Below, piece after piece: positions 1 to 64,000 of a stretch of 64,000 nucleotides of DNA (the stretch's first letter is position 1; each line of letters opens with the position of its first letter). Source of the DNA: Octopus bimaculoides (lineage: Eukaryota); the NCBI RefSeq assembly GCF_001194135.2, contig NC_068991.1, forward strand, positions 40,574,481 to 40,638,480. The letters are read 5' to 3'. The position numbers and the translations under genes are program-made. The notes beneath the pieces were generated by a model. The model was not told where the DNA came from, did no database searches, and worked only from the letters and a program-made list of their open reading frames with translations.

Positions 1-39
<39 letters not shown>

Positions 40-53
40 ACATATATATATAT
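1..53. repeat. (TA)n microsatellite
   Basis: Direct reading. Confidence 0.95.
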
Positions 54-329
54 ACACATATAATCCAAGAGAGTTAGGGGTTGGGGATCCAACCCCTAAG
101 GGATAATATCTATCCAATAAACTGCTGGGAAGGTACCCAATTATTGTTACTCTAGTGTTATACCAAGTGCAATAAGTGGGTGCGGGTAAAAGGGGGTTGT
201 TTTACCCTAAATTTATATAGCAATAAGAAAATGGAGGGGAATATAAGGTACCCATCAAAATTGCAGACACTGTATTCCATTGATTAATCTGTTTATTGTA
301 TAACTAAATTGACAAAAAAACATTCTTCA

Positions 330-700
330 CCAAGAAAGGTACACATAAGTGGGCTGGCTACACTCCTGGCAGAGGCCTTGGATTTTGGTCTCACTTGGCT
401 AGCCGGGTCTTCTCATGCAAAGCATATTTCCAAAGGTCTCACAAGCATCTGCATATTCACAAGCATCTGCATATCCTGTTTTCTAGTGAGAATGTTATCA
501 ATCTGGTTTTTATGTCCATCAGATTCATGGATGATCAAGTGGCTGGTGAGTTTTCTAAAGTTAGTGTTGCAGATCTATAAGTCATTAGCATCACAGAACT
601 CCAGCAACCTTGTTTCTACCTCATTTACAGAACTAAAGCCATAACCTCCATGTACACCAAGAAATCTATTGGAGTACAGCCCAACATGTCCATTGAAATA
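330..700 (-). mobile_element. RTE-type LINE endonuclease fragment (decayed)
   Basis: Minus strand reads GVHGGYGFSSVNEVETRLLEFCDANDL*ICNTNFRKLTSHLII...NQIDNILTRKQ, homologous to the EN at 16441-16860. Confidence 0.75.
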
Positions 701-799
701 ACAAATGTTACTGTTGTATAATCTAATACTAATCTTAGCTTAACAATCCTATCACACACTCTGACTATCTCAATCACTTTAATCTACCAATTTCTCTAC

Positions 800-1000
800 T
801 AAGAGTTGATATTGGCACAATGAAAGGCTAGTCAAGTAAGACTGTAGATGTGTACAAGAAGTGAGATGGAGAAGAGCCTCTTCTAGATTCCTCTCACTTC
901 TTGTACAGAGCACACATCTACATGATTGCACTCTAACATTTCAACAATCTTACTTGACTGGCCTTTCATTGAGCCCACAATCAACATTGCTGCCCTGAGG
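800..1000. mobile_element. RTE endonuclease 5' segment present twice in inverted orientation
   Basis: tgtagatgtg-tacaagaagtgaga (843-866) and its reverse complement at 892-922, both from the VDVCCVQEVRW region. Confidence 0.65.
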
Positions 1001-1570
1001 AAAAAGACTTCTGAAGAGTGTGGGGTACTTGGGATAATGGTTTAAATTTCTGGAAAGATGTTTGTAAGCACCTATTACCAGATAATGAGTCTTCCAACAT
1101 AACTTATGAAAAATGCTATTTATATCTCGATAACTTACACACTTCCCTCCATCCTGTGAAGAGCATCAATGGCAAGTATGTGTATGACATGCTTGCAGGC
1201 ATATATACACATATCTCCATATATACATATGACTAATAAATAATCTATAGATACACACCTATACCACCATAGGCATCTATATATAAACATACAGACATAC
1301 ACAAGCACATATTCATACACGTTTCCTATATAGAATAGTACATACATGGGCATATATCCATCTGACACACATGTACAACTTATATAGACACATACACAAA
1401 ACATTATATAAAAAGAGGCACATCCCTCATTGAGGAGGCAGTAAGGGATGGGGGAAACAGGAATAAAACAACAACAACTTATCTTATTTCCATCCAAATA
1501 ATATGTGATTCATAAACAATCAATGCTAAATAAAGTCTCCTAGAATATTTAAATAATTATCAAGTATGAG

Positions 1571-1573
<3 letters not shown>

Positions 1574-1633
<60 letters not shown>

Positions 1634-1636
1634 TGT
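1574..1636. repeat. (GT)n microsatellite
   Basis: Direct reading. Confidence 0.95.
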
Positions 1637-1639
1637 GTT

Positions 1640-1812
1640 TACATCACTTTGTCTTGACATCACATGATTGTTGTATTCTGCAAAAACATGTTTGACTGTG
1701 GTGAAATATTACCTTGCTTGAAAACAGGTAAGGTTTAGTGACAGGAAGGGCATCTGGCTGTAGAAAATATGCCTCAATAAACTTTAGTCCATGCAAGCAT
1801 GGAGAAGTGGAC
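1640..1812 (+). mobile_element. SINE / RTE 3'-end-type repeat fragment
   Basis: ggaagggcatctggctgtagaaa...ccatgcaagcatggagaagtggac, shared with many copies in the window. Confidence 0.65.
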
Positions 1813-1899
1813 ACTAATCTGAGTAATTTCTTTTAACTCGTTTTTGATATATATATATATATATATACATACACATACACACATGCATATATATCAACA

Positions 1900-2530
1900 A
1901 TTCCATAAGCAGAGTATTTCATCATCAGAGAGATCTAAAACTGAGGGAAAGTCCTCAATCGATGATATTAATGTATTCCAGTTTGTCAAGAATTAGGGAA
2001 GATCAGAATAAAATAGAAATGTATTAGGCAGATCCGTAATCAAATGAAAAATACAGTTATAGGTAATATCCAATAATAGCTTCAAGTGAGAATGCTCAAT
2101 GATAATCCATGGCAAGTAAAAGTGGAAGTTACCAGTTCTAGTTTTGAAAAGAGAATGAATCAGGGTAGAATTGGAATCTTATATTATAGTCAGGAGGAAA
2201 GACAGACCAGTGGGTGTAGCAGAGTAGATATATACTAGTCAGTGTAGTTGGGGTGTGCAAGTCAGGAGAGGTTAGTGGGAGTATTTACAGAGACAGATAA
2301 ATAAAGGGATGGAAAATAGCAGATGTTATATGATGTTAAATGAGCACCAAGGCTGGCCAGGGTTATCAAAAATGAGAAGGAGGGGGTAGTGATGGTAATA
2401 AAGTGGTTGTAAAAGATAATGAAGATCTCAAGCAAAAGGGAGCCTGATAATAGTGGAAGTAAGGAGAGATTTAGGACTTGCCTGGTTATGGTGTCACTAG
2501 AAATAGATACCCATGATATTAAATATAAAA
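1900..2530 (-). mobile_element. Highly decayed retroelement remnant, possibly Penelope-like
   Basis: Strand-asymmetric purine-rich tract; the minus-strand 3' end carries CTGATGA-T-GAAA (hammerhead core without stem II). No clean protein motif was read. Confidence 0.3.
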
Positions 2531-2761
2531 TTTTAAAGTTTGTGGTGATAATGAAGGTGTTTGCTCATTGGGAACTGAGGGATGAAAATAAAGATCTAAA
2601 ATAATAAATCGGAAATAAGTCAAAGGTAAATATAAATAAATGAATAGATTAGGGACATACATTTACTAAGTTTAGGTATAGTAAAATTACAGTACACAGG
2701 AATATTTATTTTGAAATTTTGTAAATTACCCTTACAAAGTGGAAAAAATTTGTCATTGATG

Positions 2762-3129
2762 TCTCTGCATTCGAAAATAAATTATCATCTTATTTGTATT
2801 TATATACACATTTCAGTGCTTATAAAAAAAAAACAAATGTTAGTTTGTTTATATTTATATATATGTGGTTGCACATTTAGCTTTAAAAGCATCTAAAATG
2901 CAAATTGATTTGTCAGCAGGTAGTTTAGCGTAATGGTAAAGCACTTGGCCAGGGTCTTCAAGAAATATGAGTTCATGTCCCATGGCTGTTTGTTGACAAA
3001 TTTTTCTGCTTTGTAAAGGCAATTTATCCAATGTTTCTGCTGTTCTAACAGTCTTTCTGCATTTGAAAATAAATTTTCATCTTATTTGTATCTATATACA
3101 CATTTTGGCACCTATAAAAAAACAAATTT

Positions 3130-3135
<6 letters not shown>
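2762..3135 (+). repeat. Two ~85-bp direct repeats (2762-2846, 3054-3135) bracketing a tRNA-like SINE head (2918-2995)
   Basis: tctgcatt(c/t)gaaaataaatt(a/t)tcatcttatttgtat...acaaat.ttagttt occurs twice; A-box TAGCGTAATGG and B-box-like GAGTTCATGTCC lie between. Confidence 0.7.
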
Positions 3136-3167
<32 letters not shown>

Positions 3168-3691
3168 NNNNNNNNNNNNNNNNNNNNNNNNNNNNNNNNN
3201 NNNNNNNNNNNNNNNNNNNNNNNNNNNNNNNNNNNNNNNNNNNNNNNNNNNNNNNNNNNNNNNNNNNNNNNNNNNNNNNNNNNNNNNNNNNNNNNNNNNN
3301 NNNNNNNNNNNNNNNNNNNNNNNNNNNNNNNNNNNNNNNNNNNNNNNNNNNNNNNNNNNNNNNNNNNNNNNNNNNNNNNNNNNNNNNNNNNNNNNNNNNN
3401 NNNNNNNNNNNNNNNNNNNNNNNNNNNNNNNNNNNNNNNNNNNNNNNNNNNNNNNNNNNNNNNNNNNNNNNNNNNNNNNNNNNNNNNNNNNNNNNNNNNN
3501 NNNNNNNNNNNNNNNNNNNNNNNNNNNNNNNNNNNNNNNNNNNNNNNNNNNNNNNNNNNNNNNNNNNNNNNNNNNNNNNNNNNNNNNNNNNNNNNNNNNN
3601 NNNNNNNNNNNNNNNNNNNNNNNNNNNNNNNNNNNNNNNNNNNNNNNNNNNNNNNNNNNNNNNNNNNNNNNNNNNNNNNNNNNNNNNNNNN
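3168..3691. other. Assembly gap (N); other gaps at 11776-11810, 24031-24342, 39783-40020, 52840-53787, 58822-58850
   Basis: Runs of n, mostly abutting (TA)n tracts. Confidence 1.
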
Positions 3692-3758
3692 GTAAATAGC
3701 AGCAGATCTGAAAAAATAGTGTTATGGGTACAGAGAAATATTTGGTTATATATATATA

Positions 3759-4778
3759 TTGGGTCATCCCATGAATAATGCGTTTTTTTTCAATTGCATG
3801 AACTTTAAGTCAGAGGGGGATGGGATAAACTACCTGCATCAACTTGCTATAAAAGCAGGTAGTAATTTTACCTTGTATTTATTCTTAGTGCAAGTTTTGA
3901 AGAGTGCAGTTCGATTTTAACAGTTATTTTTTCAAAACTATAATGGAAGTGAAAAAGGATTATATGCAGCATATTTTGCTTTATGAGTTCAATAAAGGCA
4001 ACAATGCAATGGAAAGTGCAAAGAATATTAATGCAGTATATTGGGATTTGACAATAAGTGTGAGCCAGTAACAATGGTGGCACCAGAATTCTGAGCCAGA
4101 AACTACAGCCTAGAAGATGAGCCTCATCTTAGAAGATCTGTACAGCTTGACAAGGATGTCTTTCAAATCCTGGTGGAACAAAATCCCATTGTAACTGTTG
4201 AGGAACTAGCAGAGAAGCTTGGATTTGGTCATTCAACCATTCATCGACACTGCATGCTGTCAGAGAAGTCAGCAAATCGGGTCAATGGGTTCCTCACAAA
4301 CTTTCTGAGTTTAATCACGTGCAGAGAATGAATGTGTTCTCTTCTTTTTTATCACATCTCACGAATGAACCTTTTTTTGGACCAAACAGTGATGAAAAAT
4401 GGGTTCTCTATAAAAATGTCAAGCGCCGAAGTCAGTGGGTAGGGAAAGGAGAAACACTAGCACCCCAGGCTAATGAAGGTCTTCACCCACATAAAGTGTT
4501 GTTATCTGTTTCGTGGGATATGAAAAATTTAGTCCACTTTGAACTTTTAAACCCAAACCAAACAATAACAAAGGAGATCTACTGTGAGCAGCTTAAGTGA
4601 GTGCTAGAAGAAAAACAACCATCATTCATTTCAAGACGAAAGGTGTTCTTCCATCAGGATAGTGCTCGGCCACATACAGCAAGGATGACATTCCAAAGGC
4701 TGGAGCAGTTTGAATGGGAAATGATGCACTACCCACCATATTCGCCAGACAATGCTCCATCTGATTATCATTGTAATT
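3759..4778 (+). mobile_element. Mariner family A, copy 1 (3'-truncated, defective transposase)
   Basis: TA + TIR ttgggtcatcccatgaataatgc; motifs WVPHKL, DEKWVLY, HQDSARPHT, YSPDNAPSDYH with stops and frameshifts. Confidence 0.92.
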
Positions 4779-4799
4779 CATTGAATAAAAGAAATACTT

Positions 4800-6890
4800 A
4801 TATGACCAGACATGTGTTAGAGCCCTCTACCTGCAAGGAAACATTCTCACAAACTTTCTTTCCAGGTGCTGAAATCTGTCCCCCACTTTCCCACTCACTC
4901 CTCCTTTCATAGCCATCATGTTTGAGCAGCCACCATCAATGTGGACACAATGACAGTTCCAGTGAGATTGTTGAAATGTTAAAGAGGAGGAAAGTAGGTG
5001 TGTACTGTATGGAAGGTGTTAGATGAAGTGGAGCCTCAACCTGACTCCTCACAGGCAAGGAACAAAGGCTGGCAATAGTGAAAGTGTGGGCTATGTAAAC
5101 AGTTTTTGCAGAGAAATAGGCAGATAAAGTGATTGAGGTAGAGTGTGTGACAAGGGTAATTAATGCTTAAATATGTCTTGGAAAATGCAACAGTGACACA
5201 TTAAGGCTGTGACTGATGCAAACTTACAGCAAAACTGAGGGTGATGTAGTGGTGAACCAGTGAGGCAGACAGAGCCTTAACAGGGATAAAACAGACTTGG
5301 AAAGAGTCTAAGAATGGGGGTAGCAGAGAATTATAAAAGTTAGCCAGAAGAGAAGCTGGGTAAAAGGGTTTTTTAACAAGAAGAGAAGCAGAAAGACAGA
5401 GGTTTGCTAACGTTCCACAAAGTGAGGATCAGAGACATGTTCCAAATTGCAAGGCAGTGTATCAGAAAGAATTAAAATGTTGTGGGAGAGAAGTATGTAC
5501 AGACGGATGGATAATGGTACATTTGCACCTTGTGATTTTAAGAAAAAAGAGGCATGGAAATGCTGCTATGATAGGAGAATAAGTGGAGAATGTATGGGAG
5601 AAAAGTCTTCTTGGTGTAGATCTTACATTGGGACCAGCCAGCCATTCTAAAAGACACCAGTGTAATAGATAAAGCAATTAAGGATATGAAGAACAGGAAA
5701 AATTCCTGGACCATCAGAAATTACTGCTGAGAAGCTTAAAATATCTGGAAGTGTAGGGTTTGGCTTAGTTACCCAAATGGTCAGTCACAATATACCAGAA
5801 GGTGTCATCCACAATGGCTGGCATAACAGTATTATAGTCAACTTTTACAGAGGCAAAGATGCCTTAACCCTTTAGCATTAAGGTTATTCTGTCTAATATA
5901 ATGCTTTTATATTCACATTGTTTTGAATTAATCATGCATTATCTTATTGTATTAAGATTTCAATGATGTACTTGCTTATTTTTAGTATGACATTGTAGGG
6001 TAAGTGTGAGAAGCTGAATATGGTCAGTGTATACATAAAACAGGTATAACATTTGGACTGGATATGTTTGGTTTACATGCAAAAGGATTAAAGAGAAGTA
6101 ATTACAGAGGTATTAAATTACTGGATAAGGTCATGAAAATTATGGAATCAGTTTATAGCTCAAGTCATTAGGAAGAGAATTAGATTACATAAGACGCAGT
6201 TTGGTTTTGTGCCAGAAAGAAGCATTACTGATACTCTTTTCCTGGTGAGGCAACTGCATTGTACTTGGCATTTGATGACTAGGAGAAAGTTTTCAGCAGA
6301 GTCCCTTGCACTATGATCTGATGGTCACTGTGGAAGCTAAGCATAAGCAGAAATGAGAGTTAGCAATGATAATAGTGATTAATGCAGTATGCAGTAGAAA
6401 TTCAGCAGGAATCAGTCCTTAGTCCCTTTCTATTCATCATAACAGAGGAACCTAAAATCAGATCCCCATGGGAACTGCTGTATGTTGATGACCTCATTTT
6501 CATGGCTGAATCCATAATAGGATTAGAAATAAAATTTCAGGTGTAGAAGCAAAACATAGAATCAAAGAGCCACAAAGTTAACTTAGTAAGGACCAAAATT
6601 TTAATAAGTAGGAAAACAGACAGGACTCTTCCATCATGGAAATGATCTTGCTCAATGTGTAAAAAAAGATGTAGGTAGATATTTCATACAGTGTACCCAG
6701 TGCAAACTACAAACACACAAGAGCTGCAGTAATATCAGAGGCATTAGCAGAGAAAGACTTTGTATGTGGCAGATGCATAGGAGCAATAAACATTAAGAGC
6801 AAATGAGAAATATAATTTCTCAAATGCCCAGGTTTCCTAGAAATATTAAATAACTTTTTGTTATCTAGGTGGCCTAATTAGCAAGTCTTT
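4800..6890 (+). mobile_element. RTE-type LINE (EN + RT), decayed
   Basis: Remnant motifs IVEMLKRRKV, KAIKDMK, GKDALKRSNYRGIKLLDKVMK, QFGFVP, PWELLYVDDL. Confidence 0.85.
5868..6087. mobile_element. piggyBac-type MITE (~220 bp) inserted in the RTE RT
   Basis: TTAA|CCCTTTAGCAT...ATGCAAAAGGA|TTAA; removing it restores the RT reading GKDALKRSNYRG. Confidence 0.85.
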
Positions 6891-6994
6891 ATTTGGTCAG
6901 CTTTTTTGTGGCTACAATCTTTTTATCTTTTACATAATTCAGTCATTGGACTGTGGCCTTGTGATATTAAGGAATTCTTTTTGTTCCTACTGCT

Positions 6995-7345
6995 TTCATA
7001 GATTCCCATGACTCTCTATTGCCATCCAAATCCATTATTATGAATTTGAATTGGGAGCTTCAGTCATAGTGAATCTTTCATTAGCTGATTACACAACCAT
7101 GGATGCCACCCCTATGGATGTATTGCAGGTTAGTCTATTGATAGAGCTTGGTGATCCTGATCGTTGATCTTCTAGGATTCTTTCATTCAGCATCAATGTA
7201 AGAAGCACCGTTGCTTCAGGTGAGCTCTCCACTACCTCTTCACAAGTCACTATGCTGCAGTCCCATGATTTCACCATATCCCTGGCAGGGTAGCTGAACA
7301 GATGCTATGCCTTGTCAAAGGCCAGCCCTTAACTATGCAGGGCAT
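6995..7345. repeat. Unclassified dispersed repeat, copy 1 (second copy 38690-39035)
   Basis: gattcccatg...ccatccaaatccattattatgaatttgaa...gtgaatctttcattagctgattacacaacc...ccctggcaggg...aactatgcaggg aligned by eye to copy 2. Confidence 0.8.
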
Positions 7346-7853
7346 GGTTATCCACTACATGAGGTATTTTCAAAATACTTACATACCCAAATAATAATAT
7401 TGCTAATTATCAAAAGATAAGGTAATTAGAAGAGAGAAAATATGACCTTGGCTGATGGCAATACCAATTGCAAAAACAAAAATAACCAGTCTGAATTAGA
7501 GGAACATTTGATGTTGCAAATATAGAGATGTTGATTAAAGAAAAGAATAGAAAATTACCAATCAAGCTTAAAATATGGCTGGCTCTAATGTCTGCTGTAA
7601 CCCAAATTATGAAAATGTTTCACTTAAATCAACTCCAGTACTTTTTTAAAAACCTAGTTTTTATTCTGTAGGTCGCTTTTTGTCAGACCACTAAGTTAGT
7701 GGGATGTAAACAAATCAAGAATGGGTGTCAAATGGTGGTGAGGGACAAAAACATGATGATACACACACACATATATAAATAAATACATATACATACATAT
7801 ATATATTAGGAGAGTATTGTAGTTCGCTTGAAGCATTGTGTATTGTTTGTAAA

Positions 7854-8533
7854 GAATAAAAAGTTTAGAATGGTATAACAATGCACTATAATACAAAAAA
7901 TGTGGGTAGCACAACAAGACCGTTACACGTCTACATCAAAGAACATCTGAACACGAGAACCTCCTCCTTCAGAAAACATCTAGACAGATGCCGGAACACT
8001 GATAAAAGCATAACAGTCACAATTGAGGCCAATGAAAGAAATTTGGGTAATTTAAGAATTAAGGAAGCTCTACTCATACACAGACTAAGACCCCAAATTA
8101 ACAACAGGCTAGAAGTTGGTAATCAATATATTATTTAGCTACATCTGGATGTCTGTAGGTTCATTCTTAATAACATGCTCATGTATTGTTTATAACAAAA
8201 AAAAGAGCAAAAAAAGAGAAACTGCACATATAACACACAACTTAGAAGCAGCGCCACAGATGTACCAACACACACGAGATTGAGACATAGCCAACCTCAC
8301 GCACTTCTCATGAGAAATTCCAGAAGAAGCTTTGTGAGACCACTACTGAGACACTTCCGAAAAAAAGAAAACCGTTGGAAAACAGTTTATAGCAGAGACT
8401 CCATCTAAGAATATCTGAAGAAGGAATTATAATTCCGAAATATCATCGGACTATAGATAACCAAATTACAACAGGTATATAGTCCATTTTTTGTATTATA
8501 GTGCATTGTTATACCATTCTAAACTTTTTATTC
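7854..8533 (+). mobile_element. Penelope-like element 3' fragment (GIY-YIG end + 3' UTR) flanked by a perfect 49-bp inverted repeat
   Basis: ORF 7881-8138 ...VGSTTRPLHVYIKEH...LRIKEALLIHRLRPQINNR (GIY-YIG C-terminal part); 7854-7902 is the exact reverse complement of 8485-8533. Confidence 0.8.
8412..8447 (+). ncRNA. Minimal (dimer-type) hammerhead ribozyme motif in a Penelope-like 3' end
   Basis: CTGAAGA core (8415-8421), one extra A, perfect stem II GGAAT-TATA-ATTCC, GAAA, palindromic ATAT stem III, AUC cleavage triplet (C at 8444); stem I only 2 bp. Confidence 0.55.
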
Positions 8534-8689
8534 TATATATATATATATATTCTTTTATTCTTCTACTTGTTTCAACCATGTGGCTGCGGTCATGCTAGAA
8601 CACCACCATGGTTTTGCACCATTACATATGATTATCCTTCGATTGATTTCCTCATCACCACTTCTGTATGTGCCTTTGTCCCAGCAGTT

Positions 8690-9296
8690 GACCCATTTGG
8701 TGTATGAGGGAGTTTGACTCCGCTGCCCTCATCTGTATCTCATGCTGAGCCATTGGTTCATCCAGCATTGTGGAGAGAAAGATGTCTAGTTCCTTTTTGA
8801 AGACATCTATGTCCACATTATGTAGATTTCTTAATTTTTGTGACAGGGCATTGAAGAGCTGTGGGCCTTCGAACCCTAGGCTATTGCAGTACCTGGTCCT
8901 AAATTTAGATGGAGGGGATAATATCTTTCATACAATACAACAGCATCCAGTTCAGGCATTTGTATAACACTCAATGCTGAACTTAGGTACTTGGCCTTCT
9001 CGAGTTTTCTATATGTAGATTATTACAAACCTGTTGTGCCTTTGCTCCATGGAGTAGAGTCATAGTTTTTTCAGCCTCTCCCTGTAACTCATCTGCTGCA
9101 CTTTACAATCTTTTTTAGTGTAGTGATGTTGGACTGCTTCAAGTTCTATGTGGTGACCATAGCTGAGAGCAGTAGTTCAGGTGGCTGAGAAGAAAGGTCC
9201 TCTACCGGATCAACATAACTTCTTGGTTTCTTGTCTTGAAGGCCCTTAATATCCATCCTGCCAGTTGTCCACACTTTGCTGCTATCTTGGTAATGC
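8690..9296 (-). mobile_element. CR1-clade LINE RT 3' fragment
   Basis: Minus strand: [66 protein letters not shown]. Confidence 0.85.
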
Positions 9297-9426
9297 GCAT
9301 ATGTATATATATATACATACATATATATATATACATATATGTATATACATACATACATATATACACATATATATGCATATACATAATAAAAATATATTTA
9401 TACTCATATATTGAGTGTACACACAT

Positions 9427-9498
<72 letters not shown>
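9297..9498. repeat. Compound (TA/CA)n microsatellite
   Basis: Direct reading. Confidence 0.9.
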
Positions 9499-9501
<3 letters not shown>

Positions 9502-9934
9502 GAGGTACCATGGCCAATGAGATGTATCCAAGGCACGGTTATTGCTAGTTGCTAGTTGATGACATACATATACATAGATATACTAGAATATTTTGTAGAC
9601 AAACTTTGGAAGCACCAAATGTGTTGGTATTTTATAAACAAGAAAGTAAATTTCAAAAGCGGTATGGCTGCAATAACGGCAGAGAAAGTTTGGGTATTTA
9701 ACTCCAGAAGACAGAAAAAAAAATTGCCAGCAGGAAAGTATGGGAATTTACACCCTGTACCCCTCAGAAACTGGCTGAGTGCTCTAGCCATTAAGACAAG
9801 TGACCCCTAACAACAATTACTGTCAATATTAATGTTAAAGACACATACATACACACACACATATATACACACATATGTATACATACACCTATATATACAT
9901 ACATAGACACATGCGCACACACACACATAAACGA

Positions 9935-10092
9935 TGAGCTTCTTTCAGTTTCTGTCTATCAGTTACACTCAAAGGGCTTTGGTTAGCCCAGGGCTATATA
10001 GTAGAAGACACTTGCCCAAGGTGCCACACAGTAGGACTGAACCTGGAACCATGTAGTTGGGAAGCAAACTTCTTACCACATAGCCATGCCTG
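9935..10092 (-). mobile_element. tRNA-derived SINE 5' part
   Basis: Minus strand ggcatggctatgtggtaagaag...ggttcagtcc (A/B boxes) then ccttgggcaagtgtcttctactata; sister copies at 32545, 43165, 55490. Confidence 0.8.
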
Positions 10093-10179
10093 GATGTATT
10101 TCTTTCAGAGAGTTTGCAATGTTGGTAAGTATATACCTCCTGTCCCTATCCTGGAGGTGGGCAACATCATTGTCGTCAG

Positions 10180-10500
10180 TGAACATGTTGGCTGATGTAC
10201 ATACGACTTCTCAGTTGCTTTGATTTTATAACATCTACATATTTTTCAGTAAATGTATGCCTCTGCCCTGTTATGCCTGTGATTGTATTTGGTCTTTGCT
10301 AGCTCCCATCATCTGGAGACAATGTGATTGATGTTTCTCCATATTTTCCATAGATTTTGCATTGTGGATCTCTTCCATCCATGAAGATGAGGATAATAGA
10401 ATCTGATTGCAAGACTTTGATCTTATGCACAGATTAGGTCCACGTCTGCACCCTACATCTGCTTTGGGTAGTTCCTGTGCATTACCTTGTCACTGATCGT
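10180..10500 (-). mobile_element. R4/Dong-like (RLE-type) non-LTR retrotransposon fragment
   Basis: Minus strand VMHRNYPKQM*GADVD, LICA*DQSLA, INHIVSR*WELAKTKYNHRHNRAEAYIY*KICRCYKIKATEKSYVHQP (zinc-knuckle / pre-RLE region). Confidence 0.7.
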
Positions 10501-10519
10501 TTTCTGTAGTTGAAGCTGT

Positions 10520-11166
10520 CGCCTCGTATTCCAATAAGCAAATGCCATCACAAAATAGGCGCCAACCTATTTAGATGGACATGGTCAATATGCAAATACA
10601 AGGCCCCGGATGTGAAATAAGTAAAACGAAAACGAGGCTTTTAACCGGCAAATTCAGTTTACGAAATGCTTTCGTCGCCCATGTTTAGCTTTAACGGAAG
10701 GAATTCGATATGTATCTATTGAGATACACATATATATATCTACGTACATATTGATAAATATGTATTTATTTACTTCATGTACACGGCTTATTCCTTTTCA
10801 AAGCTTCCCTGGCTGTTTTATTTCTTTTATGTTCACGTATATAGTTATATATATATATATATATATTAATAAAAGATATAAATAGTCACAGAAGTATGAG
10901 GTGTACCTGAATTGTAAAATTCTCTTTCTCTCGCTTTGTCGCCCACATATATATATATATATATATATATATACCCTTTCGTTAAAAAAAAAAGACTTGT
11001 GCGATACTAAAGCGAATTTGCCTGTGAAAATCTCTCATTTCGTAGTAATATTTCGTATTCTTATCAACAAACGTTGATAAAATAAGTAGCAGTCAAATTC
11101 TGTGATCAATTTAATCGATTAATCTCACTTCAAAAATTGAGACTTTGTGCCTATGTTAAAAATCAG
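10520..11166 (+). promoter_or_regulatory. Candidate promoter and non-coding first exon of the NuMA-like gene
   Basis: Cluster of retained CpGs in otherwise CpG-poor DNA; GGCGCC (E2F-like, 10558), octamer ATGCAAAT (10590), ETS-like CCGGATGT (10606); donor CAG|gtaatt at 11166/11167, 4.7 kb upstream of the exon carrying the ATG. The TSS is not determinable. Confidence 0.45.
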
Positions 11167-11354
11167 GTAATTGTACTGTTTACATATAGAAAATAACATG
11201 TTCGACTTTAAATTTGGATTGGTCTTAAAAACTTATAATTTTGCAAACATTTTTCATCTTTTTTCTTGCTTATGATACTCATTAACACCTGGATTTTCAC
11301 GAAAAAAGGTAAAAGTGCGCCCTAACATGAACACAAAGCACCTTATATATGTGT

Positions 11355-11570
11355 GTGTCGTTCTGTCTGTGTCCCCCACCACCGCTTGATACCTGGTGTT
11401 AGCGTGTTTACGTCCCCATAACTTAACAGTTCCACAAAAGAGTCTGATAGAATAAGTACCAGGCGTAAAAAAAAAAGTATTGGGGCCAATTCATTTGACT
11501 AAAATTCTTCAAGGTGGTGCCCCCAGCATGGCCACAGTCTAATAACTAAAACAAATAAAAGGTAAAGAGA
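11355..11570 (+). mobile_element. SINE body/3' part
   Basis: tgtttacgtccccataactta...gatagaataagtacc...cttcaaggtggtgccccagcatggccacagtc; sister copy at 32715-32925. Confidence 0.75.
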
Positions 11571-11819
11571 TTAAATATATAGTGTAGGAATTGTGTCTGC
11601 AAATAGATGCACGACTGCTACTGTTATATTGTTTGAGGTCCACTAGATTTTCATAATCCAGTCTGCCTTCTATACAGAGTAGTAGGGCTCCAAAGATCAT
11701 AATGGTGAAATGCATGTAGGAACTATTATATAAACATGTGTTTATCCTTATTTCTCATATATATATATATATATANNNNNNNNNNNNNNNNNNNNNNNNN
11801 NNNNNNNNNNTATATATAC

Positions 11820-13067
11820 ATCAGGTTGTCCAGAAAGTTCTGAGCTATTTCAGGATTTGTGTCTAAGCCCTTCATGCAACAATCTTAATCTTAGTATGAC
11901 TCATATTTCAGAATTATTTGCAGTATCACCTAAGTCCCACGTTAAAAATCAGCATATATTTTACTCCTTTCAGCCCTAATTACCATTTAAAATGGATAAC
12001 AAAAAGTTGCATATTCGCCACATAATGCTTTTCTTCAAAAAATGTTGTGAAAATGTATAAAATTATTTGTGGAGTTTATGGTGAAGATGCTGTAAATGAA
12101 TCAACTATTTGAAGATGGTTTGCAAAATTTAAACACTAGTTCAGCTTGGAAAATGACAATCACTGTGGCAGACCCTCAGCCTTAGATGACGATATTTTGA
12201 AGGTAACCATTGCAAAAAACTTGAATATTACAACTAGAGAACTTGCAGAGAAGTTGGAAATTTCCAAAAGTTCCATTCATGAATACTTAATGAAAATTGG
12301 GTATGTTTCTTGCTATAATGTTTGGGTACCTCACAAACTGTCAGAACAAAACTGCATGGACCAGTATTCCATTTGTGATATGCTTCTGAAACACAATGAA
12401 AATAAGCCTTTCCTGAAAGAACTGGTAACTGTACATGAAAAATGGATTGTTTATGATAATATAGTGAGAAAAAGATCTTGAAGATTGTGTGAGGATCCTT
12501 ACAAAGAATATTCATTCAAAAAAAGTCATGCTTTGTGCCTGGTAAGATTTCAAAGGCATTATTTACTAAGAGCTATTCCTACAAAATGAGATCATCAATT
12601 CTTATGTGTACTGCTGTCAGCTAGCAAATTTGAACCAAAAGATCAAGGAGTTGAGGCCAGTGCTCTCCAACAGGAAAGGAGTTGTATTCCACTAGGACAA
12701 TGCCTAACCACATCTGTCTTTGGTTACCCACACAAAGTCACATGAACTTGGGTGGAATCTCTTACCTCATCCACTGTACTCCCCTGACATTACGCCAACT
12801 AACTATCATTTGTTTTTGTCTCTGCAGAACTCCCCAAAAGGAAAATCATTTAATGATTTAGATGGTGTCAAAACCCACTTAGGTGACTTCTTTTCCTTAA
12901 AAGTAACTGAGTTTTATGCTGATGGAATATTTAAATTGCCTGCTAGGTGGACTAAGGCCATAGAAAACAATGGGAATTACTTCAATGAATAAAGATGAGA
13001 GTATGTTTAAAATTTCTTATAATTTATTGTGCTTAAAAAACGTTTAGAACTTTCTGGACAGCCTAAT
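11820..13067 (+). mobile_element. Mariner family B, full-length defective copy
   Basis: TIRs aggttgtccagaaagttct / agaactttctggacagcct + TA; motifs WVPHKL, HEKWIVYDN, YSPDITPTNYHLF; multiple stops. Confidence 0.92.
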
Positions 13068-13074
13068 ATAGCAA

Positions 13075-13270
13075 TATCAGAGCCTGATATAGACATATAG
13101 CAATATTGGAGCAATATCAAGAATAACCAGCCAAAGATAATCTGGATCTCGACTGAAGAGAGAAAACTCCGAATGACATGTCCGTGTTTTCTTTGTATCG
13201 TCTATCTGTATGTTTTGTCCTTTTTTTGTATCACCTAACTGTCTGGATGTTTTGCGTTCTTGTCCCATTC
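13075..13270 (+). mobile_element. Short Penelope-type 3'-end repeat with a degenerate hammerhead-like motif (13151-13183)
   Basis: gaCTGAAGA-GAG-AAAA-CTC-cGAA-tg-ACATGT-C: core, small stem II, palindromic ACATGT and GTC triplet, but the GAAA is disrupted. Confidence 0.4.
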
Positions 13271-13343
13271 TGTATTATTTATATATATATATATATGCAC
13301 ACGCATAGATGTGTTCAAACATGAGCGACAACATTTCATTTAA

Positions 13344-13557
13344 CCCTTTAGCATTCAGATTATTTTGTCAAATGTAATGCTTCTTTATTCACAGTTTTAA
13401 ATTCATCCTTGCATCAGCTCATAATTTCAAGATTTCAATGATGTGTTTATATATTTTTTGAATGGCATTGTAGGGGAGTTGTGAGAGGTCTAGCCAGTTT
13501 GGACATAAAACAAATAGAATATTTGGGCCAGATAGGGTCACTTTGAATGCTAAAGGG
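13344..13557. mobile_element. piggyBac-type MITE (214 bp), same family as 5868-6087
   Basis: TTAA|CCCTTTAGCATTC...GAATGCTAAAGGG|TTAA, perfect 13-bp TIR. Confidence 0.9.
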
Positions 13558-13899
13558 TTAAACATTATTGGTCTCTTAAAAAAAAAGAAAGAAAATTTGC
13601 GAAAATAAGGTAAAAAGGTGTTTCAGCGAAACATGATGTTAGGTAGTCCATCAGTGTCCAATGACAACAAAGTCTGTTCTCAGTGATGAGAGTGCATTGT
13701 GATTCCAAAGTCCAAAGCTGGAAGCACACAGGCACCCACAGGTGTCATAGCAATAGTCTGTTGACTGGGTTTAGGTAGATGCTACCCTGTGACATCTTTC
13801 TCTTGCAGCATTGAGACGCGGTCGCCAGTCTTCTTCATAGGCAGCTGCTGCTCATGAGGTAAGAGACCTCCACACTGATTTGTCCAGAATCCACAAGGC

Positions 13900-14345
13900 C
13901 AGCCAGGCACTTCGAAGAATGAAAAGGAAAGTCCTCCAGCAGAAAGGAATCAGACTACCGACAAAACTGTAGTTGTTTCTGCACTACACTATGGATATTA
14001 AACATGTACCCCATACTGTCAGCACATCAAACAGCTGGAACAGTTTCACATACGGGCACTGTGCAGGACCATGGGCATTCGCTGGTAGGACAGTGTGACA
14101 AACCAAGAAGTGCTGGACAGAGCTTGTTCAACAAGCTTTAAGCCAGTGTTGCTGAAGGCTCAATTACGCTGGACTGGCCATGTCATCAGAATGACTACCA
14201 ACCATGTACTCAGACAGCCGTTGTACAGCAAGCTCACACAGGGTTCACACATACAAGGAAGACTTAAACTGAGGTACAAAGACACTCTGACAAGAAACCT
14301 CAAATAGAGCAGAATTAGCCCATGTGAACTTGAAGCCTCTGCAGC
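13900..14345 (+). mobile_element. RTE-clade LINE 3' fragment
   Basis: LLKAQLRWTGHVIRM...LRQPLYSKL...GRLKLRYKDTLTRNLK. Confidence 0.8.
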
Positions 14346-15913
14346 AGACAGAAAATATTTTAGGTAAATTAGAAAATAGAAATATTTTTTTTAAATATGT
14401 GGAAATAAGCTTAAGACAGTTTACAACTGTCTAATAATTGTCTTGTGTTCTCTGTCTTAAGATACTCTATCTTTTGAGAAACTTGCAAAGTCAAAGTGAA
14501 AGTATTTTTTTTTAATCTAATGTACTTATTGACAAACTTGTGTAGTTGTTGCTTATTTACTGGTAATTCATTAATTCTATTCAAATTGATATTAGTTTGG
14601 GGACCAGCGGGGAGAATGTTTTGTGAGACCTATTATTGTATGTCACATTTTTGGATTACGAATGTCTTTGAGAAAAATTTTCTAAGTAAGAATGATGTTG
14701 CTTTGGGACACTACCTTGGAATGGATGGGATCTCCCCCTCTCATTAGAAATTCTCGTGGCCCCCCCTCTTGGATATCCAGCCCTCAGACTGATGTACTTG
14801 TTGGATCCTCACCCTTTATAAGCCCTTCTGATGGATGCAGGAATAGTCAAATGATCCAAAGTTTGATATTACTCTTCTACATCTTGGCAAACATAGCAGT
14901 GAGTTGTTCTAAGCTGTTTAAATGAACAGATTAGAACTTTATAGAAGCCTATTAGATGACTAAACTGTTGTGTTGTTTCACACTAGCCCCTGGTCCTTAG
15001 GCTCCTTTAATGGAGTCCACTCTGTTGCAAGCATTCAGACCAGGTCCTTGTTTTGAGGATAAAGAGTTGTGGTTTCTTCCTCCATAGTCATCACTACAAT
15101 TTCTTTAACCATAAAAAGGAAATAATTGTAATATATATAAATAAAAAGGTCATATTGTTCTTGACTTCAGCAAACTTTTTGACTGTCCATTTCAAAAATC
15201 CGCTTCAAAAGATACTTAACAGAACATTCCCCCAACAAAATGTGCTAATAGAATCCTCTCTAACTTTTATTTTACCAATTTAGATATGTGGGGCAAGGCA
15301 CAGTCATCTCTGTTTTCTTTATTTGCATCAACAATAATTTACTCTCCCCTCACACTCCACTCAGTGATCTAAGCTTTCAGTTTTTGACTAATTCAGTTGT
15401 CAAAGGTCACTAAATATCAATAAAGTAATCAGGCCTGATCCAAAATGCAACTGGAAACAATTTACTTTTGAGCCAGAACCTATACTCTCCAAACCTCTAT
15501 CTCTCTACAGAGATTTAAAAAATGGATGTATGCAATTGTATGTCTCCATCCTGTAATCAACCTAGTAATCTCCCATTCAACACATCTAAAATAATTGAAT
15601 CACTTGTAAACTATCCCTTCCTACACTACTTTAAATCTCTCTCCCCACCTCACTCACTCTCATTTAAAACTACCTCAAAGGGTTACATCAATTCAGATCC
15701 ATAAAAGACCATCCCATATATCTTAATGTAGCCTCTTTCTGTTGAGATCTTCAGCAAAAAAAAAAAGAGAAAGAAACAATGTTACTTTTGTTGAATGTGT
15801 GAATTTTGTTGTCCTATCTAATTATAATCCTTAAAAGAGTCAATGGTTTATTACTGTTTATATTAAAATAGTAAATTTCCTTGTGAATTTTCTTTACTTC
15901 TGTAGAATACCAA

Positions 15914-15949
15914 ATGGATCTCAGCAAGAAAGATGTATTAATCCAGTGG
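15914..15949 (+). CDS. NUMA1: NuMA-like coding exon 1 (MDLSKKDVLIQW)
   Basis: Acceptor ctttacttctgtag before 15906, ATG at 15914, donor TGG|gtgagt; phase 0. The exon ends after the conserved W of Hook/NuMA helix 1. Confidence 0.8.
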
Positions 15950-18900
15950 GTGAGTAAGATGTATGAGTATACTTATTTTAATCCCCATCTAGTGAAAAGT
16001 TGTATTAGCTTAGTAAGAATTCTAGGCTTAGTTTTCTTGTATTTCAAATATTCTTCTCTAAATGACACATGTTTCTGTTTCATATATTCTTCTTAAATAC
16101 ACCTTCTTACCTGTTTATCTACTTGGATGAGATATTGAATCGCTAAACTATACATGGTCATTTTTCCCCAAGCCTCACCCCACATTCCCTTCCCTGTTTT
16201 CAGAGTTGGCACTGTCAATGTAGGCACACTGAAAGGTAGGTCTAGTGATATTGTAGAGATGCTTGAAAGGAAACGGGTTGATGTATGCTGCACACAAGAG
16301 GTAAGATGGAGAGGAGCTTCAGCTAGGGTCCTCACAGGTAAGGCACATAGATATAAAGTCTTCTGGCAAGATAACATGGATGGAGTAGGAGGGTGTAGGC
16401 ATATTCCTTGCGAAGAAATGGGTGGATAAGGTCATAGAGGTTGTCAGGGTATGCGATAGTGCTTAAGCTCAAGTTAGTCCTGCAGAACAGCACAGCTACA
16501 ATTATCTCTGCCTACGCCCCACAAGCAGGGCTACCAAATGATCAGAAGGACCGTTTTTATGATACCCTTCTACAGGCTACCTCAAAGATGAGTGGCAATG
16601 ACCTCATCATTGTGGCTGGAGATTTTAATGGGCATGTTGGGCAGAAATCCGGTATCTTCACTAGTGTACATGATATTGGTTCCCAGAATGATGAGGGAAC
16701 TACGCTACTGCAGTTTTGTGATGCATGTAACCTTTTAATCTGCAACACTAAGTTCAGGAAGCTAAACAGCCACCTGATAACCTATCAATCAGGGGACTCT
16801 GCTAACCAGATTGATTTCATCCTCACCAGACAGCGGGATGCAGGGTTCCTCTTAATACAAAGACCCTCCCAGGTGAGGAATGCATCTCAATGTGCCCGTG
16901 AATTATCGTTGTTATTTGGTGTTAGCAAGCAAACAATATTGACTCACCTAATTCAAATCGGTGAAGTGAAAAAGTTGGATAAGTGGGTTCCATATGAACT
17001 CAATGAAAATCAGAAACAGCAACGTTTAGAAGCCTGCATTATGCTACCTTCTCATCATAAAAACGAATCATTTTTTTATCGAATTGTAACATTTGATGAG
17101 AAATGGATCCAATACAACAACTGTAAATGTTCAGCACAATGGTTGGACAAAGACGAGCCACCAAAACAGTCCAAAAAGCAAAATTCATCAAAAGAAGCTG
17201 ATGGTGTGTGTTTGGTGGTCTGACGTAGGTGTGATCCATTATGATTTCATTAAACCTGGCTCATCAATCATGGCCAAAGTATACTGCAGCCAACTGGTGT
17301 GATCCATTATGATTTCATTAAACCTGGCTCATCAATTACGGCCGAAGTATACTGCAGCCAACTGGACCATATGATGCAGAAACTTACCAAAAAACAGCTT
17401 AGATTAGTCAACAGATCCACTCCTATTTTATTGCAAGACAATGCCAGACCACACATTGCAAAAATGACATTGGCAAAACTACAGGAATTGGAGTTGGAAG
17501 TTCTACATCATCCACTATACTCACCAGATCTTGACCCCACTGACGACGACGACTTCCAGAATTTGGATAACATTTTGATAGGAAAAAAATTTAATTCTGA
17601 CGATGCTGTAAAACAGGCCTTCCAAGATTTTATTGACTCTATATTGCCAGGCTTTTACAGTTCCAGACTGGACAAACTACAGCCGAAATGGCAAAAGTGT
17701 ATTGGCAATATGGGTGCATGCTTTGATGAATAAAACTATTCCTTGTATTTATAAAACACTAGCAAACTTTTTTTTCTTTTCTACAAATTTCATACTTGAC
17801 GACCTAATATATTGTAAAAGGAAATCAGTCTCACGTATGTTATTAAAGTATTTTCTTTCATTCTTCCCTTCCAGTTGAACAAAATAAATCCTCACCTTGT
17901 CATAGAATCGCTCTCTGATTTGAGAGAAGGAGAGCAGTTTATTGCTTTATTGAACAAAATGTAAGTATATTTTGTTAACATAGTAGTTTGTATTATATAT
18001 TCATTTATGTGAACTGTGGGGATGAGATGAGCCAGAAGGAAAGGGTTGTGATGTCAATGGTCAAGGGGCCTGACTAGAACAGGAAGGGGAAGAGAGGAAG
18101 TGAGGGAAGCAAGACCAGGGTCATCCTCTTTTGGCTTGGTGCACTCACCATGAATGGATATCAGCAGAGTGAGCTAGCGGGATTGGTAATAGCAGCTGCT
18201 AACATTAGGTGCGATGGGTAGAGCACATGTTTTGGACTTAGTACAGTTGGACAGTCAACAACAAGTAGGTAGGTGAACTGTATCTTATTTCCCCACATTA
18301 CAATTCCCTCATACAGCAAGTTATTTCAGCACTTGTGTATAGATATATTTCTCCATTGTTGTTGTCCCCTTCCATGAGATGGCAGTAAAGTTAAGGATCA
18401 GCAGTGATGCTGTCAGACCTTTCTATGGTGAAGGAGATGTAGTGGCCTGGATCTGTAAGATCAAGGTAGTGGCCAGGCTACAAGGCATCAATGATGTAGC
18501 AGGTCTCATGGCCTTCTACCTGGAGGGAAGCACACTGGCACTGTACTTCGAGACGGATGAGGAAGATCAAGTGGCACTTGAGGAAAGTCTATATGGAGGA
18601 AACATACACCACATTTGCTAAGCTGGGAATGGTCAGGTGGACAGGGGAACAGGTCAATGAGTATGCCACGGAGGTTCAGAGACTGGCTATGCTATCTGGT
18701 TTTAGCAGAGAGGGTCTAGAGAAGGCAACACATCTGGCCTTCATAAATGGCTTTCCTGGTGACATTGGTGCAACTGCTGGGCAACAAGAAAATGGAGATG
18801 AGGGAGCTCATCACTCAAGCTCATGTGTCTACACAAAACACCAGGTAGAAGGCAGTGGTGATGGCAGCTGCAGAAGCCTGTGACGTAGTGCAACAACCGG

Positions 18901-21900
18901 TAAAGAACGAAGAGGAGAAAACTGCCATGAAGTGACAGTGACCATTCATGGGTGGGTGCTTCAAGTGTCAGGGACTGCACAGAGATGAAGCCCAGACCTG
19001 TTTGCTACTGGTGCAGGCAGGCTGGGCATATCACTCGAAATTGCAGCCAGGGAAAAGGCCACAGGGAAGTTGCTGCCTCTCAAACTTACCCTCGTGTGCA
19101 AGTAGAGATGCTTGTGCAGTTGCTGCTCGTAGTTGAAGTCTTGGTTGAGGAAAAGGTGTTCAAAGCCCTTGTGGATACGGGCTGCATGACGATTCTCATG
19201 ACCCTAAGGGTGACAACAAAAATGGAAGGGGACAAATAGTGTTTGGGCAGTCATTGCCAGCAAAATTGGATGTAAGGGTAGCAGTGCAGGGCATAACATT
19301 GGGGCGTTGGGCATTTGTGATTGACCATGTGGTAGACGGAATTGGCATGGTAATGGGGATGGACACAATCAGCCGCCTTGAAGGTGTCAGTGTTGGTGGA
19401 GACATGGTTTTATTTGGTGGTTCAGGGGCTTCATATGCCATGAATCTGCAACATGAGAGGGAGCAGAGCTCCACAAGGGAGTGTACTGCTTACATCAGTG
19501 AGGACAGAGATTTTCAGGTGGTGTTCAGTGGTCAGTGGTGGATGGTAGAGTGTTGCTGGAAAGGAGAGCCCCTGATGCTGAAGAACAGGCTGAGCTGCTA
19601 CCAGCATACCTTGAAAGGACATACCAAGAGTGAGTTTGAAGGAAAGGTAGAGAGGTGGATTAAGGAGGGTGTCCTTATCCTGTGGAAGGAGGAGGTGGTG
19701 AGCAGAGTACTACCACTAATGACAGTGGTGCAGCCAACAAAGGGCAAAGTCAGGCTGGTACTAGACTTTTGGAAGAGGAATGGCCACGTATTGTACCACA
19801 CAGGTGGTGAGGTGACTGACATCTGCGGTGAGATGTTGCATGAATGGAGACAGAGGACAAGGGTAGCGATGATTGTTGACTTGAAGTCAGCATATTTTCA
19901 GCTCCATGTGAGCAAGAAACTGTGACAGTATCAGCTGGTGCAATATAAGGGCCAGACATACTATTTGACTAGACTGGGTTTCAGGCTAAATTCTTTGCCG
20001 ATGATCATGGTGACAGTGCTCAAGTCTATCCTGGGAAAGGTAGACAGGATCAGAAGGGCCACCAATTCCAATATAGATGACATCTTGGTAGACGAGACTG
20101 TAGTTCCTGCCACAGAGGTTGTAAGTCATTTAAAGAAGTTTGGGCTGATTGTGAAGTCCTTGGAGTCGATGGTTGGAGGAGTTGCACTGGAGCTCAAGTT
20201 TCAAAGAGATAAAACAGGCCCATTAGTGTTTTGGAGGGGGAATGAGATCCCGGAACTGGGTACCAGCATCAGCAGGAGAGAACTAGTCTCAATGTTTGAA
20301 AGACTAGTGGGTCACTACCCAATCCCAAGGTGGTTGCAAATAGCATGCAACTACATCAAGAGACAAGCAGATGGGGCAAACTGGGGAGACAGTGGCAATG
20401 ATGTGGGAGATCCTAGAGAGGACAAGAGCAGAAGACCCAGTAAGAAGGAACTAGTGTGTGCCTAAATTGGAGAATGGAACTGTATGGTGTGATGCTAGCA
20501 GCATAGCGAGAAGGGTTTTACTGGAAATCAGAGGTGTCGATGTGGAGGATGCGACCTGGCTTAGAACAGATGATTACAACCATATCAACATGGTTGAGTT
20601 GGTGCTGAAGTGGGTGAATCTGACACTGAAATGGGGGCTGCACTCAATTAAAATCCAAACTGGATCGGTAGGATCATTGATCACTGGTGAAAAGAGTGTT
20701 TGAACCAAAGGGAGTTGCAGAGATGTTAGTAAAGCATTGCCTAGGGTTCTAGGAGAGCTGGCTGCCAAATTTTACTTGAAGCTGAAAGGAACAAGGCAGA
20801 CATTTTGATCAGGGTGAAAAGGTCTGGTTGGCAGAGCTGGAAGATTCGAAGCAGGGAATAGCTGCAGGATGTCGGTTAAGTAACTCGGAATTAAGGAGAC
20901 TTCATGCCATGCATCATATGGGCATGGGTAGAACCGTATATCTTGCCAAGAGGGTTGACACCAACGTTACTAGATAGAGCATCCAAAAGGTGGTCGGGAA
21001 CTGTGACAGGTGTCAATCCAGCGACCCTGCTCTGGGTGTGCATGAGCAGGGAATCATTTCAGTAGAGCACAACTGGAAATAATTGGCAGTGAGTGTGACA
21101 CACTACCGGCAGGGGACATATCTCTTGATGGTTGACTGTGGGCCAGGTTGGATGGCTATTTGGAGAGAAATGAAGACAGGCAGCACGGACAAGATTGCTT
21201 GTATCCTGAACAAGATATTCCTGGAGCGGGACCCTGTGATTGAATTACTGATAGACAACAGCATTGCATTTCGTTTGGAGATACTGTAAGAGATGCTTGA
21301 TAAGTGGAACATACGCTGCTTCTTCAGAGTGGCATACAGGCTGAGTGGAAATGGGATCATGGAAAGACATCAACAAACGAACAAGGTCATGGTGGAGAGG
21401 GAGCGCATCTCACCGCCGAAAGCAGTATTCAGGTGCAATATGTCACCCCAATCAAGACAGGCCAAAGAATCTGTGTCACACAGAGTGATATTCAGATATG
21501 AATGGCGACATCCAAGTAAGCCATCAGGATGCCCTGCAGAAGAGAGAAGGACTGTCTTCGTGAAGGTGGGAGATGAAGTCTGGGTCAAGCCCTGAAGGCA
21601 TGCTGCACATCTCAGTGGAAAAGAGGAACAGTGATGGCTGTTAATTCCAAAAATAACGTTTCTGTGGATGGAATACTGCATCATGTCTTGGATGTTCACA
21701 GAATTGTTGCTTCGCCGGAGGAGAGGAAGAGAACGAGGCTCCTTCCCTACAGAGATCACAGTGTGTGAGGCGTCCACCTGGGTGGATGGCAGATTTTGAC
21801 ATTGAGCAAAGTGTGGATGTGATCTTTGAGATAAAGGAGATGTGTGGGGATGAGATTTGCGAGAAAGGGCTGTGACATCAGCAGTCAATGGGCCTGATCA

Positions 21901-23999
21901 GTACAGAAAAGGGGAGAGAGGAAGTGAGGGAAGCAAGACCAGGGTCATCCTCTTTTGGCTTGACGCACTCACCATGAACGAACGTCATGGGATTGATAGT
22001 AGCAGCTGCTAACATTAGTGCAACAGGTAGGGCACATGTTTTGGACTTAGTATAGTTGGACAGCCAACAACAAGAATGTAGGTGGACCATATCTTATTTC
22101 CCTGCATTAGTTTCCACATACAACATGAACAGAATTACCATTTTTGAACAACATTTTATTTTATATACAAATTGTTTTACATCAATCTTTCCATAATCAC
22201 ATGAATGAGATTGTAACTTCTAACATTTAACTATTGCTAACTACATAGCTATGGAATGAGAGTGAAACTTATCAATCAAATATACAGAGTTATGTAACTT
22301 GCACAGAAGCAACCTGGTTTAAACACTGTTCTTAAGTAATCCAGTCCATCTGGAACCACTTACCATTAAATTATTGTAATTTAAAAATTTTGTTTTGTTA
22401 ACTTGTGATGCTGAGTCCTACTTCTCTTGTAGAACTAGAGAAGGCAATAGAAGACTCTGGGTCTTATTACAGGTTGTATATTATAGGTAATTCTGGTACC
22501 ACAATAATATATTCCATTTTTTACTCATTATGCATAGATATTCCGCTGTAGTTGGATGTCTTCTGTCATTAAAGGGAAGCCTTTGATGACGAGTAATTGG
22601 AGAAAGGGATTCAAAAAGAATGAAGGTCTGAGAAGGAGGAGGAATTTGAGAAAGTGAGTGTTTGGAATGAGATAATGGAATAATGCAATTTGGAAAGGAA
22701 ACTGATGAAAGAAAGATCAGAAATGGGTATTAGTGAGGTGGGAATAGGAAAGTAAATGTGCATATAGAGAGTACTCAACAAATTAGAGCATATACATCAA
22801 CACAGGTAACTGAGGAGGGAAACTAGAAAGAAAAGAAAGCACCATGATATCATAAAAATCAAATGAGTGGGAGGGTGAAAGGAACAAGAGTATTATCATA
22901 TTATGCAGGGATATGTAGAGGTGGTCAGGGAGAGAAGGTGTGATTGGCAATGACAGGTGGACATAGGTAGAGGTGGGTGATGAGTTAAATGTGAGAGTAG
23001 GTGAGGGGTGGCAATAGAGGTTATTCAGAGAAAAGAGAGTACTGGCAGACAACATAGCATGATTAAGTGTGTATTGTATAAGGGATGATGACAGTGGCCT
23101 AATGCAGTCTCCTGTATATAGGTTGGTGTTAGGAAGAGTAAGTAGGCAGAGTGATGAGGCTGGTGCAATGGTGGGGAAATGAGAAATGGAGTGCTATGAG
23201 TGATAATGAGAAGGTGATTGAACAATAGGTAGATGAGAAGGAGGTCAAGGATGTAACGCGAGGGGCAACAAATGCAAGCCTGGCAGGGTACAAATATTGC
23301 AGCCTCTAAACACTTCCTTTGAATAAGAGTACATGTTGCTGTTGATGGTCAGGTCTTTTGTAGCATTGTGTACCACCAATCAATACAGTTCTTTGTCATC
23401 TCCTTCGTGAGATGAAGTATCTTCAAATAAGCCTTCACTACTTTGTTCCAAGTCTTCTTTGATTTCCCTCTTCTGTAGGCTCCTCTAACTTGGATTGCTC
23501 AGCACTTTTCTATGTAGCAGTCATCTTCCATGCACATCACATGCCTACACCATTAGATTTCGATTATATCTGAATTTGTTGTGAAAAATGTTCTCGAAGA
23601 GTGGAGAGAGGAGTTTCAAAAAATTCACATGAGCCAGCTTTGTTTCTTCGTAACTTTCAGAAAACTGGGTATTTTTAAGTGAAAATTTTGACATATAACT
23701 TTCAGAGTGTGTAGATTGCAATTATATCAGAATTTAATATAGAAATAAAATTGGTGCGATAATACAATACTTACTGACACAACAAATTCCGATATAATTG
23801 TAATCTACACCATCTGAAGCGCATTCATAGAAAATTTCATTAAAAAATATCCATATTTCTGAGCCAAGAAATACGATGGAGCACATATGTGTAAATATGC
23901 TACAGCTAACTCTGGCTAGTTACTGTGTATCATTGCACATGCATTACTGGAGCTCCATAGTAAATGTGTATTACTTTAAAATATAATTGTAGATATATG

Positions 24000-24030
<31 letters not shown>

Positions 24031-27000
24031 NNNNNNNNNNNNNNNNNNNNNNNNNNNNNNNNNNNNNNNNNNNNNNNNNNNNNNNNNNNNNNNNNNNNNN
24101 NNNNNNNNNNNNNNNNNNNNNNNNNNNNNNNNNNNNNNNNNNNNNNNNNNNNNNNNNNNNNNNNNNNNNNNNNNNNNNNNNNNNNNNNNNNNNNNNNNNN
24201 NNNNNNNNNNNNNNNNNNNNNNNNNNNNNNNNNNNNNNNNNNNNNNNNNNNNNNNNNNNNNNNNNNNNNNNNNNNNNNNNNNNNNNNNNNNNNNNNNNNN
24301 NNNNNNNNNNNNNNNNNNNNNNNNNNNNNNNNNNNNNNNNNNTCAAGGCAGTTTTCCAGCATGACCACAATCCAATGACTGAAACAAGAAAAAGATAAAA
24401 AATATATTAAATTCCTTTAGTCAGTTATAGTTTTCTGAAGATTTCAAATTTTAATGAAAGTATAGACAAGGCATCAGTGGTTTTCTAAAATACAATCTGT
24501 AACAGTTATTTATTTGTTTTATTTAGAAAAGATACTTCTCATGATGTGACTACAAGGAAAGAACGCTTTGAAATTATACAGAAGTTTATTGAGGGTATGT
24601 TGTTTTACTATATTCTTTGTTGTTGTTGTAGTTTTTTGACTCAGTTATTTTGTGATTGTTTCAGTTCTAGTTTGATAAGTATTGTTAGACTATTTTATAG
24701 AGATCATGTATCCCAGGGAAGAAAACTAAATGAAGAAGTGACACTGAGGAGTGTTCAAATGTTCAGTTTAAAGTCACATAAATATCTTCAGTTCACAAAA
24801 AAGCATTGAACTATATCCTTTAAGGAACATAAATTTTGTTTACTTTGTCCTTTCTACGTTATGAATGCATAACAACTGCTATTTGATAGGTGCTCCTTTA
24901 GGAAAATCAGCAGACCACCACTCTCCTTTTGCAATCTCAGGAAGTCACCCACTCACCCTCTCCAGTCACTGGCCTACTCACTGTCACTGGCCTACTCACT
25001 GTCACTGGCCTACTCACTGTCACTTTTCTCTACATCTCACTCTCCACTGAGGCAGTCATGTTTCCCTAGAATGCAAGATTCCTTTATCTGTCTCTCAAGC
25101 CTACTCCCACCTCAATTGAGGGAGTTTGTCTTGCAAGTTACTTTGTGATCTAACTGTTGCTGGTGCCACATAAAAAGCACACAGTGCACTCTGTAAAGTG
25201 GTTAATGTTAGGAAAGACATCCAGCTATAGAAAGCATGACAAAGCAGACAGCAGGAATTGGTGACTTGCCAATTTCTGTGGATCCATTCAATCCATGCCA
25301 GCATGGAAAACAGATGTTGAATGATGATGGACATATAATACTATTCATATAAAACTTTTTAATTTGTTGGCCTCACGGAGGTGAAGTGGCTGAGTGCTTT
25401 TTGAGTGTTGGACCTCACAGAGGCAGTGACCGAGACCTTTGGCATTATATTGTGCTTGAGCACAATCGCAATTGTGGCAGATACCGGTGTCGCACAAATT
25501 GGCACCCATGCCGGTGGTACATAAATGCACCCGAGTGTCACAGAAATGGCACCCGTGCCAGTAGCACATAAAAGCACCCATTACACTCTCAGAGTGATTG
25601 GCATTAAGAAGGGCATCCAACTGTAAAAAGCCATACCAAATTAGACTGGAGTCTAGTGCAGTCTTCCAGTGCCCCAGCCCAGTCAGACCATCCAACACAT
25701 GTCAGCATGGACAACGGACATTAAATGATGATGATGATGATGTATCATATTTACTACCATAGATAAAAATGAATGTAATGAGATTAAAACACCTCTTTAA
25801 TATTGTTTTCAAATTTTGGCACAAGGCCAGTAATTTCGGGGGAGTGGGTTAAGTTGATTACATCGATCCCAGTATTCAACTAGTACTTATTTTATCAACC
25901 CCGAAAGAATGAAAGGCAAAGTCATCCTTGGCAGAATTTGAACTCAGAATGTGAAGATGGATGAATCTCTTTAGTTAATACTAATCCTAGATGATAATCT
26001 TCTAATTTTACTCCTTGTTCTTGCTGGCATGACTAACCGAGAAACAATATCTTTGTTTCTAGATAAATATGATTATAAACTTGTTGAACAAGTAAATTTT
26101 GACAAAGCTGATGAACTGGATTTTGCCAAGGTAAGCTATTTAAGGATGTCATTGGTATATATATACTGTTCGTATCCACATATTTGTGTACAAGTGTTAT
26201 TTTAAATGAGACCATTAAAATATCTTTATTGCTAAACAAATATATTCTCACCATTCTTCCCCCACTCCCCACTAAATATTCATTTTATGAAAAAATATTT
26301 TTTCTATATAGGAAAAAGCAAAATGCATAACACTAAAACTTCTTATGAAAGGTAAGGCACCTTTCACAATACCAGCTTTAATAGTGTGATACTTTAAGTT
26401 CAGAGATCCATAAAGATTACATTTAAACTAGAATTATCCAAGTGTTCCCTCATAGTGTGGCTCCTGTAGTTACATTTGAATTACATATTCAGCTGATAGT
26501 ATACATTATAAAAAGACATCAAGTAAACTGAATAGTTGATTCTACATGCATACATATAGGCATGGTGCAAGATCATTTGTATGTTCATGGTATTGTAGCG
26601 TACACTCTAGTGAAATTCCTCTCCCCTTTATTATATATACAGGCATTCGAGCATAGCAGACAACAGCTAGCTTTTGGCCACTATTTGGACCCCGTTGTAT
26701 CCACTACTCTGACTGGTTCGTATTGACGCAATTTGTCTTTTACTCTCTCACGCCAGTATGTAGCATATAACTAATCGGAGCCCCTAAATAAGATCATGTG
26801 AGACAGCCTTTTTTCAACCCCATTTGAGCCTACTGTTCCTTATAAAAACTCACCTTCTCCTTGACTCAAGGTCTTTGGTTCCTGACCTTTTAAGGTCTAG
26901 CCACTGACCACACAAAACACAACCAGTTCTAGTGACAATGTCAGACGACCCGTCCAACAACATTATGGCAACCTCCATCTTCATTGCCACCATCTTCTTA

Positions 27001-30000
27001 ATGACGTCAACAACATTTCTATGTACACAGCTCAACCAGCAACTAGCACAGGTTCCAACATAGCACTGTTCATGAATTACTTCATTATGGTTAACAGCAA
27101 ATATATAACCTGCGAAAACTCCTGTACAATTAACCCAAGCAGCATCATTACAGCCACAACTTCGTATGGCACATACCACAACTGGCTCTGCATCAACGCC
27201 ACAGCTTCTTGATACAGTATTTCTATTATCGTGTACAATTAACTATGAACTGGTATTTCTAATTCTTGTGTCTACGAACATTCGTTTAACTTCTCATTAT
27301 AGACTCTCTCACTGTTTCTTCCTCATTGTTATTCTTATATGTACTTAACGCACATGCATACATCCATGTCTATACACTTAGTTCTCATGACAGCCTGTCT
27401 ATTATTCTGTATACATGACGCACACACAGACACACAGGTTAACATATCAAATAAAACTTCTCTCAAGCATTCTATCCGGTTGTGTCTCTCTCTTTGCCCA
27501 CTGGCATATATGCATTATTACAGCCTTCTGAACAGAGTTGTTATTAGATGGTTTCACCACCTGAGACCACGACCTTTCAATAATGCTAAACCCAACATTC
27601 TAAATCACCATTCCTTCTAAAATGGTGACCCAACATAGAACATGGACCACCGACCATCTAAAGTATTGTTGCAATATATATACATAATGTGAAGATGCAT
27701 GGTCTAGTGGTTAAGGTGTTGCATTCATGATTGTAAGATCATGGTTTTAATTCCCAGGTCAGGCAATGTGTTGTGTTCTTGAGCAAAACACTTCATTTCA
27801 CATCGGTCCTGTCCACTCAGCAGTAAATGAGTTCCAGCAATAGCTGGGAAGTTAACTCTGCAAAGAAATGGTATCCCATTCAGTGGAGAATGATGTAATC
27901 TTTATTGCATATATCCCATGGAAACCACATTAAGCTCCAGCTTTACAAGTCTTAGGATTCAGCCTCATTGAGGAGATGACAAAAAACTGAGACTTATGGC
28001 AGTTTGTTGTGCTTGAGAAGCTAAGTAAAACTGTGGCCATCCATGCATACAGGCAAGTCCTTTACAACCTGTGCCAGCACAATGTAAAAAGCACCCATGC
28101 TGGTGCCACATAAGAAGCACTTAGTCATGTAAAATGCACTTGTGCCAGTGCCACATAATAAGCACTTGTGCTGATGCTACATAAATAGCACTCATGCCAG
28201 CACCATGTAAGAAGCAGTTATGTCAGCACCAAGTGTAAAGAGCACATATCGGCGCCATGTAAGAGTACCCATGCTGGTGCTATGCGAAAGCGTCCAGCGG
28301 ACTCTGTAAAGTGGTTGTCATTAGAAAGGGGATCCAGCCATAGAAACCTTATCAAAACAGACAAATCATGTCTGGGCAGCTCTCCAATTGGCCAGCTCCT
28401 GTCAAACCGTCCAACCCATGCCAGCATGGAAAACTGACATTAAATGATGATGATGATATATTACTAGCTTGCAGTGAATGTTTTTGTTAAATCAAAAGTT
28501 GATTGTATTCTGTAATTGGATTATTTCAGATTGCTGTGCTTGTGTTGGCAGCTGGGGTAAAAGGGGAACCTCAGGAAGAATTCATGAAGGCAGCACTCTC
28601 ATTGAATGTGCAGTCACAATTAGAGATAATGAGCATTTTAAAGCAAGCCTTAACTCTTCCTTTATATAATCTTCAACTAGATAATCTCTTCACCCATAAA
28701 CATTGTGAGTAATTTTTATGTCTTTTTCATTTTTGGCTCAATTTCCATCTATAAATATATTTTCCATCATATCATTTCCTCACATAGATTTTGCCCACTT
28801 ATCTGCTATGGTGGAAAGGGCATGGACTTAGAAAGGATTTCTATGACTGTATAATAAGAAAAGATAATGAAGATTTGTAGATATCTAATTCCCAACAGAT
28901 TTATCAGTTTCATTAAGCTTCTATATTGCTAAGTTTTTTGACGAACACTTCATAAAACATGAAAATGTATGTGAATAATCATGGCATAATCATTAGCAAT
29001 ACAATTTTAGGAGAGTGGGTTATATATCATTAGATATACACCTAACTTTCCTACATTAAATTAGAAGTGAACTGAACACAGAAACTCCAAACTGATCAAC
29101 AACAACAAATATTTATTGTACGGTGGAAAATAAAACAGCTTCCAATTGTCCGGTTTTAGAGTAGCCTGAAATGTAGATATACGGTTCCTCGAGCTGGTGT
29201 CGTTGTAGAGACAACTTGGTTCAACCACACTCAAATGGGAGAGCTTGCTTAGACGTCTTGCTTGGTCGCTGTCAGGCTTGGTAAAGAGGCAGACTCATAG
29301 CGGGAACGCTTCGATGTTGAAACCCACGCATGCGTGGTTAAGGATTCAGCAATGGCGCCTATGCCTTTTGGTGCCAATATGACGTCACTACACAATTATT
29401 TTGTGTGAATTCTTACTGCAAGCACTAGGAATTAAGAAACTATATGTGCTCATTGGAACCTCAAAGCAGTCTCTTACTCTACTTAAAATAACAACTATAT
29501 CTCCTTCAAATCCAGCCAACTGCCTAAAAAAAAACAAAAAAGAAAGAACACTAATAATGTAGTTCAAGACACATTATACTTAACAAAACAGATTGATCTT
29601 GGCTGCAATATGAGGATGGGCTGAAAAGTTCATTGGCTGACTATGAAGGAGTGATGCTAGAGCAGTGAGATCTTGCATACATTAATTTCAACTCTCCTTA
29701 TTAATAACTGTATTGTTTCTTTTCAGGTAAACTGACATCTCACTATTCAAAGAAGACTTCAGAAGTAACTAGTAGTGACTTTTCTTAAAAATCAGCAAAA
29801 TTTGGCACCATCATGTTATCAAGTACCTGCAGAAAAAGGCGTTTAGCCCCAAGGAGATTCATACTGACATGGTTGCTACATTAGGGGACGACACTCCAGC
29901 TTTATCCACAATGCAAAAGTGGGCAGCTGAATTTAGGAGGGAAACAGGGAGTCTTGAAAATGACCCAAGGTTTGGTTGTCCTGTAACTATCACCACCAAG

Positions 30001-32308
30001 GAAAACATTGTTCATGTTCACTACATGGTGATTACCCCATGAGAGGGTTGAGAATGTTCTGCACAATGAACTTGGCATATTGAAAGTTTCTGTTTGGTGA
30101 GTGCCACGTCTTCTGACACCTGCTCAAAAGTGCACCAGGCTGATGACATCACAAGAAAATCTGAGACATTGTTTGAGGCAGATCCAGCTGGTTTCCACAA
30201 ACATTTCCTAACCCAGGATGAGTGTTGTGTTCATGACTTTGAACCAGAGACAATGTATTCAGTGGAAACACCTCTCCTGCTCCAAAGAAAGCCAAGGTTG
30301 TTCCACCTGCAGGGTAGGTGATGGCCTCAGTGTTTTGGGATGCAAAAGGCATTGTGTTTATTGTCTATTTTCAAAAGAGTCAATAGAGAGTACTCTGCCA
30401 ATTTGCCAAAGAAGTTATGAAAGGTTATCAAGACCAAATGTCCAGGAAAACTGCAGAAAGGATCTGGTTTCCTCAGGACAATGCTCCAGCATTGATTTCA
30501 ATGGTTCCTGTGCATGACTGTGGCTTTGAACTGGCTGATCACCCTCCCTATTCTTCTGAATTGGTGCCATCTGAGTATCATCTGTTCCCCAACATGAAAA
30601 ATCACTTGGCCGGAAACCAGTATCGCAGTGATGATGACATCATATCTACTGTTGATAACTCTTTTGAGCAACTGGATGAAAGCTACTTCACCAAAGGGAT
30701 CCATGCACTGCAGCACTGATGGAAGAAGGGTGTGGAGTGCAAGGGGAGCTATGTTGAAAGATAAATCTCATTTGGTCACATTCCATGAGAGTATCTTGGT
30801 CAGCCTATGAACTTTTCAGCTGACCCTTGTACCTGATTATAGATCTGACTGATCAGTACTGAGCCAAGGCTAAACTACAACTTCTATCAAAAATGTAATT
30901 TTATTAATTTTATACCAAAAGCAAATCTCTATGGGCAAAAACTATTCTTGTGTTCTTGACCAACATTGTGCATACTTAAATCTGATGACTTTTATTTGAA
31001 ATAAAAACTATCTATTGGTGATATAGAGTTACTTCATTACATCTTATGATTTCTATATTAATCTGTCATTTTACAATTTTCCAGTGGAAATCTTTGACTC
31101 AGAGAATAATGAACATTCAGGTCAGTTTATTGCTTATATTAGAATCTAATTATATCATCATCATCATCATTTAACTTCCATTATCCATGCTGGCATGGGT
31201 TGGACGGTTTAACTAGGGCTGGTAAGCTGAGGGGCTGCACCAGACTCCAGTCTAATTTGGCATGGTTTCTATGGTTGGATGCCCTTCCTAACACCAACCA
31301 CTCTGATGTGTAATGGGTGCTTTTCATGTGCCACCAGCATGGGTGCTAGTTACATGACACCTGCATCAACCACAACTACAATTTCACTTGGCTTGATGGG
31401 TCTTCTAAAGCATGGCATATCTCCAGAGGTCTCAGTCATTAGTCATTGCCTCCATAAGGCCCAACGTTCAAAGATCATGCTTCACCAGCTTGTCCCATGT
31501 TTTCTTGGGTCTACCTCTTCCACAGGTTCCCTCCACAGTTAGAGATCAGCACTTCTTTATACAGCTATCCTCGTCCACACGTATTACATGACCATATCAG
31601 TACAGTCATCTCTTGCACATCACATCTGATGCCTCTTATGCCCAACTTTTTTCTCAAGATGCTCACACTCTATCATACATGCACACTAACATTGCACATC
31701 CAGTGAAGATGCTAGCTTCATTTCTTACAAGCCTACACATGTCCTCAGCAATCACAGCCCATGTTTCACTGCCATGTAGCATAGCTGTAAATACACAGGC
31801 ATCATACAATCTGCCTTTCACTCTGAGTGAGAGGCCCTTTGTTGCCAAGAGGTAGAAGCTCTTTGGACTTTACCCAGTTTATTTCTGTGAAATATTAGAA
31901 AACTTTTGAACTGTTATTTGTCATGATTTATTAACAAATCAAAGGACAACTTGGAAAATTCTTGAAACATGTGCCACTACTGGGCAAGATGATGTCCATG
32001 GAAGAAAATTCTAATCTCAACTTGCACAGTCACAATATGGAAAATTATAACCATACTGCGATAATCAATGTGTACTCTTAATAATAACCAAGTCAATATA
32101 GGAAATTATCGCTGAACTGTTATAATTATGATGAATGTATGGTCCCATAATAACTTTTTAAATCAGGTGAGAACTGAAAATAAAGCAAATTTGTTTGTCC
32201 CATCTTTCATGGTATGAAAATGTCATGTAAATGGAATGGCCAACTATGACAGAAAAGAAGAGTGTGATTGACGTGAAACATAGGGAAATAAAAACTGATG
32301 AGGCTAAC

Positions 32309-32346
<38 letters not shown>

Positions 32347-35300
32347 TGATGAGATGGGATGATGAGATAGAAAACAGGATTGAGAGGAATGATAACATAC
32401 TATACTGAAAACCTGTCCGACACCAAATAACAGTTGCTAAAATGTTAAAATGATGATTATGATGAAGTATAAATACTATATTTATGTGTGTGTATATACA
32501 AGAAAATAAGTTTTCTTTTTTTTTCACATTTTATGTAGGCACAGGCATGGCTGTGTGATAAGAGGCTTGTTTCCTAATCATGTGGTTTTGGGTTCAGATC
32601 TACTGTGCAGCACCTTGGGCAATTGTCTTCCACTATAGCCCCAGGCCAACCAAAGCATTGTGACTGAGTCTGGTGGATGGAAACTGAAAGAAGCCTGTTA
32701 TATATATATATATACGTTTGTGTATCTTTATGTTTGCTCACCACTAACACTTGACAATTGGTGTTGGCTTGTTTATGTCCCCATAACTTAGCAATTCAGC
32801 AAAAACAGACTGATATGATATAGGCTTAAAAATAAGCATTGGGGTTGATTTATTCAACTAAACCCTTCAAGGTAGTGACCCAGCAAAACCACAGTCCTAA
32901 GACTGAAACAATTAAATGATATAAAAGATATATTAGTTGACACATAAAGAAAAGAAAAGAATTGAAAATGCACTTAGAGTCTTTAAGAAAATTCATTTAT
33001 ATTTTCTCAAACTCCATCTCACACTACTATTGAAAATCATGGTATTGTAAAACCAGATATGCAAATGTAAGTAAATCTTCTTAACTATCTCAGACCTGGG
33101 CTTCTGTGTCCAGTCATTTAAGCGAAGTCATTTTGAGTAAAGTTAAAATTACAAGCATTTTGAGTGCTGCCTATTAAGCAATGTCAATTTGAGTGAAGTT
33201 GATAAAAATAAAAATTTAATAGAAATTTACAAATTTTTTTGTATGAATAATTACGCCTTCACAACATATAAATAAAGAATTATTAAAAATTAACACATTT
33301 TATTGTAGAATGAACTAAAAATTCACAACATTTAAAATTAAAAAAATTAATTCTAGAAAGAATAAAAATTCAAAAAGTAACATTGTAGACAAGGTGACTA
33401 AGATAATCTGTAATTTCTAAATCTTTTGATTCAATAATGCTTTTAATTCTTCTTTCTAAATTCACATATTTCCTCTTCTTTAGTGCAGGTTCTCTTGAAT
33501 AAATTCCAAAATATTCCATCTTTTTTAGGCTCTCTTCCCTTCTTAAAGCCTCTATTAAGAGCAAAACTGTTAGGTGACTACAAGATAGACTGCCTTGGAA
33601 AGCAGTGTGCCATCCTTCTATGGCATTATTTGTTTGTGGGAGATCCATCTGAAGCCTTCTAAAAATGTTCCACAATAATATTGGAAATTTAGATTTTCTT
33701 CTACGGTTGTTTGCCAATGGGTGGCCAATATAATTATCTTCAAAATAATCGAAAATAATGTCAAGTTCTTCATCATAATTTTCCAATTCACGTTTGGCTT
33801 GAAACCCTGCTATGACATCATCTGTAGGGAGAAATGCTAATCATTTTGATTAGCATTCAAACATTTTCTTCATTAACATATCTTTCTCTTAAAGCTTCAT
33901 CGGTAATCTTTCTCCATATACTCTGTCCCAAATGGAAGAAACATCCTGCTTGAGTGTAGAAATGTGAGTGTTATTGCATTTCTTGTAGCAATTTCAAAGT
34001 CTATTAAGATGGAGACAGGATCTAGCAAAAGCTCTATTTCTTTCAGTATAGTGAATATTGCTGTGTAACTTACCTCACATTTATTCTTAAGTAAAGCATA
34101 TATACAAAGTATTACACTTTCCTTTATCAATGCATGCATTGTAAAAATTGGTAGGAAAATACTTGGAGTCATTTTGAAAGTTCTGTCAGCTAACCATTGA
34201 TGATTGATTCTCAGCCTGGTAAAACTTTCATTAGTACAAAAAATTATTATTCTTTTCTCATCACTTATACCACTGTCATTGAGAATAAAATTATCACCCA
34301 TGAAAGTAGACCACAAGGATTCCAGAATAATGATAGATGCAGCTAATTGAGGGGGTGGAGGGTAATTCCCCATAGTGCTTTGCCTCCTAGATACGGTATG
34401 TTTTAATTTTGTTCCCAATTTGATCTTTGCTGCAAGTTTGTTTTGTAGACCAGCAATGGCATCTTGGAGTATGTATCTCAATGGATCATGCATTGTTACA
34501 GCAGCTTTGCAGACTTTCTTCAACTTTTTCCTCACTGACTTTAACAGGTTCAGGAGCATGCGAGTATTCTCATTTCCCAGTGCAATTTCTATCCTTTTCG
34601 TATTCCAAAGAGGTATTCAACTGTCCTTTGCAACCTTTCATTACGCCATGTAATTGTGGTTTGAGTAGCTTTATCCTTTTTATAGATGAAACCATTATAG
34701 GCTATTTTGTTTTTGCCATGATTCAAAACAATAATGTCCATGATAAGTTAGCTACAGATGCTTCTAATAAAATTTGAATAACTGATTTTTAAAAAAAATC
34801 AAGGTCATTTAAATTAATACCCATCAATTGCTGATGTCGGTTGCAATATATGTAATAGTATATATTTCGCTTAAAACTAACCTTTGCTGAAAGTACTGTT
34901 CACTCATAATGTTTCACTTAAAAATGACTTTGCTAAAAATTAACTTTGTACAAAATGACTTCGCTAAAAATTATCTTTGCTAAAAGTGAACGGAACCATC
35001 TAACTTTACCCTCCACCTGGTTTCCTGAGCAAAAGAAAGTAAATAGGTGCATATACAGCTCAAGAGTAATGATTGCAAAAAAGCTAATGGACAGAATCAC
35101 AAAAAAATTCAGGCAAACAACAATAATAAGCCTATCTCTCAAAAACCATGTTTTTTCATTGCAGGCTAACTAATGGACTGAATCACAAAAAGAAAAACTC
35201 AGAAGAATAACAATAATAAGCCTATCTCTCTACTATTGTATTTGTTCGCCCTAATCTCTATACTTTCCTCATCACTTTCACTAGTTTGATTGTCCAAATC

Positions 35301-38300
35301 TCCCTCATTGTCTGTGTAAGGATAAACTCTTTGTCCAATGAATAAATAACATCAATAATTTCCTCAATTGCAAGGAGTCTAGGCCTTGCTCATTTACCAG
35401 ACAAATGCTGGGTTCATCACATATTTGTTTTGTTGCAAAAACCTGTTTTTTTCTTTTATTGAAAATAAAAGAAAAAAAACCTGTTTTTTCTTTTATTGAA
35501 AATAAAAGTAAACAGCAGCTATGGAGGATACCAATGAGTCATAAACACTCAATTACAAAGTTGCAATGTGATCAGTTGTCTGTTTTTAGTGTTTTGTCTT
35601 CTTTTTCTCTGTGTGTGTTGTTCATTACCACTTTACTGAGAATCCAGTAGAGGTTTCATTTATTTTATTCCTGCTTTTCAACTATTTTTCGTCATATATA
35701 AATAAATATATTTATTTGATTTTGAAGATTCACCTCAGTACTGCTTCAACTTTCTCACTTATGTGCATTTATTCAAGCATATAAATGAGATTCAGATTAA
35801 TACTTAGAGAATCATCAGCTTCAAATGAATAAACTCTCCCACCTATATTGAGTACATTTTCCACTATTTGTACAACAAACCCTTCTCTGTCTTTATATAT
35901 GTATAAATATATATATGTGTATGATGAGTATATAGGGATAAATTATCCAGGTGGATACTGTAAGAGCTCTCAGGTATAGTCCAGGTTCTGGCTAGTCAAA
36001 ACAAGTAGTAAGAAGCATCAAGGATTGTTTAGGGGGAGCAATCCCACTGTAATTATTCTGATGGGTAAATCAAGGTTCACTTTGCTGGATTATGAATTTT
36101 TTCATAGAATTACAAAGAATACAGTAACTGGTACATCTTCAAACTTTTCTGTTAATTTAACAGTTAATTGTACAGCGTAATTAGTTAGTTAAACTAACTA
36201 TCAATCTCTTGTACCAAACTGCTAAGCTACAAAGACATAAACCAACACCAGTTGTATAGCAGTGGTGGAGGACAAATACATACACACACACACACGCATA
36301 TATATGTATATATTGAGTCATCCCATAAATAATGCAGTTTTTTCATTTGTATGAACTAAAAGTTGGAGAGGGATGGGATAAACTACCTGTATCAACTTGC
36401 TATAAAAGCAAGCAGTAATTTTACATTGTTCTTATTCTTAATGTAAGTATTGAAGAGTGCAGTTCGATTTTAACAGTTATTTTTTCAAAACTATAATGAA
36501 AGTGACAAAGAAGCATATTTTGCTTTATAAGTTCAATAATGGCAACAATGCACCAGAAAGTGTGAGGAATATTAATGCAGTATATGGAGGTCGGACAATA
36601 AGCGTAAGCCAGTTTCAACAGTGATTCCAGAAATTCTGAGCTGAAAACTACAGCCTAGAAGATGAGCCTCATCCTGGAAGATCTGTACAGCTCGACGAAG
36701 ACGTCCTGCAAACGCTGGTAGAACAAAATCCCATCATAACTATTGAGGAACTAGCAGAGAAGCTTGGATTTGGTCGATCAACCGTTCATTGACAACTGTG
36801 TGCCATTGGAAAAGTCAGCAAATTGGGTTAGTGGGTTCCTCACAAACTTTCCAAGTCTAATCATATGCAGAGAGTGAATGTGTTCTCTTCTTTGGTGTCA
36901 CGTCTCATGAATGAACCTTTTTTGGACCAAACAGTGACTGGTGATGAGAAATGGATTCTCTATAAAAATGTCAAGCACTGAAAACAGTGGATGGGGAAAG
37001 GAGAAACACCAGCACCCCTGGCTAAAGGTCTTCACCCATGTAAGGTGTTGTTATCTGTTTGGTGGGATATGAAAGGTTTAGTCCACTTTGAACTTTTAAA
37101 CCCAAATCAAACGATAGCAAAGGAGATCTACTGCAAGCAGCTTGAGAAGCTTAAGTGAGTGCTAGAAGAAAAATAACCATCTTTGGTTTCAAGACGAAAG
37201 GTGTTCTTCCATCAGGATAATGCTCGGCCACATACAGCGAGGATGATATTCCAAAGGCTGGAGCAGTTTGAAAGGGAAACGATGCCCCACCCACCATATT
37301 TGCCGGACATTGCCCCATCTGATTATCATATATTTCACAGTCTTCAAAATCATTTGGATGGAAAAGACATGAATTCTGAAGACAAGTTCAGAACAGTACT
37401 GGAGGAGTATTTTTCCTCATGGACAAGTAAATTTTAGAAGAGGGACCTTGCAAGTCTACCAGATAGATGGAAGAGCATTGTAGCAAATGAAGGAGAGTCT
37501 ACTTTAGATTAAAAAAGAACTTTGTTTATCTTATTTTGTTTTTGGATTTGGTTTGCAAGATTCTTTATGTGAGTTCATGTGTTGAAGCATATTCTGTTGT
37601 GTCTGGAGAGAGTCATTTTCTTTTTGTGCCTTATAATTTAACACACTCACTGGTAAAATTATAAGGCACAAAAAAGAAAATGACTCTCCCCAGACACAAC
37701 AGAATTTGTTTATCTTAATTTTGAAAAATAAAAAAAGTATTAAAAAACTGCATTATTTACGGGATGAAGAATGAATAGAAATGGCTTTTCTGATAATTTT
37801 TCCACTTTAATAATTAGTTGTTTCTAAGTTTACAAATGTGACTCTGATGGTCCCATGTTCTTGTGTGTGTATTTGTGTACATATGTATATGTACACCTCT
37901 CTCTATATGTGCTTATGTAAAGGTATATGTATATATGTGTGTGTTGGTGTTTGTATATGTGTATGCTTATAATTAAACACTCCCTATTTAAGCAGTATAT
38001 AAACTCTAAATTATCAGTTTGAAGACTGTTTTTAAGCAAGAAACTCCCATCAGTGTCATTTATAAACATCTAATTATTAAAGTGGAAAACTATCAGAAAA
38101 TTTATTTCTATTAATTTTTTCAAATATATAATACTGTACCAAGGACATTTTGTTTCTTATTCTACTATACACGCACGCACGCGTGCATCCATAATCACAC
38201 AATGGACTTCCAGAACCATGTGATTTGGAAGCAAACTTCTGACCACACAGTCATGTCTACACTTATATTTTATGTATATCTGTAAATTGTTTTTCATCTA

Positions 38301-39750
38301 CCTTCTATTGTAGAGATGTCTTACCATGACACTTCATGGTCATCAGACAAAAGTGCCATTCATGCAAACTATGTAAGTCTTTCAGTAATTCTAATTATTT
38401 TTGTTTATTCTTTTTTTGTATACATTCATTGAAAATGTTTCTATAATAAAGATTATTTTTAAATGCACTTTAAAAAATTTTATTGTTAATTGTTATATTA
38501 GGGATATGAATGTTGTGTATGTATGTAGATATATTGACATTCACTAGACTATAAAGATACATTAGAAGACTTCTATAGTCACATGGAAAATATCTTTTCA
38601 ATCTATGCTTAGAATATGAGTTGAGCACTAGTAAACTGCAAAATACTCATCAAGCTTAGCCTCTACTTCTTTTTTTTATTGCTGTTTTTGCAGATTCCCA
38701 TGCTTCTCTGTCACCATCCAAATCCATTATTATGAATTTGAACTAGGAGCTTGAGTCATAGTGAATCTTTCATTAGCTGATTACACAACCATTGTCACTG
38801 CCCCTATGGATCTATTACAGTTAATCTCTTGATAGAGCTTGGTGGTCCTGACCACTGATTTTCAAGGATTCTTGCACACAGCGTCATTGTAAGAAGCACT
38901 GTCAGCTCAGTTGGGCTTTTCCAGTACCTCTTGACAATTCACCATGTTGCAGTCCTATGACTTTGCCAAATCCCTGGCAGGGTGGCTAAATAGGTGTTAC
39001 GCCTTGTTAAAGAGCAGCCCGTAACTATGCAGGGATCAGTCACTACTCTCTGAAGTATTTCAAAATGTCAGCATTAGCCACCTCTACTTACAACCGACAA
39101 TTTTATACATCCCATGACACCAATTAGAAACTAGAGGTAGAAGGCCTTTATGAGTTAAGTACCTTGATCGGGGTTACAGAACAGCATCATTAATGAAATA
39201 GGACTTGTCAACTGATTGACTGAGGCTGTCTAGACTCCAATTGTCTGTTGTATCATGGTTTCAATGGCTAGATGCCCTTTCTAATGCCAACCACTTAAAA
39301 AGTGTGCTGGGTGCTTTCTATGTGCCACCAACATGAGTGTGTTGATGCAGCACTGGCCTGTTTAAGTGGCACTGGCACCTGAAAGGACAAGCCTATATGT
39401 GTGGAAGACAGCAATTTTACTTAGCTTGACACATCTTATCAAGTACAGCAAATCACCACATCTCCCAGTCCCTTGTCATTTCCTGTGACATCCAGTGTCC
39501 GAAGATCCTTTCTCACCACTTCATCCCATGTCTTTCTGGGTCTACCTCTTCCACAGGTACCCTCTACAATTTGAACTAGGCACTTCTTTACGCAGCTGTC
39601 CTCATCTATACTCATGACATGACCAAACCAGCACAGTCTCCCCTTGTGCACATGACATCTGAAGCCTCTTATCCCCAGTTTTCCTCTTAAATCATTTACA
39701 CTTTGTCATGCATGCACATTGACATTGCCCATCTACTGGAGCATACTAGC

Positions 39751-39782
<32 letters not shown>

Positions 39783-42700
39783 NNNNNNNNNNNNNNNNNN
39801 NNNNNNNNNNNNNNNNNNNNNNNNNNNNNNNNNNNNNNNNNNNNNNNNNNNNNNNNNNNNNNNNNNNNNNNNNNNNNNNNNNNNNNNNNNNNNNNNNNNN
39901 NNNNNNNNNNNNNNNNNNNNNNNNNNNNNNNNNNNNNNNNNNNNNNNNNNNNNNNNNNNNNNNNNNNNNNNNNNNNNNNNNNNNNNNNNNNNNNNNNNNN
40001 NNNNNNNNNNNNNNNNNNNNNATATATACAAGAGGAAGTTTAAAATTATCTACACTTTTGCAAAAACTCTAGATTGGATGCACTGCCTTCAGTGCACTCA
40101 TACTAAAAGGTGATATTCTTATGGTTATGTAACCAAGATTTGACCCTGATCACTCCAGTTTTCTTTCTTGTGTTACAGAGAAGACATGGTTGCTTTGCTG
40201 GTAGTGTGAACCAAGGAAGAACAAAGATCAGTGATCTGATTTCTCTGGTCTGAAAGTGTATTAGGGGCTGAAGTTTTTTGCAGGCTTTCAGTACAAGATG
40301 GAGGTAGTGCTCTACCACATGGAAGTGCATATGAGTGGATCAAGAAGTTTTAAAATGGCCTGACAAGCATGAAGAGGGAGCAGGATATTCATCAGCCCCT
40401 ACCATTGACATAAAAATTCAACAAGCTTGAGAGATGGTTCTGGCAAACTGACGAGTAACTATCAATAAGATGGCATGTTCTGTACAAATGAGCCATGGTC
40501 TGCATACAAAATCATCGACTTCCATGAATTCTGTATGAGATAGATGCAAAGAGAACTTACTGAAGGACAATTGTGTGGAAATCTGTCAACACTAATTTAA
40601 CTGCTACAATGAAAGCAAAGCATTTTTTGTAGAGAATAGTCACAGGAAATGAAACTTTGAGCCAGAATCCAAGAGGCAGAGTATGGAATGAAAACACCCA
40701 GAATCAGCAGCAAAAAAGAAATTCAAGACTCAACTTTCTGCAGAAAATGTGATGCTAACCGTCTTTTGGGATGCAAGTGATCGTGAGAAATGGTTAGCTG
40801 CACCTCTGACATGAAACAAATTATATCACATAAAGCCAGTACTGAGGCACATAAACTAAACTATGTAAACAACTGCTTAAGTTGGATGTTGAAGAAGGAA
40901 CCCTGTAATGTGCCCTCTGAATGAATCATATGCCATCATTTCTGGGAGGCAGAGATGAATATACAAATGGGAATCAGAACAACAACCTAAAATGATATAT
41001 CGAATTCCCTAAAAGATCCTTCAAGTGAAGATTTTACCAGCACGCCACCTCATTCAGAAATATTACAAAACAAATATTATAAAGCACACAAGCTACATCA
41101 GGCAGTGTTTGACATCAGCTGCAAACTTACTAAAAATTCCAAACAATGCATATACCACCAAGAAATGCAAGCTCTGCATTGCAGAAAAGAATATAATTCC
41201 AAGGAATATGAAAAAAAAACAAGTTTAAATCTTTATGCCAAGAGGAAGATATTCACCTACAACAGCTTAAACAGAACATTAATAGCATCAAATTCACTGG
41301 TCTCATAGTGCCCACAAAGATCATAGACACTGCCTCTTTCTCTAGACTCAGTAAGGGAAAAAAAGTCAGTCAGATCCACTTTAAAGAGAAACCTCACAAA
41401 AAAAATGTGGTTAGGATTAGGGTTAACTACAGATCTTTCCAGCTCATTCTTCCTAATTTTTAAGACTGAGAAGCTAAAATAAAAAGTTTTATATTTCTGT
41501 TTTTAACTTATGTTTTGGTGGAATATTGGTAACCATATAAAGCACACATACTATTATATTCCAATTTTACTTAGTAGTGCTGTTTTGCCTGTAATCTTTT
41601 TGAAATAAGTACCAGTCAAGTATTGGGATTGATGTAGCCCCCCCTCCCTTAAAATTTCAGGCTTTGTGGTTGAAATAGAAAGGGTTGTTATTAGTCTTAT
41701 CCATCCTTCTCATCTTACTAACCTTCCCTCATAACCCTGCCTAGACTCTTCACCTACTCTCTCTCCTATCCTTCAGTTTTAGGGGTCACTTTAGGCTCTT
41801 AGTCTTGCAAATTACAAGGTAATTTTCACTAGGGTTGGTACCATGAATAAAGTGACACTCTGTAAAATGGTTGACATTAAGAAGGGCATCCAGCTGTTGA
41901 GACCATACCAAAGCAGATATTGGAGCAAGACATTGTCATTTCACTTGTCAAATCCTGTCAAACTATCCAACCCATGTTTACATAGAAGCCAGATGTTAAA
42001 TGAAGATGGTGATGATGATGGTGTTAGTATCTGCAGTAGTGATTATTTTTATTATTTCAAGTCTTTTCTGTTTGGCTGCCACTTTTCAATTTCTTTAATT
42101 TTTGTTCCACTTGATTTCATATTTGGTGTATTGGTGTAGTTTTGTATGGTAATCATTGACATGAAATTTATTTTCACCATAAATCAATAAATAAAGAGTT
42201 AATAGCTTTTAAAGTTTGCAAATTTTGAGTTATTTTAGCCAATCAAAAATCACAGACACATAGGTGCCTGTTTCCATAGTAACAAACCAAGCTGCTTACC
42301 TCTCTGTTGCTGTCCTATCAAGGCACATGGTTATTTTTCACTTTTTAAATGCTTAAAACACAAGTTATGAGGTGGCCATGAGATGTGCTATAAAATAACA
42401 GCTAAATTAGGCCTTAAATCACACACCATAATTTTTGTTTGTTTTTGCATAATTGTATGAATTTCTGTGTGTAGAATACAAATTTGCAAAAATTTTTCTG
42501 AAAATTCCAGAAAATAAAAGGGTTATGAGGGGTTATTTGTCGTGTGTAAAGCAGAATTCCACCAGTATTTCATTTGTTTACAGTTTCATATTAAAACATG
42601 CTATTTTCACAATTTTGGCAACTTGTGCAATCACACACAGAATGACAGCTTCCAAATCCTGTTTTCTGACTGGGTAAAAATGATCTGTAACTTTTTTTTT

Positions 42701-45700
42701 TAATTTTGGGGTAAAAAGTGAATTGGCCCCTGAGATTCAGCATGGAAAATTACATAAAAAAAATAAATTAAAAAATTTTCACTAAACTCTAAAATTTCCA
42801 CAGGTGCAGCCAAACAGAAAAGATCCATTATTTCTCCTCGTATTTACAGCCAGGTCACTGGTGTGTTGTTTAACTGATATAGTGGAATAGACCTGGTGTA
42901 ATAAAAGACAGAATCATTAAAACAAAAGTGAAGTAAATATAATGGTTTATTCTGTTATTGGTTTCAGTTATTAGCCTAGCAATTATGGTAGAAGAACCTC
43001 CTACAAGGGCATCTGTGGGTTATATTGTTCCAGTAATTTTAGTTATTCACCGTACAGTTTCGTTGCTTTATTTTATAAAGGGATGTGACTCAATTCACTG
43101 TTTCACACCTCTGTGTGCAAATAAAGACACACACGCACATGTATATACATATGACAATTTCCACAGTTTCCCATGCCCCACATTTCATACACTAAGAATT
43201 CATCAACCCAAGTCTACAACAGAAGACATTTGTACAAGGGATCTAAGTCAGAACCATTTAGTTGCAAAGCCAACTTCTTAATCATGTGGCAATGCTTATG
43301 CTGTCACTATTAACATATGCACATTTTAAATGTCTACCATGATTTAGTTGTTTCAGTTACAGTATACAATCTTAAATCAAGCAGCTTATTAACCATGTAA
43401 AACTCATATTTTTGAATATCAAAATTTGTAATATATTATTGCATTGCAACACCTATTTGCAGTTCTAAAAAAATTATCTTTTTTTAATTTGAACTAGATT
43501 AATCTAAAAGAACAAGAATTATGGGTAAAAAATGAGGTAACTAAACTGTTCCATTTTAGCTTTTTCTGTTTCTGCTTCTGTCATTTATTTAGCAATCTTA
43601 TTTCTTGTTCATTTTTGTTTGATATCTGTATCACTCATGTTTCATAACATAATAGAATTCTATTTCATTGCATCCCAAAGAATTTGTGGTACATTGCTTA
43701 CTGTAGCAGTAATTATTTAACTGTTTGCTGTAGTATTCATGTTTGCCTGTTTGCTGTAGCAGTCATGTTTGTTTGGAGTAGCATTCATGTTTGTCTGTCT
43801 GCTGTAGTATTCATATTTGTCTGTTTGCTGTAGCATTCATGTTTGCCTGCTTTCTGTAGCATTCATGTTTGCCTGCTTGTTGTAACATTCGTGTTTGTCT
43901 GCTTGCTGTAGCATTCATATTTGTCTGTTTGCTGAGGCAGTCGTGTTCACCTGCTGTAGCATTCATATTTGTCTGCTTACTATAGCATTCATATTTGCCT
44001 GCTTATTGTAGCATTCACATTTGTTTACCTGCTTGCTGTAGCATTCATGTTTGCCTCCTTACCGTAGCATTCATGTTTACCTACTTGCTGTAGTATTCAT
44101 GTTTGTTTGCAGTAGCACTCATTTTTGTTTGCTGTATCATGTTTGCTTGCTTGTTGTAGCATTCATATTTGCCCGTTTGCTGTAGCAGTCATGTTTGTCT
44201 TTGTGCTGCAGTATTCATGTTTGCTTGCGTGTTGTAGCATTCATATTTATCTGCTTGCCGTAGCGTTCATATTTAACTGTTTGTTGTAGCAGTCATGTTC
44301 GCCTGCTGTAGCATTCATGTTTGCCTGCTTGTTGTAGCTTTCATGTTTGCTTGTTGTAAGGTTCATGTTTGTTTGCAGTAGCAGTCATGTTTGTCTGTTT
44401 GCTCTAGCAGTCATGTTTGTTTGTTTACTGTAGTTTTCATGTTTGCCTGCTTGCTATAGCATTTATGTCTGCCTGCTTGTTGTAGCATTCATGTTTGTTG
44501 CCTGCTTGCTGTAGTATTCATGTTTGTTGCCTGCTTGCTGTAGTATTCATGTTTGTCTGTTTGCAGTAGCATTCATTTTTGTTTACTGTATCATGTTTAT
44601 CCTCTTGTAGCATTCATGTTTGCTGTAGCATTTGTGTTCACCTGCTAGCTGTAGCATTCATGTTTGCCTACTTGCTGCAGCATTCACGCTTGTTTGCCTA
44701 CTTGCTGAAGCATTCATGTTTGCCTGCTTGTTGTAGTATTTACGTTTGTCTGTTTGCTGTAACATTCATATTTGCCTGCTTGCTGTAGCATTCATGTTTG
44801 CCTGCTTGCTGTAGCAGCCATGTTTGTCTGTCTGTTGTAGCATTCATGTTTGCCTGCTTTCTGTAATGTTTATGTTTGTTTGCTTCCTTTAGCATTCATG
44901 TTTGCCTCCTTGCTATAGCATTTGTTTGCCTGCTTGAAGAAGCATTCATGTTTGCCTGCTTTAGTATTCTTTGTTTCATTTCTTGAATTCTATACTGTTC
45001 ATATTCTCTTGCATGCTAACAAGTGTACATGTTCCATTGATCGTTGTATTCATGTTATTGAAGTGACATTTTTAGTTGACATTTTTAGTGACATTTTTAG
45101 GCAAAAATATAGCAACTGACTAAGTTACCTTAATCGTTTAGCATTTAAACTGGCCATACCCAGCTTCTCATATCTACCCTACAATGTCATTCCTGTTGTG
45201 ACCAACCTGTCATTTTTTTTTTAAATCATAGTGTCAGCAGTACAACATTATCCTTTCTTTTTGAAGACGATAAGTTATGATTTGAGGAAAATTTGCCTAC
45301 TATTTCTTGCATTTTGAGTGACTATATTGAGACTTCCTTGTTGGCTTTAGTTGAAATGTTAAATGTTGTCAGCAGGTCTGGTTGTGATAAAATTAATGCT
45401 TTGTAACAGTGCTATGATAAAAATGAATTTTTAAAACATTCTAATAATTTGTTAACTAAAGGTACCACAAAATACAACAGTGTGTTTAAACAATGTTTTA
45501 AAAAATATAATCAAACAATAATCAAAATATTTTGATAAAGACTTTAATTTTGAATCAGTACTGAGAGAAAATTTCCAACATCTGTAGAAAAATCATTTTA
45601 GCTACCATATTCACTAACACACAGTTGTTCACTTCTCTCTGTCTCATTTTTTTTCTTTCTCTCTTTCTTTCTTTCATCTTTCCTTCCTTCCTTCTCCCCC

Positions 45701-48700
45701 CCCCCACTCACTCACACTGAGTCTGTCAGTTGACATAATGGTACCTAGGTAGAGTGGATTACAGAAAGTTAAAATATTTCTGTTGCAGTGATAAAATATA
45801 AACCATTGCCATGTTTGTCAGTATGCCAACATACTTGACTCCATTGTCATTTGTGCACACTCAAGAAAATGTTTGTAAAATTACTTATTGTACAACTTTT
45901 ACATGTATTAGGAAATTAAAGAGAAAAATATGCTTCTCAAGAAGTTGGACCATGAACTGGAATATGAACGACATCATTGCTTTGAATTGGAATGTAATTT
46001 CAAAGCATACCAGAAGATTATTTCTTCAAAAGGTAATGTAACACAGCTATTCTTTCTAGATGTTCATTAGTGGCTGGCACTTCGTATCATCATCGTCGTC
46101 ATCATCATCATTTATTACCTTCTTTCACATGCTTGCATTATTGAGGTAGATTTTCTACAGCCTGATGCCCTTCCTGTCACCAATCCTCACTTGTTTCCAA
46201 GCAAAGTAATATTTCCTAGTTGCCGGACATGTTTTTTCATGGAAGACTCAAACAACATCACATGTCATTGAATAATTTATATATTGATTCAATTAGTTAC
46301 TTCTAATATTAATCACTCAAATAGGAAGACGGAGTGAATTCTATTGGGGTTTTTTTATGCAATCAAAACTATGCAGAGTTAGATATCTTGTTTCAGGACA
46401 CATTTTCAAATTCACTATTTAGTATTTTTCCAAAAGTTGGTGGCTTTTACCTAGTTTAATAAAAATATTCAAATGTTTGTGTCTTTATTGATTTTCATGA
46501 TGAGAATTCCAGTTGTTTGATCAGAGGAACTATTTATTAATGGTGTTACATAAAAAGAACTGGTGATGGTACCATGTAAACAGCACTGGTGATGGTGCCA
46601 TGTAAAAAGCCCCCAGTAAACTCTGTGGAGTGGTTGGCATTAGGACGGACATACAGCCGTAGAAACCAAACCAAAGCAGACTATGGAACCTGGTGTGGCC
46701 TCTGACCTTACCAGTTCCTATCAAGCTGTCCAGCCCATGCCAGCATGGAAAAATGAACATTAAATATTGATGATGATCATGATGAAATAAGTGAAAGTAG
46801 CTGAGTGTTCCACAGACACTTGTACCTTTAATATAATCCTCAGACAGTCTAGCAGCATATAACAAAGCTGTGTCTTTGAATTTTTAAGCACATTCATCAT
46901 AGAAACTTCCACAGCATTTCAGTGTATCCATTTTCACTTACCAGGCAGCTATAGTACATGATAATTACCTATGGTGTTGCTCACTGGGATCGAACCTGGT
47001 ATCTCATGATTACAAAATGAATTTCTTAACCATTTAGCCATAACAGCCACTGATCTTTCGCTTGTACATATTCTCTCATTATTTTATGCATATTCTTTCA
47101 TTATTTTGTATATATTTTCTCCTTACTTTGTACATATTCTCTTCCGCACGTGTACATATTTACTCATTATTTTGTATATTCACTTTATTTTTCCTATTTC
47201 TATATCTTTTTTTTTTTCTTCTTTTCTATTTTCTGGATTCTTTAGATGACAAGATCCAAGAACTGAACAACCAAATTCGAGAATTGAAGAAGTTGCAAGA
47301 CCAGATAGATGACTACCACAATCTCAAAGATGAATATGACAAACTAGAGGCTACTGCTACAAAGTATGTGAAATCAGTTCATTTGGCAGTGACTGCTGCT
47401 GTGGCGGTAGTGGCAGCTGCATTTGTTTCGGCTCTTTGCATTCTGAGTTCAAATCTCATTGTGGTTGACTTAGGTGGTTGTCTTTTCGGCACTGTAATAT
47501 TCTTGTCACCACTATTATGTTGTGGCGATATTCCACGTCTTATTATCTTTGACTTATCTGTCATGCTATTGCTGATAGCTCCGCAAGACAATGATTTTGT
47601 TATGTCTACATTGATGGTAACTCAAACTCATATATATCACGTAACTGACACTGACTCCAACTGAGAACTTGTACAATGACTCTACTACTACTCACCTCCT
47701 ACAACAACTGACTATCTGACTTTATAGTGGCTGATCATACCACTTTGTCATGTGAAAAATGTACCATTTTCACTACATCTCCCCCTTTAGTTTCTTTTTT
47801 TCTTTTTGAGAAGCAAGTAATTTTATTTAACTTTATTCTCCCCTCGTCCCTTTTTAGCATTTTTTTTTTCAACTGTAATGTTGTTGGTACCTGGAATGTA
47901 TTATATAGCTATTCCATAGATTCTTCCAATCTGTTTGGTCCATTTTCTATGAATCTCTTCTTCAATTGGTTTCTGAGTTTTTTTCAGTACCTTTTCTGCT
48001 TTTAATTTCATATATCATTTTTCCTATGTACTTTATAATTTTTCCTTCTTCCTGGTATTGTTTTCCATTTTTATACGGCCTCATTTTGGATTGTCTTTCC
48101 TGGTACTTTTTCTTTCCTTGTCAGGTAACAGTTTATCAAAAACTGAATTCACCCTCCTTGTGAACATCAGTTCAGCTGGTGAGCTTCCTGCTGATGTATT
48201 GGGGTTTGGAGTCACCCTGTATACCCCTAGGAATTACTGCAGAGTAACTTCATCTGTGGCTTCCTTATTTGCTTTTCTCAAAGCTCTTTTAAAAGTGTCC
48301 ACAAAATGCTCTGTCTGTCCATTTGATCTGGGATGGTAAGGTGCTATTGTTTTATATTCTACTGTGAACATTTCGTAGAATTTTCTAAATTCACTGGACA
48401 CAAATTGTGTTCCATTGTCAGATACAATCACATCTAGGATGCCAAATTTTGTGAGTAATTCGGGCAAAAAATTTACTACAATTGAAGCAGTTGGTTTTTT
48501 ACACTTTACAATTTCCAGCCATTTTGTAAAACTATCAACTACTACTAAGTAGTAATAACCATTTAACGGACACACAAAATCGATATGTAGTCTTGACTGT
48601 GGACTTTTTACTTCTGGCCAAGGCTCCCATTTTTTAGTAGGCAATTTCGCTGCTAGAGCACATCCTCTGCAGCATTTTACTACGTTTTCAACTTCCTTGC

Positions 48701-51700
48701 CATCTTCGGCCAATACACATAACTGCACATAAGCGCTTTCATCCTTGTGATCCCCAAATGTCCAATATGGAATTCTTTCAACATTCTTTTTTGTAGTGTC
48801 TCAGGTATCATTACCCTTTGACCATACATCAGTATGCCATCACATGTTTGAATATATGTTTACATCTTGTTTTTTTCTTACTGAACCTTTTTTTTTTTTG
48901 TTCTCTTTCACTGACCACAGAGATTTTTTATGTTCATTAATGAACTTTCTTTTGAAGTGTGTCACTTTATCTCCTCCAGAGTTATTGGTAATTCTCATAC
49001 ATTGTTCCACATTATGTGTTTAATTTCCTTTTCAGCTCTTAGGGCTGCTATTACTGTGTCCTCAAATGGTTCACCATTTCTGGGCATTAACCTGGATAGG
49101 CTGTCAGCATATCCTAACTTTTTCAAAGGTAAATATTCCATAGCATAGTTGTGGCTTAGTAGTATGGTGCCCCGTCTCTGCAACCTGTTTGCTATATGTA
49201 CTGGGATTCTTTTCTTGGATCCATAAATCATTAGCAATGGGTGACGGTCTGTTTGTAGTCTAAACTGTCTACCATGTATAAACCTGTGGAACATTTTTAT
49301 GCTAAATATAATCTCCAATGCTTCTTTTTCAATTTGGTTATAATTTTTTTCTGCTGACAATAATGTCCTTGATGCATGAACTACGGCCTTTTGGCTGCTA
49401 TCTTCACATTTGTTACCAACTAGCATCTGTTGCCAGTAGCATTTCCAACTTCAGATCGAAGTGTGTCAGTGACAAGTCTGAAGTTAACATGCTTTTTAGT
49501 TCTTCAACTGCCTTCTGGCATTTTTCTGACCAAAACCATTTGGCATTCTTTTTTAACATTTAGTGAAGCTCTGTGTTGTGTATATTCGGGATGTGTACTT
49601 GATTGTAGCTTACCAAGCCTAAAAACACTTGTAATAATCTGATGTTTGTTGGGGGAAGCATATTCTGTATTACTTTGATGGGTCTGGCCTTCATCTCTTT
49701 TCATCAATTACTTGACCCAAATATTTGATTTTTTTCATCAAAAATTCACACTTTTCCTCTGTTAGTCTAAGCCTGTATTCATTTATTTTTCCAAATACAT
49801 TTTAAATATGTCTGAAGTGTTGCTCCACTAACTCACTCTTTATCAAAATATCATCGAGATAAGCGAAAGTGAAGTCGCAATCATTTAACATTGTGTCCAT
49901 CAGTTGTTGGAATATGGCAGGTACCACTTTTACTCCAAAAGGAAGCCGCTTGAATTTATACAATCCACAGTGTGTTTTGATTGTTAAAAGCTATCGTAAT
50001 CTTCCTCTACCTATATCTGTAGACAGGCCTCCAAGAGGTCTAACTTCAAGAAAATTTTTCCTCCATTTAGGGTTTGGGAACACTTCTGTGCTTGGTAATG
50101 CATAGTTGTGTTCAAGTAAACAGTCATTTAATCCAGGTGAAAAGTCCGCACGCACTCTTAGTTTATTATTTTTTTTCTTTACATAACTATCAGAGTTGCC
50201 CAGTCTGAATGGTCGACCTTTTCAATTATAGCTAGACTTTCTAGTTTTTCTAGCTCTTTATTGACTGGTCCAATGCTACAAACAGCATGTTTCATTTGGG
50301 CCTAAAAACAGGTGTTGCCTTTTCTTTCGCTGTGATCTTTGCTTTTGTTTTAGCACAACAGCCTAAACCTTCCAAAAACACATTTGGAAACAATTTTTTA
50401 ATTTTCTATCTCAGTTCTTTGACTTCATTCATTTTAACTGTGCCAACTACATTTTCACAGAGAACACTAATGGGAGTATCCCACATTTTAAATAACTCCA
50501 TGCGTTCTGTACCAAATAGGTTTAGTGATTTTTTTCAACACAAATGATTGTCCTTTTCATTTCACCTCAAAAAGTTACATTGCAAATACATTCGCCAATG
50601 AAATATAGTTTCTTTCATGTAACACCATATGTTACTTGATTTGATTTAAATAATTTCAGCTTACTGATTTGTCTCCATGTTTCTTCATTTATGATAGTGA
50701 TGTCACATTTATGATAGTGATGTCTAATTGTATTTTGATACTAGTGGTTTCAATTCTCACCTTGATGAATTTTCTGTTCATTGTACAAATTTTTTTCTCT
50801 GATGACTAATTTTTTATTTTCTCTCATTTGGTCCTAGTTCTGCAGTGCGATTTAATGTGTTTTGTGTTTCCACAATGAAAACACTTCACTCTTTTGAACA
50901 GACACTCTTTTCTTAGGTGCCTACCACCACATGCCATATATGGGTTTATCTCCTGATGTATATCATGTTTTTTGTGAAACACTTTATCCATCTTCTGTCT
51001 TTTTCACGCTGGTTTTATCTGTAAACAGTCTCTGCATTGGATTTCTTCTGTGTCATGTCTTACTTTTAATATCATATTGCACTCTTTTGATAGTTTCTGG
51101 TTCATTTCCAGCTTTGCAAAAATTTTTGTTTTGACTTCTGTGTCCTTTTTAGCAGTAAGTTCCTGAGCAAAAATCAGGCACATGAATAAGACTGGAGTTA
51201 GTTTATCCAGTTTAAATCTCTCGCACTCTCTGTTCTCTCTACCTGCATATGTGGTTCCCATTGCAGAGCTTTCAAATTTCCAGAAGCTGCTTTTTTAAAG
51301 GGAAAATTACTATGCTTTCTTTTTTCCTCCCTTAATCTGTAGTTGCATTGCAAAAGTTTTGGACTATGTTTCCTTCCTGTTCTGTTGGATGGCTTCTATA
51401 GATATAACATGGAGTTTGAAATAAACTTAGGGAAGGGACTATCTGTTTTTCTGCATTTGATTTAGATGATAATGATCACTATTTTAAATAAAACAGTATA
51501 TGCCACCACACATCAACATTTTCAACTTGGAGTGGTTGTGACCAGGTTTGCCAAACGTATTTTGAAGAAAGTACCAGATTTAGCAAAAAAAATAAGTACC
51601 AAATTTTGCTCGAAAAGTGCCAAAATTTTTATTTGTAATATTTTGCCTATAAATCAACTGAAATGCATAATTTATATTATTTATAATATACAAGGCTTTA

Positions 51701-54700
51701 TTTTAAAGTAACCTACACATATTCAATGTACTTACTTTATAATTAGAAGATTGCATCATCAACAGGGTGAGGTTCCTCTTTGTAACGATGTCCTTGCCCT
51801 TCTTTTAATTTAGCACAAAGCTCTGCATTGGGTGTATAAGTTGTGCAGTTTACATCATGAAAAAGACTTTTTGAATGTAACCAAGCATTAATTGTTTGGG
51901 TATGCAGTTTAGACCTATTCTTGACTTTAATGTTATTTAGGACTGAAAATATTCTCTTGGCTGCAGTTGAAGAATGTGGTAATGATAGGAGCTGAAACAT
52001 AAAGCATGATAGGACTGCATAAAAAGCTTCATCTCCAGATTTTTCCTTAGAAATTTCAAACCAATAATCTTCTGGTTTGGTAGCTTCAGTTTTGTCATTG
52101 TTATCTTGAAGTTTAAGTTCACTCCATTCTTTATTAAGAGCTTCAATCTGACTCTCCTGAACAATATTTGGAAATTTGCATGCCAGAGGAACAATTGAAC
52201 TTGGACCATTGTAATCATGAATACTAACTGGGTCTAGTGCCTCTAGAAGCTTCAGGTTAAGGAAGAAATCATATGCAAAGAAGTGCTGAAAAATTTCCTT
52301 TACAAGGCACACATAAAAATTTTATGTTTTTGCATGAAATTATCTCAATTCATTTGTACTAATAGATGAAACTTCCTTTATGTAGATGCTTTCAGCTTTT
52401 GCTCCTCTGTAAATTTCAATTATGGGAAGATACACTAATGGATCATTGATATTAATTTCATGTAGCTCTTTATTTTTAACAATTTCTTTTTTAACAAAAT
52501 TGCCAAGTATTCATTTAACAGTACATTTAATAGAATTGTGCAGTTTGTGCATTCTATAGCTTTCTGATTGGAAATCTAAGTTCAACTTAATAATATCTGG
52601 CAAAATATATGCTAAAGATGCATAATACATTTCTGTGATTGGATTTGTTAATGAGTTCAGCACATTTGAAGCTGCACTGTTGTTATCTTCAGTAGCAGCA
52701 GTAATAAAGAATAACACTAGAGCAGGCCACTGTTCTAGTATTCTTTTGACAACTTGTTCTAAAGATAACTTTCTTTTATTAGCCACACAGGGCTGCACAC
52801 AGAGGAACAAATACAACTGTAGAGCTTTTCTTTAAAAAANNNNNNNNNNNNNNNNNNNNNNNNNNNNNNNNNNNNNNNNNNNNNNNNNNNNNNNNNNNNN
52901 NNNNNNNNNNNNNNNNNNNNNNNNNNNNNNNNNNNNNNNNNNNNNNNNNNNNNNNNNNNNNNNNNNNNNNNNNNNNNNNNNNNNNNNNNNNNNNNNNNNN
53001 NNNNNNNNNNNNNNNNNNNNNNNNNNNNNNNNNNNNNNNNNNNNNNNNNNNNNNNNNNNNNNNNNNNNNNNNNNNNNNNNNNNNNNNNNNNNNNNNNNNN
53101 NNNNNNNNNNNNNNNNNNNNNNNNNNNNNNNNNNNNNNNNNNNNNNNNNNNNNNNNNNNNNNNNNNNNNNNNNNNNNNNNNNNNNNNNNNNNNNNNNNNN
53201 NNNNNNNNNNNNNNNNNNNNNNNNNNNNNNNNNNNNNNNNNNNNNNNNNNNNNNNNNNNNNNNNNNNNNNNNNNNNNNNNNNNNNNNNNNNNNNNNNNNN
53301 NNNNNNNNNNNNNNNNNNNNNNNNNNNNNNNNNNNNNNNNNNNNNNNNNNNNNNNNNNNNNNNNNNNNNNNNNNNNNNNNNNNNNNNNNNNNNNNNNNNN
53401 NNNNNNNNNNNNNNNNNNNNNNNNNNNNNNNNNNNNNNNNNNNNNNNNNNNNNNNNNNNNNNNNNNNNNNNNNNNNNNNNNNNNNNNNNNNNNNNNNNNN
53501 NNNNNNNNNNNNNNNNNNNNNNNNNNNNNNNNNNNNNNNNNNNNNNNNNNNNNNNNNNNNNNNNNNNNNNNNNNNNNNNNNNNNNNNNNNNNNNNNNNNN
53601 NNNNNNNNNNNNNNNNNNNNNNNNNNNNNNNNNNNNNNNNNNNNNNNNNNNNNNNNNNNNNNNNNNNNNNNNNNNNNNNNNNNNNNNNNNNNNNNNNNNN
53701 NNNNNNNNNNNNNNNNNNNNNNNNNNNNNNNNNNNNNNNNNNNNNNNNNNNNNNNNNNNNNNNNNNNNNNNNNNNNNNNNNNNNNNNGTCGTCTATGAAA
53801 CGCCGGAGATGTCGCAGTCTCAGCGCATGTCTGTGCATCATCAACCACGGCATACCCAGCCCTCCATTTAGCAGCTGTTGACAGCAAATGGATCGCCTAA
53901 CCATCGGAACGCTTCCCTTCCACAAGAAGCGGAAGAGTATGCGTTCCAGTTTGGTGATGGTAGGGTCGGGACAAGGCACGACAGTCAGACGGTATTCGAT
54001 GACGGATGCTATGTACGCGTTCGCCACCTCCACCCGACCTTTTAGGGATAGCTTCTTCTCAGTCCATTGCCGGGTGAGAGTGACCACCCTAGTCGTTATT
54101 TCGCCCCAGTTCTTCTCCATTTGGAGGTCCGGACCGAACCAGACTGCAACTTACATGTAATAATTTATGAGGATTTGTTTGAATAAATGCCTGAAATTCT
54201 TCATATTCCTGCAGTCTCTTTGGGCTATTTGAGAGGAATGAATATATGCTTCTAGCAAGTTCTAAGCATGAAGTTAATTCTGAACACGCCTTTGATGTAC
54301 AGATATGCATAGAGTGACAGACACAACCCTGAATAAAGAGAGAGGGAACTTTGTTCTTTAGTAATGCCTGCACACTTCCCTTCTGTCCCATCATTACACT
54401 AGCATTGTCACTGGCAAATCCTCTCAAATTTTCAAAGGGAATGTTATGTAAGGTGAAGAATCTTTCAATAGAGGAAAAAATTCCATTAGCAGAGCAATCC
54501 TTGGCTTCCAAAAGAATCAAACAACTATCAATAATTTTTTTGAGTGCTGCAATCATAAAATCTAGCTAACAGAACAAGCTGGTTTTTTTGTACTTACATC
54601 AGTAGTTTCATCAACAATTAATAAAAACTTGCACTCTTAACTGTTTAATGAGGTTTTCAAAGTAATAAGGGCCTAAAACATTTTATATATTTGAGTAGCT

Positions 54701-55252
54701 TTGGTTCTTGCACATTTGATATCTTTAACTATTTTGGAATCAGGACATGCATTTTGAATTAGTCCAGGTAAATGATCCATAAGTCTCACTGGTAAGTTAT
54801 GTTTTGCAGCTGCTATGTTTGTAATATGAACAGAAGTTGTACACTGCAAAAATTCGGTCAGTTTTCTACTTTTAATTTCTGAATTAACATTTTTAATATG
54901 CTGTTGTGTTTGAGGAGAGTCATTCTCTTTTAGTGCCTTATAGTGCTTCAACACACGAACTCACATAAAGAATCTTACAAACCAAATCCAAAAACAAAAT
55001 TTTTAATATGTTAAAACAAAAATACATATAAGGAAAACCTTATCTTTATTGTAGAATTCACCTTATAAAGTCAGCAATTGTTTCTATTGGATAAATATAT
55101 ATAGATATAAAAATGATATTTGGATCTACTTGTTATACATGAGGAATTACCTTGGATGCGTATTCTACTTACATTTACTGGTGTCTGGTTGTTGGATATA
55201 GTTAACCAAATTTGTTTAAAACTGAGTGCTTTGAATTTTTTAATCTCTTTTT

Positions 55253-55332
<80 letters not shown>

Positions 55333-56251
55333 TTCCCCAGGGCTAGACATGTTTTTCACAGATTAGAATCAAACAACAGTACCTGCATGACAGTGATGTA
55401 TGTTTACAATCATCAAGTGACATCAAGACAAGAGTACACATAAACACACACAATGCATACATGTGTATGTGTATGTGTGTGTGTCAGTCAGGCTTCTTTC
55501 AGTTTACCTCTTCCAAATCCACTCACAAGGCTTTGGTCAGGTGAAAGCTATAGTGGAAGACATTTGCCCAAGATGTTGCACAGTAGAACTGAACCCAAGA
55601 CCACACAACTGGAAAGCAATCTTCTTGACTACACAGCTATGCCTACCCCTATCTCTGAAATACACATTTTTCAACTACTGAGACCATAGTGATTTATTTG
55701 GTACAGAAATATAAAGTGAGTGGGGATTATAATTAACTGAAATATTTAATGAAATTAACACCTTGTCTCTTTCACAAAATTTCAAGTACTAGTGTGCCTA
55801 AAATGTATAATACTGGGTAGTAAAGAAATGAAAGTATTGAAAATTGTGGATTTGGTTTAATTAAGTAAAATCTATTTCAAGTACACTGGTAATTTATGAA
55901 ATCCACAAAGGAGTTGAGAAAATGACTGGACATCAAGGGTACTGACTACTATGGATGTGTAATGTGAAAAAAATGTGGTTAATGAATGAAAACTTAAAGC
56001 TCTAGATTAAAATTAAAAACTCAGAAAATAGTTTAAAATCCACTTGGTAATATGGAGTCTCATGAATAAGAAGATACAGGCACAAAACTCTGTGTAAAAT
56101 GTTGTGTTGTCCACTTATCTATATTTGATTGTTTTCTATCACCAGGATGAAAAGTCAGAATGATGAACTAAAATCATTGAAATCAGAAAATACTTTGTTA
56201 ATAAATGAGAATACCAAGGTATATGAAGAACTGAATAAAATGAAGGAGATG
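15914..56251 (+). CDS. NUMA1: Multi-exon NuMA-like (Hook/NuMA N-terminal domain + coiled coil) gene, 5' part; 10 coding exons, 3' end not in evidence
   Basis: Manual splicing of exons 15914-15949, 17875-17960, 24527-24594, 26063-26130, 28530-28704, 31085-31120, 38314-38372, 45912-46032, 47246-47363, 56146-56251 (873 nt, all GT-AG, phases 0,2,1,0,1,1,0,1,2,0) gives an open frame: MDLSKKDVLIQW-LNKINPHLVIESLSDLREGEQFIALLNKI-KDTSHDVTTRKERFEIIQKFIED-KYDYKLVEQVNFDKADELDFAK-IAVLVLAAGVKGEPQEEFMKAALSLNVQSQLEIMSILKQAL...LKKLDHELEYERHHCFELECNFKAYQKIISSKDDKIQELNNQIRELKKL... It resembles the NuMA N-terminus (ELELAKMTMLLL; LKKQLADER..ELE) and the Hook-domain fold. The symbol is by resemblance; orthology is untested. 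Confidence 0.8.
16100..16875 (+). mobile_element. RTE-type LINE endonuclease (5' fragment)
   Basis: RVGTVNVGTLKG, VDVCCTQEVRW, ISAYAPQ, AGDFNGHVG, QIDFIL (APE motifs), one frameshift. Confidence 0.9.
16880..17808 (+). mobile_element. Mariner family C, 5'-truncated, with an internal 68-bp tandem duplication
   Basis: KWVPYEL, TFDEKWI, LQDNARPH, YSPDLDPTD; 3' TIR ...tttcatacttgacgacctaa + TA. Confidence 0.9.
17875..17960 (+). CDS. NUMA1: NuMA-like coding exon 2 (LNKINPHLVIESLSDLREGEQFIALLNK)
   Basis: ttcttcccttccag| ... CAAAAT|gtaagt; 86 nt, phase 0 to 2; CH-like motif ESLSDLREG. Confidence 0.88.
18015..22125 (+). mobile_element. Compact full-length Gypsy LTR retrotransposon (4.1 kb, decayed), 5-bp TSD TGAAC
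   Basis: LTRs 18015-18318 and 21843-22125 (TG..CA); CCHC knuckle CYWCRQAGHITRNC, protease LVDTGC, RT NIDDIL, RNase H WCDAS, integrase GIMER, in PR-RT-RH-INT order; TGAAC at 18010-18014 and 22126-22130. Confidence 0.92.
22540..23300 (-). mobile_element. Highly decayed retroelement remnant, possibly Penelope-like
   Basis: Purine-rich plus strand; minus-strand remnant IPFSQL resembles the Penelope SIPFSQFLRL motif; weak. Confidence 0.3.
23340..23560 (-). mobile_element. RTE LINE ORF 3' end
   Basis: Minus strand HVMCMEDDC...RRGKSKKTWNKVVK, the same region as 31480-31865 and 39420-39750. Confidence 0.75.
23643..23871. mobile_element. Fold-back MITE-like element with long imperfect inverted arms
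   Basis: gtgtagattgcaattatatcagaattt vs aaattccgatataattgtaatctacac, plus outer arms gaaaactgggtatttttaagtgaaaattt vs aaatttcattaaaaaatatccatatttc. Confidence 0.7.
24527..24594 (+). CDS. NUMA1: NuMA-like coding exon 3 (KDTSHDVTTRKERFEIIQKFIE)
   Basis: ttgttttatttag| ... GAGG|gtatgt; 68 nt, phase 2 to 1; ERFEII parallels NuMA ERLDFV. Confidence 0.85.
24965..25024. repeat. 18-bp tandem repeat, 3.3 perfect copies (gtcactggcctactcact)
   Basis: Direct reading. Confidence 0.95.
25185..25742 (+). mobile_element. Two adjacent RTE-tail SINE copies with (TGA)n tails
   Basis: gggcatccaactgtaaaaagcc...catgtcagcatggacaacggacattaaatgatgatgatgat; a shorter copy ends at about 25330. Confidence 0.75.
25815..25955 (-). 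mobile_element. SINE fragment
   Basis: Minus strand attctgagttcaaattctgccaaggatgactttgcctttcattctttcggggttgataaaataagtac (B-box region). Confidence 0.7.
26063..26130 (+). CDS. NUMA1: NuMA-like coding exon 4 (KYDYKLVEQVNFDKADELDFAK)
   Basis: ctttgtttctag| ... GCCAAG|gtaagc; 68 nt, phase 1 to 0; ELDFAK parallels NuMA ELELAK. Confidence 0.87.
27696..28458 (+). mobile_element. tRNA-headed SINE followed by an RTE-type tail with internal short tandem repeats
   Basis: A-box tggtctagtgg, B-box-like ggttttaattcc; repeated gtgcc..cacataa.aagcac units at 28070-28290; (TGA)n tail at 28445. Confidence 0.7.
28530..28704 (+). CDS. NUMA1: NuMA-like coding exon 5 (IAVLVLAAGVKGEPQEEFMKAALSLNVQSQLEIMSILKQALTLPLYNLQLDNLFTHKH)
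   Basis: ttatttcag| ... CATT|gtgagt; 175 nt, phase 0 to 1; matches the Hook-domain C-terminal helices (LLL.A..V....EEF......L....Q..IM..I.Q.L). Confidence 0.9.
29007..29392 (-). mobile_element. Solo LTR with 5-bp TSD CAATT
   Basis: Minus strand starts TGTAGTGACGTCA, has AATAAA near its 3' end and ends (plus strand) T[G]TAGGAG; CAATT at 29002-29006 and 29393-29397; CpGs retained. Confidence 0.65.
29611..30829 (+). mobile_element. Mariner family D, full-length defective copy
   Basis: TA-flanked TIRs gaggatgggctgaaaagttca..ggctgac / gtcagcctatgaacttttcagctgaccct; QDNAPA, PPYSSELVPSEYHLF. Confidence 0.9.
31085..31120 (+). CDS. NUMA1: NuMA-like coding exon 6, 36-nt symmetric mini-exon (EIFDSENNEHS)
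   Basis: cattttacaattttccag| ... TTCAG|gtcagt; phase 1 to 1, open frame. It has no sequence similarity to support it and is skippable without frameshift. Confidence 0.6.
31155..31865 (-). mobile_element. RTE LINE 3' end (ORF end + 3' UTR + (TGA)n tail)
   Basis: Minus strand LSLRVKGRLYDACVFTAMLHGSETWAV..., contiguous with the SINE-like tail ending in (TCA)n at 31155. Confidence 0.85.
32545..32925 (+). mobile_element. Near-complete tRNA-derived SINE
   Basis: Head ggcatggctgtgtgataag...gggttcagatc, central (TA)n, body matching 11355-11570. Confidence 0.8.
33100..34997 (-). mobile_element. MULE (Mutator-like) DNA transposon, defective
   Basis: FLYWCH-like WRCNE; MULE motifs WLADRTFKMTPSIF, LIDFEIA, TNNAIEGWH; repetitive TIR-like ends (agcgaagtcattttg..aaagtt) at about 33115-33190 and 34870-34997. 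Confidence 0.85.
36313..37771 (+). mobile_element. Mariner family A, copy 2 (both TIRs, defective, carries a retro-type insertion)
   Basis: TIR ttgagtcatcccataaataatgcag and aaaaaactgcattatttacgggatga; FHQDNARPHT, YLPDIAPSDYHIF. Confidence 0.93.
37539..37704. mobile_element. 166-bp insertion with an 18-19-bp TSD and an internal ~50-bp hairpin
   Basis: TSD tttgtttatctta(a)ttttg at 37521-37538 and 37705-37723 (single in mariner copy 3); arms 37591-37639 / 37656-37705. Confidence 0.85.
37774..38112. mobile_element. Inverted-repeat (MITE-like) element with a microsatellite-like core
   Basis: aatagaaat..ttttctgata..tttccactttaataattag.tgttt.taa mirrored at 38048-38112. Confidence 0.65.
38314..38372 (+). 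CDS. NUMA1: NuMA-like coding exon 7 (MSYHDTSWSSDKSAIHANY)
   Basis: Strong acceptor tttttcatctaccttctattgtag and donor TAT|gtaagt; 59 nt, phase 1 to 0, which is the phase switch needed between exons 5/6 and exon 8. Confidence 0.68.
38690..39035. repeat. Unclassified dispersed repeat, copy 2
   Basis: Collinear with 6995-7345. Confidence 0.8.
39250..39750 (-). mobile_element. RTE LINE 3' end
   Basis: RLCWFGHVMSIDEDSCVKKC...GRGRPRKTWDEVVRKDLRTL followed by the 3' UTR. Confidence 0.85.
40030..40790 (+). mobile_element. Mariner family E remnant
   Basis: EQRSVI*FLWSE...YEWIKKF*NG and SAENVMLTVFWD motifs. Confidence 0.7.
40990..41330 (+). mobile_element. Penelope-like GIY-YIG C-terminal remnant
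   Basis: KKCKLCIAEK and LNRT...LVS*CP resemble the Penelope CxLCxxEK / LNKRSELVSKCPH ending. Confidence 0.5.
41845..42022 (+). mobile_element. RTE-tail SINE copy
   Basis: gacattaagaagggcatccagctg...ccaacccatg...aaatgaagatggtgatgatg. Confidence 0.7.
42062..42823. mobile_element. Non-autonomous DNA transposon (~760 bp) with TIRs
   Basis: tcttttctgtttggctgc(c)ac at the left and gtgcagccaaacagaaaaga at the right; no ORF; TSD not recognised. Confidence 0.7.
43165..43290 (-). mobile_element. tRNA-derived SINE 5' part (decayed)
   Basis: Homologous to 9935-10092. Confidence 0.6.
43721..44962. repeat. Minisatellite, ~26-bp unit GCATTCATGTTTGCCTGCTTGCTGTA, roughly 45-50 degenerate copies
   Basis: Direct reading of recurring gtagcattcatgtttgcctgcttgct units with 4-nt indels. 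Confidence 0.95.
45912..46032 (+). CDS. NUMA1: NuMA-like coding exon 8 (EIKEKNMLLKKLDHELEYERHHCFELECNFKAYQKIISSK)
   Basis: cttttacatgtattag| ... AAAG|gtaatg; 121 nt, phase 0 to 1; start of the coiled coil, parallels NuMA MRRLKKQLADERSNRDELELEL. Confidence 0.85.
46085..46245 (-). mobile_element. RTE-tail SINE copy (1640-type)
   Basis: (TCA)n tail then ttttctacagcctgatgcccttcctgtcacc...aaagtaatatttcc. Confidence 0.7.
46555..46785 (+). mobile_element. RTE-tail SINE copy
   Basis: cagccgtagaaacc...cccatgccagcatggaaaaatgaacattaaatattgatgatg. Confidence 0.7.
46975..47048 (-). mobile_element. tRNA-like SINE head
   Basis: Minus strand A-box TGGCTAAATGG, B-box GGTTCGATCCC; no cloverleaf. Confidence 0.65.
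47246..47363 (+). CDS. NUMA1: NuMA-like coding exon 9 (DKIQELNNQIRELKKLQDQIDDYHNLKDEYDKLEATAT)
   Basis: ttctggattctttag| ... ACAAA|gtatgt; 118 nt, phase 1 to 2; heptad coiled coil. Confidence 0.88.
47598..51290 (-). mobile_element. Gypsy LTR retrotransposon (3' LTR + pol + part of gag, decayed; 5' LTR not found)
   Basis: PPT aagggggaga followed by TGTAGTG at 47778; integrase HIDF...VVDSF...IVSDNGTQF...YHPRSNGQTE; RNase H YNQIEKEAL; RT AYLDDIL at about 49850. Confidence 0.88.
51540..54900 (-). mobile_element. hAT transposon (ZBED/ZNF862-like transposase), fragmented by a gap and a LINE
   Basis: GFASDNASVM, CVCHSMH, dimerisation-domain LSLPHSSTAAKRIFS; TIR-like ccaggtttgccaa at 51542; stops and frameshifts. 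Confidence 0.85.
53788..54158 (-). mobile_element. Tx1/L1-type LINE RT C-terminal fragment, GC- and CpG-rich
   Basis: W...KLSLKGRVEVAN..I.S...Y...V...P......LERILFRFLW...GGLGMP; runs into the N-gap. Confidence 0.8.
54900..54996. repeat. Second, internally inverted copy of the short repeat at 37539-37704
   Basis: tgttgtgtttgaggagagtcattctcttttagtgccttata followed by the reverse complement of tttggatttggtttg(c/t)aagattctttatgtgagttc(a/g)tgtgttgaagc. Confidence 0.8.
55258..55332. repeat. Compound (CA)n(TA)n(GA)n microsatellite
   Basis: Direct reading. Confidence 0.95.
55490..55650 (-). mobile_element. tRNA-derived SINE 5' part
   Basis: Homologous to 9935-10092. Confidence 0.75.
56146..56251 (+). 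CDS. NUMA1: NuMA-like coding exon 10 (MKSQNDELKSLKSENTLLINENTKVYEELNKMKEM)
   Basis: ttttctatcaccag| ... GAGATG|gtatgt; 106 nt, phase 2 to 0; coiled coil. It ends in a donor, so the gene continues. Confidence 0.85.
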
Positions 56252-56659
56252 GTATGTAAAAAGTTGGGGGGAGAGGAAGTGATAATTGGATGGTTTATAC
56301 ACTGACATTTTAATTGAAATATCACTTATTATTTTTCTCTGGCTTTCTCTATTTCTCTGTCTATTTTTCTCACATTCATCATTGATTCCACTATTTCTGC
56401 ATCTCCCTTTTTCCTCTCCCCCACTCAAACCCTCTTAGTTTCTCTCTTGCTGCATTTCACTACTTTTTTCCTCCTCCTCCTCCTTCTATACTAATGTTGC
56501 CACTTCTACTATAATTATAAGTACCAACTGTTCCTTTATTTTACTCTGAACTACTTCCTTTCGCATGACATAAGAGGCAGGTAGATAGGTACTACTGTAT
56601 TAATTATAGATATGTTTATATAAGATATATATATATATATATATATATATACCCACACA

Positions 56660-57513
56660 CAGGGTGCAGTGAATAAACTGTTGTCTAAATTACGCAAAAA
56701 TGAAAATAACACTGACAACTCATTTTAAAAGATATATTTCCCAAGATTACATAAAAGTATCTTGAAATACTAAAGAGCAAATTTATTCAATAAAATTGTC
56801 ATTGACTTGAACCATGGCCTCCAGAGGACTTCGGAACTTCCTGTAACTCTTCTGGTCTGTCTCCTTGTTTAAGTTGGTAAATGTTGCCATAATCCTTGCC
56901 TTCAGTTTCTCTTTCGTGTTATGAGGAGTTTTGTTGGTCTCTCACTCAACTATGCCTGACACATAATAATCAAGGGGGTTGCAGTCTGGGGAGTTAGGTG
57001 GCCAGATGTTAGGAGTGATGTGGTCACAGAAATTGTCTGGCAGCCATGACTGGGTTCTCCTTGTATGGTATGGTACAGAATCCTGTTGCCAGACATAGGG
57101 TCTTCCAGCAGACACCCTTTTAACTCAAGGCAACACTATCTCCTCCAAGCACTTGATGTAGGCCTCCATGTTGAGTCTAAGGCCATGTGGGAAGATGAAT
57201 GGAGGCATAACATTGCCATCACTCCAAACGTCATGATGTTGACTGGATGTTTGATTTTTATCACTCTCAGTACATGTCTTCAGACTGAGGTGCAAACACT
57301 CTGAAATTATCATATTAGAGCTTCTGGTTCGAATACCAAGCAGTACAGCATGTTGTTTCCAAATTTCTGGCAGAGTGAATTGCCTCATGGTGCTGTTTTT
57401 CTCACAGATGGTGCCCAACTTCTATACTGCATAGTTCACAAAATCAAAAACAAACAATGTGCATGCACGAAATTAAAAACATAAAATGGTGCCAATTTAC
57501 CCATCACACCCTG
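56660..57513 (-). mobile_element. Tc1/mariner superfamily element (maT-like), internally deleted
   Basis: Termini cagggtg...caccctg; minus strand WQQDSVPYHT and WPPNSPDCNPLDY. Confidence 0.8.
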
Positions 57514-57573
57514 TGTGTATGTGTGTGTGTGTATATATGTGTTTATATATTTGTGTGTATGCATATATATATA

Positions 57574-58821
57574 TTGGGTCATCCCATAAATAATGTGATT
57601 TTTATATACTTTTATTTTTCAAATTTAAGATAAACAAAGTTCTTTTTTAATCTAAAATATACTCTCCTTCATTTTCTGCAATGCTTTTCCATGTATCTGG
57701 TAGATTTGCAAGGCCCCTATTTCAAAATTCACTTGTCCGTGGTGAAAAATACTTCTCCAGTACTGTTCTGACCTCATCTACAGAATTAATATTTTGTCCA
57801 TCCAAATGATTTTGAAGACTGCAGAATAAATGATAATCAGATGGGGTGATGTCTGGCAAATATGGTGGGTGGGGCATCGTTTCCCATTCAAACTGCTCCA
57901 GCCTTTAGAATATCATCCTAGCTACATGTGGCCGAGCATTATCCTGATGGAAGAACACCTTTTGTCTTGAAAGATGGTCATTTTTCTTCTAGCACTCACT
58001 TAAGTTGCTCAAGCTGCTTGCAGTAGATCTCCTTTGTTATTGTTTGGTTTGGATTTAAAAGTTCAAAGTGGACTAAACCTTTCATATCCTACCAAACAGA
58101 TAACAACACTTTATGTGGATGAAGACCTTCTTTAGCCTGAGGTGTTGGTGTTTCTCCTTTCCCTACCTACTGTTTATGGCACTTGACATTTTTATAGAGA
58201 AAGCATTTCTCATCACCAGTAACTATTCGGCCCCAAAAAGGTCCAGCAAAGAAGAGCACATGTTTACTCTGTGCATACGATTAGACAGGAACCCATTAAC
58301 CCAACTTGCTAACTTTTCTGATGGCATACAGGTATTGATGAATGGTTGAATGACCAAATCCAAGCTTTTCTACTAGTTCCTAACAGTTATGATGTGAATT
58401 TTTTCACCAGAGTTTGCAGGATGTCCTCATCAAGCTCTACAGATGTCTCAGGATGAGGCTCGTCTTCTAGGCTGTAGTATCCAGCTCAGAATCTCTGGAA
58501 CCCCCATTGACACTGGCTTATACTTATTGTCCAATCTCCATATCCTGCATTAATATTCCTTGCACATTCTGTTGCATCATTGCCTTTATTGAACTCATAA
58601 AGCAAAATATGCTGAATATGCTCCTTTGTCTCTTCCATTATAGCTTTGAAAAAATAACTGTTAAAAGTGAACTACACTCTTCAAAACTTACACTAAGAAT
58701 AAGGACATGGTAAAATTACTACCTGTTTTTATAGCAAATTGTTGCAGGTAATTTATACCCATCCCACCCTGACTTTTAGTTCATCCAATTGAAAAAATTG
58801 CGTTATTTATGGGATGACCCC
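57574..58821 (-). mobile_element. Mariner family A, copy 3 (full-length, defective, antisense to host)
   Basis: Both TIRs (ttgggtcatcccataaataat / attatttatgggatgaccc); reverse complement of copies 1 and 2. Confidence 0.93.
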
Positions 58822-59133
58822 NNNNNNNNNNNNNNNNNNNNNNNNNNNNNNAACTGATGAGATCCAGACATTCTCAGTATAGAAGACAGTAGCTCTCAAG
58901 ATTCTGATGTCTTTACAGGGGATCAATTCCACAGGGTAAATGGCTATAAGAGGGATCAAGTTGAGCAAATATGGAAGCAAATATGCAAATATGCAAATAA
59001 ATGAAATATATTAAATATAACTGTTTGGGTATGAAATACAAAATATGTGTCTATGTATACATGTCAAACGAGAGAAAGCAACAAGTGAAGACTTTCAGAC
59101 GATGAATATTCAAGTATAAATGTATAGATATTT

Positions 59134-62100
59134 GGTTCTTGGTAATTGAACTCCTGGTAATTTCACTCCCGATATTTTGGCTCCAGTAATTTGACCTCTA
59201 GTAATTTGACTGCCAGTCAATTTCACTCCTAATATTAGAAAAAAAAATGAATAAAACATTGCAATTCATTATTATTGTTATTATTATTGTTGGTGTTGAT
59301 GATGATGATTTACGGCATGGGTTCCCAACCTGGTCCATGTGGACCACTAGGTAGTCCACAGGAAAATTCAGATGGTCTGTGGAAAATTTTCTGTGGTCCA
59401 CCTGAAGAATTAAAATTTTTCCGTGCACGCACATGTTGCGTAAACAAAATATGCCTCATTGCATATGCGTAAGCATATGCAAGTGCACTCATTGCCTATT
59501 GGATGATTAGCTGTCTAATCATACATGGATGCGTACCAGACAGGTACAGACACGTACAATCAGATCCACATTTGCACACATTAAAAACACACAAAAAGTT
59601 GTGTTCTCAGACGGTCAATGTGATCGTGTTTTCTACCGGACTTTTGAATTGAGGATTACTAATGAAACTACAGTGCTTACAGCTCACCTAACATATCATA
59701 TTACCTCTCCAGGTACAAACATTTTTATGCAAGTGTTAGTCTAATTGTAATCTGTAGAAATTTTGCTGTCAGTGATATGGAAAAATGTTCCCTTAATTCT
59801 CTGTCCACCGACTCAGAAAAAAGTTTCTGTAGACAATATCACAAAGATTATATCAAATATGGTTTTGTATCCAGTGTAGATCTTTTTTACCACAGTGTAT
59901 TATCTGCTCAAAAATATTAACTAATAACTCAATGAAACCCTCAAAATTATATCATCTACAAAAATATCCATCCTGGTTTATTTGGCAAGCCAAAGGAGTA
60001 CTTTGAAGAATACCATTGCAAAAAAAAAATGTCTCATTTTCATCGCTCAAAAGTTTCCTCATCTATACTAATAACCATTCTGGTCTGGCAGGTGTCCTAT
60101 AACATTTTGCTCATGATAGCAAAATGGGGTCGCCCACATACCATTGCCAAAGATCTGATTAGGCCCACCATACTTGAAGTATATAAAGTTGCTGATGTGC
60201 CAAACAGTGCCTTAGTTTTAGGAAAGTATTCTACTTTCAAACAACACTGTATCTTCCTGCATTTGTGAAATGGCTGAAGATGTCGAATCCATAGTTGTAG
60301 AAGACTTGAGACACTGCAGATTCTTGTTGACAGTGGATGACAGCACTTTTAACAACAAATGTGTTGTCCTTGCCTTTGCTTGCTATGTGAAAGGTACCAC
60401 AATTTGTGAAAACCTACTCTTTATGAAAACCATACTGAAAAGCATGGGAGAGATGATCTACAATGCAGTCATGGATTATCTTACTAAAAATGGCATTGAT
60501 CCCCTCAACCTCATATCAATATGCACTGACGGAACACCATCTATGATTGGCAAATCCCAGGGTTTTGTTGCCAGATGGATAGAATTTAATCCCGTCTTCA
60601 CAATTCATTGTGTTCTCTATCAAGAAGACCTGATAGCAAAAAGAACCAGAAATAATATACTTTCTGAAACCCTAGACTTAATTGCTTCCTCAGTAAAAAA
60701 AAATCAAAAGATCTGCTCATCAAGACAGGCATTTTCAGTTGTATTTGACAGATATATGCTGGCTATCAATGGGAAGTTGTCCCGGACGTTTTGTGTCACT
60801 TTTCGGTAAAGTCATAGAGTTTCTTCAACAGACTGATCCAACTATGACAGCATCACTTTCTCAGAAAAAACCTGTAATATTTTATTTACATGAAATCTTT
60901 CAAAAACTTAATGACCTCAATATTTCTTTACAAAAGCAAACATCAACATTGTATGAGCCAGACACTTGATAAGGGCGTTTGTGAATAAACTCATTCTTTG
61001 GAAACTTCAAATTGAAGATCATAACTTTCTGCAGTTCATAAACTTAAAAACTGTTGTGGTAGATAACGACTTGCACAAATATATAATCGGACATCTATCT
61101 TTCTTTCATGAAAACTTCAATATTTGTTTTGAAGATCTTTTGGTTTTAAATATCCTAATTTTTGTGGACTCTCTTTACACAATGTCTATGAATGATATAC
61201 TTGTTCAACCAGAATGTGTTCAGATGGAGCTATGTGAGGCGACGGTAGATGATAATCTGCGCAAATCATCTGAAAACAACTGGGTCAAGGCTTGATTGAA
61301 TCATTCTCACGAATATCCAAAGCTGTTTGTACAAGTTGAGCCTTTTATTATAAATCTCCCAATATCCTACTTGGCTGAAAAGGGATTTTCCCTTGTCCTC
61401 CCTTGTTCAGGAAGCAGCAGAAGCATTTGAACCTCAATAACAATGCTGATTTGAGAATTTGCTTGAGCTGAAAAGAGCCAAGGATTTCTCAGCTTGTGGA
61501 TAAAAAGCAAGCCCAAGGGTCTCACTGAAGGTTTCTTGACATTTTTCCTGACAACTTGTTGCTGACATTTTTAAGTTAATTCAATTTGTTATATTCCCTC
61601 AAACATTTACACAACCTTTTGTACTGATCCCAACTTCATTCCTCACATTTTTTAAAATTTACCCTTCACATTATTATATTTTAACTGTACAGCTTATTTT
61701 TTTAATAAAAGGGGGTGTTTCCCACGACTCAGTAACCTTTTCTATTCAATTCTATCAAATAAAGCTTCCTTGAGAATCATATGCATTTGCAAGTTGGCTT
61801 TGTTATTGGTGTTCTCAGTTATTTGTTCTCTGTGATGTCACAAGAACGAAAAAGGAACTTTCATTGCAAAGTGAAAATGATACTAATATTTATGAGTAGT
61901 AGTTCTTTTATAATAAATTAAAAATTTGAGGTGGTCCACAATGGAAAATGGTTGAGAACCCCTGATTTACAGGATAATTCAGTTAACTGAAAGTATCATT
62001 TAAGTCACCTATTTGGTTGTTTATTTGCAGAGTAATTTAGTTAACTGAAAGTATATTTTCAGTCATCCATTCAGGTGTTTTATTTAAATAGGTTATACAT

Positions 62101-63501
62101 GATGAAGCTTATACCATAATTAAGCACATCGGTGAACATCATCATAGTTCGTGTGCTTCAAAACCCAAAGTTTATGAAACTTTAGCGGACCTAAAGGCAC
62201 AGTAGCTGCTTCCCAGGAATCTTCTTGCTCATTAAATGTGACTGCTTATGAAAAGCTTAATGAAAATGAAATGGCTCATATACCCTCCTCTTTGTGTGTA
62301 AGTCACAATATAAGCAACTGGCATCAAGCAAAAGTATGTGCCCCTCCAATTCCTCAGTCAATTTGGCTATGAGATACCTAATGAATACAAGTTCCTTGAT
62401 AGTGGCAAACTTTTCTTGCAGTTTGATAGTGGTGAAACTGATGTAGACAGATTACTTGTGTTTGCAACTTATAAAGGGCATGACTTAGTGAATGTAAAAC
62501 ACTGGGCAGGTGATAGAACTTTTAAGTGCTTCCCAACTGTATTTCATCAGTTGTACAAGTGGGTTCATTCAGTATTCTGCGATTGTTTGCATTACTTCCA
62601 AACAAAAATCAAGAAACTTACACCTGCCTCTTTAATAAGCTAATTGAATTACATAAGGACTGAGCCCTGAAAACATTATGATGTATTTTGAAAAAGCTAT
62701 TATTAGAATTTTATCTATTTCCTAGTGCTTCTATCTCATGTTGTCTTTTTCATCTATCTCAGAACATATACAAAAAAAGTATGTGAATTTGGCTTTAAGG
62801 AAAGATACCATCATATTAATGAGCTTAGCATTAAAATCAGATGTTTTTCAGCACTGGCTTTTCTTCCTCTCAATGATTGACAGATTTGAAGAGCTTGTAG
62901 AAGACAGCAATCTTCCTCAAGAACTTGTGTCCTACTTTAAATTATCATGTGTAGGATGCATGCAAGGTAGAGGAATTAGACAACGAAGAACTTCTCCTTT
63001 GCTTCCTATTGAAAGTTGGAATGTCTGCTTTCGAACAGAATCAGATATGTCTTGCACTAATAACCATTTAGAGGTATTACAATGCCCTACAAAGTTCTTT
63101 AACTTGCGCACATCCGAATATATGGAAATTAATTACTGCATTGAAAAGGGAAGAACACTTGGCACAGCTAAGAAAGGTTGAATTTGATCAAGGTGAGATA
63201 TGTGAGACCAAAAAAAGTATAAAAAGATAAACAAATGGCTGCAGATAATTATTGAGTAACATAGTCCCGAAAATAAGATGGATTTTTTTTTATAAGCAAT
63301 AGCTCATAACCGTCATCATTATTGAAGCTTTTAATAATATTTTTATGTTTTACTGTACTTTTTATTTTATCTTTATCCAACATTTTTTTTTTTTTTCTAA
63401 TATCAGAAGTGAAATTGACTGGCAGTCAAATTACCGGGGTTCAAATTACTGGAGTCAAAATATTGGGAGTGAAATTACCAAGAGTCAAATTACTGGTTAC
63501 C
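59134..63501 (+). mobile_element. MULE with ~120-bp TIRs and 8-bp TSD AGATATTT, interrupted by a hAT
   Basis: TIR 59134-59250 mirrors 63385-63501; transposase remnants LFLQFDSG, WAGDRTFKCFPTVFHQLY, TNNHLE; AGATATTT at 59126-59133 and 63502-63509. Confidence 0.88.
59316..61964 (+). mobile_element. Buster/SPIN-type hAT transposon nested in the MULE, defective
   Basis: TIRs CATGGGTTCCCAACC / GGTTGAGAACCCCTG; 8-bp TSD ATTTACGG / ATTTACAG with central TA; motifs MKPSKL, VDDST, CTDGTPSMIG, IHCVLYQE, SYLAEKGFS. Confidence 0.9.
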
Positions 63502-63756
63502 AGATATTTATATTAATAGATCCAACTTACACAGTACAAGCAACAGACAAAATTAAAGGGGAGGAATTAAGGTGTTATAAGTCCAATAGCTATTTCTGGG
63601 GGCTTGGTGAACCATCATAATGTTGGTAGGTGTAATTCATCACAATATGCAAGCTGTAATGGAAACAATCAACATTGGATAAATTGAACCTCTGTCATCA
63701 GGCTAGAAAAGATCTTAACATATACAGATATATGTATGTATGTATGTATGTATATA

Positions 63757-64000
63757 CAGGGTGCGTAAGATATTTGAGGACAGATTTATGTTTATAAAAA
63801 AATAGATATATAATAACAAATAATAATTTTATTTATCAAAAATGCTATGAGGATAAAAATAAACCTTCTTTTCTATAATGTCATTCAACAACTGATTTTA
63901 TATGAGATCTAAATTATTTACATGCTCGAATCAAGTGATCCTCATTCATGTTGGACATTACTCTGACTATGACAACTTTCAAAGAATCTATGGTGTTATG
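63757..64000. mobile_element. Probable end of another Tc1/mariner-type element, cut by the window edge
   Basis: TA + CAGGGTG terminus after a (TATG)n tract; no coding motif read. Confidence 0.4.

Follow-up and report, generated by a model that had tools for sequence, protein, structure and literature searches.

The 64-kb window of the Octopus bimaculoides genome analysed here contains, on its + strand, 11 short coding exons that lie across 40 kb and join into an N-terminal segment of 912 nt and 304 amino acids. The earlier note had proposed ten exons with consistent phases and an open frame of 291 amino acids; all ten proved real when rebuilt independently, with AG/GT borders and compatible phases, but one 39-nt exon in the linker region had been missed. 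Three gaps interrupt the assembly here, all of them intronic; they leave the exons untouched, and no reading frame needs to cross one. In the 11-exon model, the features are as follows:

15914-15949, + strand: coding part of exon 1, beginning with the ATG, MDLSKKDVLIQW; last residue W, end phase 0, donor gtgagt
17875-17960, + strand: exon 2, LNKINPHLVIESLSDLREGEQFIALLNK(I); 86 nt, phase 0 to 2; Argonauta tblastn E=8e-6
24031-24342: assembly gap in intron 2, 185 nt upstream of exon 3
24527-24594, + strand: exon 3, KDTSHDVTTRKERFEIIQKFIE(D); 68 nt, phase 2 to 1
26063-26130, + strand: exon 4, KYDYKLVEQVNFDKADELDFAK; 68 nt, phase 1 to 0; Argonauta tblastn E=9e-7
28530-28704, + strand: exon 5, C-terminal half of the hook domain (IAVLVL...FTHKH); 175 nt, phase 0 to 1
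31085-31120, + strand: exon 6, acidic linker (L)EIFDSENNEHS(E); 36 nt, phase 1 to 1; best splice scores within the intron space
38314-38372, + strand: exon 7, linker MSYHDTSWSSDKSAIHANY; 59 nt, phase 1 to 0
39783-40021: assembly gap in intron 7
43498-43536, + strand: exon 8, the exon missed earlier, INLKEQELWVKNE; 39 nt, phase 0 to 0; acceptor ...gaactag, donor gtaact
45912-46032, + strand: exon 9 (the earlier note's 8), start of the coiled coil, EIKEKNMLLKKLDHELEYERHH...ISSK(D); 121 nt, phase 0 to 1; Argonauta tblastn E=1e-3
47246-47363, + strand: exon 10 (formerly 9), DKIQELNNQIRELKKLQDQIDDYHNLKDEYDKLEATAT(K); 118 nt, phase 1 to 2; Argonauta tblastn E=8e-9, 57% identity
52840-53787: assembly gap in intron 10
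56146-56251, + strand: exon 11 (formerly 10), MKSQNDELKSLKSENTLLINENTKVYEELNKMKEM; 106 nt, phase 2 to 0; Argonauta tblastn E=1e-6, 64% identity

All peptide strings quoted earlier were found on the + strand. Each of the ten original exons has a GT donor and an AG acceptor, apart from exon 1, which opens at its own ATG; with phases of 0,2,1,0,1,1,0,1,2,0 they join into 873 nt, or 291 codons, free of stops. That the chain is beyond chance follows from the Pfam match of exons 1-5 described below, from separate matches to an Argonauta protein and from identity to the starts of RefSeq proteins. The Argonauta orthologue (GAB1599847.1; 2233 aa, 51% identical to the octopus segment over 304 aa, E=6e-85) matched exons 2, 4, 5, 9, 10 and 11 separately in tblastn (2, 4, 5, 8, 9 and 10 in the ten-exon numbering; E 1e-3 to 3e-10), and 9 of the 12 residues of exon 1 are the same in Argonauta. 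Used alone in an exhaustive phmmer search, exon 5 retrieved XP_014769245.1 (100% identical) and, with 49% identity, its Argonauta counterpart, with a single octopus cluster among the results. A repetitive protein that matched exon 5 in seven stretches (E=3.8e-6) was rejected as a low-complexity false positive.

The linker exons 6 and 7 and the 39-nt exon 8 are based on the RefSeq prediction combined with splice and phase logic; an ab initio splice and phase scan returned dozens of linker-exon candidates, and the scan alone permitted no choice between them. Exon 6 has no detectable match in Argonauta and is not demanded by the frame, because its length is a multiple of three; it is present in all three RefSeq isoforms. 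In contrast, the frame needs an exon of the phase class of exon 7, since joining exon 5 directly to EIKEK produces a TGA. When introns 5-8 were searched for the longer linker of Argonauta, the matches stayed at chance level except for a weak colinear likeness on exon 7 (DTSWSSDKSA to ETSPSRMPSDKPVA). Exon 8 was among the ab initio candidates and is present in XP_014769243, XP_014769245 and XP_014769246; a 26-nt tandem array follows it.

The complete 304-aa chain is identical to residues 1-304 of XP_014769243.1, XP_014769245.1 and XP_014769246.1. In the earlier description, "mostly missed by the ORF track" holds, as the mechanical ORFs of at least 60 aa contain 4 of the 11 exons wholly or in part. 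"Hidden" does not: the gene model is already public, and the outcome of this work is a corrected name rather than a new gene. Beyond exon 11, a search of positions 56252-64000 for further exons gave chance-level matches, and the next RefSeq exon (ISDKQHIIEKL...) was not found there; the octopus gene extends past the end of the window. An Rfam scan of the window returned no match. Across the 40 kb, the introns are packed with remains of RTE, mariner, MULE, integrase and hAT elements.

What does this segment encode? Its layout is the Hook/NuMA-type N-terminal domain and coiled coil that had been read from the letters: a hook domain from residue 1 to ~145, a short acidic, serine-rich linker at ~145-176 and a heptad coiled coil at 177-304. 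Exons 1-5, joined, score 43.4 bits with the Pfam family HOOK_N_NuMA (PF21670), whose cut-off is 27; the match (E=3.7e-11) spans positions 3-130 of the 152 in the profile. With the same profile, the 304-aa segment reaches 39.4 bits and the N-terminus of the Argonauta protein 40 bits. HOOK_N (PF19047) reaches 12.9 bits in octopus and 21.1 bits in Argonauta, both below its cut-off of 23.5. The profile check proposed for the spliced peptide thus places the NuMA hook above threshold and HOOK_N below it, with the Pfam profiles favouring NuMA over HOOK by 30 bits. The HOOK coiled-coil family PF05622 had no match in any scan.

Pairwise comparisons see far less of this relationship. BLASTP revealed no similarity between the peptide and residues 1-155 of human NuMA (E=2.3), and phmmer searches of PDB with the 144-aa domain and with the coiled-coil part matched neither NuMA nor HOOK. 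A partial peptide lacking exons 2-3 came back empty from a word-indexed protein search and gave noise in Pfam, and a profile search with octopus and human hooks returned vertebrate NUMA1 fragments only, missing the cephalopod proteins though these were in the collection. Translations of single exons set against vertebrate NuMA were left unused: exon 1 and half of exon 5 were misplaced, and a TTG was read as methionine.

Profile-to-profile comparison brings in the reading of the gene as an octopus HOOK1-3 orthologue, that is, a dynein adaptor of endosomes and organelles and not NuMA. The octopod hook aligns to the vertebrate NuMA hook in hhalign with a probability of 90.7% (E=1.2e-6, 119 columns) and to HOOK1/3 with 82.5%, the latter at 23% identity and with 24 residues inserted, so that hhalign favours NuMA slightly. 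Against PDB, the octopod profile even gives HOOK3 a higher score (21.2 bits) than human NuMA (16.0 bits), its top matches being HOOK3 and HOOK1 (E=0.002-0.005), and the segment AAGVKGEPQEEFMKAALSL resembles GCAVNCEQKQEYIQAIMMM of HOOK. However, the HOOK profiles remain below cut-off or absent, and genuine HOOKs from three invertebrates (a sea anemone, a spider and a bivalve) share 47-59% of their residues with human HOOK3, a level of conservation far from the octopod hook domain. Together with the gene structure and the length and tail of the orthologue described below, this leaves the HOOK reading already largely refuted, and we give it hardly any credence.

The intron positions refine this picture. 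Introns 1-4 agree with bird NUMA1 in both position and phase, as the earlier note had proposed for vertebrate NUMA1. In all, six introns have a counterpart in the bird gene: four exact matches within the hook domain, a fifth at its end that keeps the phase but is displaced by two codons, and a sixth, again exact, at the start of the coiled coil, where octopus and bird have a phase-1 intron behind ISSK and ITEK, respectively. Within the hook domain, the phase-1 intron in the last codon of FIED (exon 3) corresponds to the bird intron in the K of FLQK. Not all of these matches are informative. The phase-0 intron after W in exon 1 is common to bird NUMA1 and fish HOOK3, and the 86-nt exon is found in a mammalian NUMA1 contig and in fish HOOK3 as well (89 nt in the bird); introns 1 and 2 are not discriminating because HOOK3 has both, and to that extent the HOOK reading can claim them too. 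Fish HOOK3 lacks introns 3 and 4, the latter being the phase-0 intron after ELxxAK, as well as the coiled-coil intron, all of which bird NUMA1 has; in this comparison of bird NUMA1 with fish HOOK3, the three are specific to NuMA. Conversely, the HOOK3 introns after NWRLK, DYYQE, CEQKQ and TAIQE are absent in octopus. As evolutionary evidence, this intron map is modest in size but clean: HOOK and NuMA have two introns in common, and three further ones are shared by octopus with vertebrate NUMA1 only.

Public names tell a different story: RefSeq calls the octopus isoforms myosin-6/myosin-8, UniProt lists an "Uncharacterized protein", and the Argonauta orthologue is named 'COP1-interactive protein 1-like'. 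This bears out the expectation that invertebrate NuMA orthologues are annotated as generic coiled-coil proteins. Taken literally, the RefSeq name would make this a myosin heavy-chain-like gene, and the transposon remains that fill the introns could suggest a decaying pseudogene. But scans of the isoforms up to E=10 revealed no myosin motor (head) domain in any of them, a hook domain forms the N-terminus, and the names evidently derive from coiled-coil similarity; a pseudogene would hardly retain 304 stop-free codons over 11 exons, canonical splice sites throughout and 51% identity to Argonauta. We regard both versions as having practically no chance of being correct. Submitted as the N-terminal segment, the protein reaches 39-43 bits with the Pfam NuMA hook profile; the match is lost once at least 450 residues of the coiled-coil protein are submitted, and this loss in whole-protein scans probably explains the generic names. 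Domain-based naming of such coiled-coil proteins will therefore fail systematically.

Downstream of the hook domain, the heptad contrast of residues 177-304 is 0.54, compared with 0.27 +/- 0.05 in shuffled sequences; none of 300 shuffles reached this value, and the region contains neither proline nor glycine. The start of this coiled coil aligns colinearly to bird NuMA (BLASTP E=0.002). The window holds just its first ~130 residues. In Argonauta, the tail of the protein has a sole match in PDB, the LGN-binding fragment of human NuMA (6hc2_B, E=0.0076), pairing CEDEPNMFDWGRLTEIKRRN with CQDEPEQLDDWNRIAELQQRN. The LGN- and microtubule-binding tail that was to be followed downstream is thus present as an LGN-binding/NLM segment in the Argonauta orthologue; for O. 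bimaculoides, it falls outside the window, and the RefSeq models do not include it. At 2233 aa and with a NuMA tail, this orthologue does not look like a HOOK.

A long coiled coil behind an N-terminal hook-like domain is also the plan of the CCDC88 proteins (Girdin/Daple), and the 2233 aa of the Argonauta protein fall within the CCDC88 range. CCDC88 N-termini belong under Pfam HOOK_N, a profile whose cut-off is not reached here. The Argonauta tail matches the LGN-binding/NLM segment of NuMA, and NUMA1 has introns 3 and 4 and the coiled-coil intron at the positions seen in octopus. On these grounds, a CCDC88-type protein appears highly improbable, and the earlier preference for NuMA over both HOOK and CCDC88 is sustained.

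Could the gene belong to the NuMA lineage but no longer play the role of NuMA, for instance as a truncated or tissue-specific paralogue? The three RefSeq isoforms (730-918 aa) all end early without a tail, stopping near Argonauta residue 1876, and lack ~190 residues after KMKEM (Argonauta 329 to about 520); no O. bimaculoides tail was seen. In human NuMA, published coordinates place the CC1-box-like motif at 360-385 and the Spindly-like motif at 417-422, and the corresponding motifs would be expected roughly in the skipped region. However, the short isoforms end in hydrophobic, read-through-like sequence (…FNLLFTTMCCSFFVVLL), and such ends are typical of broken gene models in a gapped assembly; colinear blocks between octopus and Argonauta extend all the way to Argonauta residue 1876, and the exhaustive exon-5 search found one octopus cluster only. 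A paralogue with a changed role is therefore very unlikely in our view.

We conclude that the window very probably contains the first 11 coding exons, or 304 codons, of the octopus orthologue of NuMA (vertebrate NUMA1, fly Mud, worm LIN-5), a protein that connects the dynein motor with the mitotic spindle. This provides a correct identity for the octopus "myosin-6/8" or "uncharacterized" gene and for its Argonauta "COP1-interactive protein 1-like" counterpart; it does not overturn current understanding. The hook domains of NuMA and Mud and their binding of the dynein light intermediate chain have been described (PMC8047419, PMC12505299). By analogy with what is established for NuMA, the octopus hook domain would bind the C-terminal helix of the dynein light intermediate chain, while the coiled coil would dimerise the protein and run along dynactin, making it a mitotic dynein adaptor. 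The tail, encoded outside the window, would anchor the protein at the cortex through LGN/Pins and also connect it to microtubules, and as a result of these links spindle poles would be focused and the spindle oriented. Spindle orientation in cephalopod development is not known to have been examined at the molecular level; a NuMA gene with its correct identity offers a first reagent for such work.

The profile comparisons make speculation about the history of the hook domain enticing. Vertebrate NuMA and HOOK1/3 hooks barely recognise each other (hhalign probability 11%), whereas the octopod hook is similar to both, and the phase-0 intron after W and the 86-nt exon are common to both families. 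This leads us to suggest, tentatively and with slightly less than even confidence, that the octopod NuMA hook is a slowly evolving bridge form. If so, NuMA and HOOK adaptors would have inherited their module for binding the dynein light intermediate chain from one ancestral exon set, with vertebrate NuMA as the divergent member. Cephalopod or spiralian NuMA could then be the best reference for the ancestral bilaterian protein and an anchor for Mud and LIN-5, which are hard to align.

Finally, we would like to compare the octopus protein with the systems already characterized. With vertebrate NuMA (PDB 6QJA, PF21670) it shares an N-terminal hook domain of equal length without large indels, a serine-rich linker leading into a coiled coil and, judged from Argonauta, a tail carrying the CxDEP...DW.R..E...RN LGN-binding/NLM segment. 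Unlike in vertebrates, the octopod domain keeps a HOOK-like GV.GE.QEEFM segment, which is replaced in vertebrate NuMA, and at just 23-24% identity the two hooks are invisible to each other in BLASTP. Vertebrate NUMA1 has an extra intron after YK(I/T)Q that splits the equivalent of exon 5 and that octopus lacks, while the octopus linker is shorter (~30 versus ~55 aa) and split by other introns. The resemblance to HOOK1-3 (PF19047; PDB 5J8E, 6B9H, 1WIX) is that of a homologous hook fold family with a coiled coil after the domain, including the identical phase-0 intron after the conserved W and the 86-nt exon ending in phase 2. In contrast to HOOK1-3, whose orthologues are far more conserved across animals, the octopod domain is 24 residues shorter, its later introns differ, and the protein is three times longer and ends, as seen in Argonauta, in a NuMA tail. 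Mud and LIN-5, likened here through their description in the literature, are the invertebrate members of the NuMA functional family; Mud is reported to combine a Hook domain at its N-terminus, detected by InterPro, with a long coiled coil and the NLM motif (PMC12505299). Between vertebrates and invertebrates, the NLM has been described as the only clearly conserved part of the tail (PMC12505299), whereas the Argonauta tail aligns to human NuMA beyond the NLM, across the preceding acidic LGN-binding stretch.

An earlier note, made from the sequence alone, had proposed a hidden ten-exon NuMA-like gene at 15914-56251. We rebuilt the exons outward from its quoted peptides, every one of which lies on the plus strand, as phase-matched open segments bounded by AG and GT. 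The proposal was confirmed except for one overlooked 39-nt exon; in the list, exons keep the numbers of the note.

Exons of the NuMA-like gene in the window
15914-15949, plus strand: exon 1, 36 nt
17875-17960, plus strand: exon 2, 86 nt
24527-24594, plus strand: exon 3, 68 nt
26063-26130, plus strand: exon 4, 68 nt
28530-28704, plus strand: exon 5, 175 nt
31085-31120, plus strand: exon 6, 36 nt
38314-38372, plus strand: exon 7, 59 nt
43498-43536, plus strand: overlooked exon, 39 nt, phase 0 to 0, INLKEQELWVKNE, with acceptor AG and donor GT
45912-46032, plus strand: exon 8, 121 nt
47246-47363, plus strand: exon 9, 118 nt
56146-56251, plus strand: exon 10, 106 nt

Joined, the ten original exons form a stop-free frame of 873 nt (291 codons, the count given in the note), with end phases 0, 2, 1, 0, 1, 1, 0, 1, 2, 0. 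With the 39-nt exon added, the window gives exactly residues 1-304, the opening of all three Octopus bimaculoides RefSeq isoforms. All three assembly gaps are intronic: one (24031-24342) stops 185 nt upstream of exon 3, and the others lie deep in introns. The exons are colinear on a single strand across all three, and no frame needs to span unread bases. Most exons sit in mechanical open reading frames of <60 aa, so an ORF track would miss most of them, again as proposed. The next exon of the RefSeq model (ISDKQHIIEKL...) was sought in 56252-64000 and not found; the gene therefore extends out of the window.

Support differs along the chain. Exons 1-5 joined give a Pfam NuMA-hook match (E=3.7e-11) and align without a break to a protein of Argonauta at ~60% identity. 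The coiled-coil exons 8, 9 and 10 have individual Argonauta matches (E=1e-3, 8e-9 and 1e-6, respectively), and their heptad pattern was reached by 0 of 300 shuffles. The linker exons (31085-31120, 38314-38372 and 43498-43536) are predicted by RefSeq and agree with splice scores and with what the frame demands; the Argonauta linker is longer, and a faint colinear echo is seen for exon 7 only. Because exon 5 closes in phase 1 and a direct junction with EIKEK... would read TGA, a phase 1-to-0 exon is required, which exon 7 provides; neither exon 6 nor the 39-nt exon affects the frame.

The introns, counted here with the 39-nt exon included, are crowded with transposon remains.

Transposon-derived domains in introns
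29824-30027, plus strand: mariner helix-turn-helix, Mos1-type HTH_48, intron 5
33897-34559, minus strand: MULE transposase, intron 6
48234-48728, minus strand: retroviral-type integrase core, intron 10
51743-52312, minus strand: hAT dimerisation domain, intron 10

In intron 1, an RTE-type endonuclease/reverse-transcriptase fragment adjoins a mariner transposase fragment at 16441-17733 (Pfam Exo_endo_phos_2 and Transposase_1), which looks like nested insertions, and 68 nt are directly duplicated at 17228-17365. A series of long plus-strand ORFs in intron 2 (18557-20465), one with DUF7047 (E=5.8e-11), is probably a retroelement gag-like region. Just 3' of the overlooked exon, in intron 8, a 26-nt unit is repeated in tandem ~49 times at 73% match (43695-44961); one frame of this array reads as repeated ...CLPACCSIH... 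peptides and was the source of many false exon candidates. Long plus-strand ORFs at 60222-61292, 3' of the last exon and no part of the NuMA gene, have a hAT-transposase-like look (...DGTPSMIGKSQGF...), and Pfam found no match in them. An Rfam search of the window returned no families.

The gene is not hidden in the public record: its model is already available, and what the record lacks is its identity. Exon 5 by itself (58 aa, exactly as translated from the window), searched exhaustively with HMMER, matched a 770-aa protein at 100% identity over its residues 87-144 and a 2233-aa protein at 49%. The former is in a cluster made up of the RefSeq isoforms XP_014769243.1, XP_014769245.1 and XP_014769246.1, named "myosin-8 isoform X1", "myosin-6 isoform X3" and "myosin-8 isoform X4"; UniProt A0A0L8HUN9 and A0A0L8HUM2 are each an "Uncharacterized protein". 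The latter is Argonauta hians GAB1599847.1, "COP1-interactive protein 1-like isoform X2". These names bear out the earlier expectation that invertebrate NuMA orthologues are easily annotated as generic coiled-coil proteins. A third match to exon 5, a 553-aa repetitive protein (E=3.8e-6), was repeat-driven, by seven copies of ...STFNVQLDN..., and is no relative. A word-indexed protein search missed the octopus and Argonauta proteins despite many common 5-residue words and the presence of both in the collection; only the exhaustive search recovered them.

The Pfam scans contain a trap. HOOK_N_NuMA was found at 39-43 bits on N-terminal inputs of 144, 151 and 304 aa, and on 450, 770, 918 and 2233 residues of the same proteins (two octopus isoforms and the Argonauta protein) nothing was returned, even at E up to 10. 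The coiled coil probably triggers the HMMER composition filter, and this loss may be why the public names are generic, with pipelines falling back on coiled-coil look-alikes ("myosin", "CIP1"). A filter artefact that hides NuMA orthologues is one of three modest extra values of the finding.

Is the gene NuMA or HOOK? On the 144-aa domain, HOOK_N_NuMA (PF21670) clears its 27-bit cut-off with 43.4 bits, HOOK_N (PF19047) stays under its cut-off of 23.5 with 12.9 bits, and CH reaches 17.5 bits; the Argonauta N-terminus repeats the pattern (HOOK_N_NuMA 40 bits, HOOK_N 21.1 bits). Profile-profile comparison of the octopod hook domains with six vertebrate NuMA domains gave a probability of 90.7% (E=1.2e-6, 119 columns). 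Against human NuMA 1-155, a reference that matches PDB 6QJA and 9HHL exactly, BLASTP of the octopus peptide found no match, and global alignment was colinear at 24% identity. Other evidence is ambiguous: in a search of PDB, the octopod profile ranked HOOK3 (21.2 bits) and HOOK1 over human NuMA (16.0 bits), and hhalign gave 82.5% to HOOK1/3, with 24 inserted residues. Since vertebrate NuMA and HOOK profiles reach only 11% with each other, the octopod domain lies between the two. From these comparisons, domain similarity by itself would favour NuMA only via Pfam's broader profile.

NuMA is favoured over HOOK by what lies beyond the domain scores. Genuine HOOK orthologues of sea anemone, spider and bivalve share 47-59% identity with human HOOK3; an octopus HOOK would not be expected at the 23% seen here, and a HOOK identity is very unlikely. 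The octopus and Argonauta proteins share 51% identity over 304 residues (E=6e-85), with more colinear blocks up to residue 1876, and the Argonauta tail matches a single entry in the whole of PDB (6hc2_B, E=0.0076), a fragment of human NuMA that binds LGN, over the CxDEP...DW.R..E...RN stretch that precedes the NLM motif. Pfam scans of two octopus isoforms and the Argonauta protein found no HOOK coiled-coil family and no myosin head, and the myosin identity of the RefSeq names falls with the latter. These genuine-HOOK identities, the Argonauta orthology with its NuMA-type tail and the domains missing from the scans tip the choice towards NuMA, and support the original NuMA-not-HOOK reading.

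The octopus models appear incomplete. After KMKEM they resume at once with a block that corresponds to Argonauta from about residue 520, without the ~190 residues that follow KLKEM in Argonauta; published human coordinates alone would place the CC1-box-like and Spindly-like motifs roughly there. The models also stop near Argonauta residue 1876 with read-through-like C-termini, so the whole NuMA tail is missing from the annotation. Both are probably broken gene models rather than biology, because the assembly is gapped and the isoform ends are read-through-like.

Within the window, the hook domain leads into a linker that is short, acidic and rich in serine, after which a long coiled coil begins. 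By analogy with NuMA biology (Renna et al. 2020, as summarised in PMC8047419, and PMC12505299 for Mud), the hook domain would bind a helix of the dynein light intermediate chain, the coiled coil would dimerise the protein and run along dynactin, and the tail would bind LGN/Pins and microtubules; the protein would thereby focus spindle poles and pass on cortical pulling forces.

We compared introns with a bird NUMA1 locus (Chordeiles), a mammalian NUMA1 contig and, as a control, a fish HOOK3 locus (Characodon).

Intron positions in the octopus gene, NUMA1 and HOOK3
Intron 1: octopus, phase 0 after W; bird and mammalian NUMA1, same; HOOK3, same
Intron 2: octopus, phase 2 in I of LLNK-I; NUMA1, phase 2, I/L of IID(R/S)-I / IINK-L; HOOK3, phase 2, I of LQK-I
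Exon bounded by intron 2: octopus, 86 nt; NUMA1, 86 nt (mammal) and 89 nt (bird); HOOK3, 86 nt
Intron 3: octopus, phase 1, last codon of FIED; NUMA1, phase 1, last codon of FLQK; HOOK3, absent (nearest intron phase 0 after DYYQE)
Intron 4: octopus, phase 0 after ELDFAK; NUMA1, phase 0 after ELxLAK; HOOK3, absent
Domain-end intron: octopus, phase 1; NUMA1, phase 1, two codons off in alignment
Coiled-coil-start intron: octopus, phase 1 after ISSK; NUMA1, phase 1 after ITEK, BLASTP-aligned

The match of the first four positions and phases to vertebrate NUMA1, which the earlier note had put forward, was thus verified on both the bird and mammalian loci, and the equivalences stand in MAFFT and hhalign alignments alike. 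Introns 1 and 2 are ancestral to the entire hook family and therefore uninformative for NuMA versus HOOK; the later introns do discriminate. Given the bird's five introns in a ~430-nt domain, we roughly estimate the chance of four exact coincidences at ~1e-8. The intron map is the second modest extra value. HOOK3 carries introns of its own, which follow NWRLK, DYYQE, CEQKQ and TAIQE. Vertebrate NUMA1, in contrast to octopus exon 5, carries an extra phase-0 intron after YK(I/T)Q in the hook domain (8276/8530 in the bird locus; also in mammalian ORF fragments), which was either gained in vertebrates or lost in octopods, and the linker introns also differ. The third value, likewise modest, is that the octopod hook domain bridges HOOK and vertebrate NuMA. 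The gene itself is a new and so far misnamed member of an already known family and does not represent a novel kind.
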